This document shows positions 1 to 64,000 of a stretch of DNA of 64,000 nucleotides, one piece after another. A program made the position numbers and the translations under genes. The DNA comes from Leucoraja ocellata. Taxonomy: Eukaryota. The stretch lies in the NCBI GenBank assembly GCA_036785375.1, contig JAWMAR010000030.1:7688001-7752000 (forward strand), in the 5' to 3' direction. The stretch's first letter is position 1, and each line of letters starts with the position of its first letter. Below the pieces are notes generated by a model. It saw only the letters and a list, made by a program, of their open reading frames with translations, was not told the DNA's origin and made no database searches.

Positions 1-818
1 TGATCACTTGCATTCATCAGGTCTCAAGCCAGGCACAAACTTGGTCTTTTAAATCATTAGTAATCATTTTTCTTCTCAAGTACGGTTTTCTAAACAATTA
101 TCCTCATTAGCAACTCATTTGAATTAAACCATGCCAACACGAGCGGAAATAGTGAGTAGTTGTCCCAGCAAGTCATAGCAGAAGTCCTATTGTGGATAAA
201 TGCTGTCAGCGCCATCAGTGCATTCATTATGAGTGTCCTGTTCAATGTAAATTTATGTTACTTCCCCAATGTCCATTTTTAACTTTGGAAGAACAAAAGG
301 CCGACTATAGAGCCAATTGAAGCATTCAAACCTCCAACATACTGGCAGCAGAGTTGAAGGCTGAGCTTGCACAGTTTTAGCTCCTGGATGAAGTATTTTT
401 ATTAAGGGAGGTATGAGAACAGGGAGAATGAAAAAGCTGCAAATCGCTTGGAGCCTGTGATCATGATGTGAAATTAGTGCTTCTTATGTTTCTTTACCAC
501 TTGTCTGACAAACAAACCCAAGTGCCACAACTTCTCTTCAAATCAAAGTAAGGGTCAAGGCTCCTCTGAATCTTTACCTCAGTATCCGTGCAAGCTGGGA
601 ATTACAGGCCATCTTGCTGCTTGCTGCTGCATTACAGAAAAGCTCTACCAGTAAAGTGGGCAACCCAAGACCCTGGACTGATGCAACTTTCCCATTCACC
701 CTTGAAAGGGGCATTTGGCTGCAATGCCGGACTCCCCAAATGCAGGTGCTAATTGAGGACACTTGTGCCCTTTCAGATCTTGAGCATAAAACACACAGTG
801 CGGGACTAATGGAGTAAA

Positions 819-1062
819 AGGCCTGTCCCACTTGGGCGTTATTTGCGCGTCACGCAGATGGCGAGCGAAGATTTTGTACATCCCGAAATCCTGGGACGCC
901 GCACGCGACCGCTCGTCACTGCCTACGTCACCACGCACCATGCGCACGTAATGCACACCATGCACGCATCATGTCCGTGGCATGACATGCGCGTCGTACA
1001 TCGTGACGCATCAATGAAGTCGCGTAAATTACGCGCAAATTATGCCCAAATGGGACAGGCCC
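819..1062. mobile_element. PIF/Harbinger-like MITE, CpG-rich interior
   Basis: ~30-bp imperfect TIRs (aggcctgtcccacttgggcgttatttgcgcgt / acgcgcaaattatgcccaaatgggacaggccc), right flank TTA; same TIR core (tgtcccact) as elements at 26151 and 29024. Confidence 0.75.
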
Positions 1063-1744
1063 TTAGCTAAGCAGATCCAGGACAAGGATAAATGACATTT
1101 TAGGCCGGAGTCCTTCAAACATCTACAGTTCCTTGTGTCTCCCTTTCTGATCTTCCCTGGCATTTTTGCACAGTAAGCACCCTTTGCACAAGGAAGCTGT
1201 TTCCTGTAGCCTGTGCATGTCCCTCTGTTTTCTGAGAGGACTCTGCCACCTCCTCCCAGCCACAATCGTGGCATGCACTCGTTCCTTGCCAACACGACCC
1301 AGTCGCTGAATGAAAGGGATTGCATTGTGGTATGACCCTTTAAGTGCCAGAGCTACTTCCTGAGGTCAGAGCTGTGAGGAAAGGTACTATTAACGGGAGA
1401 AACATGACACCTACCTCCAGCTGTTTCTGAAAACGAGTACTGTTACACCAGGGAGCCTGTTGGCATTGTCTTGGAACTGGTGCTTATTCATTTCACAAAC
1501 TTCTTTTTAGAGTTTATTTCAAAGCAACATCGGGGAGACTGTTAATTTCAGAGAAGCGTGGCAGATGAATTCTTAGGCCTATACTCAGTCCCTCTAACAA
1601 GTGGCCATATATGTGCACACTTAGACGGTCTGGTTGGCAAACTATTCTGTGTGGATCCTGTTACTGAATAAATTTGGGAGAGGTGATAGTGATGAAGGAA
1701 GAAAACTAACACAACCCAGCAGAATCTGACAAGGCCCATCATGG

Positions 1745-2290
1745 GCAGTGAGGAGCACATCTGCCTGAGTCAGAAGGTTACATATTTAATTCTCTCACCA
1801 GAGGAGTGAGCACCAAAATGTCAATTACTCTAAACTGTTAATGTTGAACAGGGTTCCAACCATTTGCTCAGGTGGAGAGGAAAGAACGTTAAAGGTGTAC
1901 TGTTTCAAAGAAGAGCAGGAAAGTCCGGATTGACAGCCTGTCCAACATCAATTAAATCTCACCAAAGGGATTACTTGGCAACTATCACACTCCTGCTTTT
2001 AGCTGTGATTAAGTAGTAGACAATATACACAAAATGTTGGACTAACTCAGCGGGACCGGCAGCATCTCTGGAGAGAAGGAATGGGTGACATTTCCTTCTA
2101 TCAAGATGCTGCCTGTCTTGCTGAGTTACTCCAACATTTTGTGTCTATCTTTGGTTTAGACCAGCATCTGCAGTTCCTTCCTACACATTAAGTAGGCAAT
2201 CATTGTTTCCTCCAACAGTGACAAAAAGTTCTTCAATGTAAAATGCCCTGGGATAAAAGGTGCTATTGAAATGCAAGTCATCTTCCTCTC
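1745..2290 (+). mobile_element. Old SacSINE/DeuSINE-like SINE, interrupted by a Penelope-derived insertion
   Basis: ctgagtcagaaggtt head, tttcaaagaagagcagg core, tail aaggtgctattgaaatgcaagtc; similar to copies at 51945 and 62330. Confidence 0.55.
2017..2186. mobile_element. Penelope-derived fold-back element, centre deleted
   Basis: Inverted arms (acacaaaatgttgga...ctcagc / gctgagttactccaacattttgtgt); 9-bp TSD attaagtag at 2008-2016 and 2187-2195. Confidence 0.75.
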
Positions 2291-4274
2291 CAGGCTGTAA
2301 CCTGATCTTACATCAAGTAGAGTTCTAATCAGAAATAGAAGTGCTGGCTAGCTTCCCCTGCCTTGCCCAGAGCATGAAAGCCAATTGACCCATCCTGTCA
2401 TCACTCCAGCAGAGCTCAGGCTAACTTAGCGCCACGGAGCGAAATCAAACCTCAAGCTTGGCTGGACAGAAACAGCTGAGCCATCACAGAAGCATGTAGG
2501 ACTTTATTGTGAAAGGGTTTTAGATGTGAAATTGGTGACTGGCAGCGATGTGACATCATGATTAAATCAAGGCAGTTTCCTGATCATTGCTTTTTCCAGC
2601 ATTGTATCTTCATCGTAATGAATGAGTGAAATTCGATCTTTGTTAAAAAATAAAGTTTACTACAACTTCTCAAATTTCCAACTAATTGAACAGCAATTGG
2701 GCTTAATCCTGACTTTAATAAGATAATATATGGTTGTAGTCCTACCTGTTCTTTACAGAGACATTAACAAGATTAAAGATTCAGAGTGTTTTTCCAATTA
2801 AGTTCGTTAATTGAAATGTTATATAACAGAAACACTTCTCAAATTATTTCAGCAGATGACTGGCTCATGGGCTAACAAGTCTCACCACAGTATCTAAAGT
2901 CAATTTAAATTTGTTTCATTTAAAGCTATTGAGAAAAAGCAGACCAGTTGTCCTGTTATTTGTTTGTCATTTGTTAAATGCAAAATATGGGAGGGGGTAA
3001 CTCATTGACAAGCTGTTCCTCATTAGTAATGGTTTATCATGCTGCTTTGGATGGCTAACTAAAAAAACAGATGGCTAAACTATGCTGTCACATTGCTGAG
3101 GACCTGACTTAAGCTGATGAGAGAGTGAAAAATACTGTAAATAAATCAATTCTTTATGGTATATTTGAACAGGAAATAACACATCAAAGAAACAAAATAC
3201 TTTCCTATCATCTTTAAAAGGACATTGCCTTTCCTGGCACATTGACATGTCCACTCTTAGCAGTTCCTATATAAGCATGGCCATAGTTGTCAAGGTCTAT
3301 TGAGTTAAGGAAATGCAACTGCAGAGTAAATCTAACCAGGCTCTTTACTGAAATATGGAGAAAAATCTTGCATTTGGCCCTAGCTCATCTATAAAATTAA
3401 TTTAATCATAATTTATAATGCTGGGATATGCAAATAAGAATCATGCCTTCAGCAGTTAATTGATAGACATCTGAACAAGAGTCTCAAATTTGTTCATGTA
3501 TTTTCTGCATATTTTTCAGGACATGGAAAGAGGCCATTCAGCCCATCGAGCCGACTGCAGCTCCCAGAGAATAAAATTAGATTGGTATAGAATTAGTGTA
3601 AACGGGTGCTTGATGCTGGTACAGATATGGTGAGCAAAGGGGCATGTTTACGAGCTGAATTGCTCCAAGTTTCAGGGGGATCTTGCAATCTCCACACAGA
3701 CAGCACTAAAGGTCGGGATCATACTTGGTCCCTGGAGCTGAGAGGCAGCAGCTTTAACAGCTGCACAACCATGCTGTTTAATCTTTTCGGTATTCAATAC
3801 TGAACTATTTACATAAGAGGCTAACATCACTAACGTTAGGAATTTGTAGCACACGTAATTTATCCTCAATGCACCTCGATGTGCAGATGTTTGTTGTCAT
3901 GAAAACTTCAAAGCACCATCAATATCTGAATTTACTGAACAAAAATGTTGGAGGGAATTCCAGAGCTGAGGCCCAGAAAAGCTGAAGACACAGCCGCCAA
4001 CAGTGGAACAATAAGAAAGGGAATGCCGATCAGGCCTGAATTGAAGACGTGCGCAGATTCTGGTAACAACTGCCGTCTATAATGTGCCAGATCGTGCAGC
4101 ATGTAATAATGAAGTATCTGCATCTGCTGGCATGTACCGCAGGCACTCCCAGAATGATGCAGATAAAAATGTCTCACCTTGAGAAAACCAATGATGTTGT
4201 TGGTGGCTCAAGTTGTATCTGTGCCCCCTGCTGTGGCGGGTGAAATCATTAGTATGAAGAGACAGGGGTAATCA

Positions 4275-4293
4275 CCCCCCCCCCCCCCCCCCC
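4275..4293. repeat. poly-C tract
   Basis: Homopolymer run. Confidence 0.9.
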
Positions 4294-4894
4294 AGGAAGC
4301 ATCCCTCAGGGGAGTATCAGTTGCTCAAAGTGTCCAGACCCCCAGAGGTTGAAGGAATCATGCGAAATTCCAGAAAAGATGGCATTCACAATGAGGAGGT
4401 ATTTGCAATGCACAGTCATCTGCACATTGAAGGAGTGGAAACCATTCCTGTCCTGACCTCAGGAAGTAGCTCTGGCACATAAAGGGGAACCCAAATAGGC
4501 CCAAGGCTGTCTAAACATCTTGGAAGCCAGCATTGCTGATAGATCCCAGTGGCAAGGTGCCCCTTCGTCCTTGCTGATATCAAAATGTATGCTCTCATCT
4601 ATCCATGAAATACAAAGCCTTGGTGACCTCTCCTGAGCTGCACTGAGCAGCATTTTGGGAAATGCAACAGAGGTTTGCTGCGGCTACTGGGAAAGATCCA
4701 GTGGCAAGGAAGTTCTGTGTCATCATGACCTTGACCTCCAGGAGAGAACAGTCCTTGCACTGGATTGTTTACATTGATCTTACTACAGAAATCCATGTAT
4801 ATCTATGATGATACATTTGGAAAACCTAAACCTCCAATTACCACAATCACCAACTAAACTTCAAACTACAAATTATTTTGGTTGCACTAGGGAT

Positions 4895-5075
4895 TTCAGA
4901 CTTTTGTTTTGTTTTGTACCACATCTTTAATTGGACTTTTTTGTATGTTTATCATGGTATTTATTGAGCACTGTGCTCTATTGAGTACTGTGGTTACAAA
5001 CTTGTTGTCCTGCTGTATATAAAATGTCACTGTCCATTTTGGTACCTGACAATTAAACACTTTGACTCTTGACTC
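4895..5075 (+). mobile_element. Rex1/Babar-like LINE 3' end
   Basis: tgacaattaaacact-ttgactcttgactc tail shared with 38915-39308 and 58250-58390. Confidence 0.5.
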
Positions 5076-6817
5076 ATGCCAGTCGGGTTCTGCTGAGGTA
5101 CCCATAGTATGAGAAACGAGCCAGTTAAATGATGAAACTTAAGAGTCAAAGTCAGTTTAAAAACACTCTGTGCAAACTTTGGAATGTGCCTGCGTAGCCC
5201 GCAGTTAATTCTGATGTGGCCGATGACAGCAGATTGTCTCTTAAAGTGGGAGAAAAGTGACAAACTAGCACCAGGTGCTCCTGGTTCGGTTGATGTTGAT
5301 GTTGATGCTCTGATGTTAGCCTTGGAAGAACAGTGACGTAATTCACCGCGCATCTGAAGCTACTGGCGGTCAGGAACACTGGTGCTGATCTCAACCAGGA
5401 ACACCCAGTCTAACATCATGATTGCCGCAATTTGGTTTTTGCTGCAATCTCACCTGGAAATGATCACAAATCGATTTACTCCATGTGAAATGAAAATTGC
5501 ATCACTGAGCACCATTCTTTGGGAGAGCTGCAACATCCAATTTATAAGTGATTCCTTTCAGCACGGAGACGGTTCCCAGCCAGTGTTAATGTTCAACACA
5601 AGCTTTCTCACAACCTTCACCCAACTCATCAACAATTCTCACAACTGTTTGTCCTGCTTGCCAGGACTGGAAAATATTATCTTTGATGAACAACAGATAC
5701 TTTCTTTGAAGCTGGTGGATGAGGGCAGACTTACTTGGTGTGTAATATTCTAATAACGGTAGAGAATATCAAAAGGGCCTATTTCCCGGAACAGACAGGT
5801 TACCCTCAAGGAGCTACAAGTTTGAGGCAGAACGTCTGGAGGGGAACTGAGTTAATGCATTTCGCTCCAAAAAAATAACGGGTGTGTAGTGCTGGTGGAT
5901 AGAGTGTTAGGGGCAGAAACTTTCATCACATTTAAAACATACTTGATTGAGTAAGAGCAAAGATTGTAACCTCCACAGATGTAATGATAACCTGGATAGC
6001 AATTATGCTGGATAGCAATTATGGCTGGCATATAAATGATGGGACGAATGGCCCTCCAATTATATAAATGTCTCTGACTCCATTGGGTTGCGAGTTCAAA
6101 CCCAGTCAATTGCGGACTGGGTTTTGCCGCAAAATGCAAGAGGTTGCTCATGTACATGCCAAGAAGTTCAAGATTTCTCAAACTCGCTAACAGCTGTACA
6201 GCAGGAATTCTGCGACTCAGTCCCCATGAGACTTTGTGATGAAGCACAAATTACAAGTATTACCCAACCAAACCTTGAGAATCTGCTTGTGCAATGAGAT
6301 CCGTGTCCAAAATTGGGCAAAAGGAACTAAATTGTTTGTATTTTTTTTGATTATCATTAATTATTTGAGTTGAGGGGAAAGTTTTTCTCTGTTTTAGAAC
6401 CAGTGAGACACATAACATATTCTTCCCAATAACCCTTTCTTCTCAATAACCCTTTCTGGCTTAAGCCCTCCCTTCACCACCTCCAGTTTAAATTCCATTT
6501 GGAATATTTTGGAGGACCAAGAAACCAAGAACCAAAAATAGACACAGGCCCTTTGGCCCACCATGTCTATGCTGGCTATCTCATCTCATCTATACCAATC
6601 CTATTGACCACTATGTGGTCCTGAGCCTTTTAGTTGGCCATTTGAATGCTCAGTCAGATATTTCTTAAATGTTCTAAGAGAACCTGCCTCCACCACGTTT
6701 ATATTACTGCTACAGAACATTCAAAACTGTTGGTAGATGCACCACTATTTCCTGTTCTGACACACAGTTACTGAACATACAGCGAGAAAGGAATCAGTAA
6801 AATACAGAAGGACTCAC

Positions 6818-6868
6818 AGGAGGGCCACGGGGTCCAATGATTGAGATGCCAGGATCTCCTGGAGCTCC
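6818..6868 (-). CDS. col13a1: Collagen XIII alpha-1 exon, 51 bp: GAPGDPGISIIGPRGPP
   Basis: Acceptor cttctaccatag, donor gtgagt, phase 0/0; matches recalled mammalian COL13A1 GSPGDAGLSIIGPRGPP including the Gly-X-Y imperfection. Confidence 0.9.
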
Positions 6869-7106
6869 CTATGGTAGAAGTGGAAAAGGCAATCAGACAA
6901 TCAGGCCAGGCACCCATAAGAATCCATACAGAGACAGATTATGCTTTATTGTAGATCACCTCTCACTTGTGACGTCGATCCCCTAATCCAACTTGCAACC
7001 AACAGCCGGAATATAGAGACTACCAAGACCTAACCAAGATTAGATCACTGAGTGTCAAATTTAAAGTTCCAGAATGGTCAACTATAATCACAGATGTAGC
7101 ATCCAG

Positions 7107-7255
7107 GGTCATAAGGTCATAAGTAACGGGAGCAAAATTAGGCCATACGGCCCATCAAGCCTATTCTGCTATTTAATCATGGCTGATCTATCTCTCCTTC
7201 CTAACCCCATTCTCCTGCCTTCTCCCCATAACCCCCGACACCCGTACTAATCAGG
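7107..7255 (-). mobile_element. CR1 LINE 3' end fragment
   Basis: (ggtcataa)n tail plus ggcccatcaag...aatcatggctgatct 3' UTR, same as 57011. Confidence 0.7.
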
Positions 7256-10139
7256 AAGTGTGCATTCCATTCAATGTCACATTCACAGTAACAGCCTTTT
7301 GCCCTGATTGTCTTTTGGTGCGTTTTACAGAAAATAGATAGATATGAAATAATTTTAAATTAAAATGCAAACAGGGATGTATCTTTCTTTTGTAATCACA
7401 TCTATATTCTTCATTCTCCTTCTCACCCACTTCCCCTGGTTACTGCTGCACATTATTATTCTCCCAAGAAAATTATGGCAGAGAAATTATTGTTGGGCAA
7501 GCATTATTGTATGCATAGAATTGCATGCTTAGGCACATGAATGCATAGAATAGTTTGGTACACTGAGTATCATCTTCTTTTGCATTTTTTTTTATGGCCC
7601 TGGGGAAGTTACTTTCAATGCCCTGCTGTAACACCACTTTGAATCATACAGCAATAGTGGGGATCAGTGACATAACTCCTTCAGTGAGCGATTGGGGACC
7701 AGACCACTGTCATTTGGTCTTTCTGCCTGGATCAGCACACTAATAATCCAAGCAACTGATTTGTAGCCAAAACCCAGGCAGTTTCTCAGGCCCTCCAAGC
7801 CTACAGATCCCAGATGTTAGCACTTTTACCATCTTCCTATGGAACTGAAGCCACCCCACTTAACACAGTCCAGCAGTTAGAACTAACAACGTATTAGTGT
7901 AATACCATTAAATACATTCTTATCTTAGTCAATGGGAGATCTTGGAAGCTAAGATTTGTATTATAGCTCCTGTAAATCATTGGGAAATTGCAACTCATTT
8001 TACAAAAACTACAATAGCAGGACTATACATGTAATGCACATTAAGTGATTTACATTACCGCAAATAATGGCAAATTATGGAGTGATTTGCAGAATCCTAA
8101 AAGCAAATTGGCATTTTACTTAATTGTGTAACTGAATTGTGCACTCAATATGGAAAAAATATTATTTGCGCTTTAGTACCTCGCTACTATTTACGTGGCC
8201 AAGCATTTTGTCTGTGTCTGGCAGTAAGCTGTGTAAAACCAAACATCCAATAGAGCTTTATGCATATTTTAGGGTAAAAGAATATTTCATGTGTTAAGCA
8301 AAGTAATCTTGATTTCTAGTTATCGGCAAAGAATGCAGCAGGAACATATTGAAGAATTTTAAGGCTGAGTACAGCTGATTGCCGTCAACAGTTTAATTGT
8401 GACCATCAGCCTTCTCGACAGCCTCTTGGAATTCTCCACTTGATGAATCTGACCTCCTACTCTGCTACTGGACCCACCATTAGCCCAGCAATGGAGCACA
8501 GACCTGCCCAGGGGAGGGACCACATGCATTTGGCTTGATCACCAGCCCTCAGTATTATATCAAGGAAGCTTTGTGCATAAAGAGATGGTGTTACCAATTG
8601 TATGGATGAATGCAAGTAGAGTTATGTGAATTAATTGATTCATTTTAATTATTTATTCGTTTTGCAAGGTGTATTTCGTAAAACGTTTACCTTTTGTTAT
8701 TTAGATATTTAAATTTATTTGAACAGTTTTTGAATCTTTATGAGAAAGTTATAAATAGTTCAAAAGTGATGAAAAGGTACAATTGTGGGCAGAACCCCAG
8801 GTTCAGGTTTGTGGTTTGTTCAATGCTTAGAGCTCACTTGAGGTCTATGGACGAGGAGGGTCACCTCATTCCGCCCTACACACCTGGGCAAATCAAGTCC
8901 ACATGGGCACACGGTCCAAGCAGGCAACAGGTCAGGTCAGTTCCTTATGTTGCTAAGATGGAGTCTGAAATGGTGCTTTTAAGAGGAAACAAACATCTGC
9001 ATTTACAATTAACCAGTGTGTCAATGCAAGAACAACCTCGCTTTATATTGTTGCTCTCTTGTGTAAATTGGGGAATGGGCTAAATGTGGTTATAGAAAGA
9101 AAGAGCATCCCATGATGTTTAAAATGCATTAGCCTATCTGGACTTGACTACATTGACTAATGACAACATTAGTTTAATCTACATTTTTCATTGAATTTGG
9201 CAGTGGGCAGTAGTTGACATAAACGGTTGGTAAATAAGTGGATCCATATATTTGGCCACTTCATCATTGTTGTTTGACATGATGGCTGAAAGTGCTTCCG
9301 ATCATCTTTCATTGATTCCTCGTTAGTATTTCTTACTCTGGCTCAATGGAGATGATGTAATTATAAATGACTCAGCCTGTGCAAGGTGCCTGTGCAAGGA
9401 ATATTTGAGCAACTAAACCTCGAAGAGCACTATATTTTGATCATTTAACATGGATTGTTGGGGTCTGCAATTACACTCAATGTGGGTGCAACCCCAGGTC
9501 CTTGCTATTTTTCAACCATGGATCAAAGTAAATAGCAAATAAAGTCTACGAGCGTTTTAGAATCTCATCTAAAGTTCCTTTGAGAAAGGGGAAAAACAAA
9601 GTAGTTATTAGATTTATTTTAATAGCACTTAGAATTCTTGTCTCATTTCCAAAGCAGACTTAAATAATGCATAAATCCCTATCGGTTTGCAGTTTACTCA
9701 ATGAATGGTGGGTCATCATGTTGCATGTTGCTTGACTAGAGAGTAAACCAGGTGCAGCCTTAACTCCTCCAGCTACACTCCCAACTTCAAATTTAGAAAC
9801 CACATGTACAATGTCAGATTCAGGGTTACACACACTGTTCACAGAATTAGTAGATAGTACATTTCCCAAACTTCATAAACTAATGGTAGAAAATGAATGA
9901 GCAGTATTTAAAATAGGTTTAGGTAGCTAGATAAGAAAGGAGAAATGGACCAACTGCTCTTACAGACCATACACTTGAAATATTTATATATACATATATT
10001 AAACATTTACATTTCTTTAATCTAGTTTTCAAGCTGTTGGCAACATCAGCAATTACTAACTTTATCACTTTTAAATATTCTATAAACCTTGTTTGTCAGG
10101 ATACTTAAAATAACTGGCATTTGATTTATCCAGAAATTA

Positions 10140-10750
10140 TCCACACCAATCAATGGGGTGGTTAACATGGCAAGTGAATGTACATGAAAGGGAGGATATC
10201 AAAGGAACAAAGGCACCTTAGAGATCAATAAAAGAGCAGGACAGGCCAATAAGGTGGTTGAAAAGACATGTGGGAAACTTTACTAGCAGAAGCAAAGGGT
10301 ACAAGGGCAGAATAGTTATGCTAGAACTATACACAGTGACAGCTTGGGTACTAATCTGTACAGATCTGTTCACCACATTACAGGAATAAGGCAATCGCAG
10401 GATATGGAGAAGATTTCCGAAGATGTTGCCAGGTCTGGAAAATAGTTGCTGTGGAAAAAGTTTGAATGAAATAAGGTTGATTCCTTTCGAAAAGTAATTG
10501 GGGGAAGACTTAACCGAGAATAAATTATGAGTAATCTAGAAAACGTAGAAAGGCAAGACTTGCTTACCTTAACACAAGGTTCAATAAAAGGGGGCAATCG
10601 ATGTGAAATTTTTGAAGAAGGTTGTTGAAGAAAATCCTTTCATCAAGAGAATGGTTGGTGTCTCAACCAAGTGTCTGAAAGGATGCTCATCACTTTTAAG
10701 CAGAAGAGCAAACGGGCCGAGTGGCCTCTCATGTTTATGATTCTATGAAT
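10140..10750 (+). mobile_element. Highly degraded CR1 LINE 3' fragment
   Basis: Colinear remnants of CR1 ORF2 C-terminus; ends gggccgagtggcct...ttatgattctatga. Confidence 0.6.
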
Positions 10751-12789
10751 TAGATGCTAAACATCCACTGGATATAAATCCTGGGGAAAAGTCTGCTAAG
10801 ATTTCATCATGTTTCATGCAGTCTCAGTTATCCTGTGTTCTTGATTGTACCAGCAATTATTTTAAAGTAGTATTAAATTAATACTACTGAGGCGAGCGAA
10901 AGAGTAAACTTCTTCAGACATCAGCAGTTTGTACGAGGGAGTCTGTAGGACTAGGTATGTAACCAAGTCTCAGTGCTTTCACTAAACTTGAAATAAACAG
11001 AAGAAAATCCTAGCCAACAGTAACAGTTTCACAATTCTGGAATTATGCAAAACACAAAACATTGACATATATATTTCTACGGTTTCCTTATTCCTTACAA
11101 AGATCTTCACTGTAAATCGGTTCGTGTGTCAATAATAAACTTAAACCTAACCTAAACCTACGCCTCTCATGTACAATTGCCCAGAACCCTTGAATTGACT
11201 GTGAGTAGGTGCAGGTTGGTGTGGCAAGTTTTGCTCAACACAGCAGGTTCATTAACAACCACTGACTTGTGAAAATAAAGATTAATCTGTTAATGAGTTG
11301 TGCACCAAACTGTGGGATCATCCACATCTGAGAGAGAGAATCATTGAAAAGAGAGAGCTTCTGTGCACTGCATGTCCTTGCTGTGACAATGTCCTTTGCA
11401 AGCCATTTTCCTGGCAGAATATGGCTTCCACCCATGTACTTGATCTCTGTGATAACAACAAGCTGCAGAAAGGGAGACATCTACAGCAGAAAGTAAGGAT
11501 AATTCAGGCTTGCCTTGATGTCAGTGCAGCTTACGTCAAACTCTTGGCAATGAACCTTTCTTTGCATTAACTGTGACACACTGGGCTATTTTTGAGTAAT
11601 CCTCACTTAGTTACTCTGGGGGCAAGAACATTGCCTTATCGAGAACATACTTCCACTAGGGTGGAATTAATGGTGGCTGGTAGATCAGATTTGACTTTAT
11701 TAGACAGAGTGTGACGTTATGACGACTGCCACGTTTTGGAGTAGGATACGGGAATAGAATTCTACACACACACTTTGAAAATACCAAAAAATAAAGCCAA
11801 AATTAGACTGGCATGTTATGAAGAATTTGTTCCACTTTTTTTTCTACACACTGACCACAATAAATGGACCAACTCAAGGATTGCTGATGGTGTAGAGGAC
11901 CTTATGGATGGTGGCCGCCATTTTGAAGGTGCCTGGTTTCTGAATGGCTTCACTCACTGCACCCATTTTGCTGTCAAAATGTTCTCAAAGGAAATCGCCA
12001 GACCAAACATACCGCTTTTTCCTTTTAAAAATACTAATATATAATTTTTGATTCATGCTGGCTCTATCAAGTTATGGCTGCATTTCACATTTACAATTTT
12101 CTCCTTCAGAATTATTTACAAGGTCCAACTTTAAACGTCATGACAAGTTCTTATGATGGGAGAATGATTACGATATTTAAAACAACACCATTTCTTTTGG
12201 GCCTTAGACTGATTTTACAACTGTCTTTCTCACCTCTCCTCAAAATGGCTCCATTGAGTTGAATCAACAACCGTACAATGATCAGGAACAGATAATTTTG
12301 ACCAAAGAAGGGAAGGTTACCGCAGGGGGAACTTTGATCTTGCCTATCCTTGCATTTCATTATCACCATTGTCTCTCAAATCATCCAGTTGACACTGTAC
12401 TTGCTAACCATCCTCCCACCCCCCAAACCCCCTGGTGCCTTAAATAATGTGAGGGGCCATTTCATCCCCTTTCCCATTGGAGTGAAGTTTGGCATTTAGA
12501 GTTCATCTGGATCCAATATATGTGGATGCAAGAGAGAGAGGAAATGTCATTGCAACCCCAGGATTGCATGAAGGGAATAGGGTTGAAATAAAATTTCTGT
12601 TCAGGGGATATATCAAACATAAAATTTTGATTATATGGAATGTGCAATCCTCAAGGAACAGTCACGGTGTCCACATCAAGGTATTACCCCTCATGCTCAT
12701 ATTAGCATAATAATGTCATGGAACAGAGAAAGTGTCCCACTGTCCATTTAACAATCCTCCACAATCCCATTGTTAGTCTCCCCACATTC

Positions 12790-12990
12790 CAGCAGAATTC
12801 ACCACTCACCTACATACTAGGGGCACTATACGATGGCCAATTAATCCAACCTGCACATTTTTGACTTGTGGGAGGAAACCAAACCAAAGGGTTCAAAAGA
12901 AACCCATGTGGTCACAGTGAACGTGCAAACTCCACATAGACACCATTGGATTGACCACAGGTCAATGAAGCTCTAACTCTACCAACTGCA
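12790..12990 (-). mobile_element. Old HE1/V-SINE-like SINE
   Basis: gtgggaggaaacc...gaaacccatgtggtcacag...acgtgcaaactccaca, reverse complement of SINE body at 45099. Confidence 0.6.
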
Positions 12991-14433
12991 ATACATGCCA
13001 GCCTTCATTTGAAATACTTTGGGAAAAGCTCTAAAGGAACTACAATGCTTTTAATAGTAGTTTGCCTTTTGATCAAAGTAAGGCCACTTTCTTATGCTGC
13101 ATCTCTTTCATATGGTGTCAGTATCAAAAACAGTAGTGGGAGCCACAGTCTCTCCGTGAACAATTGAGTCAGCGTCTCTGTCGCCCCAATCACATTCTTC
13201 ATTGTGCAAAGGGATGAAGCTTTTTAAGAGGTCTTTCAACATCTAATTTTCTCTTCCATAAATTTGTGTTCCACAAATTGTTCTCTCAGGCTAATCCATT
13301 CATCAAGCAATTGCTTATTAAATTATAAATGTTGTCGACCATCTGAGAAGTTCCAATTTCAACGCACGTTGAATTCAAAGGGAACAGTAAGTTAGTAGGA
13401 CAGTGATTTAGTGGCAAAAATCATAGTCTTAATACATCGTGCTATGTAGGGGTCAGTGTTAAAGTTACTTCTTCATTTGGAGAAACAGCTTTACTTTGGA
13501 AAAGTTGTAAAACATTTTTTGGAACAAAAAATTGAATAGCTATTGAAAGGAAAAGAAGTGTGTGGAACAAAAGGGAAAACCAAGTAATCAGGGAACTGAT
13601 TTGGCAAGTTTTCTTTACAAATTGGAAACAATGTCTGCAACCAAAGGTGATTTGCAGTCATGAAGAAACCACTTCCTGAAAATTAAATGAGCAAGATTCA
13701 CTTTGTCCTCCAAGGGCACAATGTGCATGAGGGATGCAGTGAATGATCAGATCTTCTTAAAGAGATTGATGAACTGTAATCACTGCCAGAAGGTCACATA
13801 CTGAGGGGGAATTCACTGGAAATGGAAAGGAAACACAATGGAATTCAGAACGCAACATTTAGGAACATGTTGTTGATGGAAAAGTAAATGGCAAAAGTAC
13901 TGAGCTGCCAAGTCTGGCCTGAAGGAGCAATCAAAGGGAAATGAGATAGTCCTGAGCACAACTTTGGTGGGAGGTCTTCAGTAGAAAATGTTGTTCATTG
14001 ACCGTAGCTGAATTATATTTACCTACTAGGCCATGAGAATGGGGGAAAGGGCACTGAACAAAATGGTAAAAACAAAACTTGATTTCATTTTGTTTTGTTT
14101 ATCTAACTGAAAGATTGTAAAGAATAAGTTCTAGCGAAGTTCCAATCATTACCTAATGAAGTATGATTACACAAAGTAGTTGCTCCAGTGACAACTAATT
14201 AGGTGTGTTACTGACTCCAGAACTATATTCTCAATTATATTCACTTATTTTTATTTCCACTGCACTTAAACCACAAAACCAGTGCCACACTAAAACCACC
14301 GCAATTTTTAGATTAAACAGAATGAAGTGTCCGTTCTACTCAATGGTCACTCGAACAAGTATTTAGAGGTACTATTAACTTACTACTGGAAATACAAATG
14401 AGGGTCAATGTTCCCTTTCCTTGCATGACTCAC

Positions 14434-14460
14434 CTCGTCACCAGGTTCCCCCTTTAGACC
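14434..14460 (-). CDS. col13a1: Collagen XIII exon, 27 bp: GLKGEPGDE
   Basis: Acceptor gactgcccag, donor gtgagt, three Gly-X-Y triplets; resembles recalled COL13A1 G(V/I)KGQPGEK exon. Confidence 0.85.
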
Positions 14461-14956
14461 CTGGGCAGTCACAGCAAACACAGCATGCAGAAGTAAAGGA
14501 GAGACACAAATAGAGGATTAGTATTAGACCAACAAAAGTACTTATCAGCATCTTTATAAAGCGACCTTCTTAAAGTCATCAGGAGCCAGAGTCTGCAACT
14601 GTGCATCAGACCACACTCAAGCAATAAGCAAGCAGCAGAGCAAGAGATTACACCTTTAATAATCTTCAGGTCTAGACTGAGTGAAATAAGTTGCTTTTAG
14701 CAAGAGAAAAATATCATAAAGATGAATTCCGCAGTCAAAAGCAAACATTCCAGGGATGAAAATTTAGTATTCCAATACTAGATCCCCATTGAATCTTATG
14801 AGATTTGGCTCCACATTGTCACTGGTGATGATCAAGGACCAAGGGGGCACTCCAGTTCTAACCAGGATTGGACCTTTGAATGGGTGAATGAGGAGAGGGG
14901 AAAGCAGGCTTGGGTCTATCAACCACACGACAATTGAATCCATTCAGAATCTTTAG

Positions 14957-15033
14957 TGTGACCCGCTGAGTTACTCCAACATTTTGTGACTGTCTTCGGC
15001 GTAAACCAGCATCTTCAGTTCCTTCCTACACAT
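14957..15033 (+). mobile_element. Short Penelope-derived terminal repeat fragment
   Basis: gacccgctgagttactcc...cagcatcttcagttccttcctacac; 11-bp TSD agaatctttag at 14946-14956 and 15034-15044. Confidence 0.75.
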
Positions 15034-17079
15034 AGAATCTTTAGACTACTGTCCCCACAATTTGTGTCCACAGAATGCAATGAGCATCTAGTAAAACAAA
15101 CCTACTACTGGCTGCTACTGGTTCAGGCTATGGCTGGGACGTGCCTTGCTATTTGGGCTACTAAATAATCAGAAATACCACATGTTATCCTTTAAAGTAG
15201 CAAGTATTATCTTTATAAAGTGGGGATTGTATCACCATTTCCCACATGGCCCATTCCAGAGTAATTCTTCTTTTTTTTCCTCTGTGTGTACACTGTTCTG
15301 CTGTACTACAAAGGTGGAGAGTAAGGCACAGAGAGATCGAGAAGGATTAAGGTCTTGTAGTACCAAAGGACCTATCTGTGGGAGGATGGGAGAACGGCAA
15401 ATAGAAACAACATCTCTTTTTAGCACAGCTTAAACTTCTGATCAGAACCAGCTGGGACGTATTCTCCACCGTCCATGGAAAAGATTGCAAACCATTAATC
15501 CACCTGAATATTAAGCGACAGGACAGGGGCAAAAAAAAAATGTTTTAAATTGCTGCATGCCTGTGGACCAAACTCCCGTTGAGCAATTCGTATTGAATTG
15601 CCTCAAAACTCTTCATACACAAAGAGTTATTCTGAGGTGTATGTTATTGAGACCCAACAGTCATGCTATGTATACAAGGACCAACCAACAGTAATTGACA
15701 GGATGAATGAGCTGCTAATTGTTATTTTAGTTGTGCTGGCTGTTGGAGGAAACTTGACTAGAATGAGACTGGATTCTGATTACGCTCAAATATTCCATTG
15801 AAGTCTTTGAATATTTACCATCAGGCTATTAAATACTTCAACCTCCATATATGCTCTGAACTACATAGACTTGGGGGCATTGGTTTCGTCTTTTTGACCT
15901 CTCTATAGATGCTGCTTATCCATTGAGTTACTTTTGTGTTCAATATTTAAGCATCTGAAATCTTTAAATCTCCAGAATGATTGATGGAGGTGAAATACTC
16001 TTCAAATCCACAATATAATGGACTTCTCCACTCCTTTCTCACATATTTGTGTATGTTCTGGTTTCCTCCCTTAACCCAGTAATGTACTGGCTGGTCACTC
16101 TAAGATGCTCCCAGTGCAAGTGGGTGGAAGGACAATCAGGGTGGAGTAGATGGCCTTGCGAGAGAGAATAGGTTGTACACATACGAGATTTGGAATAAGA
16201 TTGATGAGGTTGCTGTAAGAGCCAGCCTCAACCTAATGAGTTGAATAACTGTATCCATGTCGCATGGGAGATATGAAAAATAAATCCATTAATGTTATCT
16301 TGTAATGTTACCTGACATAAAATCTCATAATGTGAATTGATGCAAAGTTCTACTTGATAGCAGTGCTATGAAGTGCTTTGGGATAAATTATGTTAAAAGT
16401 TGTTAAAATAAATGTGTGAGAGGTTGGAGAAGCTTGTGAGTTCTTTCTGAATGGGTAAACTAGGATGGAACAAATGGCTTCCTCCATTCTTAATTACCTC
16501 AGATATTATGGCCTATATTCATCCTCAGTAGAACAAAGCTTCACCCCAATGCCTCCAATTATTTTGATAATATATCAAACTCAGGGGAAGATCCACTGTA
16601 CCATTGGCCTCCATTATTAAGCTATATACCTCATAATGAAGTAATCAAATGAATCACCTAGGCCTAAAATATCTTAATTTTGATTAATTTGAAATGCCTT
16701 GAGATATTTTATTGCAGTAACGATTTTACAGGTCATTGCAGTTGATATGTGTAAGTCCCAAACCTGCCCTTTGCAGCTCTGTAGAGTTTGTGAAACATTC
16801 CATGATCTGTTAAAGTTAAAACTGCTCACATCTTTGCACTACATGCCAACAGTAATAAGCACACAGCCAAAACAAACTCCAATGTAAAACAAAGTTAGCT
16901 ATAGCCATGCTCAAAAAGCACATGTTGTAACATTATAGATGGGGGAGGGCCTGAAAATCAGTTTCATCAGTTTGGACTGTGCCAGATTCACACAGTGAAC
17001 TAAGCATATTGTTAGTTTTTTTCGTTTTTAAAAATCTAAACTTTCCTGTGGTTTTCCAGGGGACAACATGGGGAAAAGG

Positions 17080-17715
17080 TTTGAGCAGGCAGTGAAGAAA
17101 GCTAATAGCTTGTTGGCCTTCATTGCACGAGGATTTGAGTTTAGGAGCATGGAGGTCCTACTGCAGTTGTACAGGGCCCTGGTGAGACCATACCTGGAGT
17201 ATTGAGTGCAATTTTGGTCTCCTAATTTGATGAAGGACATTATTGCTATTGAGGGAGTGCAGCGTAGGTTCACCAGGTTAATTCCCGGGATGACTGGACT
17301 GACATATGATGAAAGAATGGGTCAACTGGGCTTGTATTCACTGGAATTTAAAAGAGGGGGTCTTATAGAAACATATAACATTCTTAAAGGATTGGACAGA
17401 CTAGATGCAGGAAAAATGTTCCCAATGTTGGGTAGTCCAGAACCAGGGGTCACTGTTTAAGAATAAGGGGTAGGCCATTTAGGACTGAGATGAGGAAAAA
17501 TGTCGTCATCCAGAGAGTTGTGAATCTGTGGAATTCTCTGCCACAGAAGGCAGTGGAGGACAATTCACTGGATGTTTTCAAGAGAGTTAGATTTAGCTCT
17601 TACGGCTAAAGGTATTAAGATACTAATTTTAGACATTATCATATTGAAAGGCAGTGTTGGCTCGAAGGGCCGAATGGCCTACTTCTGCACCTAATTTCTA
17701 TTTTCTATATTTCTA
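17080..17715 (+). mobile_element. CR1 LINE 3' fragment (ORF2 C-terminus, 3' UTR, tail)
   Basis: QFWSPNLMKDIIAIEGVQRRFTRLIPGM...GLYSLE; (tttcta)n tail. Confidence 0.9.
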
Positions 17716-17828
17716 AGGTCTATGGGCACTCACATGGGCCCCAGCTATGCCTGCCCCTTTGTAGGGTACGTCAAACAATCCCTGTTCCAGGTATACACTG
17801 GTCCTGCCCCCGGACTCTACCTCCGCTC
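17716..17828 (+). mobile_element. Penelope-like element reverse transcriptase fragment
   Basis: MGTHMGPSYACPFVGYVKQSLF...LYLR resembles the PLE RT motif AMGxxMGPSYA..F preceding RYIDD. Confidence 0.75.
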
Positions 17829-20058
17829 TCTGGCTCATGTAAACAAGGTTAGGTACAAAGCCTATCTATCCCCCATGTGTGTTGGTGTTCCCGGTTTCCT
17901 AGTTATAGATGCCAGGAAGTCCCAAGCAAGGTGCTAAACTTTGTTCATATAATAAAACTCAACCAATATTTGCTACCCAACCAAAACATAAATAGTTAAA
18001 AATCTACCTTGAAAGACAATGCAAAATGGCCTGTTAGCTTTTTTTAGCATCCCTTGAAATGAGTGCCCACCATTTGAGCAATGGGGAAACCAGTGCAACA
18101 TAAATCTACCCACACAGATGACTGATTATCTCTTCGAAGCATCCAAGTCCCGGAAGATTTTTAATACGTTCACAGAACAGTGATGTTACTGGCACGGCAA
18201 ACATTATCCCTCGTCAAACCCTACAATGTAAATCTCTCTTCCAGTAAATACATTTCAGATTACAGTTTTGCCTTTGACTAATGGGGAATATTTTTCTTCA
18301 TCAGGTAGTTCATTTTATTGGTCATGTTCTATAAAATAATGCATGATAGCATACGTTAACAGCGGGGGCAGCATGAACAAAGCCTTTGTTTGTTTCTATC
18401 CTTTTGAGGTGGGGGTCCAGTCACTGAGAAATGAGTGCAGTTATGGACTTACTTAAACAAGAAAAACAAAGCAGAGTAAATGCTCCTAATTACAGGAAGC
18501 GTGCTGTGAGCACTTCCTTGTGCCGAGAAAGTGACCCAAAACAAGAAAGACTTAGGGACCTTTCAAAGTCATCTTTCTAAATAAAAGTGCAATTAGCACA
18601 AAGTCTTTCGGTCTATTGCAAGAATGGCTGGAACAATGTTTGTCCACACACTGGGGTTTAATAGTGGCAGCCTAACCTTGGATGCTTAGTTGATTCCCCT
18701 TGGAATTTCCCCATTTAAAGAGCTGGAGAAATAACAATCGCTAATAACAGTTAACAGTCTTTCAGCCCACACACAGTTGAAACTGATGTCCGTTTTAAGT
18801 AAGAAGAGAGTTAAAGTGGGTTTGCTTATTGTTGCGAAATAGCAACACTGTGATAAATGTATTTTGTCAACTCAGGTATTCCTAGCCCCTTTAATTATGT
18901 TTTAAAAATATTAAAATACAGACCAGAAGCATGACAATTAGGTAAGCCAAAGCATTTCCACATCAGTGAGTCAAAGCTTTAAAGAGGCTGTTCGTTGTTA
19001 GGAACTACCCACATTGTGACTACTTTGAACTATATAGACTTTTCTGAGATATGTGCTCAGAATAATAATTAAAATCAAATTATTTTACACATATGTTTAT
19101 AGATAAATCCTTTATATCATTTTCTGTGTCTTTTCATTTTAGAATTAATCCTAAACTTAGAAAAGTTTGCATGGCAGCATTAAGGAAAGTCAGGGATATC
19201 AACATCAATGCTGTAAACGTCAAGCTAGTAAATGCTCCCAATGAATGAGTCTGCAATGTTGGTTTAGGTACTGATGGGTTTACTGTATATGGTTTTGTAT
19301 GGGGAAAGATGTTCACCAAACAGCCCATTTAACTAACCATTGCTTCAAAAGCCAAGCGTTTCAATGCAACAGAGGTAGCACATTTTAAAATAAATTGCAT
19401 CAGAACTCCAAACAGCACAGCAATAAACCTCATGAATGCAACAAAAGCCTCATCCAACAAAGAACTTAACGTAAGGTCTCCGTTACATTCATCTTAAAAT
19501 GTAAAGTATATGCACTGTAATTCACAGCACTGGCTGAAATGCTCCATGCTCCATGCAAAATGGAGCCAAAGCAATGTGCAAAATGCTCTCAAGAAATGTG
19601 CAGTTAAGTATGGTACTGTCAAATAAATGGTTTAAGGCTGCATTATCCTGAAGCTGAAACAGAATTAAATGACCTGTGCAATGTCACTTTAACTAAAGGC
19701 TTTTATCTCCATAAACCAGATGTTGTTCTGACCTTTTTCTGAAATGTTTACGCAGTGGCTCCCTTGAGAGAAAAAGACACTTCCAAAAATGGTGCCTTGT
19801 TCTTGCTGCAGAGGTTACACACAGGCACAAATGTGCACTAGTTAAAAGATAAAGTAGTTCAAATCAATTTGATTTCAGTCGGAAAGGTGGAGGGTGGACG
19901 AGGAAGGTAAGGGGAAGGATACTGCAGCTTTAAATTATTTTTCTTTGACACTTCATTTACAAACAGTTGAAATGATGGTTCATTGTGCCTTCAGTGCAAG
20001 ATAAGCATCAGGTCTATGTCACCACACGGCTAAAATGAGATGCAATAAGTAAACTTAC

Positions 20059-20094
20059 CCTTCTCCCTGGTAGGCCCATGGATCCTTTGTTTCC
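20059..20094 (-). CDS. col13a1: Collagen XIII exon, 36 bp: GNKGSMGLPGRR
   Basis: Acceptor gattattag, donor gtaagt; resembles recalled COL13A1 GDKGAIGMPGRV. Confidence 0.88.
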
Positions 20095-20751
20095 CTAATA
20101 ATCAATGTACAGTCAGAACTGCAAAGAAAGAGTTTTTTTTTGCAATTTCACCCAAAAAGCTGCTCAGCCGCACACGAGAACATCCAGCAAAGACGTGTGC
20201 CCCGAAATCACAGAGCAAGCGTTTCAGAATGTAATGCTTGATCACAAAAGCATGAAGGTTTCCCATTAGATGCCACTATTGAGAGCTTCACACACCAAAC
20301 TACCAGACTGCTAGGCCAGGAGTTAAACCTTAGGAAAAGAGCCCTTAATCACAAGTTAAAGTGCTATCACCACACCATCAGTTAAAAAAGTCACCATCCA
20401 TAGACATCCATAGCTATCTAGCGATAGCCAAGATAATATGTTTTGGGGAGCAGTGTTTGCAAAACAGTTAAGTAGCTTAATGTAGATGATGTGGATTTTT
20501 AATTTCTGTGATATCAACCATTTCTGAAATGAAATTATTTATCCCAAATGAATTTTTTTTTTCTGTTGCATTAAGGAGAAAATAGAGTACATGATTTAAT
20601 TATTAGGATTCAGTGGGAGTGGATAGAAGTTAGCAAAAGGCAAGCTTCAGTGTGTAGCAGGAGATAGACACAGACTGTTAAAACAAAGCAGATAAGTGCA
20701 AACACAGAGTTAGGATTAGACAGGAGAGGGGTGCAGTTTAAGGCTATTTAC

Positions 20752-20778
20752 CGGAAAACCTGATCTTCCTGGAGATCC
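20752..20778 (-). CDS. col13a1: Collagen XIII exon, 27 bp: GSPGRSGFP
   Basis: Acceptor ttttgtccttttcag, donor gtaaat; resembles recalled COL13A1 GPTGRPGLP. Confidence 0.88.
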
Positions 20779-21127
20779 CTGAAAAGGACAAAAATCAGTA
20801 GAAAAGGGAGAGAAATGAACATATTATTTACACAGCACAACAAGCCAGAGAGACAAAGCTGACTTGATTCATTTTAACTTTTATAAGGTATGAAATTTAA
20901 AAGTGCATTGGTTCAAAAGCTAGAGATCTATTCAATGGTTTGAAAGAATAACAACCAATGTAAATCCTGCAAGGACTCAGGAAACAGTTATGACAACACT
21001 GCAAAGATTTAGCAGAAATAGGTTAATATCTAAGGTCTAGTTCACCATAGAGAAGATAAGAGACAGACACTTATTTCTTTTTACCCAACCTGTTCTCTTG
21101 GGCACTACTAGCGTTTTGTGTACTTAC

Positions 21128-21135
21128 AGCAGACC
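21128..21135 (-). CDS. col13a1: 8-bp microexon GGTCTGCT (completes G-S-A)
   Basis: Long pyrimidine tract ctttttcccttttcttgtgttcacag, donor gtaagt; bridges the phase-1 end of the 45-bp exon to the phase-0 start of the 27-bp exon. Confidence 0.85.
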
Positions 21136-22620
21136 CTGTGAACACAAGAAAAGGGAAAAAGCAGATTATTTTTCAGTGGCGTTCACTACAGAATTAATAT
21201 AAGTTTCATCAGTGATTTAATTCTCTGGACTAGTGACAAACTACAGAAACTGCATTACATTTCAGATGCATATTTGTGCAAAGGAAAGAGTTCTCTATGT
21301 AGAAATAAAATTAGATGATATCGTTTGTGTCAGTTTCTTAATACACAGCCAGAAATTAAAATCACATTTTCGGTTTGTTTTAAAGTTTTTGCCTCTATCT
21401 CCCACCAATTAGGAAAACTGAGCCAAACGACACCTGTCACAATTCAACTGAACACAATGTTATTTCCTTGAAATCAATGTGTACACTGCCCATTCATTGC
21501 TGACCACAGTAAAGTGAGTCAAAAATTGTGAATTACGACCTGGCTAACTAACTGACAGTTCAACAAGTATATCAATCTTAAAGTAGTGAACTCTATGCAA
21601 CTTAGAGTGCCCCCAATAATATTATCTTTATGCGTTAAAATGTATCCTGCAATTTCTATTTATATAAACTGTTATTGCCACAGTCCTCAGTAACGATTGT
21701 GGTTCCTGGGAATTGGAAACTGCTGCCATTAAACAACTGGGCTCCTTGCCCAGGGATGCTGGGATCTTCCCCAGATATCCATGTGCCATTACCCTCCTTG
21801 CAATTCCAGCATCTCATTCCTTTTCTTGCAGGTATCTATCCCTGTTCTTCCACTCTCTGTGTTACCTCCCTGCATCAGCACCGACCCACATCTGGGCAAA
21901 TGGGATAGAAGGGTAGAAGGGCAGAACAGTCGGCTTGGATGTGATGGGCCGAAGGGCCCATATCTGTGGTGTACAACTCCACAGGCTCATTTCCAAGGGA
22001 CACGGCAAAAGTGCCACTGTTGCTGTCTGACCATCAAGTGGCAGTGTCTATGAAACACACACTTGGGTTATAATGTGGGGCACAAGGACTGTAAAAACAT
22101 GCTCCTTCTTGGAGGTAAAGCACAATGAAAATGCCTTGAAAGCAATGATGACCCAAATTGCAACATCAAATATGAGAGAGATGATATTAAGAGGGACAGA
22201 GACAAGGAATTGGATGTTTTGGATGAAATTGGTCCCAATCTAGGGGATTGACTCGCATCCTTCTCACAAGGTTCTGTGAAAGCTCCGTTGGATACCCATT
22301 TCCACTGTTGGAACTTGACACATCCACCCTTCTCACCAGGTAAGCTGTGTCATTAACTCAAAAAATGCCCAATATGAGGATGGTTTTCGGTTGTAGAGGT
22401 CCAAGTATATGGCTCAAAACCAATTTTTTTCAGGATCTTATATAATAAAAGCAAAGCAACTATGCAAACAATCTCGGCACTATAGTAAAAAAAAAATCCC
22501 AATGACCTCTGAACCTGCAACTGCTATAAAATATGTGTGTTTTGTGGAAAACATACTTGTAGGGGGATCATTGACAACAATATAATTTGGACTACTAGCA
22601 CCAATTTTCTTTAAATCTCT

Positions 22621-22882
22621 AGGAAGGAACTGCAGATGCTGGTTTAAACCAAAGATAGACACAAAAAGTTGGAGGAACTCAGCGGGACAGGCAGCATCTC
22701 TGGAGAGAAGGAATGGGTGTTGTGTATTGGGTCGAGACACTTCTACAAGGGTCTCTAACTTTTGAACCAATGCACTTTTAAAAAATTGCAAGAAGGGTCT
22801 CAACTCGAAACATCACCCATTCCTTCTCTCCAGAGATGTTGCCTGTCCCGCTGAGTTACTCCGGCTTTTTGTTTCTATCTTC
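22621..22882. mobile_element. Penelope-derived fold-back element with foreign spacer
   Basis: Inverted arms; 13-bp TSD tctttaaatctct at 22608-22620 and 22883-22895. Confidence 0.8.
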
Positions 22883-23905
22883 TCTTTAAATCTCTTATAG
22901 TCACAGATCTTCCTATAAATGACATGCTACATCTGTTTTGATTAAAAAATAAATAATTTTATAACTCACAACTGTCTCTGCCATCACTAAATCATTATTA
23001 CGTTACTTTGTAAGATAAAAATGTCTTGAGATGTCCTTTCCTGAAATTTATGCTTCCCAATTTTAGTGCAGTGTTCGCGATTAGAATTAGAAGAAATGTA
23101 CAGAGAGGCAGCTGTCTGTCGCTGAATGTACAGCAGAGAAATGATCATTCCAGTGCAAGTGGATTTTTTTTAAAGTAAAAGTCATCATTTTAATAAATGG
23201 AGTTGAGAAACATTCCCACAGTGAGTATTCTTGTGTGGTGTCCATTATCCAAAGTGAACCTTGCAGTCCCGGGACTTGGCTGCTTTTGGAAGGGAGTTGA
23301 TTTCAACATCATAATGCCCAGAATTTCACTGAACTGGGCCAGATTGTGAACAGGTTGGAAACATGGCTTCACAAGCTTTGCTCTCAAGCCCTATTTTCCC
23401 CAAGTGAAATACGCTTGTAAAGAACATAAAGGGAGGAAGACAAGCATGAACAAAATGGATGACAGTGCCAATATTTTGTGAAGGAATGAATAGTGATATT
23501 TATTCTTTGAGATTTAAAAAAATTATTCTTGTGTTATTCATTATTGCATGAAATATAATCTTACAAAGTTATACTACAATGTATTGAAGCATTTTAATGC
23601 ATTTGCCATCATTTACTAATTATATTTAAAAAAAGCACAGAAAAGGCTGGACCACTGCTGAACTCACCGCTAAAAGGTCACAGAGTTTACTTATTAATAT
23701 ATATCCGAAGAAAGGCTAACTTCGGGAATAGAATATTGGTGCATCACCAAGCCAAAAGACAAAGCTTGTGCCTTTACAGTGAAATACAGATTTACAATCT
23801 TATTATAGATGGACCATAGAAAGAGACTTGTGGAGGATGTTTGCTAGAATCTGATGTTTGATCATGTTAGCACAGTTGGGCACCACGAGGAGTGACTTGT
23901 GACTA

Positions 23906-23995
23906 TAGACACAAAGTCCTGGAGTAACTCAGTGGGTCAGGCAGCAACTGGAGAAAAAGGATGGGTGACGTTTCAGGTCAGACCCCTTCTTCAGA
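23906..23995 (-). mobile_element. Penelope-derived terminal repeat with hammerhead-like core
   Basis: Reverse complement reads ctgaagaaggggtctgacctgaaacgtc. Confidence 0.7.
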
Positions 23996-24805
23996 TAAAC
24001 TAGTTTGCTCAAGGAGATGATAGTTTAAAAAAACTCAGAAGTCTATGGTTTCAGATTTCTAGAATGGCAGATCAGGCTGACCAGATTGTGCAGAGTTTGC
24101 ACAATTTTACAGCAAATGAATTAGACTTTGGTATTTTTAAGGCATGCAACAGGTAACAGATCTATGGAAGCAATCTCATATTAACCTCCAAATTAAAGGA
24201 AATAACGACTGGAATAAATGATACACAAATGAACATACTTGATTTACAAATAAAAAAATTATTTTTACAAATCTTTCTTTACAAATGTTAATTTTATATA
24301 CAAAAAATATATTTTCTGAAGTACTGTATGCACATTAGAAAGTTTAGACCACAATTAATAATGCTCCAATATTCATCCACTCTCATTACCTTCTTGATTT
24401 AAAGCATGATTACATGTTAAATATCCCTTTATTACTCTATAATACATGTTCCTTCGTGGGTCATGTGTGTGAATAACATATCACAAACCAGCACCTTTTA
24501 GGGTGTAGCTGCAGATACACAGGAATAGGAATTCTTCCTTGGTTCCTCAAACTAAATGGGCAGTACAACATTGCTACATGTTGTATCCGCCATTACACTG
24601 TTCTGTTAATTTCATTGGAAGCAATGTTTAGGAGAAGACTGTGCATTGTCCAGTACCAGGCTAGCAACACAAGAGTATGGTTTACTTGTGAGGACTGGTA
24701 ACAAATTAAATGTTAATAATCAAGGAGCCAATTCCATTCCTCTATAACACAGGGAATTATATTGTTCATTGTGGGGGAACATCTCGGAACAACTGTGGCA
24801 CGTAC

Positions 24806-24850
24806 CTGGAGTACCTCTGCGACCATGTCTTCCTTTTTCTCCTGGTGGCC
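24806..24850 (-). CDS. col13a1: MACIT collagen exon, 45 bp, phase 1/1: (G)PPGEKGRHGRRGTP(G)
   Basis: Acceptor gtttctctctag, donor gtacgt; perfect Gly-X-Y; visible in ORF 24720..24923. Confidence 0.85.
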
Positions 24851-26150
24851 CTAGAGAGAAACCAGGAATATTAGTATAGTTGTCAACAAATGGGGAGCTT
24901 GTATCTGAGTAGACCAGTGGCACAACCGACTTAAGATGACTGTAAAATTGGAAAGCGGAGTCAAAATGTAAACGCTTGAGTTTTGATTAGGAATCTAGCA
25001 GCTTTTAAGCTATTCTTGTTCATCATTTGGCATGGAGAGTTACACTTTAATAATGATGTTTCTGAGAAGCTTAAATGTAAATATACAAGTTCTATAGCTT
25101 GTATTAACAAGAGTTCTGGCTGTCTTTCACATTTCTACATTCAATTAATTATTGTTCTTGATAACCTTCTGCTTCCCTGGATTATTGATGAATTGGCCCA
25201 ATATCAAGATGCTGACCTAATCTCAGATGGATAATATTTCACAATTTATGCTGTAATAAATCATTGAAGCAGGACCAAGGAGTCAACATTCCTTAACGTT
25301 CTTCAATCATGAAAACGCACATCCATCTATGTTGCGTGTAAAATGTTATATCCCCAAGCACGAAAAACAGTAACAAGGGGAATATCCACAGCATTTCACA
25401 CAAAAGCTACATTTAAAACATGAAACAGAGCACTCTAAACATTTGAATGTATATAGTATAAACTTAAGTACACAGACTGTCCTCCAAAATAAACTGAACC
25501 CACACTAGAAATTGTTACAAAAACCCTCGACTACAACGCATACTATTTCAGATCAGAATCTCTAATCATGGATTGCATAATCGTGCATAAAACTTCAGCA
25601 TGACTAATTTTAAGGTGCTAAATAGATCCCTGTCTTGCAAAATAGAATGTTTATTTGCTCTACACATATCTATTATTCCTGTAAAGTAAATCACCCGATC
25701 AAAGATGAAGTGGAGTTGTTAATGAAAGCTTCCTTTAAGCTAAATGTGAGCAATATTAATGAGGTCATTTTTTGTGATGTCCCAAGTATATATTACATGT
25801 TCAATGGACCGCATCTTGGCTACATAATGAACAGTTCAGTCACAGTTTGCAGGGTGTGTAACAGTTCACTCAGTCCGGACATAGGGTTGGAATGTAACAA
25901 TTGATATATTGATTTATCCTATTTCTAATGAAGGTGATTTCAGACGACTAAAGGGGAAGCTGGAAGTATTTTCACAACGCTCCTAGATATTCCATCATCA
26001 TTAAATGAATCTGTCAAACTGAAAATATCGTGATTGAGGGAAATAAAAACGAAACCAACTTCACCATTAAGGACCAAAACTGGTACGAGCCTCTCAACAC
26101 AAGGATTGTAGTTGCTGGTTTACAAAGAAAGGCACTGAGTGCTGGAGTAA

Positions 26151-26430
26151 AGCCCTTGTCCCACTTTCCTAAGTTACTCAAGAATTCTCCCAAGTTTTCC
26201 CCTTGATTCAAACTCGGAGATGCCAGCCGTGGGTACTCGGGGCTATTTTTTGACTCGTGGACATTTTTCAACATGCTGAAAAAAGTCCAGACTTACCTGA
26301 TGCCCCGAGTACATACGGCTGGCATTATGAGCCGCTACGAAATATCTACGGACTCGCTACGGACATTCTCCGAGTTTGAATCAAGGGGAAAACTCGGGAG
26401 AATTCGTGAGTAACTCGGGAAAGTGGGACT
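26151..26430. mobile_element. PIF/Harbinger-like MITE inserted into a Penelope-derived repeat
   Basis: TIRs gtcccactttcc...gttactc / gagtaactcgggaaagtgggac; TAA TSD splitting the host motif gctggag-TAA-ctcag. Confidence 0.8.
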
Positions 26431-28444
26431 TAACTCAGAACATCAGGCAGCATCTCTGCTGATCATGGATAGGTGGCAGATTGGGACTGTTCTGAATAGT
26501 ACATGAATGGTTTGTCCACTAGGTATAAATATCTGCAATACTAAATAGCAAATTAATAACAGGCAGGATTATCTCACACGTTTCACATCCTGATGCTTCC
26601 CACAGAATATTTTCACACTGGAGCAGATTAATATTCTACTCGACAATTGGGAAATGTTGCACTTTGGTTTCAGGATAGTTAAGGATTCACTGACTGGTTA
26701 TTTTGGCCAGTTCCCTCTGGGCACGTGATCCTCCCCATTAGATTCTACTCATCTGAAGCTTAATGCACAGAAGGCCACTGTGAAAATGCAGCTCAGTGTG
26801 GTGAAAACAATGCAAAATTCGTCTAGTGCAAAAAAAAAAAATTAAATGCTGGAGGAACTCAGCGGGCCAGGCAACATCTGTAGAGGGAAATGGACAAACA
26901 ATGTTTCGGGTCGGGACTCTTCTCCTTTGCAAAAAAAAAGATTACCGTATACTTTCACCAACAGCTAAATTCTACATTAGTGTAGGGGGACGGGGTGGAG
27001 GAAACTAAACACATACCATTAGATCGGCTATCCTGCCTAACTTCTTTTCTTTTCACTGGCTTCCATTTTTACACCTAGTCCCCCCTTAATGGGGGTTTGG
27101 GGGAGGAGGAGAGGGGAGGAGGATTTAAATTACCCAACATATTTGACCAGGAACAAAAATCACAGTCAGAAACTTAATTTACAGTAGAAACACAAAGAAC
27201 AGATAGAAATGGATGCCCACACATAGAGAATCCCAAACATTGACAACATGCTAAACTTTCTCAGCCTGGCCCCGACCACAAGTATTCAAAACCTTACACA
27301 TGAAACAATCAACTCATCCAGAAACATATGATCCCAAACACATGTCCAAACCATGATACATAACCCAACCAAGCCCACTACACATAAAACAGCAAAGGCC
27401 GCCAGTCGATAATATTAGATGTCTATATCCAAAATATCAGTGGCTCATATGTTCTCCAGTCCTTCCTCTGCGCACTGATTACTTTAGTCTTTCATTCTCC
27501 ACCACCAAACCATGTGAGTTTCAGATATAACTCTTTAAATGTTTCGCGACTGGAGTACTAAGGAAAATCTGAATTTGATGAAAGTTTGGATGAAGTGCAT
27601 TAACTCGGTTTCTTCCTCCACAAATTCTGCCTGACTTGCCGAGTGTCTCCAACATTTTCCATTGTTTCAGGTTTCTGGCATCTGAAGTTTGTTTTTTGCT
27701 TCAGGTAAGACTACATTTTGATTGAGAGAACAAAACAAGCCTGATCTCTGGCTTAAATCTACCAATGAGATACAGCATATTCAAGTCCTACAAGCACTGT
27801 TTAAAGAACTGGTCTCAATCATTTTTGTGTCCAACCATTCCACACAACTGGAATAATTCGTAACTAAACGCAGTCCAGATGAAATAGGTATGTGGGCCAG
27901 AGACTGGAGAAGTGCCTGACGAAGGTCCACTTTACAAAACGTTACTTGTCTATTTCTTCCTCAGATGCTGCCTGGCCCACTGAGTTCCTCCAGCACTTTG
28001 TGTTCTGCTCAAGAATGCAGATCAGTTGGTTCATGGTCATGTGTTAAACACCTTAGCTACATAAATCACCGCTTTCTAACATCACTGCTGAAGAATTAGT
28101 AGCCTCGTTCAATAAGGCAAGGTGGTCAAACACTTTGGTGGATTATAATTGCTCGGATAAATACAAAGACCTGTTGTTGCAATCAGAAGAAGTCATGGAA
28201 AATTCCAGAATACCCAGGATGTAAAATTGCAAGAAAAATACAGCTAAAACAAATAGCAGATGTGTAAATTTGTTCTGTTTTTAAAATATAAGACAAAGAC
28301 TTCCTTAACAAAACAGCAAGTACATTCCCAATAAAGAGATCAACGGCCTTTAACATATTGCAATGTAAACAGCATACATCTGATGCCATTAATATTCATA
28401 CTAATAGATTGGTTAATGCTGAATAGTGAAATACAATAGAGTGC

Positions 28445-29690
28445 AGCAAAAATCAAAATGCTGAAGGAATGCAATGGTTCAGGCAGTATCTCCGGAGGGA
28501 ACGTAGTTCAGACGGAAGCAGGGTCCCGACCCAAAATGTCTTCTGCCCATTCCCTCCAAAGATGCTGCCTGATCAATTGAGTTCCTCCAGCACTTTGTTT
28601 TTTAGTAATGTTGAATCGTGTTTACCGTGAAATAGCAATGTTCGCAATAAATGTGAAGCTTGCAGCAGGATTTCAGAAATAAAGGACATAATATGTTTAA
28701 CAATACGAGGATAGTTACAGCAGACCAAAAACAAACTGCTGGTGAGACTCAGCAGGTCAAGCAATACCTGGAAGGTGAAAGAAATTTGGGTCGAGACCCT
28801 GAATCAGGTGAGGGAAGGTAACTGAGGGTGGGGGGGAGGGGGGGTGGTGGTGAGAAGGGGGTAGAAGGTCATAGGTGTTCCGAGGAGAGATAGATGAGAG
28901 GGGTAGGAGTGGAAACAGAAGAGATGGAAGCAGACGAGGAAAACTGCAGATGGGGCCAGGAGGAAGGGTGGGTGAAGGAGAGATAGAATCCGAGGGGAAG
29001 ACAGCTGGAATCTGAAGAGTTAAAGCCCTGTCCCACTGTATGTTCATTCAAGAGCTCTCCCGAGTTTAATTTTTTTTTAAACTCGTGGTAAGCAAGTAGA
29101 ATGTACGTAGCAGGTACGTCGGAGCTCGGGGACGTCTCTTAGCGGCTCGTAATGCTAACAGCAGGTACTCAGGAAACATGGTAAGCTCGGGAAGACTCGT
29201 GAAGATTTTTCAACATGGTGAAAAATGTCCACGAGAGCCCTGAGTACCTATAAGCGGCCATTACCGTATATCTCTGAGTTCGAATCAGGGCAAACTCAGG
29301 AGAACTCTTGAATGAACTCGTACAGTGGGACACGGCTTCAAGGAAGATGATAAAGGGAACCAGTTAAGGTAGAATTGGGGCAGATGGGGATATGGAACCG
29401 GATGGGAGAGGGGATCGGTGAGTGACGTGTAGGTGGCAGGTAGATGGAGCAGGAGTGAAAATGGATACCGTGGGGCTGGGTATGGCGTATGAACAAGAGA
29501 ACAAAAATAGGAGGACAGAGGGGGAGAGTTATGGGAAGACAGGGGGTAATGGTTGCCCGAAATTGGAAAAGTCAACGTTCATACTGTTTGGTTGTAGAAA
29601 TCCCACCTTGGCAGTGGAGAAAGCTGAGGATGGGAGGTTGAAGTGGGAATGTGAAGGCAGGTTGAAATGACATGCAACCTATATTTTCGG
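28445..29690 (-). mobile_element. Degraded Penelope-like element 3' region (endonuclease C-terminus, pyrimidine-rich UTR, terminal repeats)
   Basis: Minus strand near 29560-29600 encodes LQPNSMNVDFSNF, the typical PLE ORF end; followed by a CT-rich UTR and terminal repeat copies at 28445-28600 and 28735-28805. Confidence 0.7.
29024..29337. mobile_element. PIF/Harbinger-like MITE nested in Penelope remnant
   Basis: TIRs agccctgtcccactgta / tacagtgggacacggct, flanks TAA/TCA; interior related to the 26151 MITE. Confidence 0.8.
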
Positions 29691-30274
29691 ATGGCTAAAG
29701 GTCAAGGCATTTTACACATTTTCACAACGTACATATTTTCCAAAATCAGCAAATGCATTTAGTGGCATTGATGGTACTCAATCATCAGATTGCAGGTTTT
29801 GCAATAATTCCTGGTTAGCACCTGAACAAACAGGAAATAGAAGTCTTAAACTTTAATTCACCATTGCAATTTAACCGGTGAAAATTAAATCTGCAATATA
29901 AAGATGTAGAGATGTCCGACTTGATCGTGGGGTCTGTCTTTTCCTTGAGATGCCTGATGCATGAAATGACCTGAAGGCACCAATGCTGAATGTCTTTTCA
30001 AAGCGATTGAAGCCAGCAATATATAAACATGTTATGGAAGCATATGAAAGATATGAGAAAAATCACCACATTCAACTACCAACAGAAATCTTCGACTGAG
30101 GAGAAGATTTCAATTTGATAGGATTTCAACACATTAGAAAAGCTGTATATTTTTTTTACAAGAACTGTTTCCCAGCGAAGGCAACACATGTTAGGAAACT
30201 GAGGAGAAGCCCAGAGCAGATCTGTAATATTATGAAGGGTTCCTTTATGGTAAATGTGCAAAGAGCTTAAGAAA

Positions 30275-31150
30275 AAGAGCTGAAACAGGCCATTCAGCCC
30301 CTCGAGTCTGTTACACCATACAATAAGATCATGGCAGGTCTCATCATTGATCTTGTCCATTTGTGGGCCTGATCTCCATTACTCTTGGTCTCCCTGCATC
30401 CCCAGATCTCCATCTTAACTTTGCACTTACTGACTAACCGAGCTCCCATAGATCTCTGGGTTGGACAATGACAATAATTCACGACGCTGAGAAGGGACAT
30501 TTCTTCTCATCTCGGTCCTAATGGGGGTCTCCATCCAATATCTCCTACCCCTACTCTAGATTCCCCCATGAGGGAAAGCATTCTCATAGCATCTACTCTG
30601 GCAAGTCTCCTAAAAATCTTCTATGTTTCGCCAAGATCATCCGTCATTCTATACCCCAGAAAGTATAAAACCACACTTTCATCTCAGGATGCAATCTTGT
30701 GAACTTTCATTACCCAATGCTCAAGGGAAGTATTTCCGTCCTTAAATATGGAGACCAAAACAATAACTTCAAGTGTGGCCTCTCCATGTGCGTAAACTGT
30801 TACAGCAAAACATCTCGACTTTTGTACTTCATCGCCCTTGCAATGAAGGATAATATTCTGTCTATCTGCCTGCACTTTTCCTATGTGAGGACTCTTTAAA
30901 TTCTTGCATGCATTAATCTATTACCATTTAAGCTTTTATATTCTTGTTACAAAAGTGGATTATACCATATCTGGAAGGGGATCCGGTACCAGATAAAGAA
31001 GGATGATGGAACCAGATAGAGTCCTAGCACGGAAACAGGCCCTTCTGCCCAATATGCCCATGCCAACCAAGCCCATCTACATGAGTGAAGGCAGGTTGAA
31101 AGTCCCACCTGCCTGTGTTTGGACCATATCCTTCTAAACTGTTCCAATCC
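30275..31150 (-). mobile_element. Old CR1 fragments (two 3' ends)
   Basis: aggccattcagccc...; ggagaccaaaac...aagtgtggcctc; second 3' end ggaaacaggcccttc at ~31030. Confidence 0.65.
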
Positions 31151-32550
31151 ATAGTTGGGGGAGGGAATAGCTAGGACGATGCACGTGGGAATGGAGAGGG
31201 TGAACAAGGGAAGAGAGATCTGTGTGACTCAATTAACTTGCAGCTTTTGTTATCTCTGTTGACTTGATGTCTACATCCTTCTAGCAGCAACGTTATTGTC
31301 TAGTAAATGAAACTTCTGGACCATAGGGGCGGGAAAGAGAAGGATTGCTGTGACTGAGAGCTAGAAGTGGCACGATGGACCAAAAGACATTCGGCGTCAT
31401 TAGAAGCTAAACAAGAAGATTTGTGAAATGATGTTACAGGGTTTTTGACTCCACAACGGGTAACACAGTAGAGCTATTGCCCAACCTCCAATGCGGTCTG
31501 CATTGAGTTTGCACAGTCTTCCTGGGAATAAGATGGGATTAATGCAAGACTGTGTGCCGTGTTTGTGGACTCGTGTTTTCATGCTCCACGACTTTATGAC
31601 CTCTGTTCTAACCTGCAATGAACCACAGAACTACTAGAAGTGTCATTTTTAAATCCAATGACATAAATTTTCTTTCAAATACCTTGTAATGTTTCTGATT
31701 ACTGTTTGAAGTTGGGTGTGAAGTTTACTTTGAAACAAATGCGATTACCGAACAGTTACCTGTTTTTTATTAACTCCAGAAGAAGCCAAAGTCAAGATCG
31801 CCACAAGAACCAAGTGCAGAGAACTATATTTAAAATAAGTTTAAAACTTCAATAAACTATCCCAAAATGTGAAATTTGACACAGGCGCAGAGGAAAGGGG
31901 AGAATTGTCCAGGGTGCACATAATTAGCTGATATTCTTCTGCATTCCTACTTGGAATTCCATGTATAATAAGTTAAAATAACTGAAACAAAATTCACGTT
32001 TCTTTAATCAACGTAAACCAGACATGAACAAGAAGCATCCACAATTCACTGTGAATCAACAGAAAGACTGTGGAAGTGAATAATTCGAGCAGTAGAGGTT
32101 GATTTTGTCACGCAGGAGGTTTGGAAAGATCAGGACCACCGTGATGTCCACGCCCCAGAGAGCAGCGTACAATGGAGGTTTCTGTGAGGTCATAGAAAGA
32201 TCTCCTGGAATAAGGGAAACCCGACAGGATGCCAGAAGATGGTTGAGTGACATCAAAAGGGCGAAAGGAAAACACTGCACTAGGAGGCTGGCCTTATTCA
32301 GCTCCAGAGTGGGAGAGAACACCCACCTTGAGAACACCAGTACCTGCTGAGGTTAAGAGTGGCAAAACTGTTTTAAATGGAGTGTTTGTAAGAATCTGAA
32401 GCTTAGGACATTGATAAATCCACCTGGGGTTTGACTGAGTGAACCATTATCAACTCAAGTGGAACAATCCATTGAAGCATGCTGATTATAATGCTCAATA
32501 CAAAGTGACTTACACTCTTAATTTTGACCTTCAGAATTGCTTGAATTATG

Positions 32551-34468
32551 TCATAGAGCGATACAGTGTGGAAACAGGCCCTTCGGCCCAACTTGCCCAT
32601 ACCGGCCAACAAAGTTCCAGTGCACGTCTCACTTTCCTGCGCTTGTCCATATTCCTCCAAACCTGTCCTATCCATGTATCTGTCTAATTGTTTGTTAAAT
32701 GGTGGGATAGTTCCAGCCTCATCTACCACCTCTGGTAGCTTGTTCCATACATCCACCACCCTTTGTGTGAAAAAGTTACCCTTCGGATACCTATTAAATC
32801 TTTCCCCCTTCACCGATGCCCTCTGGTCCTTGATTCCCCATACTCTGGGCAAGAGACTCTGTGCATCTACTCGATCTATTCCTCTCATTATTTTGTACAC
32901 CTCTATAAATTCACCCTTCATCCTCCTGCGCTCCATGGAATAGATACCCAGCCTACTCAACTCTCCCTGTAGCTCACACCCTCTAGTCCTGGCAACATCC
33001 TTGTAAATCTTTTCTGAACCCATTCAAGCTTGGCAATATCATTCCCATAATATGTTGCCCAGAACTGAACACAATATTCTAAATGTGGTCTCACCAACGT
33101 CTTATACAACTGCAACATGATCTCCCAACTTCTATACTCAATACTCTGGCTCTTGAAGGCCAACGTGCCAAAAGCCTTTTTAACACCTTATCCACCTGCG
33201 ACTCGACCTTCAAGGAACCATGCATCTGTACTCCTAGATCCCTCTGTCTTACAAGACTACCCAGAGGCCTACCATTTACTGTGTAGGACCTGCCCTTGTT
33301 CGACGACCCAAGATGCAACACCTCACATTTCTCTGTATTAAATTCCATCAACCATTCCTCCGCCCACCTGGCCAATCGATCCAGATCCTTCACTGCGATC
33401 TTTCACAAACATCTCCACTATCTGCAAAACCACTCAATTTTGTATTATCAGCAAACTTGCTAATCTTGCCCTGTATGTTCTCATCCAAATCAGTGATGTT
33501 GATGACAAACAGTTACGGGCCCAGCACCGAACACTGAGGTATACCACTAGTCACAGGCCTCCAGTCCGAGAAGCGACATTCCACCATCACCCTTCCATGG
33601 AGCCAATTTGCTATCCATTCAGCTATCTTTCCTTGGATTCCATGCGATCTAACCTTCCAGAGCAACCAACCATGCAGAACCTTGTTGAATGCCTTACTGA
33701 AGTCCACGTACACAACATCTACAGCTCTGCCTTCATCAACCTTTTTGGTCACGTCTTCAAACAAAATCAATCAAATTTGTGAGACACAACCTCCCATGTA
33801 CAAAACTATGGTGACTACCCCTAATCAGCCCTTGCCCATCCAAATGCCTGTATAACCCATCCCTCAGAATACTCTCCATAACTTTCCAACCACCGATGTT
33901 AAACTTGCCAGCCTATAGGGCCCAGCATTTTCCCTGCAGCCCTTCTTGAAAAGAGGCACAACATTTGCCATCCTCCTGTCTTCCGGCATCTCTCCTGTAT
34001 TGAAGGACGACTTGTAAATTTCAACCAGGGCTCCTGCAATTTCCTCTCTAGTTTCCCACAATGTCCTTGGATATATCTGAATTATCGACCTATCTTCATA
34101 CACGACAGTACATTCAGTTCATCTTCGAAGGTAACACTCTCAAGCCATTTGCATTGAATGCCCTAAGTTCCTCCATCCTACTGTCTTTGTCCTTGGTAAA
34201 TACAGAAGAGAAATACTCATTGAGGACCTTGCCCATCTCCTGTGGCTCCACACAGAGGTGACCGCTTTGATTCCTGAGAGGTCCCACTTTCTCTCTAATT
34301 ACCCTGTCCCCCGTTATGTATTTATAAAATCTTTTGGGATTGTCCCTAGTGCTATGCACCAGAGCTATCTCCCGGCCCCTTTTTGCCCTTGTGATCTTAT
34401 TTTTCAGTTTACTCCTTAGCTCCCGAAACTCCTCCAGGAATGCACTAGATCCCAGCTGCCTATACCTG
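32551..34468 (-). mobile_element. CR1 LINE, 5'-truncated ~1.9 kb, frameshifted ORF2 (RT)
   Basis: ORF pieces VVYVDFSKAF, VTSGIPQCSVLGP, WLMEFNTEKCEVLHLG, RPHLEYCVQFW, FFTQRVVDVWNKLP. Confidence 0.95.
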
Positions 34469-35664
34469 TCTATATCACTCTGACCATGAAGATAACAGCA
34501 TCAACACCACCAAACATATTTGTGTTCGATGTTCACTCAAGACTAATGTCATTAACAATTGTTTCATGCTGGTGTTTTGGTGGAAATTAATACCATGCTC
34601 TACTCTTTCATCGTTTGTCTGAACTTGACATTGTTTGGTTCACAGCTTCAATAAAATATCTCCAGAAGTCAAAATGACTTTGGATCCATACCAAATTATG
34701 AAACGCAAGGATCCTTAAGGGGACAATATGTTTTGTAAGTGGGAACATGAAGATCTATTTAAAATAGGAACCGCTAATACTTCTCGATGTGAAGCATATG
34801 AAATACCTAAAAACACCAACACAAAGCTTCAAAGCCTAGTTGGATGATTAAAAAAGACTGGGTGGCTAAAGTCTGAAGACACTTCTGAAAAACATGAGGA
34901 ATCAGTTGTTTTTATTTTAGTTTCTTTCTTTATAAGTTAGTTGCATTTACATTAATGTCTTGCATACAAACTGATGGGGATAAATGTGGTAAATTTTGCA
35001 ATGTTTGAAATGAAATGCATATTTGTGACCAAAACAATCCAACTCTAATTTGGACAATGAGAACAGCAATAAAGGGAACTGGTACAAAATACCCTGGGCA
35101 TAGTTTGAGATCTCCCCGCTGCTTAGATAACATATGGAATAGACTTACAGAGAATATAATTGACTTGAGGTGAAATAACACCTCCAAGAGGCTCTGGTGC
35201 TGAGAAGGGCTGAAGATTACAGTGGTAATAATAGCAATGTCTGGCTTTTTACAGGGAACAGAAGGAACCCAGTATTCCTGAAATTAGGATCAACAGGTTG
35301 TGCAGCAAGGGGCAGTATTCGATGAAGTCATGTCCATAACTGAAGAGTTATACATGTCCTCTGGGGAATGGGTTTAATGAGGCGAATAACCTTCTCCAAT
35401 ATTCTTAATTCCTTGCACATTCCACTTCGGCAAATAAATTGTCCTCCAATTCCGCATGTCCTAACTGCCACACTACATTATTGTAAGAAAATCTGCAAAA
35501 CGCCTTCAACACAGCAGTAGACGGTTCTGGAGGTTGAAGCAAAAATAAGCTGACTTTGGTTTTGCAGATGCTTTGAAGGTTGTAGTTCTGTCCAGGAAAA
35601 CACCATGTATAACTTGTGCTAACATTGAAATTCAGGGAGAAAATATTTCCTCACCACTAATATA

Positions 35665-37260
35665 AGGTTCACCAGCCTATATTTCCCTGGATTATCCCAA
35701 TTGCCTTTCTTAAACTAAAAAAAAACAGACAGGTTATTCTCCGATCTTCTGAGGCTTTACCTGTGGCTAAAGAGGATACAATGCCCAAGCAGACTCACGC
35801 TTGCCTTTCTCAATATGTTGAATAGATTCTATCAGAATCTCGGGATTTATCCACCTTAATGCTCGTCAAGAGACCCAATACCTCCTCCTTCATAATATCA
35901 ACATGCTAAAGAATATCAGTGCATCCCTCTCTGTTCCCACAACCATTCATGTCCTTCTCCTTGGTGAATAATAACACATTGTGCATCACGTCCACTTCCT
36001 ATGGCTCCAGACTTTAATCCCCTTCATTGTCCGTAAGTGGACATACCCTTTTCCTCATTATACCCTCTTGTTTTTATGTGTAGAATGCATTGGGATTTGT
36101 CTTAATTCTACTTGCCAAGGACATTTCATGGCCCTTTTGAGCTCTCCTGGTTTCTTATTTGTTCTTTCCAGCTTCATTTATACTCCTCAAATGCGTTGTC
36201 TGATTTCAGCTTCCTACACTTTACATATGCTTCCTTGTTCTTTTTGACTAAACATTCAACATCTCCTGTCATCCAAGGTTCTTGAACCCTACCATTCCTG
36301 TCTTTCATCATCACAGGAACATGCTGGTCCCGAATTCTAACCAGCTGGTCTTTAAAAGACTCCCACATGTTCGATATGGATTTACCCAATAACAGATGTT
36401 TCCAATCTATCTCCCCGGTTACCGTTCTAATACTGTTGTAATTACCTCTTCCCCATTTAGCACTTTCTCCCCCTCCAGTCTTATCTCATCCATAAATAAA
36501 ACTCACTTATGATCACTGTTTCCAAAGTTTTCTCCCACTGAAACTCTGACCATCTGGCCAAGCGCATTTTCCAACCCAAGGTCCAGTTTGGCCCCTATCT
36601 ACATACTGTTTCAAGAAGCCCTCTTAGATGCGTGTAACACATTTGGCCCATCTTAGCCATTGGCTGTGTTGAGTCCCACAGTCAATCTTGGGGAAATGAA
36701 GACCTCCCATGACAACGTCTTTGTTGTTTTTACATCTTGCCAAACTTACACATCTGTATCTCAGCTGGGTGACCTATAATATTATCCCATCATAGTGATT
36801 GCATCTTTCCTTTTGCTGAGTTCCATCCATATCGCCTCACAAGATGGTCGCAACATGAGCCCTTCTAAATATTCTTTATGATCAATAGTGCAGCCCCCAC
36901 ACCTCTTTTACACCGCTCTGTATCACCACTTAAATGTTCAACTGTGGAACATTTGAGCTGTCAGCCTTGCCCTTTGCTCACCAGGTACCTGTAAAGGCCG
37001 CAACATAGTAGATCCATGTACTAATCCAGGCTCTAACTTCAGCAACATTACCCGTAATATTCCTTGAATTGACATAAAAACACATCAGGTTGTCAGTCGC
37101 ACCCTGCTCAACAAATAGCTGATATTTACTAGCCTGTTCTTAGCATTCACAGAATGCAACACTCCACATGTATCTGGATAAAACTGCATCTCAGCCCATT
37201 TCAACAATGCATCAATATTATTCTGTAGCCTCACACTGTCTTCCACACTGTCCACAACTC
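35665..37260 (-). mobile_element. Old CR1 LINE fragment (endonuclease-tether region)
   Basis: ORF 36174..36389 MWESFKDQLVRIRDQHVP...EPWMT; further degraded CR1 similarity on both sides. Confidence 0.75.
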
Positions 37261-37277
37261 CACCACACCTTCCATGA

Positions 37278-37374
37278 CTTGAAGAAGAGTCTCGACCCGA
37301 AATGTCACCCATTCCTTCTCTCCAGAGATGCTGTCTGGCCCACTGAGTTACTCCAGCATTTTGTGTCTATCTTC
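37278..37374 (+). mobile_element. Penelope-derived terminal repeat
   Basis: tgaagaagagtctcgacccgaaatgtcacc...gagttactccagcattttgtgtct. Confidence 0.75.
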
Positions 37375-38914
37375 CTCAATACCACCTCCGATTCTGCCAT
37401 TCATGATGTGTGGCCTATCATCCTTTGCATTCACAAAATGCAACAGCTCACATGTATCTGGATTCAACTGCCTCTGCCATTTCTCAGCCCATTTCAACAA
37501 CACATCAACATCACCTTGTAGCCTGTAGGTAGGTGGCTGCTGGCAGCCTATTTACCACTGAAACCTGAAGCTCTGCCATGCAGCGCCAGACACGACCTGC
37601 ATGAGGAGAATCAGCTTGATCAGCGCTCTGCATCCGGCCTAGATAGGTCCAGGCAGGCGGGACCAAGGCGACAAGTCTAGGGAGCAGATTTCATCCTGCT
37701 CAATTATACCCATTATGACTAACTTTATATTTCACATATCATTCCATAATCCAGGAAAGACAGGCCTATGGGGAAACTGCATTAACACTTTAAATGCATT
37801 TTTAGAGAAGCTAATTTTAAACCTTGCAAATTTAAATACTTTGAAACGGAAGTAATTCAACAGGTTATTTCAATTTGAGAAAAGGACATTAGTATTTGGC
37901 CATGATAAATGAAACAAAATGATAGCTTAATATTGAATTATATATTAATGTTCTTAAGTGCACTCCATTATTCTGAAAATTGCAGCTTCTTCTGATCTTT
38001 GCATCGACCAGGATATTTGGTCGCATGTTGTTCATTAGCGATTGCCTGCTTGTTTATTTAGAAAACGAATCTGCGTGTGAGGACAAATATACTTCGAAGA
38101 AGCATGGAGAGTGAAATTTGTATAATGATGGTCATTAGGCAAAATTACAAGTGTGCATGCGAGGTTCAATAACTCTGCACTTACTGCAAAATGTGGTGGC
38201 AACCCTTCATCAAAGGCCGTACAGAAATAATCCATTATTTTGCAGTGTTCTCCCACGAGAAAGACCGCCAAACATGGACTGTCAGCCCAGCATCCTAGCC
38301 TTCAGATGTTCCCAGCCCAGGGATACATAAGTAAGCCTAGTTACCTTGAAGCAGACACTTTAAATTTAGAACAAGGTCATGAACCGTGCTGGATAGGGCA
38401 GACAAGAGGCAAGTGAGATGACGCAATATGAGAAGCATGCACAGTTAGCACCAAACCAAGTGGGAATGACGCGCAGCTCCAATAAAGAGTGTACAGGACA
38501 GAATGGTGCCACAGGAGACTATTATGAATGGAGCAGTGCAGCAATAGTATAGCACAATATCACTTCATATTTATTACCTTGCTTTGAACTTTTTCTGAGC
38601 CAACTGGGAACACCTTTTTCTCTGCATTATTCGCCACGTCAAACCAGCAGTGCTAGGAAATTGACGTTTTCTTTGTCACTGAGACATAACTTGTAAATCT
38701 AGTTATGGGACCGCTTGGGTGCAATGTCATTTTTCACACAGTTATAACTTGTGCCTCTTTGCAGTCGTGTGGCAGTTTATATGCACACCTAATGGGAATC
38801 CCATTCTGAAGGGTCCCGACCCAAAACATCACCTATCCATGTTCTCCAGAGATGCTGCCTAACCCGCTGAGTTACTCCAGCACACTGTTCCCATGGTGGA
38901 TCACAGGAAGTGAC

Positions 38915-39308
38915 TTCCACTCCATCAAAGAGAACTATAGGAGGCGCTGCCTCAAAAAGGTTGACAGCATCATCAAGGACCCACAACACCCTGAAAATCA
39001 AATCACTCCTGTCATCGGGATGAAGGTACAGGAGTCTGAAAACAGTAACCTCCAGGTTCAGGAACAGCTTCTTCCCAACAACCATCAGGTTATTGAACAC
39101 TACAACACCAACTAAACTGTCTTGGTTGCAGTTAGGACTTGGGACTTGTTATAGCTTTTGTAATTGTTGAACTCTTCCTTTGCTCTTTTGTTACGTTATT
39201 TATAGAGTACTGTGTTTATGAATCTGTGTGCTGCTGCAAGTAAGAATTTCAAGGTTCTGTTTTTGGTGCATATGACAATTAAACACTCTTGGCTCTTTTG
39301 ATTCTTGA
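38915..39308 (+). mobile_element. Rex1/Babar-like LINE 3' end
   Basis: Encodes RRCLKKVDSIIKDPQHP and RYRSLKTVTSRFRNSFFPTTIRLLN; (ctcttg)-type tail. Confidence 0.75.
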
Positions 39309-40269
39309 TAAACCCATGTAAGTTTGCCTCTCTATGTCATTTGGTCCAGAGAAAACTGTCCAGCTTATCCAACTTCACCTTATAGCTCAAGCCCTCTAGT
39401 TCAGGCAATATTCCAGTATATTTTTTCTGCATCCTCTTGATCACGGACAAGTAATATTAAATGTCTGAGTAGCAAGTGTAAGTGCAGATGTATTCATGTG
39501 TTAGGGGCATTCATGGTGCTGAAAGGTGTACTAACGTTGGCTTGCGGTGTGCACATTCAAAGAGGTTGCACTGCAAACATTAATATGGAAGTCTCAGGTT
39601 TGAATATGCTGTCCAAAATACACAAATGTCCGATTAGAATTCAGGTTCCAAAGTTGCTTCTTAAGCAAAGTTTTAAAAGTAAATTTTAATTGAATTCAGC
39701 ACATGGACCTCACCTCTGCATGGAACTCAGTGCCCCAAATAAATGCTAATTGCCAATTTGGGCTTTAGCTCTTCACCATTGCAAATTAATTGGAATGTGT
39801 ATATTTATTTTCAGGTGGAGGACAGTATCAATAATTAGGCAATTGGACCAACAAAGAGTTGAATGCATCCACGGTAATTTGTGATATTAGACAGATTTGT
39901 TAAGAATTAGTCAGAGACTAGGGCCAAGCAGATTAAAACTGCTGATTGTTATAAAATTCCAACTGATTAATTGATTACAAGCGGGAAAAGCGGCATCATC
40001 ACTATCTAATCTGTTCTATACACGACTCCATGTCTCCACTGTAAACTCTTGAAGCCTTTTCTGCAGCAACCCTGCCAAATATGGAAGGAAAATAAATGTG
40101 ACCTGGTTGATGTCCCATGGCCAATATTCAGAGAAACAATTGTAATATCGTTTGTAATCATTTATGCCTTAAGCTGTGGCACAAATATTAAAATACTAAA
40201 CAGCAGTTGGATTTAACCAATTACTTTCAATGCGATTATTTGTGAAAGTCAACTTCTCTGCAGTTATGT

Positions 40270-40570
40270 AGAACAGTACAGTATAGGAACAGCCCTTCAG
40301 CCCACAATGTCTGTGCCGAACACAATGCCATGTTAAACTAATCTCCTCTATCTGCAAGTGATTCTTGCATATGCATGTAGTAGCTATCTAAAAGCCTATT
40401 AAATGTCACTATCATATCTGCTTCCACCACCACCCCTGGCAGCATGTTCTAGGCACATACCACTCTGTTTAAAATCTTGCGCTGTATATTTTCTTTAAAC
40501 TTTGGCACACTCACTTTTAAGCTATGCCCTCTAGTAGTTGACATTTCTGCCCTGGGAATAAAGTTCTAAA
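40270..40570 (-). mobile_element. CR1 3' end fragment
   Basis: ggaacagcccttcagcccaca...caccacccctggcagcatgttc. Confidence 0.65.
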
Positions 40571-41890
40571 TGGCTAAATAAAATATTGGATAATTTTATA
40601 AGCTCTCTGGATGCTGAGTGCAAGAGAGTGATCCAATAAAAAAAATTGTATATCCTGTTTCACACAATTGTGAAGTGGGTTTGTTAATAAAAACAAAAGT
40701 ACAAGGTATGTGGGAGTTTGTGCAGGCAGAATCAGGAAACGTTAAAAAAGGTCTGAAGAAGGGCCTTGACCCGAAATGTCACCTATTCCTTCTCTCCAGA
40801 GATGCGGCCTGTCCCTCTGAGTTACTGAGTGGAGAGTTGGAAGAAGTGATTGGGTTAAGAAGAATATAGATTTTGGGAGTGGGAGGTGAGAAGTCAGGCT
40901 GGGTTTCATTTTATCTTGCATCTCACAGGAGGATATGTGGTGCCAGGGAAGCATCCACTCTAGTGGTGACACAGAGTATCTGGGCAACCTGCCGACTGAT
41001 GTACCAGGTTTCTGCTTCCATGGAGACACGGTCCAAGACCATTCAAAGTCTTCGTGCCAGATGGGTCCAGCCATCTGTTCTCTGGTAATAGCTAGTTACC
41101 ATTTAATGCTCTCAAGAACCCCTCCACCACCAAGGAGAAGGCAGCTGTTCTGTAATGTTTATTTGTGTAAGCTAGGCTCTGCGGCCTATTTCGACATTTA
41201 TATGAGGGACCACAACAGCTTGACACCCTGGCGGAACTGTTTTCCAAAAACAGCAACTAATGCAGGCTAATTGCTGAATTTAAATCTAGGATATTATGGA
41301 AGATAACACGTTGAGTTAGATCACGTGATTAATCACCTTATTGAACAGTGGAACAGACTCAGAGGAGTTAGATGATCTCCTGCGATGAGAGGGAAGACCA
41401 AGAACTCCAGTTAACTTTTCAACCATCTTGAAATTTTGACCGAGTTGATTGGAGGTTTGGGTACTCAAGGAGTCGAAACAAAAAACCAATTGGGCAGGAA
41501 GGTGTGAGGATCATCCATGATATTGAATAGTGGATCAAGACTAAGGAGACACCTGACCTACCCTGGTTCCATTTCATATAATCTTGTGCTTCAACAAAGA
41601 AACAACACGCCCAACAATAATGTGCTGTGCACTCTGTATTGTCCCGAACCGCCAGCTTAAATGGTGGGCTACATTTTCTGTGCCAGAGCCAGAATTAATG
41701 CCGGACGGAGCCCTCTGTCCTTTAGGACAGAGCAACTTCCATGTCATGGCTGACCCATTACAATGTCAGTGCAACTAGAGGAGTAAACATTTTGAAAAAT
41801 AGCCAGAAGCAAATTTTGATTTTCTTGGAAAAAATTAATATAGCTGTAATTATGTCTTAGTAATGAAGCTGAAAAAAAATAACCATCTCA

Positions 41891-42152
41891 AGAGTGAATC
41901 AAGAATGTTTAATTGTCATATATGCTGAAAATGGAACAACTAAATTTCTTATTTGTAGCAGCATAACAGGTCTGTAAATAGTAATCATTGATACCATAAT
42001 AAACAAAAAAGTTCAATAAATTAATATTAGAGGGAAAAAAGCCCAAGTTTCTTAGTGCATTTCAAGGCATTTCATAGTTTATAGTGTAGTTGGCGTTCGT
42101 AGTGTTCAAGAGCCTGATGATTGTTGGGAAGAAGCTGTTCTTAAACCTGGAG
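41891..42152 (-). mobile_element. Rex1/Babar-like LINE 3' end
   Basis: Reverse complement of 39050-39300 type sequence (gttgggaagaagctgttcttaaacctgg). Confidence 0.7.
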
Positions 42153-42378
42153 ATCTAATCCTAACAATAGCAAAAATGTACACAGTATCAGATTCAACTA
42201 CTTTGCTCCAATCACTAATGTCTTTTTTTCAGTTTTAGTTTTCATTTGACAATGAGATTTTGGGACGATGGTTTAAATCTATTCTTGAGCCCCAAAGTAA
42301 AATAGATTTGGACAGGTACATGGATGGGAAAGGTTTGGAGTGATATGGGCCAAAAGCAGGCAGATGGAACTAACTGTT

Positions 42379-42612
42379 TCAGAGGGAACTGCAGATGCTG
42401 GAGAATCGAAGGTTACACAAAAAAGCTGGAGAAACTCAGCGGGTGCAGCAGCATCTATGGAGCGAAGGAAATAGGCAACGTTTCGGGCCGAAACCCTTCT
42501 TCAGACTGGGGTCCAGTCTGAAGAAGGGTTTCGGCCCGAAACGTTGCCTATTTCCTTCGCTCCATAGATGCTGCTGCACCCGCTGAGTTTCTCCAGCTTT
42601 TTTGTGTAACCC
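42379..42612. mobile_element. Young Penelope-derived fold-back element, perfect 99-bp inverted repeat
   Basis: Arms 42411-42509 and 42513-42611 are exact reverse complements around loop ggt; 14-bp TSD tggaactaactgtt at 42365-42378 and 42613-42626. Confidence 0.9.
42514..42550 (+). ncRNA. Minimal type-I hammerhead ribozyme-like motif (mirror copy on - strand at 42472-42508)
   Basis: CTGAAGA-A-GGGT(TTCG)GCCC-GAAAC-GTT: CUGANGA and GAAA boxes, stem II with UUCG loop, palindromic ACGU stem III; stem I only ~2 bp, activity unproven. Confidence 0.55.
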
Positions 42613-44029
42613 TGGAACTAACTGTTGATGGGGCATCTTGCTCGGCATGGCCAAGTAGGGCCGAAGGGCCTGTTTCCCTGTGGTATGACCAAATTACTAT
42701 TAACAAACAAGATATCATTCGGTTTCTACAAAACTCTTGATTAACTATGCTCATCTATTCATCCCCAGCAACCCTTCAGACCTGTAACCCTGATCACTTC
42801 AAAAACAAAAATATCAAAAACTAAGAAGTAGTATAAAGTTTCTACCAGATCCTGATGGCAAGCATTTGTAAAGCAATCTCTGGCAAACATGAACTGATAT
42901 CGAACATGCTTGTTCCAGACATGCTTTATACACTGGAGCTTCTTCAGTGTGTGAACTCTCACCTAATTTGTCTCAATTCATCTTGGCCTTGCTGGAAGTC
43001 TACAGTATTCCCGAAACAATCAGAATAACGTATGTTTGTTTTAACCTGGTGACAAAGCACACACTTTCCTTTCACAAGATGTGCAAGTTCACATTCCTTG
43101 TGTGAAAAGTACCCCCTGCCACCAGAGATATTTAAGCTTGTAGATCAGCCTAGTTCAAATGCATACTGCCTCCAGTGAAACATGCATTTGCTATGATCAG
43201 CTTAACAAAAATAACTTTTCAACATTGCTGTGACCCTCATTCTGTGGCTTTGTTGCACCACACGAGGCCAAGTGTCCCTAATGTGTTCTCACGTCACATG
43301 AAAAGGAAACGTTTGACAGGCGTCAAAGTATCCAGGCACTCGACCAACGAACGGTGAAAAGAGCCAAAGATCCCGTCGAGATCAATGCAAAGTTATGCTG
43401 AAAGTACAGAGTTAAGGTTTAAAAACAGCTCAAAACTTAAACTGAGTTGGTTCGTATCAAGTGTCATTTCAGTTTCCTTTTATTGACTAAGCTTCAACAG
43501 CTTTTTTTAAAGTTTCCTTTTCAGTCTGTCTTTAATCGATGTGTACAAGTAATAACAACTCAGAATGTTAAAATGAATTTTGCGCTCTCCCCCTCTTCCC
43601 CACTTGAAATAGGCCATGATTGCTTCTGGCCCCTGCCACTATGAAGAAACCATATGTGTTTAGCCAGACAGAGCGATATGCAACAACAGTCACTCATGGA
43701 AGATTACTGGGGAAGGTCTGAAGTCCTGTTCAAAATGCAATTGAAGTGGTTACAGCAAATTATGTTTGCGAGTGGAAGGGCAATCATAATCGCACAAGAT
43801 AAACTGTGGCCTAATGATACATAGCAAGATCCAATGTGAGACCTTTTATAACTTCCTGAACAGTCAGTTTACTGCTTTTTGCAAAAGATTACACTTCTGA
43901 CAAAATAGGACTTCGGTACTGGGAAGAAGTATATTCTTAATTGTGATGACGAATCTCCCTCGATTCATTCAATTGTCCACCATAACTTCACAAGAGAGGC
44001 CACGTGAGCCCAGGCTAAAGGCAATCTAG

Positions 44030-44275
44030 TGTCGGAAGGAACTGCAGATGCTGGTTCACGCTGAAGATAGACACAAATAGCTGGAGTAACTCAATGTCAG
44101 GCAGTATCTCTGGAGAAAAGGAATAGGTGACGTTTCATGTCGGAACCCTCCACCTTTAGTAGTCCCTCACCCCTAACTCTCAGTCTGATGAAGGTTTCGA
44201 CCTGAAATGTCGCCTATTCCTTTTCTCTGGAGATGCTGCCTGACCCGCTGTATTACTCCAGCATTTTGTGTCTAC
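44030..44275. mobile_element. Penelope-derived fold-back element
   Basis: Inverted arms around a CT-rich spacer, with core ctgatgaaggtttcgacctgaaatgtc. Confidence 0.75.
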
Positions 44276-44805
44276 CATAAAGCTCCTTTGGGTTGGATTC
44301 TTGCAAAACAACCAGATTTAAATGGTTTATTTTTAACACAATCACAAAACCACAATTATAGCTTTCTGAACTTAACATTTACACCTAATGTGCTGTTTTT
44401 CAAAGCAGAAAGATTTTCAAAGTACCATTGATATGTAAAATAAGAAACTGATACATGTAGGTAATATAGCTAAAACTATTGCTGCTGGTGAAGAGATATT
44501 GCAGGTGCTGTCAGCTTGCAATCCAAGTTATTTTATAGGATGCAAGGGTGTGTGAAAAAAGCATTACCCTAATTTAAGAGTTACCCATAATGTGCTGAGG
44601 GATATCAATTGTTGAAGGCATCCTCTCAATGGCAGCTCAATGCTTTAAATGTATTTTACTGCTCCCATGAAAGAGAATAAGGCCCAAGGGACAAGGAACT
44701 TGCAAACTGGAGAGCCCTGGATATAGTGGATGAGGCATGGAGGTTCTATGAGAGCTCATGCGTGTCAATGAGATAGAGGTGAGGGAAGTGATGGCAGGGA
44801 CACAG

Positions 44806-45012
44806 GTTAGTTTAGTTTATTATTGTCACGTCTACTGAGGTACAGTGAAATGCTTTTGTTAACGTGCTATCCAGTCCAAGACTATACATGAATGCAATCG
44901 AGTCATCTGGAGCGGACAGATAAAGGGTACAAGATTTAGTGAGAGATAAAGTCCGATTGAAGGGAATTCAAAAGGTTTACAATGAGATAGATGGGAGGTC
45001 CAGACCGTGGCA
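44806..45012 (-). mobile_element. LINE/SINE 3' end with (ttagt)n tail, Rex1-related
   Basis: gttagtttagtttattattgtcacg...gaggtacagtgaaa, shared with 61358. Confidence 0.55.
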
Positions 45013-45098
45013 GAAGCTTGGCAGTAAATACCTCCAGCTGTTGCCATCTGTGAGAACTTGTACTCATTTAAGGAATATATAAGTCGACTGACATCACT

Positions 45099-45530
45099 GG
45101 CATGGTAGCGTAGTGATAGAGTTGCTGCCTTACAGTGCCAGAGACCCGGGTTTGACCCTGACAACAGGTGCTGTCTGCATTGAGTTTGTACGTTCTTCCT
45201 GGGACCGCATGGGTTTTCTCCAGGTGCTCTGGTTTCCTCCCACACTCCAAAGTCACACAGGTTTGTAGATTAATTTTCTTCTGTAAGTTGTAAATTGTGC
45301 CTAATACGTAGAATCTTCTTCTTTCGTGTGCGGGACAACTTGTTCTATTTGATCTTCAGTTTGTGCACGTCGAGTTGATTGCATTAGTCGAAACAGGGCG
45401 GACCACGTGAAGGTTGCAATCTTCCACCCCATACATAGGATGATGCTAGTGTACGAGACGATCGCTGGTCTATGCGGACTGAATGGCCTGTTTAAATGCT
45501 GCATATCTAAAGTTTAAAGTAAAGTCTAAA
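45099..45530 (+). mobile_element. HE1/V-SINE-like tRNA-derived SINE with nested insertion
   Basis: A-box tggtagcgtagtg, B-box gggtttgaccc, V-type body, CR1-like 3' tail; interrupted at 45315-45430. Confidence 0.8.
45315..45430 (-). mobile_element. Short retroelement 3' end with (AAG)n tail, possibly RTE-type
   Basis: Minus-strand end ...cacgaaagaagaaga; degenerate TSD atacgtagaat / atacataggat. Confidence 0.5.
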
Positions 45531-47285
45531 ATAATTTTCTTGTCCTCACAAAGTCTGTCAGAGTAAGCGGCTGAGCACTGAGGAAAAATGTAGCTGATCA
45601 TTTAATTAATTGAATCAAGGATTCTTTACCAGCAGTATTGTAATCAGTGTTGGTGGTCCTGCAAGGGAGGATATGAGTAATTATATGTCTTCTGGGATCT
45701 CTCGGCCAATTACTGGAAACTACGTTGGTGTTAAGAGAATCATTTCATCTGCACTGGGGACTTTGGTTTAGCAGGCTCCTGAGGGAAAAAGTCTCTTTCA
45801 GGGAGTTCATTTTTGCCCCTGCATTCACTGCCTCCCATCTCTGCTCTGCTAGAATAAAACAATGTGGTGTTTTGCTGGGATCACCCATTGTTGTTCTTTT
45901 TCAATCTCCCGTTCTTCAGCCTGGGTCTTCTGTTCCTCAGGCTCTGGTGTCTCCCGGTTGCTCCTCTGTCAGCAGTGGCTGCTGTCTTTGATTGGGTTGG
46001 CAACAAAGAAGTCCTTGCCAGATTGGTAGACTCTGCAGTACAACCCGAGACTTGTGTAAGCAATGGAATCTCATCTTGAGAAGCCCAATGGCATTCTTCG
46101 TAGTAGCAGCAACAGCAACACGGATTTGCCGTATCTGTCCTCAGCTGCTGTAGTTGCAGCCACCAGGATAGAGCTGAACAGCTCTTGCCCCTTGGTATCT
46201 AACCCATTGGTGGGGGAGGGTTACAGATCCTCTGTCTGCCTGAGGCCAACCTCACTGTGGGTGCTTCCCAAAAATACTATGCGAAATAATTTTTCTGCCC
46301 CACTTGCACATCAATCCCGATGTTCAATTATCTAATTTCTGGAACAATAAGCTTCAGCTGTATTAATATTACTTCTGACCATTTTTAGGCTGCACTCTTA
46401 AACAATAAGGCAAACAGATGGATTTAGTAGCTGGTTGGAAAGGCTTTTTAGTTAAAATAAGATCAAGAGCCACCAAAATTATAAATGCCACAAATAGTTA
46501 TAATCAACATTAATCTTCTTTTGGTTTGTCTATTTCTCTTTAATCAACGTATACAGTAGCTGCTGAGACTCAGTAGAAAAGAATAGAGTTTACATATGCT
46601 GTGTTTACACCACTGTCTCTATATTTTAATCCCTTCTCAGACATCCTTTCCCCAACCACTGAGGGCGTGCAGGAATTGAAGGCCTGGCATTTTTGGAGTG
46701 GCATGCTGTACACACATATTGTATGCATGCACATACCTTTACCATTCTTATTAGCCATGGAGGGTCCCTGCTGGATCCTATTGAAGCACTGGCATGCTCA
46801 CATTCAATATAATTCACCTGGCACCCCTCTCTGCTCCTCATGTGGTCTGCACTTTCAAGAGTCACGACAAAAGGGGATTATAAGTTAACGTCATAACAAT
46901 CTTACCAAGTCAAAACTCAACAATCCTACATGCTGAAAACCTATCTTTAAATCTTCCAATGGAGAGTAGTAAAATGATGTGATTCCTCTATCTCCAGAGA
47001 CTGGTGGTCTTTGGAAAATAAACGGGAGCAAAGGAATAACATCGGAATTATGTGGATTTTAGGTATACTGATAATAAACTCAGAAAGGAGTAATTTCAAC
47101 AAAGGAGTGGTGTTACAGTAAATATTATCTTTCATATATCTTGAAATACATCATAACGCAGAGAACAAAAAGTACTCTGCAACTCCATATTAGGCCATCA
47201 ACTGCATTTTGATGCCTACCTTTGGAAATAAAACTGTGTTCCTCACACAGGGTATAAGAAGATTGACGAGACTGGCTTCTATGTG

Positions 47286-48382
47286 TGGAAAAGAACTGCA
47301 GATGCTGGTTTAAGTCAAAGATAGACACAATATTTTGGATAATGAAGTAGATTTTCAAAGTCTACAGAGAGATTTATGCCAGTTGGAAGAGTGGACTGAA
47401 AGATGGCAGATGGAGTTTAATGCTGATAAGTGTGAGGTGCTACATCTTGGCAGGACAAATCAAAATAGGACGTACATGGTAAATGGTAGGGAATTGAAGA
47501 ATGCAGGTGAACAGAGGGATCTGGGAATAACTGTGCACAGTTCCCTGAAAGTGGAATCTCATGTAGATAGGGTGGTAAAGAAAGCTTTTGGTGTGCTGGC
47601 CTTTATAAATCAGAGCATTGAGTATAGAAGTTGGGATGTAATGTTAAAATTGAACAAGGCATTGGTGAGGCCAATTCTGGAGTATGGGGTACAATTTTGG
47701 TCGCCTAATTATAGGAAGGATGTCAACAAAATAGAGAGAGTACAGAGGAGATTTACTAGAATGTTGCCTGGGTTTCAGCAACTAAGTTACAGAGAAAGGT
47801 TGAACAAGTTAGGGCTTTATTCTTTGGAGCGCAGAAGGTTAAGGGGGGACTTGATAGAGGTCTTTAAAATGATGAGAGGGATAGACAGAGTTGACGTGAA
47901 TAAGCTTTTCCCACTGAGAGGAGGGAAGATGCAAACAAGGGGACATGACTTGAGAATTAAGGGACGGAAGTTTAGGGGTAACATGAGGGGGAACTTCTTT
48001 ACTCAGAGAGTGGTGGCTGTGTGGAATGAGCTTCCAGTGATGGTGGTGGAGGCAGGTTCGTTTTTATCATTTAAAAATAAATTGGATAGTTATATGGACG
48101 AGAAAGGAATGGAGGGTTATGGTCTGAGCGCAGGTATATGGGACTAGGGGGGAATACGTGTTCGGCACGGACTAGAAGGGTCGAGATGGCCTGTTTCCGT
48201 GCTGTAATTGTTATATGGTTATATTATATGGTTAAAATGCCAGAGTAACTCAGCTGGACAGGCAGCATCTCTCGAGAGTAGGAATGGGAGACGTCTGAAG
48301 ACGGGTCTGGACCTGAAACGTCACCCATTCCCACTCTCCAGAGATGCTGCCTGAGCTGCTGGGTTACTCCGGCATTTTGTGT
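47286..48382. mobile_element. Penelope-derived fold-back element split by a CR1 insertion
   Basis: Left arm gatagacacaa| resumes at |aaaatgccagagtaactcagc; TSD ctggcttc(t/c)atgtg. Confidence 0.75.
47331..48233 (+). mobile_element. Young 5'-truncated CR1 LINE with uninterrupted 270-codon ORF2 C-terminus
   Basis: ORF 47335..48147 (WQMEFNADKCEVLHLG, RPILEYGVQFWSP, FFTQRVVAVWNELP); (ttatatgg)n tail. Confidence 0.95.
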
Positions 48383-48971
48383 CTGGCTTCCATGTGATCA
48401 GGGCCAAGAGGAAACTGGAGGGAGGAAAAACGTGCCAGCATAAATTGGGAGTGGATTGAAGCTAAAAAAGGAAGAGAATGTATGGTGAAGGGTTGGTGAT
48501 TGGTGAGGCTGAGGGAAGTGATGGGAGAAAAGTTAGCCAGTGTGATTTGGAGAGAAAGATGGCCGACTTTAACTGTCGTGCCTACCTTCAGTTCCCTCCC
48601 ACACAACTTTAACTGGAGGCAGGGCAAGTGCCAAACACTGTGCCATGGAGAAGAAGTAATGAGTAAAAATGAAGCATAGATGAGGGAAAGGGAATGTCAT
48701 TTATGACTAGCAGCAAGAGATAGGAGTGCTCTGAAGTAAATGAGAGGCATATGCGTTTCACCATGACAGCATGAACTATTTACATACTGTCATGGTGAAA
48801 CACATAGATTGATCAAAATTAAATTTCCCCTGCAAGGAATTAATAAACGATTGAAAGCAGCTTTAAACACTATGTTTACATTACAGTTGCAGCATATCTA
48901 CAGCTAATGTTAATAGAATTCTGCTAGCCATGTATTCCTTCTCATGTAACAACAACAGTGTGCACACAGTG

Positions 48972-49103
48972 TGTAGGAAAGAACTGCAGATGCTGGTTTA
49001 AATCAAAGGTAGACACAAAATGCTGGAGTAACTCAATGGGACAGGCAGCATCTCTGGAGAGAAGGAATGGGCGACTTTTCGGGTCGAGGCCCTTCTTCAG
49101 ACA
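48972..49103 (-). mobile_element. Penelope-derived terminal repeat (single arm)
   Basis: gtaggaaagaactgcagatgctgg...gggtcgaggcccttcttcagac. Confidence 0.75.
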
Positions 49104-49199
49104 TTCTTTGTATACAGTGTCTTGTAAAATGTCTGAAAGTGTTTTACGGAAGTGAGACACATAAAAGAGATGCACTTGGAGACCTTGATCACAAGGTTA

Positions 49200-49520
49200 G
49201 GATTTGAGAAGCATCTTAAAGGAGCAAAAAGTGGAGGAAGGATTGGAGAGGTTTAGGCAGAGAATTCCAGAGCTTAAGGCAATGGCAGCTGAAAGCAACT
49301 TTAATAGAATGATTAAATTAAGGAGGATCACCAGACCAGGTGGAGCACAAGTGTGCTGGAGGGTTGTGGGGCTGGAGGAGATTACAGAGGGGAAGGGATT
49401 TATCAATGGTGGAATTTGAAGGCGTTAACGTTAGTGTTAGATGTTTACTGAACGAAGAACAAATGTAGGTCACTCAAGGGCGGCGAGATGGGAGATTGGG
49501 AGTTAAGAAAGGGCACCAAG
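49200..49520 (-). mobile_element. Old L2-like LINE fragment
   Basis: gagaattccagagctt...gcagctgaa motif shared with 3950-4060. Confidence 0.45.
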
Positions 49521-49889
49521 GTTTTTCCAGTCCAGCCTGTTTGTAGCCACTTTGGAATCATTGGTCAACGTGGAAGGAATTTAATGTTGATAAACCAAAT
49601 TTGTTAAATAGTTAACACTGCCATTGTCAATTTAACGACCAGTTGATGTGATCAATAGATAAGCTCCAGAATTCTCCTTAGATGATGCTTCCAAAACCAA
49701 CGCTCATTAGTTAAATATAATTATTCAAAAACTTTGGATGTGGCAAAATATTCATTTTATTGCTAGTATAAAATATAAAATATAATTAAAGATCTCCTTA
49801 TTTTTATTCAAATACGAATTCTTCATGATATGTTCATTGTTCATCTTTTATTGTCACTCAGAAGGCAACCACTAAAATGATGGTATATT

Positions 49890-50198
49890 GGGTGGCATGG
49901 TGGCTTAATGATAGAGTTACTGCCTTACAGCAACAGAGACCCGGGTTCGATACCTACTCGGGGGTGCTTGTCTGTACAGAGTTTGTACGTTCTCCCCGTG
50001 ACCTGCATGGGTTTTCTCCAAGATCTTCGGTTTCCTCCCACATTCCACAGATGTACAGGTTTGTAGGTTAATTGGCTTGGTGAAAAATGCAAAATTGTCC
50101 CTCGTGTGTTATAGGGTATTTTGCATTTTTCACCAAGTACTTGGTTGACGCGGACTTGGTGGGCTGAAGGGCCTGTTTCTCTAATCTAAAACTAAATA
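49890..50198 (+). mobile_element. HE1/V-SINE-like SINE
   Basis: Same body as 45099; ends gggctgaagggcctgtttc...ctaaaactaaa. Confidence 0.8.
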
Positions 50199-50622
50199 TT
50201 CCTAAGGATATGATCAGAAAATTGTGCAACAATTTAACCTTTTCAAACCATAAAAGGATTCTTAATATTGGATTTCAGTTCCAAATAAAACATGCTGGAT
50301 AAGAAATTATTTTAATACTGAATGATCAGATGATTTATGGAAGACACAGTAAGATTGAAATCCTATAGTGCGGTTCACAGGACCACATTCCGGGGTTTCA
50401 CTGTGCGGTGCTTTGCTGCATCACTCTCAGTGAGGTATTCTCAGCTTACCCACAGTAAATTCCCACAGAAGACAACACCAGGGCTTGCAGGTATGACCTA
50501 TGAAGCCAGCCCATAATAGGGCTGAATACAATGCAAGCAACACTCCTCCAGAGACTGTTGAATGATTAGAAGCTGAAGTAATGAGAGGGGGCGAGACAGT
50601 GCTCCAGGGAGCATAGGGATCT

Positions 50623-50949
50623 GGTAGACACAAAATGCTGGAGTAACTCAGTGGGACAGGCAGCATTTCTGGAGAGAAGGAATGGGTGACGTTTCGGGTT
50701 GCGACTCTTCTTCAGACTGATGTCAGGGAAGTGGGCGGGTCAGAGATATGGAATGTAGTCGGAGACAGTGAACATTGACTTCTCTAACTTCAAATAGCTC
50801 TTGCTTTCCCTCTCTCTCCATCCCCTTCACCTTCCCAGTTCTCCCACCAGTCTTACTGTCTCTCCATAGATACTGCCTGTCCTGCTGAGTTATTCCGGCA
50901 TTTTGTGTCTACCTTTGATTTAAACCAGCATCTGCAGTTCTTTCCTACA
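50623..50949. mobile_element. Penelope-derived fold-back element retaining the ORF end
   Basis: 11-bp TSD catagggatct at 50612-50622 and 50950-50960; 50771-50797 encodes NIDFSNFK* (PLE C-terminus). Confidence 0.8.
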
Positions 50950-51787
50950 CATAGGGATCTAGTGCCACTGTCAACAATTAGTGCCCACTGGAGGCCTGTC
51001 CTTTGTGCAGGAGGATTGGAGCCTCCAGCAAGATCCTCCTGGTAGGAAGGTATCGGGGAGATCTATGTCACAACCATGAACATGGACTCTGAATGCCTGC
51101 ACTGCGAAGATCTGGAAATGTGGAGATCTCAGCTTAGGTTGTATTGGAAATCGGTGGAAGCTACAGGTCTCAGTAAGACAAGAATGCAGTTGAAATGAAG
51201 GCGCTCTAAACTGCACAGTTTCAGAGGAATGGGGCGAGTATAACCCTTTTTTCCTTCAGACCAGCGTAGTTGATAATGTCATCACAGATGAATAGTGCAT
51301 TACCATTGACCTCGTTTGGTGGGGCTTGTTTATACTAGAGAGAGGGGTCCGAAAGCAATAAAAGATGATATCAGAAATTCAGTTAAGTTTCTCAATCGAC
51401 GCTAATATATCCAGAAATGTACGTGAAAATGTTTTACTCCATTTCTCAACTGTACAGAACTGTGTATTTTGAATTGAGTTCATTCACAAGGAGCCTTCAA
51501 GCATTTCTCCAGTGAATACCTTGGTTAGGACTAGATCTGATGCTGATCTGTGCTACATTGACAAATCTCCATCTGAGTTGGTCGTGTCAGCATTGGACTA
51601 GAGAATGAAATTTAACATGATTTCTTGCATTTGAGCTGTGGTGATATTTGCACGTCTTCAGATTTGCTTATACTGACGTAGAGGCTCAGGCCACTGCTAA
51701 ATTATGGATGAGGGTCACACAAAAATGGTCACATGGGAATGCTGCTTCTGAAATTGTATCCTAACAAGTAGACAACTTTAGGATGAA

Positions 51788-51873
51788 GAAGGCTCTCGAC
51801 ACGAAACGTCACCCATTCCTTCTCTCCAATGCTGCCTGTCCCGCTGAGTTACTCCAACATTTTGTGTCCATCT
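51788..51873 (+). mobile_element. Short Penelope-derived repeat
   Basis: gaaggctctcgacacgaaacgtcacc...; TSD aactt(t/c)aggatgaa. Confidence 0.7.
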
Positions 51874-51944
51874 AACTTCAGGATGAAAGGGAAGGAAGAT
51901 GATTGAATGACATAAAGTAAAGCTGTCAGCTAAGGGTCAGTCGA

Positions 51945-52330
51945 GAACATTCTTGCCTGAAGGTCAGAGGATTAAGAGCCCAAATCTCATTCTAGATATT
52001 AGGGCACAGAATTCTAGTCTAAATTCCAGTCCACTACAGTGGAATACTGCACTCAGGGTCCACATTTCAGATGACACAATAAACTTCAGAGAATTCACAA
52101 AAAGTCCTGTGACATTATTTCAAAGGAACTCTGGTGAGTTCCCCTGAGTGCACTGGCCAATATTTATACCTCAGTCACCATCACTAAAACTATATGAGCA
52201 TTATCACATTGTTGCCATGTTTCCCACATTACAACTAAATCCACTTCAAAAGGATTTCACAGCCTGTTAAGAACCTGGGGTTGGCTTATGGTTAATAAAG
52301 TCACCATTTATAAGCATGCCTTTTTGCTTT
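51945..52330 (+). mobile_element. SacSINE/DeuSINE-like SINE
   Basis: cttgcctgaaggtcagagg...ctggccaatatttatacctca...catcactaaaac...cattatcacattg. Confidence 0.65.
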
Positions 52331-52454
52331 ACTGTTCAAGCTTTCCCTTTCTAAACTTTTGACAGTTTCCTCAACATGAGGTCCTTGGGAAACAGAAAAA
52401 ATAGGAATAGGCCAGTCAGTCTTAAATATGTTTCACCATTCAATTCAATTGAAC

Positions 52455-52820
52455 TGCGAGCTCCCAATGTTGTCAGCCACTGGGCCCGCGGCCGAAGCCT
52501 CCGAGGGCCCGAAGTCGGGCCGCCACCGCAGCGTCGCCACAGCCCCGAATTCGGCCATTTTGTGATGGTGAGTCCTGGCTCTGTCTCCGGAGCCTCGAGG
52601 TCGGCGCCAGTTGGAGGCTGCCAACTCCGCGATTAAGCCTCAGCGCAGACGGAGATGGAGACAGAGATACAACAAAGAAACGGTCGCATCCCCCCCAAAG
52701 GAAGAGACTAAAACAAGTTTACCCCGCCCCCCCCACACATACACAACTAAAAATAAACTAAAACATACGTCCAACAAGACATAAGAAAAAATAAAGAAGG
52801 ACAAAGACAGCGCCGCCACT
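52455..52820. repeat. Unclassified GC/CpG-rich interspersed element within a CR1 remnant
   Basis: Abrupt CpG-rich block followed by an A-rich tract and gcgccgccactt end. Confidence 0.45.
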
Positions 52821-53489
52821 TCCCCTGGCAGCGTATCTGTCCAAATGCCTCTTAAATGTTATACTTCTACTGCTTCCCCTGGCAGCTTATACCAGGTGGA
52901 TAATATGGACAAGAAAATGGCCCCTCAGGCCTGGTTCACCATTCAAAAAGTCTGGTCCAAATTTGGACGCAGATCCACTCTTTTCCCTATTGACCGCAAC
53001 TCTCAACTCCCTAGTCTGAAAATCTGTTGTTCTTGGCCTTCAAAGCCCCTTTTGGAATTCACCTTCTTTGAATAGCCTCCAATGCAAGGATATTAAGCAA
53101 GGAAGCCAGAAATGCACGCAATTGAACTGTTTTGGTCTCTGATCCAAGTGCTGAACCGGTAATAATGACCATAAATTAAAATGGCATTGTGGAAGGCAGT
53201 AGCAGAGCTAATACATAGTTCTCTTGTCTGATATTTTACTCAAGCAGGACCATTCAGTTGGCTTGGTGCCAGTTACGCTGTGCTGGTGGGTTCCTTGCTG
53301 TTCTAAATATTCACTGTTCATATTTTACCAAGGTGAGATAATAATTCAAGAGGGCCTGCAGTTTTTATGTTGGGTTTCGTGCCATATATGAAGATAGTTG
53401 GAATTTGGAAGATTGCTTAAGAAAATAAAAAAAGTTACATTTTTGGACACAGGTTCCATTCAGGTTTCGCTGAAGGCAAACACCCAATA

Positions 53490-53662
53490 AGAGGGTGAAG
53501 GCCCGGATAGAGTGGACGTGGAGAGGATGTTTTCACTAGTGGGAAAGTCTAGGACCAGAGGTCATAGCCTCAGAATAAAAAGATGTTCATTTAGGAAGAT
53601 GAGGTGGGATCTCTTTAGTCAGAGGGTGGTGAATCTTTGGAATTCATTGCCTCAGAAGGCAT
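53490..53662 (+). mobile_element. CR1 fragment
   Basis: gatagagtggacgtggagaggatgttt...cagagggtggtgaatctttggaattc. Confidence 0.7.
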
Positions 53663-54910
53663 TTCCACGGAATTCTGCCACTATCACTTGAAGAGTCTTG
53701 AGGCAAATTACACAAGGCCATTATTTTGCCTCTCTGATATCTGTTAGTCACGATATACTCCGGTCATTTTAGGGAGAGTGGAGGTCAAACAGCTGAAGAG
53801 ACGAGAGGTGAAAGAGCTCAGTAACGATTAGTGGCTTTCCATCAAATCCAGATCAACAGTTGAAGTTTTCCCTGTACAAGATCCGCATAAAATAGTGCGC
53901 CACTTCACATCCAACCTTCTCCGGCCTCTAGAAAACAAATACCATTTACCTGGCAAAAAAAAGGCAGGGTAAGATGAGGACAATTTCTATTTTTACTCAG
54001 TGAGTTACTATCAACTGGAATTTAGCCTCTGACGGAGATACAGATTCAGTTCACTTTCAAATCATTCACCAGTCATGATCTCTTTGAATGGCGAAACAGC
54101 CTCGAAGTGACGAAAGTCTTCTCCTGGTTCTCTGTTCGCCCTTTTATTAGCATCTCAATTTAACACCTTCTGTGATAATAGTTTATTACAATAAAGTGCC
54201 ATCGTATCATATCGTATTATATCAGTTATTCTAAGATTTCCAAAGTGGATTTCTGCTAATGTAAAGGCAGAATTATTATTCAAGCGTTGACTCATTAAAG
54301 TCACACCACACGTTCATATTTATTTGTGCACAATAACCTCTTAGCCTGATGAAACTGTTTCCCTTGACTTGAGGAGTTCTCGGCATAGCTTATCAAACTC
54401 TGGAGTCAGCTTGTTCAGTGCCTCCATCCTGTCATTATTTCTCATTCAATTTAGTGCTGTTGCTGACAGTGTTGGGATGGTGCTGCAGTGTCTTGGGATA
54501 CTGCAAGACAAATGTCAGAAACTCAGGAAATGTCGACCTCTTACAATTGAGAATCTCGGGAATATCTCCACTTCGAAGGAATTGATGCTCTCAATAATTG
54601 AGTATGTTCAAGAATGAGATTGGTGGTTTTGTGGGCCCAGTGACATGTGCCACCTATGAATAGTTTCATCAGTTCCACAGTAGGTGCCAGTAAGACTAAA
54701 GAATTGCAGATCAGATTCTTAGTCAATGACAATTTCCTTTATGGCACATGTGGTAAATTCTCATTCCAAAATTGGCTTGGTTGGACATCGGTGGAAATGC
54801 AGCAAGATTTGAAAGTTCCACATATCAGGGAAGGGGTAAATTTACCAGGTGTGAAGGTGGAGCTGTGGTAATAGACCTTGTCGATGTCGGATGCGGGAGA
54901 TGGAGGCAGT

Positions 54911-54927
54911 GGGGGGGGGGGGGGGGG
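54911..54927. repeat. poly-G tract
   Basis: Homopolymer run. Confidence 0.9.
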
Positions 54928-55871
54928 AGGAGGGTGAAGGGGAGCGACCTTTGCTCCTATTGTGCAATACAATTACTTAATTTAATTCCAATGCATCATA
55001 TAATCTGTTATTTGGGTGGAATGCAATGAGCTTCTTATTAAAATGTTTCAATTAATACCTTAACCAATATTATGGAAAATCTCACACGTATTGCATTAAG
55101 ATTTTGTATTGATTATGTATTATTATGTATTATTAATTGTTATTATTAATAATGACTGATAAATTTTGGGCTGATGTTAAAAAAAATCCAATTACTACAA
55201 TCAGGAAATATTCCAAATACATACTTTAGCAGTTTGAAATCTTTGTATTTAACTATGAATCTAATTCTGATTAACATTTTTATTGCAAAAGCTTTCTTGA
55301 TCTTAATAAAATGTACAAAGAGGCCACAAGCATTATCAAAATGTCAACATTATTTTTGAAATACATAGTCCATTCAATTTATTGTAACTGACTCAGTTCT
55401 GACAGAAGAAATATATTAAACGTGTACTAAAAATAAATGTCCTGTCAATAACAGTATGCTGGAATAAATTGGCCAGATTTTTGCAAACTGTCAACAAAGG
55501 CAAACAAAAGGAAATAGCCACAAGATGAAATAATTCCTGCGATCCGTGTTGACATACAATGCGCTTTGGAGGCTACTGGAAAGCACGTCTGACATACCCT
55601 GTTCCATATTTGCCAAAACAACAAACATTTTACAGTTGTTATCACATTACATTTTGTTTAATGTGTAGCCCAATGTGAGATTGATCTTTCTTGTTCAGTT
55701 CAAGGTTTGCTTCTGCTTCTTTCCCTAATTTAGGACATACGGATAAGGTTATTGTTGGGATAAACCAGACACACACCATTGTCCAGAATTTATCTCAGTC
55801 CAATATGACCTGAAGAGCAGATGTAAAGACACACATGGAAAATCACCAGCTGTTGGCTCATTTGCACTACT

Positions 55872-56360
55872 CATAGAGTCCTAGAGCATGGAAACAGGCC
55901 GTTCAGCCCGACTCATCCATGCCAGCCAAGATACCCCAACTAAGCTGGTCCTAGTTTCCTGCATTTGCCTCTTATCCCTCTAAACATTTCCTTTCCATGT
56001 ACCTGCCCAAATGTATTTTAAATGCTGTTATTGTGCCTGCCTCAACTACTTTCTCTGGCAGCTTGTTCCATATACCCATCACCCTCTATGGGAAAAAGTT
56101 GCCCCTCAGGCTCCTGTTAAATATTTGCCCCCTCCCCTAGGCCCTTTTGTTCTTGATTTCCCTACACTGAGAAAATAAAAGTCTGCGTATTCACATCTTA
56201 TATTCCTCTCATGATTTTATACATCTCTATAAGATCACCTCTCAGCTTTCTGCACTCCAAGGAATGATCCTAGCCTGCCCACCTTCTTCCTATAGCTCAG
56301 GCCCTCATGTCCCGACAACATCCTCATAAATCTTTTCTACACACATTCCAGCTTAATGGT
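55872..56360 (-). mobile_element. CR1 3' fragment
   Basis: Colinear with 32551-33030. Confidence 0.8.
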
Positions 56361-57010
56361 AAGTTTTCAACGCCAATTCAAATCCATGTTAGGCTTCCAG
56401 TAGTTTCATGCACTCTCTCTTTGTCTTGCTTTGGATGTAATGATTTGGACCCATGCCAATGGGCTCATTACTTGCAGCAACAGAGGAAAGATGCATAGCT
56501 ACAGAGCATGACACTTACACATCAAGTTCAGAGGAGCAAGTCTTTCATCTCCAACTCGAAAATATTTATTTTATGAACACTTGAAATTAAGTTTTGCTTC
56601 TTGAATGTGCAATTTTGTCTGATACTACAATGTGCGTAAACTAAAGATTTGGATGTAACACCAAGAGGGAATGGCTTATCATCAAGGGCCCTGCACTCGT
56701 GTTGACAGGAGTTATACGGCTGTATTTTAGTTTGAGACTCTGGCACTCCAGGACATGAACATATGGCCAAGTTGCAAAGAAAATCACTGAACGGTAGATT
56801 CCAAGGTCATTATTAGAGCATTACCCCGTCAAGGTAAATAACGCTCAACAAATTTCTTGCTGTTGCTGGAGGAGTATGGAATTACCCATGTGGAAGTTAA
56901 TAGAAAATGACACTCTCCAATCCTGCCCTCATCCTCAGCAGGTTTTACTTCCCCTTCACTGTGCTCTGTGTTTATCCCGAGACTACAAAGCAGAAAACAC
57001 ATTAGCCACA

Positions 57011-57733
57011 AGGTCATAAGGTCATAAGTGGTAGGCATAGTATTAGGCCATTCAGCCCATCAAGTCTACTCCACCATTCAATCATGGCTGATCTATAACT
57101 CCCTCCTGACCCCATTCTCTTGCCTTCTCCCTATACATAGAAACATAGAAAATAGGTGCAGGAGTAGGCCATTTGGCCCTTCGAGCCTGCACCGCCATTC
57201 GATATGATCATGGCTGATCATCCAACTCAGTATCCCATCCCTGCCTTCTCTTCATACCCCCTGATCCCTTTAGCCACAAGGGCCACATCTAACTCCCTCT
57301 TAAATATAGCCAATGAACTGGCCTCAACTACCTTCTGTGGCAGAGAATTCCACAGATTCACCACTCTGTGTAAAAAATGATTTTCTCATCTCGGTCCTAA
57401 AAGACTTCCCTCTTATCCTTAAACTGTGACCCCTAGTTCTGGACTTCCACAACATTGGGAATAATCTTCCTGCATATAACCCCTGACACACGTACTATTC
57501 AAGAATCTATCTATATCTGCCTTAAAAAAAAATACAATTGACTTGGACCACATCCATCTGTGGTAAAGAATGCCACAGATTCACCACCCTCGAACTAAAT
57601 AAAGTATTATTACCCTCCTCATCTCCTTGCTAAAGGAACGTCCTTTAATTCTGAGGCTGAGACCTCTGGCCCTAGACTCTCCCACTAGTGGAAACATCCT
57701 CTCCACATCCACTGTATCCAAGCCTTTCACTAT
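57011..57733 (-). mobile_element. Nested CR1 3' ends (inner copy ~57136-57474)
   Basis: Outer (ggtcataa)n tail, inner (catagaaa)n tail; outer resumes at ataacccctgacac. Confidence 0.8.
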
Positions 57734-58215
57734 TTGTGTGATGCAAAAATTAAGGATAAATGTAGTCTGAATTTACAAAGCTTCGTAATTCTGCAATGGG
57801 AACCGCATAGATCAAAAGGTCACTATTTATTAACTATTTTCTCAGAGTATAAATGCATACTGCAGTATGTGAGAGCACAGGCTGCCTATTTAGTCTTATC
57901 CTCATATCAGCATAGTTTAATACAAATGACCTAATAATTCCAGATTTAAGTTTATCATTGTCACATGTAGAAGCGTTGAGTGCGAATTAGTGAGAAGCAT
58001 TGATTTGAATTTGCTAATACTAATTTCAACTTTGTCGTGAAGCTTGCCATTTAATGCTAATTATTGAACAAATTACAATTTTATATTCATTCCTTTCAGA
58101 ATGCAGGGATTGCAGGCAATGTCAGTATTTATTGCCCATTTTTACTCGCCATCTGTAGATGGCACCTGTCTGTGGCGACATTTTGCAAGCAGCACAGCAG
58201 AAAATAATCAAACAT

Positions 58216-58252
58216 AGCTTACCTGTAGAAAAGAAACAGCACAAATCAGTGG
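58216..58252 (-). other. Candidate recursive splice site (3'ss immediately followed by 5'ss)
   Basis: Gene-sense ctgatttgtgctgtttcttttctaCAG|GTAAGC. Confidence 0.35.
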
Positions 58253-58390
58253 ATATACACACTGAACTTTTTTTTCTCATTTATTATATTGTTTACAGTG
58301 TACTATTACTTATTCTGTTGCGTTGCTGCAAGTAAGAATTTTATTGTTCTATCTGGGATATATGACAAAAAAAAACTCTTGACTCTTGAG
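58250..58390 (+). mobile_element. Rex1/Babar-like LINE 3' end
   Basis: gctgcaagtaagaattt...tgacaa...actcttgactcttga. Confidence 0.65.
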
Positions 58391-58424
58391 ATGTTGCTGA
58401 ATTGTCTTCTCCTTCCTCAAAGTG

Positions 58425-59504
58425 CAGGGCTCGAAATTAACAGTTGCCCGGGTGCCAATGGCCATCTAAAGTCCCGCCGGGCAACCTAAAAGCCGTGCCA
58501 TTTTCCCCGGCTTGACAAGCACCCGGGACACCTGGGTGCTTGTCACCACTTAAATCTGAGTTCAACTCTGAGTGAGCCCCCCTCTCTATCTCTCTCTCTG
58601 TCACTCTCCGTCTCCATCTGCCATCCGTGTCCAGGTCGCTAGGTCACCGCTCTCCGGCCGCTCCTCATCCACCGGCACATGCATTGCACATGCGCACTGC
58701 CACGGCCTGCACATCATCGGCCGCCCTGCACATGTGCACTGCCACGGCAACTGGTCGGCGCTGGGCACTTTCTCCCTCCCTTTGCATTGTGGGAGATCTG
58801 GCGGCCATTGCTGTCCAGTCACCGCCTCGCTGCGACCGCTAAAATCCAATGCAAAATCACTCCCTGGAGCTGGTGTAACTCTTGCTTCTTGGTTTCCTGG
58901 TTCTCCAAAAATATTCCAAATGGAATTTAAACTGGAAGTGCTAGAGGGTCCACCACCAAACTCCAAATACTGAACAATAACGGCCTATTGCACTTTATCT
59001 GTTTATTTATTGTGTATATATATGGTCTATGATATATAGACACACTGAACTGTTATCTCGTATTCTGTTGTGCTGCAGCAAGCAAGAATTTCATTGTCCT
59101 ATCTGGGACACATGACAATAAAACTCTCTTGACTCTGGTCTTGGACAACCATATATTTGTTTGGAAGTGGAAAGATATAATAAAAATTGCATTCATTGCA
59201 ACGTGTAAAAAGAGTTGAGATACTGTATAATAATTTTGCTGCATGTCATTGTGGTATGTATCATGTCTTGATTGGTGAATATGTTTAGTTTGTGACTTTA
59301 TTTGAAGCAGAAATAATATGTGAATGCTTCATTGAGCATAATTCCGACTGGTAACTACGCACTTCATCCGAGCACATTATTGCACGCGTCATGCAAGCCG
59401 TCTTAATTGACCACCTAAACTGTTAGGTGGTCATTTAAGACCACCTAACAGCTGCCTAGGTTGCCCAGCTGGAAACAGAGAATAATAGTTACGTGAGAGC
59501 CCTG
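58425..59504. mobile_element. Non-autonomous DNA transposon (hAT-like ends) containing a Rex1-like 3' fragment at 58981-59142
   Basis: Termini cagggctc...gagccctg, subterminal gttgccc/gggcaacc/ccaccta motifs at both ends; no clean 8-bp TSD. Confidence 0.55.
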
Positions 59505-60800
59505 AAGTACAAAAGGTTACTGTGAGTTACCGCCAGCAAACTGTAACCACCATCTGCATGGTCATTCCAACACTGTTGGAGAGACGCACGCACAAGCAAT
59601 CCACACCAAAGGTTGTATCATCCGAGCAGTGACTGATCACTTCTGCACACGGTGACTTTGCAGCATGGTCATGTGCACTTAAAACTAAACAGGCCTTTTG
59701 AATGGATCCACAAGAGGCTTCAATGCTGGGGCACCAACTCCCCTGTCATCATGCGACTGCTAAAAGACATGTTGCAGTAATTTACCTTTGCGGAGGAATG
59801 ACAGTTGTGAGTTCACAGACCCCCTTTTTCCAGTGTGTGGTAACACATTTCGACTGGTCACAAGAGAGTGAAGCAAGGAAGCCAGGGTGGGCAGCAGGAA
59901 TAAATCAATTCACTCTGGTGTTTGTGCAAGAGGTTTTTCCCTCGCGTGAAACCAAGATATGGATTTTAACCACACGGAATCGATCCCATGAGTTCATTTC
60001 TTGAATTGAACGAGACTGCTTGGATTAGACTACTCCTGGATGCAGGTGAGCATTATCGAAAGTGAATGAAAACAGCAAGGCTAACTAAGTACAACATTGA
60101 TCGAAAATACTATCAAAATCCAAAGACTTAAAATCCTTTCCCACTGCCCCTTTTGAAACCCATCTCCAAGCCAAAATGTCCAACCTACTAATAACACTGG
60201 GCTATAATATTAGTCCACCATAGCTGCACTTTATGAGAATGCTCTCAAATATTTCCTATGTCCTTACAGGGGTGAAGGAGGCAATTTGGCCGGTCAACTC
60301 TATGCTGGCTCTCAAAGCAATCTTGTCAATTCCGTGCCCACTTATTTTCCCATAATCTGCTTTCTCACACAATACTCATCAACACCACACCACTCACCTC
60401 AATTTTCTTACCACCCATTAACACGAGAGACAATTTACAGTTGTCAATAATTCTACTAACCATCATGTCCTCATGATTTAGGATAGAATGGAGCTTCCAA
60501 AGAAACATTGGCATATTCACAAGGAGAATACACAAATCATACCAGGTTCCACCTGGGTCTCTGTAACAGTGGGTCAACAATGCTCACACATCACTGAGCC
60601 ACTGCAAAGGATTTCCTCATTTCAATGTTGCATCTCTCCGCTCCCCAAAGAGACCCGAAATTTCAGACTGTTTGGAGATCACTGAAATAAATGCTCAGAA
60701 AATGTCAGCAGTGAGGTGAGCTAGCGTGGCTCTATCAATTACAGCCAGAGTTCTAATTTTCACATGTCATCACTGGCTGAGCAAACAGCTGTTAGCAAAC

Positions 60801-61022
60801 GAAGGTAGACACAAAATGCTGGAGTAACTCAGCGGGACAGGCAGCATCTCTGGGGAGAAGGAATGGGTGATGTTTCGGGTCGAGACCCTTCTTCAGACTG
60901 AAGGGACTCGACCCGAAATGTCACCCATTCCTTCTTTCCAGAGATGCTGCCTGTCTCGCTGAGCTACTCTAGCATTTTGTGTCTACCTTCGATTTAAATC
61001 AGCATCCGCAGTTCTTTCCTAC
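60801..61022. mobile_element. Penelope-derived fold-back element
   Basis: ~95-bp inverted arms; 16-bp TSD acagctgttagcaaac at 60785-60800 and 61023-61038. Confidence 0.85.
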
Positions 61023-61197
61023 ACAGCTGTTAGCAAACAACAGACAAATCTAAACGTGGCAGACAGGAGCAAGAGGGGGTGGGATCTGCCAAGAGTAGTT
61101 AATCGGTGCAATAGTTCGAAGGACGTAGCCTGCAACTAACACTGCTGATGCTTCTTCAGGATCTTTCCCCAAATTACAACACAGCATCATTAGAGGG

Positions 61198-61335
61198 ATA
61201 CACAAAAATGCTGGAGAAACTCAGCGGGTGCAGCAGCCGAATTTCCTTCGCTCCATAGATGCTGCTGCACCCGCTGAGTTTCTCCAGCATTTTTGTGTAC
61301 CTTCAATTTTCCAGCATCTGCAGTTCCTTCTTAAA
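61198..61335. mobile_element. Young-subfamily Penelope-derived fold-back element, centre deleted
   Basis: Same subfamily as 42379; 13-bp TSD catcattagaggg at 61185-61197 and 61336-61348. Confidence 0.85.
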
Positions 61336-61357
61336 CATCATTAGAGGGGTAATGGAT

Positions 61358-61638
61358 TTCAGTTCAGTTTAGTTTATTGTCACGTGTACCGAGGTACGGC
61401 GAAAAGCTTTTGTTGTGTGCTGTCGGGTCAGCAGATGAAACATGATTACAATCGAGCCATTTACAGCGTATAGATACATGAAAAGGGAATAACGTTTAGT
61501 GCAAGGTAAAGCCAGCAAAGTCTGATCCAGGATAGTCCAAAGGATCACCGAAGAGGTAGATAGTAATTCAGCACTGCTCTCTGGTTGTGGTAGGATGATT
61601 CAGTTGCCTGGGGAAAAAAAAACTGTCCTGGAATCTGG
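61358..61638 (-). mobile_element. Rex1-related LINE 3' end
   Basis: ttcagttcagtttagtttattgtcacgtgtaccgaggtac...; ends with aaactgtcctggaatctgg. Confidence 0.6.
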
Positions 61639-62119
61639 GCAGTATTTAGGGCAAGAATACAAATCACCTATAGTCCGAGTTAGCAAGAGGCCTTTTAATT
61701 AGTTATGTATTTCATAAATTTCATATTTTGTATGTATTTCATAAATGGGGTGATGCATTTTCCTAGATAACCTCTCCCTTGGTAAGTGTGTGGACCGAAT
61801 TAATAATGTTAAATGAGTAGGATTAATGCGAGTGGTCCAAGAGCTGACACGAACTGGATGGGCCAAATGGCCTTCTGTGCAATAATGCAGTATAGGAACT
61901 ATGGAATGAATTTCATTAAATGCAGACACGTATTCTAGACCAATGATTACCAGCATTTTGAAACATGTTTCCAGTTCATTCTCTAGTCTTTAGCAATAAA
62001 TTTTCTTTTAATTTTGAGCATTTTTTGTTTAATCCAACAACATGTGTTTCTGTGAGTAAAACAATAACAAGTTTCTGTAACTCCAGTGCTTAGTGAAGAA
62101 CAGGATCTATTCTGTCAGC

Positions 62120-62310
62120 TAAAAAATAAAGTGCTGGAAGAGCCCAGTGGGTCAGACAACATCTGTGGAGAAAAATCGCCAGACAACATTTTGGGTCAGG
62201 ACCTTCCTTCAGACGAACCAAGACGTTGTTTGTCCATTTCCCTCCGCAGCTCCGCCTGACCTGCTGACTTTTTCCAGATTGTTTTTTACTAAAGATTCCA
62301 GCATCTGCGG
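62120..62310. mobile_element. Older Penelope-derived fold-back element
   Basis: Diverged inverted arms, gattccagcatctgc end. Confidence 0.6.
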
Positions 62311-64000
62311 TCCACACTCTGCCAACTATCAGTCTGGCTTTCTGGTGCAGTTCTGGGAGGCTGCACAGTTGGAACTGGTGTCTTTTGGATGCAAAGTCAA
62401 ACTCGGGTCCCATCTCTCCACTAAGGCGAATAGCAAAGATTCCATGGAATTATTTTAACGAAGAGCAGGAGTTTTCCTCTGCCCATTATCCATTAACCAA
62501 CACAACTATTAAAAAAATCATCTGTTACCAATAGCAACTGACTGAGAGCCTCAGATTCCATCTGCAAGGTAGGTGATATCCAGTTATCCTGACTTCTCAC
62601 TTAGACAAGAGTTTCCTGAGTCCCCTTCTGAGAGACTTAAAGCTCCGTTAAACACTTGTCATTCGTGAAGGGTGCAGTGAAATCATCAACTCCTGCAAAA
62701 GTGGAATTGGAGAACAAGCTCAGATAATAAATATTACAGATCTTGATTTCAGTCCAAGCAATTTCACTGAACTAACACTGGATCTGGAAAACATTTAGCC
62801 AAGAAGATTCCCCTTGTGCTTTAAGTAGTTTTAGAAAAACACTCTTGTTTTGAAGTAAACCTTGTCGCTGTGAATCAGTCACCGAGCTGAATGTACATAC
62901 ACAAAGGATGAAAGGTGAGTAACAGTCAACACATGTTATTTGCCCCTTGTAGCCAACAAGGAAGAACAACACCAACAAAATCTCCAAACTGCATGGGAAT
63001 AACCTCAATAATCAACTTGTTGTAATATTGTTTAAGGAATAAACAGTTGTATTCATTGCCCTACTCACAAGCATGGCGAGGCTACAGGTACTATAAAAAA
63101 CCTCACTTGCACCAGCATTGCACCAGAACAAAATTTATTTCGAACCAGGTCTGTTTGAATGACAATAAATTACATTCTATTCTATTCATTGCTGACGCTC
63201 AAAGTCAAATTTTCTCAATTTTTTTATCTCCAAATTTCTTAGGTGAATCTTGAACCTGGAACCTTTTGTCTCCCTGTTAGATGACAAGAAGCTATCCACT
63301 GAACCACTGACTGCAAGTCTCAAGCAATGCAATAATCGCCCCAAACCTCCTCACCAAGCAGCTCCTCTTTAAAACCTACCCCTTTGGTTTTGTCTTGTTC
63401 TAATATTTCATGCTTCCTGACATTACCTCAGGATTAACCACCAAATCGCTGTAGCCTCTGAAGTGTCTTGGAATCCTTAGAGGTCACAGTAGGTGGTCCA
63501 CGCATGTGCATTCTTTCTTTGTTTGGCTTGGGATTATTCTTGGCTTCTGTAAACCTTTGGGACATTTTAATATATTTGAACACACAATATAAATGCTAGT
63601 TATACGATGGAGAGGTGTGAATATTGCACAATATTAGATATCGTGTACTGCAATGAATCCCGGCTCTCTTGAACGAAAGCCACAGTTGTTCACACTTGAT
63701 GAAATACATGAACCCCTCCCCTTACTGCAAATGCCTCAACATTTCAAGGGATGCTCAGTTCATGGAGTTGGGGCAGCCAATTTTTTCCCAGTGACCAACA
63801 ATTCTGCAGCTGAGGCAGATGGAAGTCAGCATGACTTAATTAATAATTAGTCTTTTATTAACCTTTCAACTGAATTACCTAAATATTATCAAACTGTCAG
63901 GTGATATCCGACTCCTTTTCAACTAATATCCATTAAAAGCCAAGACTTTCTCAAAAATCTTGACTAACTTCCTCCCAATCCACATCTTCATTCTTTCAGT

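What the first reader, a model, noticed from the sequence alone, without database searches (positions are those of the whole stretch)
2008..62310. Family of short hammerhead-carrying, self-complementary Penelope-derived insertions with long TSDs
Seen: over a dozen copies of one ~130-bp unit, many as tail-to-tail fold-backs (2017, 22621, 42379, 44030, 47286, 50623, 60801, 61198, 62120). Most are bounded by their own 9-16-bp TSD, so they are independent insertions. Intact units carry CTGAAGA-stemII-GAAAC-GT(C/T), and stem II varies while staying paired (gggtctcgaccc, gggtttcggccc, gggtcccgaccc). Established: Penelope-like elements carry minimal hammerhead motifs in their terminal repeats and often insert with inverted repeats. 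Inference: these may be non-autonomous, retrozyme-like units in at least two subfamilies, placing hammerhead cores and long dsRNA hairpins in the collagen pre-mRNA.
Basis: partly seen in the sequence, partly recalled or inferred. Interest (0 to 1): 0.7.

Follow-up and report, generated by a model that had tools for sequence, protein, structure and literature searches.

The report
Penelope leader stubs, not retrozymes
These short, often mirror-image inserts in a collagen gene's introns are stubs of a known jumping gene (a Penelope-like retrotransposon) carrying a mostly decayed minimal ribozyme motif, and their sharp ends likely record the element copying only the front of its own RNA, from both sides of the DNA cut.

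Summary
Real but mostly known. A 98%-identical duplicate of the region has a clean empty site for 42379, so both arms arrived together. The unit is the terminal repeat of an RT + GIY-YIG Penelope-like element: it follows the ORF stop and also forms the leader before the ORF. In 1.32 Mb of systematically sampled genome (622 arms), 259 of 345 arms reaching the hammerhead stop at its front edge, 2-4 nt before CUGA, at an initiator-like TCAGT; the rest form a truncation continuum beyond 1.6 kb. 35 of 36 TSD-bounded pairs carry the tail on one arm only. Retrozyme features fail: no tandem hammerhead units in the window, no 5' ends at the cleavage site, no compensatory stem II change, helix I only 2 bp, and the recurrent seam re-forms in four subfamilies. 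Best reading: run-off copies of the RNA leader with both target strands primed (inferred). The scan noted this layout and front-edge stop before, in this genome and others.

The parts
2017..2186 (.). Head-to-head fold-back, short left arm + tailed right arm, no hammerhead core; TSD 2008-2016 / 2187-2195
   Evidence: also present in duplicate region
14957..15033 (+). Single 5'-truncated tailed arm; TSD 14946-14956 / 15034-15044
22621..22882 (.). Fold-back, tailed left arm + short right arm with ~43-nt spacer; TSD 22608-22620 / 22883-22895; left part deleted in the duplicate region
23905..23995 (-). Single short arm starting at the core; stem II damaged; no TSD found
26839..26927 (-). Single short arm, old subfamily D; A-rich 12-bp repeat on both sides (tentative TSD)
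27915..28009 (+). Decayed single arm (weaker fragments also at 15899-15932, 27614-27690, 28729-28807)
28450..28605 (.).
37279..37374 (+). Single short arm, family A, core mutated
38806..38888 (+). Single short arm, family C, core deleted by 3 nt
40751..40826 (+). Single arm starting 2 nt before the core, 3' end cut
42379..42612 (.). Youngest fold-back (family B), arms identical over ~100 bp, both cores intact (42518 +, 42504 -); TSD 42365-42378 / 42613-42626; clean empty site in the duplicate region
44027..44277 (.). Fold-back (family A2); right arm carries a short piece of upstream 3' UTR; no TSD found
47286..48382 (.). One fold-back split by a later LINE 3' end (about 47329-48233); TSD 47272-47285 / 48383-48396; core at 48295 + intact
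48973..49102 (-). Single tailed arm starting 2 nt before the core; stem II mismatch
50623..50949 (.). Longer fold-back: left arm runs into the 3' UTR; right arm starts in the last codons of the endonuclease ORF (stop near 50797), has an internal deletion of the hammerhead and ends in the tail; TSD 50612-50622 / 50950-50960
   Evidence: ORF end matches EN-bearing loci
51788..51873 (+). Single short arm; TSD 51774-51787 / 51874-51887 overlapping the core front
60801..61022 (.). Fold-back (family A) joined at the core front through the quasi-palindrome; TSD 60785-60800 / 61023-61038
61198..61335 (.). Asymmetric fold-back (family B) without core; TSD 61185-61197 / 61336-61348
62124..62314 (.). Old fold-back of subfamily D; no TSD above threshold
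6842..24851 (-). Host gene: Gly-X-Y exons at 24851, 20778, 20094, 14460, 6868; more exons below the window and an RxxR/CxCPP exon 46 kb above it, so every unit is intronic. Transmembrane collagen of type XIII/XXIII/XXV (name recalled, not searched)

Best explanation
The units are insertion stubs of an autonomous Penelope-like retrotransposon, made of its terminal repeat, and most are likely run-off copies of the first ~95-135 nt of the element's RNA. Shown: the unit lies both right after the ORF stop plus 3' UTR and right before the ORF start; it has two fixed 3' ends; three quarters of arms that reach the hammerhead stop 2-4 nt before it; pairs carry one long and one short end between one 13-15-bp TSD and arrive in one event. 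Inferred: the element's protein nicks both target strands; both 3'-OH ends prime reverse transcription at two internal sites ~37 nt apart on the RNA; when priming is on the 5' leader the cDNA runs off the RNA's 5' end (predicted transcription start at the A of an initiator-like TCAGT), when it is on the 3' repeat it runs into the ORF and truncates at random; the two cDNAs are joined by microhomology, often at a small quasi-palindrome at the core front. The hammerhead motif is a passenger: it would have at most 2-3 bp of helix I, leaves no trace at its cleavage site, and in fold-backs is predicted to be buried in the hairpin.
For: Identity: upstream of the unit lie a GIY-YIG C-terminus and RT (Pfam GIY-YIG E 0.0017 and RVT_1 E 0.008, both below cut-off; 19 longer homologs, 14 with RVT_1). 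Downstream it continues ~45 nt to the ORF start in 6 long copies shown, one of which (L176) begins at the core front. Discrete 5' end: 259 of 345 core-reaching arms stop there, 0 of 259 have UTR homology after masking neighbours, 58 of the other 86 do; templated fraction 0.84 at -2, 0.51 at -3, 0.24-0.26 at -4, 0.12-0.13 at -5 (n = 80 and 105); TSD-defined starts lie between -10 and +4 in 26 of 45 singles. TCAGT is kept across subfamilies whose UTRs differ. Two-strand priming: TSD in 36 of 93 pairs (null 2.7%), 35 of 36 with exactly one long end, none long+long; empty site; same-family arms in 36 of 41 typed pairs, 12.8 expected; L053 has a 22-nt short arm joined to a 2.55-kb arm, which self-copying at a hairpin cannot give. 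In vitro a lizard PLE extends both strands, starts RT at two internal sites and does not need ribozyme cleavage (PMC11167929).
Against: No RNA 5'-end data: only contigs were available. The edge is spread over 3-4 nt, and the test for an extra cap-derived G was not significant (11 of 25, p 0.06; 7 of 19, p 0.16). The same TCAGT follows a pyrimidine tract and also reads as a splice acceptor. Two thirds of sites are single arms (286 of 429 groups), and hidden tiny partner arms were found in only 12 of 272 (control 2). In the lizard assay the RT start site did not differ between strands, whereas pairs here are strictly long + short. 5 of 41 typed pairs looked mixed-family (typing is crude). Sample is from large contigs at fixed offsets.
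Confidence: 0.7

Rival explanations
1. Non-autonomous retrozyme-like elements: short RNAs processed by their hammerhead, circularised or hairpin-shaped, and mobilised in trans as units.
For: Very high copy number (622 arms in 1.32 Mb), a discrete size class, some recurrent seams (6 + 3 pairs). Short pLTR-derived tandem retrozymes are reported in one cartilaginous fish (bioRxiv 10.64898/2026.07.22.740005). Solo pLTRs can mobilise in trans (PMC3846280).
Against: 5' ends are not at the cleavage site: 9 of 270 inner starts at model 35-39, below the ~3.4 per nt average; 0 of 45 TSD-defined starts at the site. No tandem hammerhead units in the window. Same seam in families A, B, C, D. Short and long copies share clusters. 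Helix I 2 bp; no compensatory change.
Confidence: 0.08
2. All copies start at the 3' repeat; the front edge is a strong RT pause or drop-off site at the entry to the pyrimidine/poly-C tract (structure or bound protein), not the RNA's start.
For: The edge lies just where the pyrimidine-rich UTR begins in every subfamily; ends are spread over several nt; needs no second template position.
Against: Long copies exist that begin at or inside the unit and run into the ORF (L164, L176, L189), as expected if the RNA starts there; an initiator-like motif sits at the edge; once past the edge, truncation is slow and smooth through the tract.
Confidence: 0.15
3. The edge is a 3' splice site (as the Drosophila virilis intron ends at helix I), and short copies come from spliced RNA.
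For: Pyrimidine tract + CAG directly before the core; the same coincidence is reported for D. virilis (PMC4209133).
Against: No shared exon upstream: bases become random beyond -4; none of 30 endonuclease-bearing copies shows a spliced junction; no GT..AG joint among those listed for the two putative RNA runs (list cut, contigs only).
Confidence: 0.04
4. Fold-backs arise by self-priming or hairpin self-copying of one cDNA (Arkhipova's antisense self-priming model), not by priming from both target strands.
For: Palindromic seams and identical arms in the youngest copy; proposed for rotifer PLEs (PMC3846280).
Against: Strongly asymmetric pairs (L053, window 50623 and 61198) where the second arm is not the mirror of sequence at the seam; the short end also terminates single arms with their own TSD.
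Confidence: 0.12

Closest known systems
Canonical EN+ Penelope-like insertion: pLTR, adjacent inverted 5'-truncated copy, one-sided 30-40-bp tail, TSD (Adineta Pen2a_Av, PMC3846280, passages read; Craig et al., bioRxiv 10.1101/2021.04.23.441226, passages read)
   Same: Head-to-head inverted arms, tail on one end, TSD, initiator-like motif in the pLTR, Zn-finger-like linker of Neptune/Nematis type.
   Different: Most inserts here are only the 95-135-nt leader with no ORF, at an extrapolated 1.6 million arms, and three quarters of core-reaching arms share one 5' edge; TSD mode 13-15 bp.
Poseidon PLE of the green anole, PAc (PMC11167929, parts 1-2 of 4 read; supplements searched, no hits)
   Same: Two internal RT start sites that define the tail, ~100-135 nt behind the hammerhead; both strands cut and extended; no sign that cleaved RNA is the template.
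   Different: Here the start sites lie in a 5' leader before the ATG, the clade looks Neptune-like, and pairs use one site each.
Minimal type I hammerheads of metazoan PLEs (PMC4209133, parts 1-2 of 4 read)
   Same: Core boxes, extra A before stem II, G-C closing pair, palindromic helix III stub; copies in opposite strands 100-700 bp apart were already noted.
   Different: Stem II 4-5 bp and helix I only 2 bp (as in the D. virilis variant, not the usual 4-5 bp); most copies decayed.
Metazoan non-LTR retrozymes (PMC7229834, passages read; bioRxiv 10.64898/2026.07.22.740005, parts 1-3 of 5 read, supplements not seen)
   Same: Short, non-coding, pLTR-related, type I hammerhead motif.
   Different: Retrozymes are head-to-tail tandems with a hammerhead in each unit, cleave and circularise; these are dispersed singles or head-to-head pairs whose ends ignore the cleavage site.

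Membership tests
EN+ Penelope-like element (parent) | Single ORF with RT and C-terminal GIY-YIG endonuclease | tested here: met
   Pfam scores on broken copies are below cut-off, homologs carry both domains
EN+ Penelope-like element (parent) | pLTR: same sequence after the ORF and before the ORF, partial tandems | tested here: met
   (L171 is a partial tandem)
EN+ Penelope-like element (parent) | Inverted 5'-truncated copy, one-sided 30-40-bp tail, variable TSD | tested here: met
Neptune/Nematis clade | Zn-finger motif in the RT-EN linker | tested here: met
   Cys-x4-Cys-x2-Cys motif; criterion
Neptune/Nematis clade | RT phylogenetic placement | not tested
   no tree built; no named reference RTs on hand
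Minimal type I hammerhead | Core boxes, stem II, palindromic 15.2-16.2 | tested here: met
   44 of 345 core-reaching arms intact; 3 arms in the window
Minimal type I hammerhead | Helix I of 4-5 bp | tested here: not met
   pairs 1 and 2 formed in 88-89% of 74 arms, pairs 3 and 4 in 5-8%; a 2-bp variant is described for D. virilis
Minimal type I hammerhead | Compensatory changes in the stems | tested here: not met
   only U-A/U.G one-sided changes among 7 clusters
Minimal type I hammerhead | Self-cleavage as dimer or with the PLE protein | not testable with these tools
   needs an assay
Non-LTR retrozyme | Head-to-tail tandem of at least two units, each with a hammerhead | tested here: not met
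   none in the window; the 66-bp arrays elsewhere lack the CUGA box; same-strand groups in the sample were not all inspected
Non-LTR retrozyme | Unit ends set by ribozyme cleavage | tested here: not met
Non-LTR retrozyme | Own lineage separate from the autonomous element | tested here: not met
   short and UTR-bearing copies fall in all 7 clusters; seam recurs across families
Non-LTR retrozyme | Abundant circular RNA | not testable with these tools
   only contigs of putative RNA runs

The most novel reading that the evidence does not exclude
Hundreds of thousands of inserts in this fish genome are 'strong-stop' products of a Penelope-like element: one RNA leader read from two fixed internal sites by two enzymes primed on opposite strands of a 13-15-nt staggered cut, each running off a transcription start 3 nt before the hammerhead. 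That would fix the RNA's 5' end, explain the one-sided tail and head-to-head inversions of PLEs, and show that the hammerhead sits at the cap with too short a helix I to cleave unaided.
Probability: 0.45. Interest if true: 0.5.

Novelty: new member of a known kind. Interest (0 to 1): 0.3.

Why it matters
As a new retrozyme class it does not hold. Its value is as a very large natural record of how Penelope-like elements insert, a mechanism that the papers read call unresolved: the strict long + short pairing, the empty site and the sharp 5' edge give concrete predictions for a 5'-end mapping and for the existing in vitro assay. About 245,000 head-to-head pairs (extrapolated from 94 in 1.32 Mb) would also be a large source of intronic dsRNA in this lineage, though nothing here shows editing or a host function.

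Tried and rejected
Rfam: no hammerhead family among 20 matches up to E 10; matches were generic hairpins below gathering scores. Folding single units gave no stability above shuffles (z -0.94 to +1.05, 5 sequences). RNA: no RNA holder listed; contigs of two putative RNA runs and one other run cannot show starts, strand or circles, and show no informative joint. Cap-G test not significant. First UTR-homology control (90 of 259) was an artefact of neighbouring inverted arms; after masking 0 of 259. Apparent shared upstream word in the top hits was query bias and vanished in the systematic sample. PDB sequence search with an RT fragment found nothing. Several apparent 5' extensions of the ORF were pieces captured in another repeat. 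Within-pair identity did not separate one-RNA from two-RNA models (12 of 60 pairs at least as close as the best of ~120 other arms). Literature searches found no paper on skate PLE stubs or a run-off class; the library lacks most subscription journals and Repbase, so this is weak. A further 200 kb of genome sample could not be had, so the census rests on 1.32 Mb.
Full report
1. Observation. Self-comparison and a profile from natural copies find 33 arms in 22 groups in the window; the same profile gives 0 hits on reversed sequence. Two groups belong together, so there are 21 sites, 10 of them fold-backs. Arms point outward: relative to the element's sense they are head-to-head (94 such pairs against 7 tail-to-tail among 429 groups in the genome sample). 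The window (G000:C30:7688001-7752000, genome 3.44 Gb) lies wholly in introns of a minus-strand collagen gene: Gly-X-Y exons inside and below it, and an RxxR/CxCPP exon 46 kb above it. The label transmembrane collagen XIII/XXIII/XXV and the reading 'cartilaginous fish' are recalled or inferred, not searched.

2. A natural control. The region is duplicated at about 98% identity on the same contig. There the fold-back 42379-42612 is absent and the 14-bp target stands once: both arms came in one event and the TSD is real. The fold-back at 47286 is intact there and split by a LINE in the window. Whether the duplicate is a haplotype or a paralogue is not known.

3. What the unit is. Upstream of some copies lie a pyrimidine-rich 3' UTR and the C-terminus of a GIY-YIG endonuclease (141,522 first-look candidates for this peptide), then RT. 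Nineteen longer homologs were found, 14 with RVT_1. The linker has a Zn-finger-like motif, the Neptune/Nematis mark named in Craig et al.; no tree was built. Walking upstream shows the same unit in front of the ORF: it continues past the tail about 45 nt to the first ATG. L171 is a partial tandem and L176 starts at the hammerhead front. So the unit is the pLTR and the 5' leader of an autonomous element. L053 is a 2.55-kb ORF-bearing copy with the layout of the short inserts: 16-bp TSD, a 22-nt inverted short arm, long arm ending in the tail. Window 50623 reaches the last codons of the ORF.

4. Census. I took 132 stretches of 10 kb at fixed offsets of large contigs (1.32 Mb). They hold 622 arms (471/Mb; window 516/Mb), extrapolating to about 1.6 million arms and 245,000 pairs. 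3' ends cluster at two sites. TSDs were found in 36 of 93 usable pairs (null 2.7%), mode 13-15 bp; 35 of 36 have exactly one long end, none has two. TSDs were found in 45 of 215 singles (null 1.9%). Of 615 usable arms, 270 start inside the unit, 345 reach the core; 259 of these stop there and 86 have pyrimidine-rich upstream sequence, extending smoothly to more than 1.6 kb. After masking neighbours, 0 of 259 and 58 of 86 match a UTR; an unmasked first try gave 90 of 259. For stop arms without a 5' neighbour the templated fraction is 0.84, 0.51, 0.24-0.26 and 0.12-0.13 at -2 to -5 (n = 80 sampled, 105 with other loci, duplicates removed). The edge thus centres on the A of TCAGT, a word kept across subfamilies that fits the initiator consensus (recalled); initiator-like and internal promoter motifs are reported in PLE repeats (PMC3846280, PMC2377424; passages). 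So both things are true: a discrete class and a continuum.

5. The hammerhead. The motif matches the published minimal PLE hammerhead (PMC4209133); Rfam does not detect it. 44 of 345 arms are intact, 3 in the window. Among 300 arms in 7 clusters, stem II shows no double change, only U-A/U.G and loop changes, and helix I is 2 bp. 5' ends avoid no site but show no peak at the cleavage point: 9 of 270 inner starts at model 35-39, and 0 of 45 TSD-defined starts. This agrees with the lizard study, where cleavage was not needed and no reads ended at the site. On the collagen strand the only fully intact core (42504) lies in a 100-bp hairpin, and in any head-to-head pair the antisense arm is transcribed first, so it is predicted to be blocked.

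6. Do fold-backs move as units? 94 pairs give 83 junction classes. The commonest seam lies at a quasi-palindrome at the core front and occurs in families A, B, C and D, so it re-forms at insertion. Arms are of the same family in 36 of 41 typed pairs (12.8 expected). Short and UTR-bearing copies share all clusters. A small propagating sub-lineage cannot be excluded from 1.32 Mb.

7. Mechanism. Shown: geometry, one-event arrival, two 3' sites, sharp 5' edge, continuum. From PMC11167929: both strands are cut and extended and RT starts at two internal sites that define the tail. Inferred: both nicks prime, one at each site; priming on the leader runs off the RNA start, priming on the 3' repeat truncates at random; microhomology joins the cDNAs. 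Against: no RNA 5'-end data, no significant cap-G signal, many true singles.

8. Relation to what is known. The layout is the canonical PLE insertion unit; opposite-strand minimal hammerheads 100-700 bp apart were noted in 2014. Retrozymes are tandem, cleave and circularise; the testable features fail here. Searches found no paper on a run-off class or on skate PLE stubs. Earlier notes of this scan report the same layout, twin priming and front-edge stop in this and other genomes; I tested these claims independently and add the empty site, the per-base edge at the initiator-like word, and the leader position before the ATG.

9. Verdict. Observation largely right, retrozyme reading not supported. 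New member of a known kind; interest 0.3.

Noticed in passing
L103:391-658 and 1367-1720; L105:586-877 and 4668-4949; L028:344-611; L027; L010; L023; L174: Family C forms short head-to-tail arrays of a 66-bp piece with one shared junction at unrelated loci (20-21 junctions in 5-6 of 133 stretches). The piece has the GAAAC side but not the CUGA box; one array sits inside a UTR-bearing copy. Likely a master with an internal tandem or RT reiteration; the nearest thing to a retrozyme seen. L085 has a 54-bp period.
   Followed up: partly
G000:C30:5574000-5638000 (L231-L238): Inverted ~98%-identical duplicate of the whole window, 2.1 Mb away on the same contig, with several presence/absence differences; many other loci also came in near-identical pairs, so haplotypes may be retained in the assembly.
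   Followed up: partly
L133, L136, L138, L142, L147, L154, L156: A different repeat with a fixed GC-rich end (resembles a DNA-transposon terminus, recalled) has captured pieces of the PLE ORF's N-terminal region and spread with them.
   Followed up: no
window 47329-48233, 32403-33023, 33342-33782, 34114-34500: 3' parts of LINEs (CR1-type by recalled motifs); the one at 47329 is absent from the duplicate region and landed inside a Penelope fold-back.
   Followed up: partly
L147, L149, L156 (ORF N-terminal region): The PLE ORF has a variable Pro/Ala-rich tandem repeat (about 30-bp units) upstream of the RT.
   Followed up: no
L164, L171, L188, L189, at the ORF start: The first ATG of the ORF lies in a context that also reads as a splice donor.
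   Followed up: no
window 22570-22747, 51789-51804, 61238-61247, 50858: Deletions inside or beside units, in the window or in the duplicate, several within fold-backs; may reflect hairpin instability.
   Followed up: no

Follow-up and report, generated by a model that had tools for sequence, protein, structure and literature searches.

Introduction

The doublets that Thomas et al. described in 2004 are reportedly 25-100 bp long, lie ~1 kb apart and are said to be mostly on the same strand. Many of them were equated by Pace et al. with repair-mediated duplications, a class of inserts that interrupt transposable elements (TEs) and carry microhomology, filler and small deletions, in zebrafish too (PMC2671141). 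In that account, 824 of 1,136 donors lay within 5 kb, with a peak at ~1,200 bp that its authors considered may be partly an artefact of the method, and the duplications diverged at the neutral rate (PMC2671141). Templated insertions of less than 250 bp are found inside L1 copies, where integration uses templates typically no more than 15 bp from the site (10.1101/2024.08.27.596794). Penelope-like insertions are laid out as inverted pLTR arms with a one-sided tail and a target-site duplication (TSD) (PMC3846280, PMC8557442, PMC11167929).

Here we describe a 33-nt inverted pair in a window of 64,000 nt (the whole stretch of DNA that was analysed), which is a fresh instance of an already described repair scar inside an already described kind of element. 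With the doublets of Thomas et al. 2004 it shares the short, near-exact match of two segments in proximity, but the present pair is inverted. As in the class of Pace et al. 2009, a short piece of a single-copy donor less than 5 kb away has been duplicated, not in tandem, into a TE, with no polyA tail, no TSD of its own and possibly a small loss or filler at its junctions (PMC2671141). The pair departs from that class in length, as a copy of 33-40 nt is below the 50-bp operational cut-off, though within the range of the linked doublets, and in its acceptor, the junction of two inverted arms, which the same-orientation filter of that study would miss; the species list given there includes no cartilaginous fish (PMC2671141). 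Like the L1 insertions, it places a copy of a short genomic template inside an inserted retrotransposon, but the template is 1.8 kb away here and not within 15 bp (10.1101/2024.08.27.596794). Its host has head-to-head arms, a one-sided tail and a TSD (13 bp here) in common with endonuclease-bearing Penelope-like insertions (PMC3846280, PMC8557442, PMC11167929), from which it differs in that two ends only remain, with host DNA in the centre.

Results

The 33-nt inverted pair

The sequence at 22750-22782 is the reverse complement of 20896-20928, with 31/33 identical positions and a core of 30/31 (BLAST, E 5e-10 within the window), at the coordinates and identity reported in an earlier note on this DNA. 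Copy and donor are 1.82 kb apart and thus non-tandem (>50 bp).

20896..20928, + strand: donor, low-copy, within the intron of 349 nt that separates the 8-nt exon from the 27-nt exon
22750..22782, - strand: acceptor, central in the fold-back, matching the donor in inverted orientation (31/33)

Coordinates here and below are those of the window unless another contig or block is named. The donor is AT-rich, has the next 3' splice site ~117-150 nt downstream and is covered by single contigs in relatives B, C and D. Judging from a second version of the locus (see below), the acceptor copy may extend ~7 nt further, to 22789, via a slipped A-run. At the copy junctions there was no polyA tail and no separate TSD, and the microhomology was 1-2 nt, blurred by later changes. 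The insert at 22750-22782 could not be aligned to the consensus of its host element.

The donor had been called apparently unique in the earlier note, which proposed a genome-wide search with the 33-mer. A 29-mer allowed up to 2 mismatches gave four matches in the 3.44-Gb assembly and none for the reversed control. The four are the donor and copy described here and the donor and copy in one second, ~98% identical version of the locus (C30:5.61 Mb), and the sequence is not a common repeat. A 101-nt donor region had two genome matches only, one in each version. When compared with the consensus of the element arms, the 33-mer was absent from it, which disposes of the idea that it belongs to the Penelope-like consensus.

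The fold-back Penelope-like element

The copy sits between two inverted arms flanked by a TSD.

22608..22620, + strand: TSD, left copy, 13 bp
22621..22749, - strand: left arm, Penelope-like element end with 3' tail (profile match 22617-22750, model positions 11-142)
22790..22882, + strand: right arm, same element end, tail-less, head-to-head with the left arm
22883..22895, + strand: TSD, right copy, 13 bp

The 13-bp target duplication and the tail on one arm only show that the structure is one insertion event. As the target duplication encloses the copy, while the donor is plain intron, copying ran from donor to spacer. The arms differ at 12 positions in 93 nt, and both stop a few nt short of the common element end.

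An arm profile was run on a sample of 1.664 Mb, which comprised the window with 400 kb of flanking DNA and, from other contigs, six blocks of 200 kb each. It returned 865 arms, which formed 205 head-to-head pairs as against 51 tail-to-tail pairs. Exactly one arm carried a tail in 154 of the 205 head-to-head pairs, and a flanking repeat of at least 8 bp was present in 64 of them, compared with 6.4 in shuffled pairings. A candidate parent element (L050:8585-9778, minus strand) has a 398-aa stop-free frame, followed on that strand, after 117 nt, by the same arm. A GIY-YIG match at the C-terminus of this frame was weak (E=0.0029; 18.3 bits, under the Pfam cut-off of 22.6), and the Pfam profile for reverse transcriptase (RT) had no match in it; by eye, the frame holds what we take to be RT-like motifs. 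The arm consensus presumably includes a hammerhead core-like motif, which is decayed in both arms at this locus. A search of 20000-30000 with Rfam gave no hammerhead at E<=10 and nothing over the gathering score.

Contigs of relatives B, C and D enter the left arm and leave the right arm, and among the contigs listed, in a search dominated by element copies, none crosses the centre. Since they carry both arms, the insertion is older than the split of B, C and D. No spacer-bearing contig of the relatives aligned on the donor. Another fold-back in the window, at 26158-26429, has 63-nt arms and an inner 24-nt inverted repeat and is unrelated to the arm profile; sequence resembling it lies around L076:6300-6610.

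A second version of the locus

The second version (C30:5599001-5629000) corresponds to 8519-38578 of the window, inverted and ~98% identical over 30 kb. It is 2.1 Mb away on the same contig, and the five exons tested in it were all intact.

22570..22747, no strand assigned: absent from the second version, a deletion that takes 51 nt of flank together with the left arm and stops 2 nt short of the copy

With the left arm the hairpin was lost and the copy spared. The copy retained there has one extra mismatch, which is not compensated, and the predicted stem between donor and copy is -42.9 kcal/mol. A later gain of the left arm by the window version was rejected, as the relatives carry the flank that is missing from the second version. 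Two other loci tested (C10 and C906) also have a second version, and the assembly may therefore hold uncollapsed haplotypes. A contig of run X2, from another sample with the same species label, ends at 22569.

Captures at other fold-back centres

Most of the fold-back centres were either shorter than 8 nt (124/205) or element sequence. Among the 81 spacers of at least 8 nt, 45 held at least 15 low-copy bases, and low-copy matches of at least 36 bits were found at four local sites, all within 2 kb, and at no distant site. One of the four, q184, was dropped because it was element-internal, and another spacer candidate, q159, because it was too weak (26.5 bits). Captures stand at 3 of the 205 fold-backs, namely the present one and two others, with donors 1.8, 1.1 (C10) and 1.4 kb (C40) away.

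L094:8505-8715: C10 fold-back, 9-bp target duplication; donor at L094:7411-7447
L163:9804 to L164:124: C40 fold-back, older; donor at L164:1462-1608

At C10, a 38-nt inverted copy from 1.15 kb away replaces 3 nt inside the right arm, off the junction. At C40, a 147-nt direct copy (87-88%) from 1.4 kb away is placed at the arm junction and begins at a 4-nt microhomology. Both captures were confined genome-wide to their own pair plus a duplicate locus.

Local duplications in the sampled genome

An element-blind scan of the 1.664 Mb, with low copy number judged within the sample, gave 687 local duplicate segments. Forty-seven were low-copy and merged into 42 events, 33 of them within 5 kb. The 33 events amount to ~1 per 50 kb, or ~20 per Mb of the sample, with a median spacing of 1037 nt and a median length of 49 nt, and 13 were inverted (39%). 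Per kb of spacing there were 12-22 events at 0.1-2 kb and 0.2-0.5 beyond 5 kb. In this the sample resembles the repair-mediated duplications of Pace et al., with their peak at ~1.2 kb (PMC2671141). All five of the 33 pairs that were searched for genome-wide were confined to the pair and its duplicate-locus copies; the other 28 are low-copy within the sample only. The window holds a second inverted local duplication (1336-1369 / 4453-4486, 33/34) far from any arm, and its genome matches are likewise the pair and the duplicate locus.

Twenty-nine of the 33 events lay away from element ends, and four touched an element 5' end. Leaving out the present case, contact with a 5' end was seen in 3/32 as against 1.1 expected, which is not significant (P=0.09). 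One pair beside a single arm (C5), whose donor is inside another inverted repeat, was kept in the count. For comparison, Table 3 of Pace et al. 2009 lists 0.08-0.65 duplications per Mb of TE DNA, from a stricter and non-comparable method (PMC2671141). The density found here is apparently far above such published vertebrate figures, with methods that differ.

The earlier note had proposed that nearby DNA was captured during the insertion or in the repair of a broken hairpin. Capture at a break is supported by these results, but the event belongs to a known class that is spread genome-wide and lies mostly away from these elements.

The host collagen gene and its 8-nt microexon

The host gene, on the minus strand, is predicted to have 20 Gly-X-Y exons and the microexon over 98 kb; the scan behind this list looked for Gly-X-Y repeats and misses exons of non-collagenous type.

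24806..24850, - strand: upstream collagen exon, 45 nt, phase 1-1, predicted
21128..21135, - strand: microexon, 8 nt, phase 1 to phase 0, CAG/GTAAGT ends, predicted from splice signals and translation
20752..20778, - strand: downstream collagen exon, 27 nt, phase 0, predicted
20059..20094, - strand: next collagen exon, 36 nt, phase 0, predicted

About 85 kb upstream lies an exon that ends in phase 1 and encodes an R-x-x-R site and, after it, a C-x-C motif; the C-terminus is cysteine-bearing. By these sequence features the predicted product is a MACIT-type collagen. Short Gly-X-Y exons, the R-x-x-R site with C-x-C and a cysteine C-terminus of conserved type are common to it and to the MACIT collagens XIII, XXIII and XXV (PMC4678570).

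The predicted microexon is needed to keep the Gly-X-Y frame, and its position between the two copies is as the earlier note had given it. We take the gene to be a likely orthologue of collagen XIII. Mammalian Col13a1 has an 8-bp exon, for which our literature search returned no documentation. In relatives B, C and D the microexon is covered, with one listed substitution: at 21133, C and D differ by a Ser to Pro codon with the frame intact. Bulk RNA of relative B, searched in ~5% of one run, gave 0 reads on 20000-21800.

Predicted pairing of donor and copy

On the pre-mRNA strand the predicted duplex between donor and copy is -46.5 kcal/mol and flanks the microexon only; its single core mismatch is a G-U pair, in agreement with the one wobble noted before. 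The predicted cost of opening is 7.3 kcal/mol for the donor and 4.5 kcal/mol for the copy in its hairpin loop, low enough that the stem is not barred on energy. Among exons with a flanking intron of less than ~1.1 kb it is the strongest predicted bracket. The hairpin that has the copy as its loop in the window version (predicted -145 kcal/mol) is transcribed first, and a fold model limited to nested pairs excludes the stem. A 30-bp helix of about three turns would also be topologically hard to form inside a closed loop.

The donor has at least 1 change in 33 nt in the relatives, against an expectation of ~1.0 from the 57 substitutions listed over 1801 nt, of which 40 were shown. No sign of conservation was seen when the donor was compared in the relatives and the copy between the two versions, a comparison of low power at 33 nt.

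Discussion

It is highly probable that the 33 bases at the centre of the Penelope-like element were copied from intron close by, most likely through double-strand-break repair and probably with no role in splicing. A break at the element centre would have exposed a 3' end, and a few bases of this end may have paired with resected, single-stranded DNA at a distance of 1.8 kb. The annealed end would then have been extended by ~33-40 nt, released and joined to the other end, in an SDSA-like or Pol-theta-like manner. An inverted copy from the left flank would be expected if a top-strand end folded back on its own strand.

Two origins of the break can be considered: the gap left between the two cDNAs as the element integrated, and a cut made later at the tip of the hairpin. 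A break after insertion, at the hairpin-prone centre, is weakly favoured over the integration gap, and by little. On the side of the later break are the lower donor-copy divergence (1/31-2/33 as against 12/93 between the arms; Fisher P 0.18-0.35, not significant), the capture at C10 that interrupts an arm, the distance of the template when set against L1, and the asymmetric deletion near the copy in the second version. Asymmetric deletions are the usual route by which palindromes are stabilised (PMC8701086), and the DNA fold of the element hairpin is predicted at -90 kcal/mol. Integration, in turn, would fit the placement of this copy and that of C40 exactly at the junction, as well as the mild excess near element ends. 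No site that has the element and lacks the spacer was seen.

Another route to the same structure would be a jump of the element's own reverse transcriptase, which after completing one arm would have moved to a nearby template, copied 33 nt and joined the other cDNA. The template could have been nascent collagen pre-mRNA, if the right-arm cDNA was extended, or resected DNA, if it was the left-arm cDNA. The copy is exactly between two 5' ends that each stop slightly short of the common end, and a second junction capture, the 147 nt at C40, has its donor 1.4 kb away. Templated insertions in L1 copies (10.1101/2024.08.27.596794) and the capture of host DNA by Penelope elements (PMC3846280) are on record. 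Such a jump implies that fold-back junctions are specific hotspots of capture, and two of the three captures are exactly at an arm junction, with the excess at element ends pointing the same way (P=0.09). Yet that excess is not significant, only 3/205 fold-backs show a capture, and the donor spacings of 1.1, 1.4 and 1.8 kb match the element-independent background. The typical L1 template is within 15 bp (10.1101/2024.08.27.596794), and the copy looks younger than the arms, again short of significance. We therefore regard the jump as unlikely, well behind repair of a break. That the two sites are similar by chance or share a dispersed repeat has next to no probability. The sequence is AT-rich, and a DNA-mode genome search scores the best candidates only, which would leave some room for such an origin; against it stand the E-value of 5e-10 in the window and the pattern search, in which the 29-mer with 2 mismatches occurred at the four expected places and the control at none. 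At that sensitivity, chance or a dispersed repeat is refuted.

If the pair arose by repair of a break, its flanking of the microexon is a matter of chance. The earlier note had suggested that a TE accident may have made a splicing switch, in which the copies would pair in the pre-mRNA and loop out the 8-nt exon. On such a reading, degradation of the frameshifted transcript would tune collagen output. The duplex energy and the bracketing of the microexon alone are in keeping with this. Skipping of 8 nt would, as claimed, shift the frame; provided that the predicted exons follow one another directly, 27 new residues would precede a stop. A donor change at 20911 in organism C would turn a G-C pair into a tolerated G-U, should the copy be the same in that organism. 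Exon skipping can be caused by long intronic duplexes, on which our literature search found nothing. Bracketing of this kind is easily had, however. A random pair with the same distribution of spacings in the exon-bearing 101 kb brackets some exon in 21% of cases, and this exon in 1.3%. For 5 of the 18 other internal predicted exons the brackets are stronger, at -96 to -213 kcal/mol, and for three more they are -41 to -45. The donor varies at the background rate, the second version adds an uncompensated mismatch in the copy, and the hairpin made first in the window version holds the copy in its loop, where the nested fold excludes the stem. Splice signals at the microexon are strong, and three relatives retain it. 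A functional stem of this kind is, on these predictions, very improbable. It is just as doubtful that a repair accident made a splicing control for which the deletion in the second version, by freeing the copy, would be a natural on-switch, such that the two versions would differ in skipping and decay. The splicing switch is unsupported beyond the modelled geometry, and is unlikely.

As a single locus, the repair scar carries little weight and adds one further case to those described. With local duplications at ~20 per Mb and a spacing of ~1 kb, the genome is good material for the study of a fixed donor distance, and the acceptor side is marked by the 205 head-to-head elements of the 1.66 Mb, which suit a test of capture at retrotransposon junctions or hairpin tips. 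If it were true that the stem alters inclusion of the microexon, a single mutation would have given rise to a compact regulatory RNA structure, for which the natural deletion variant would be a control.
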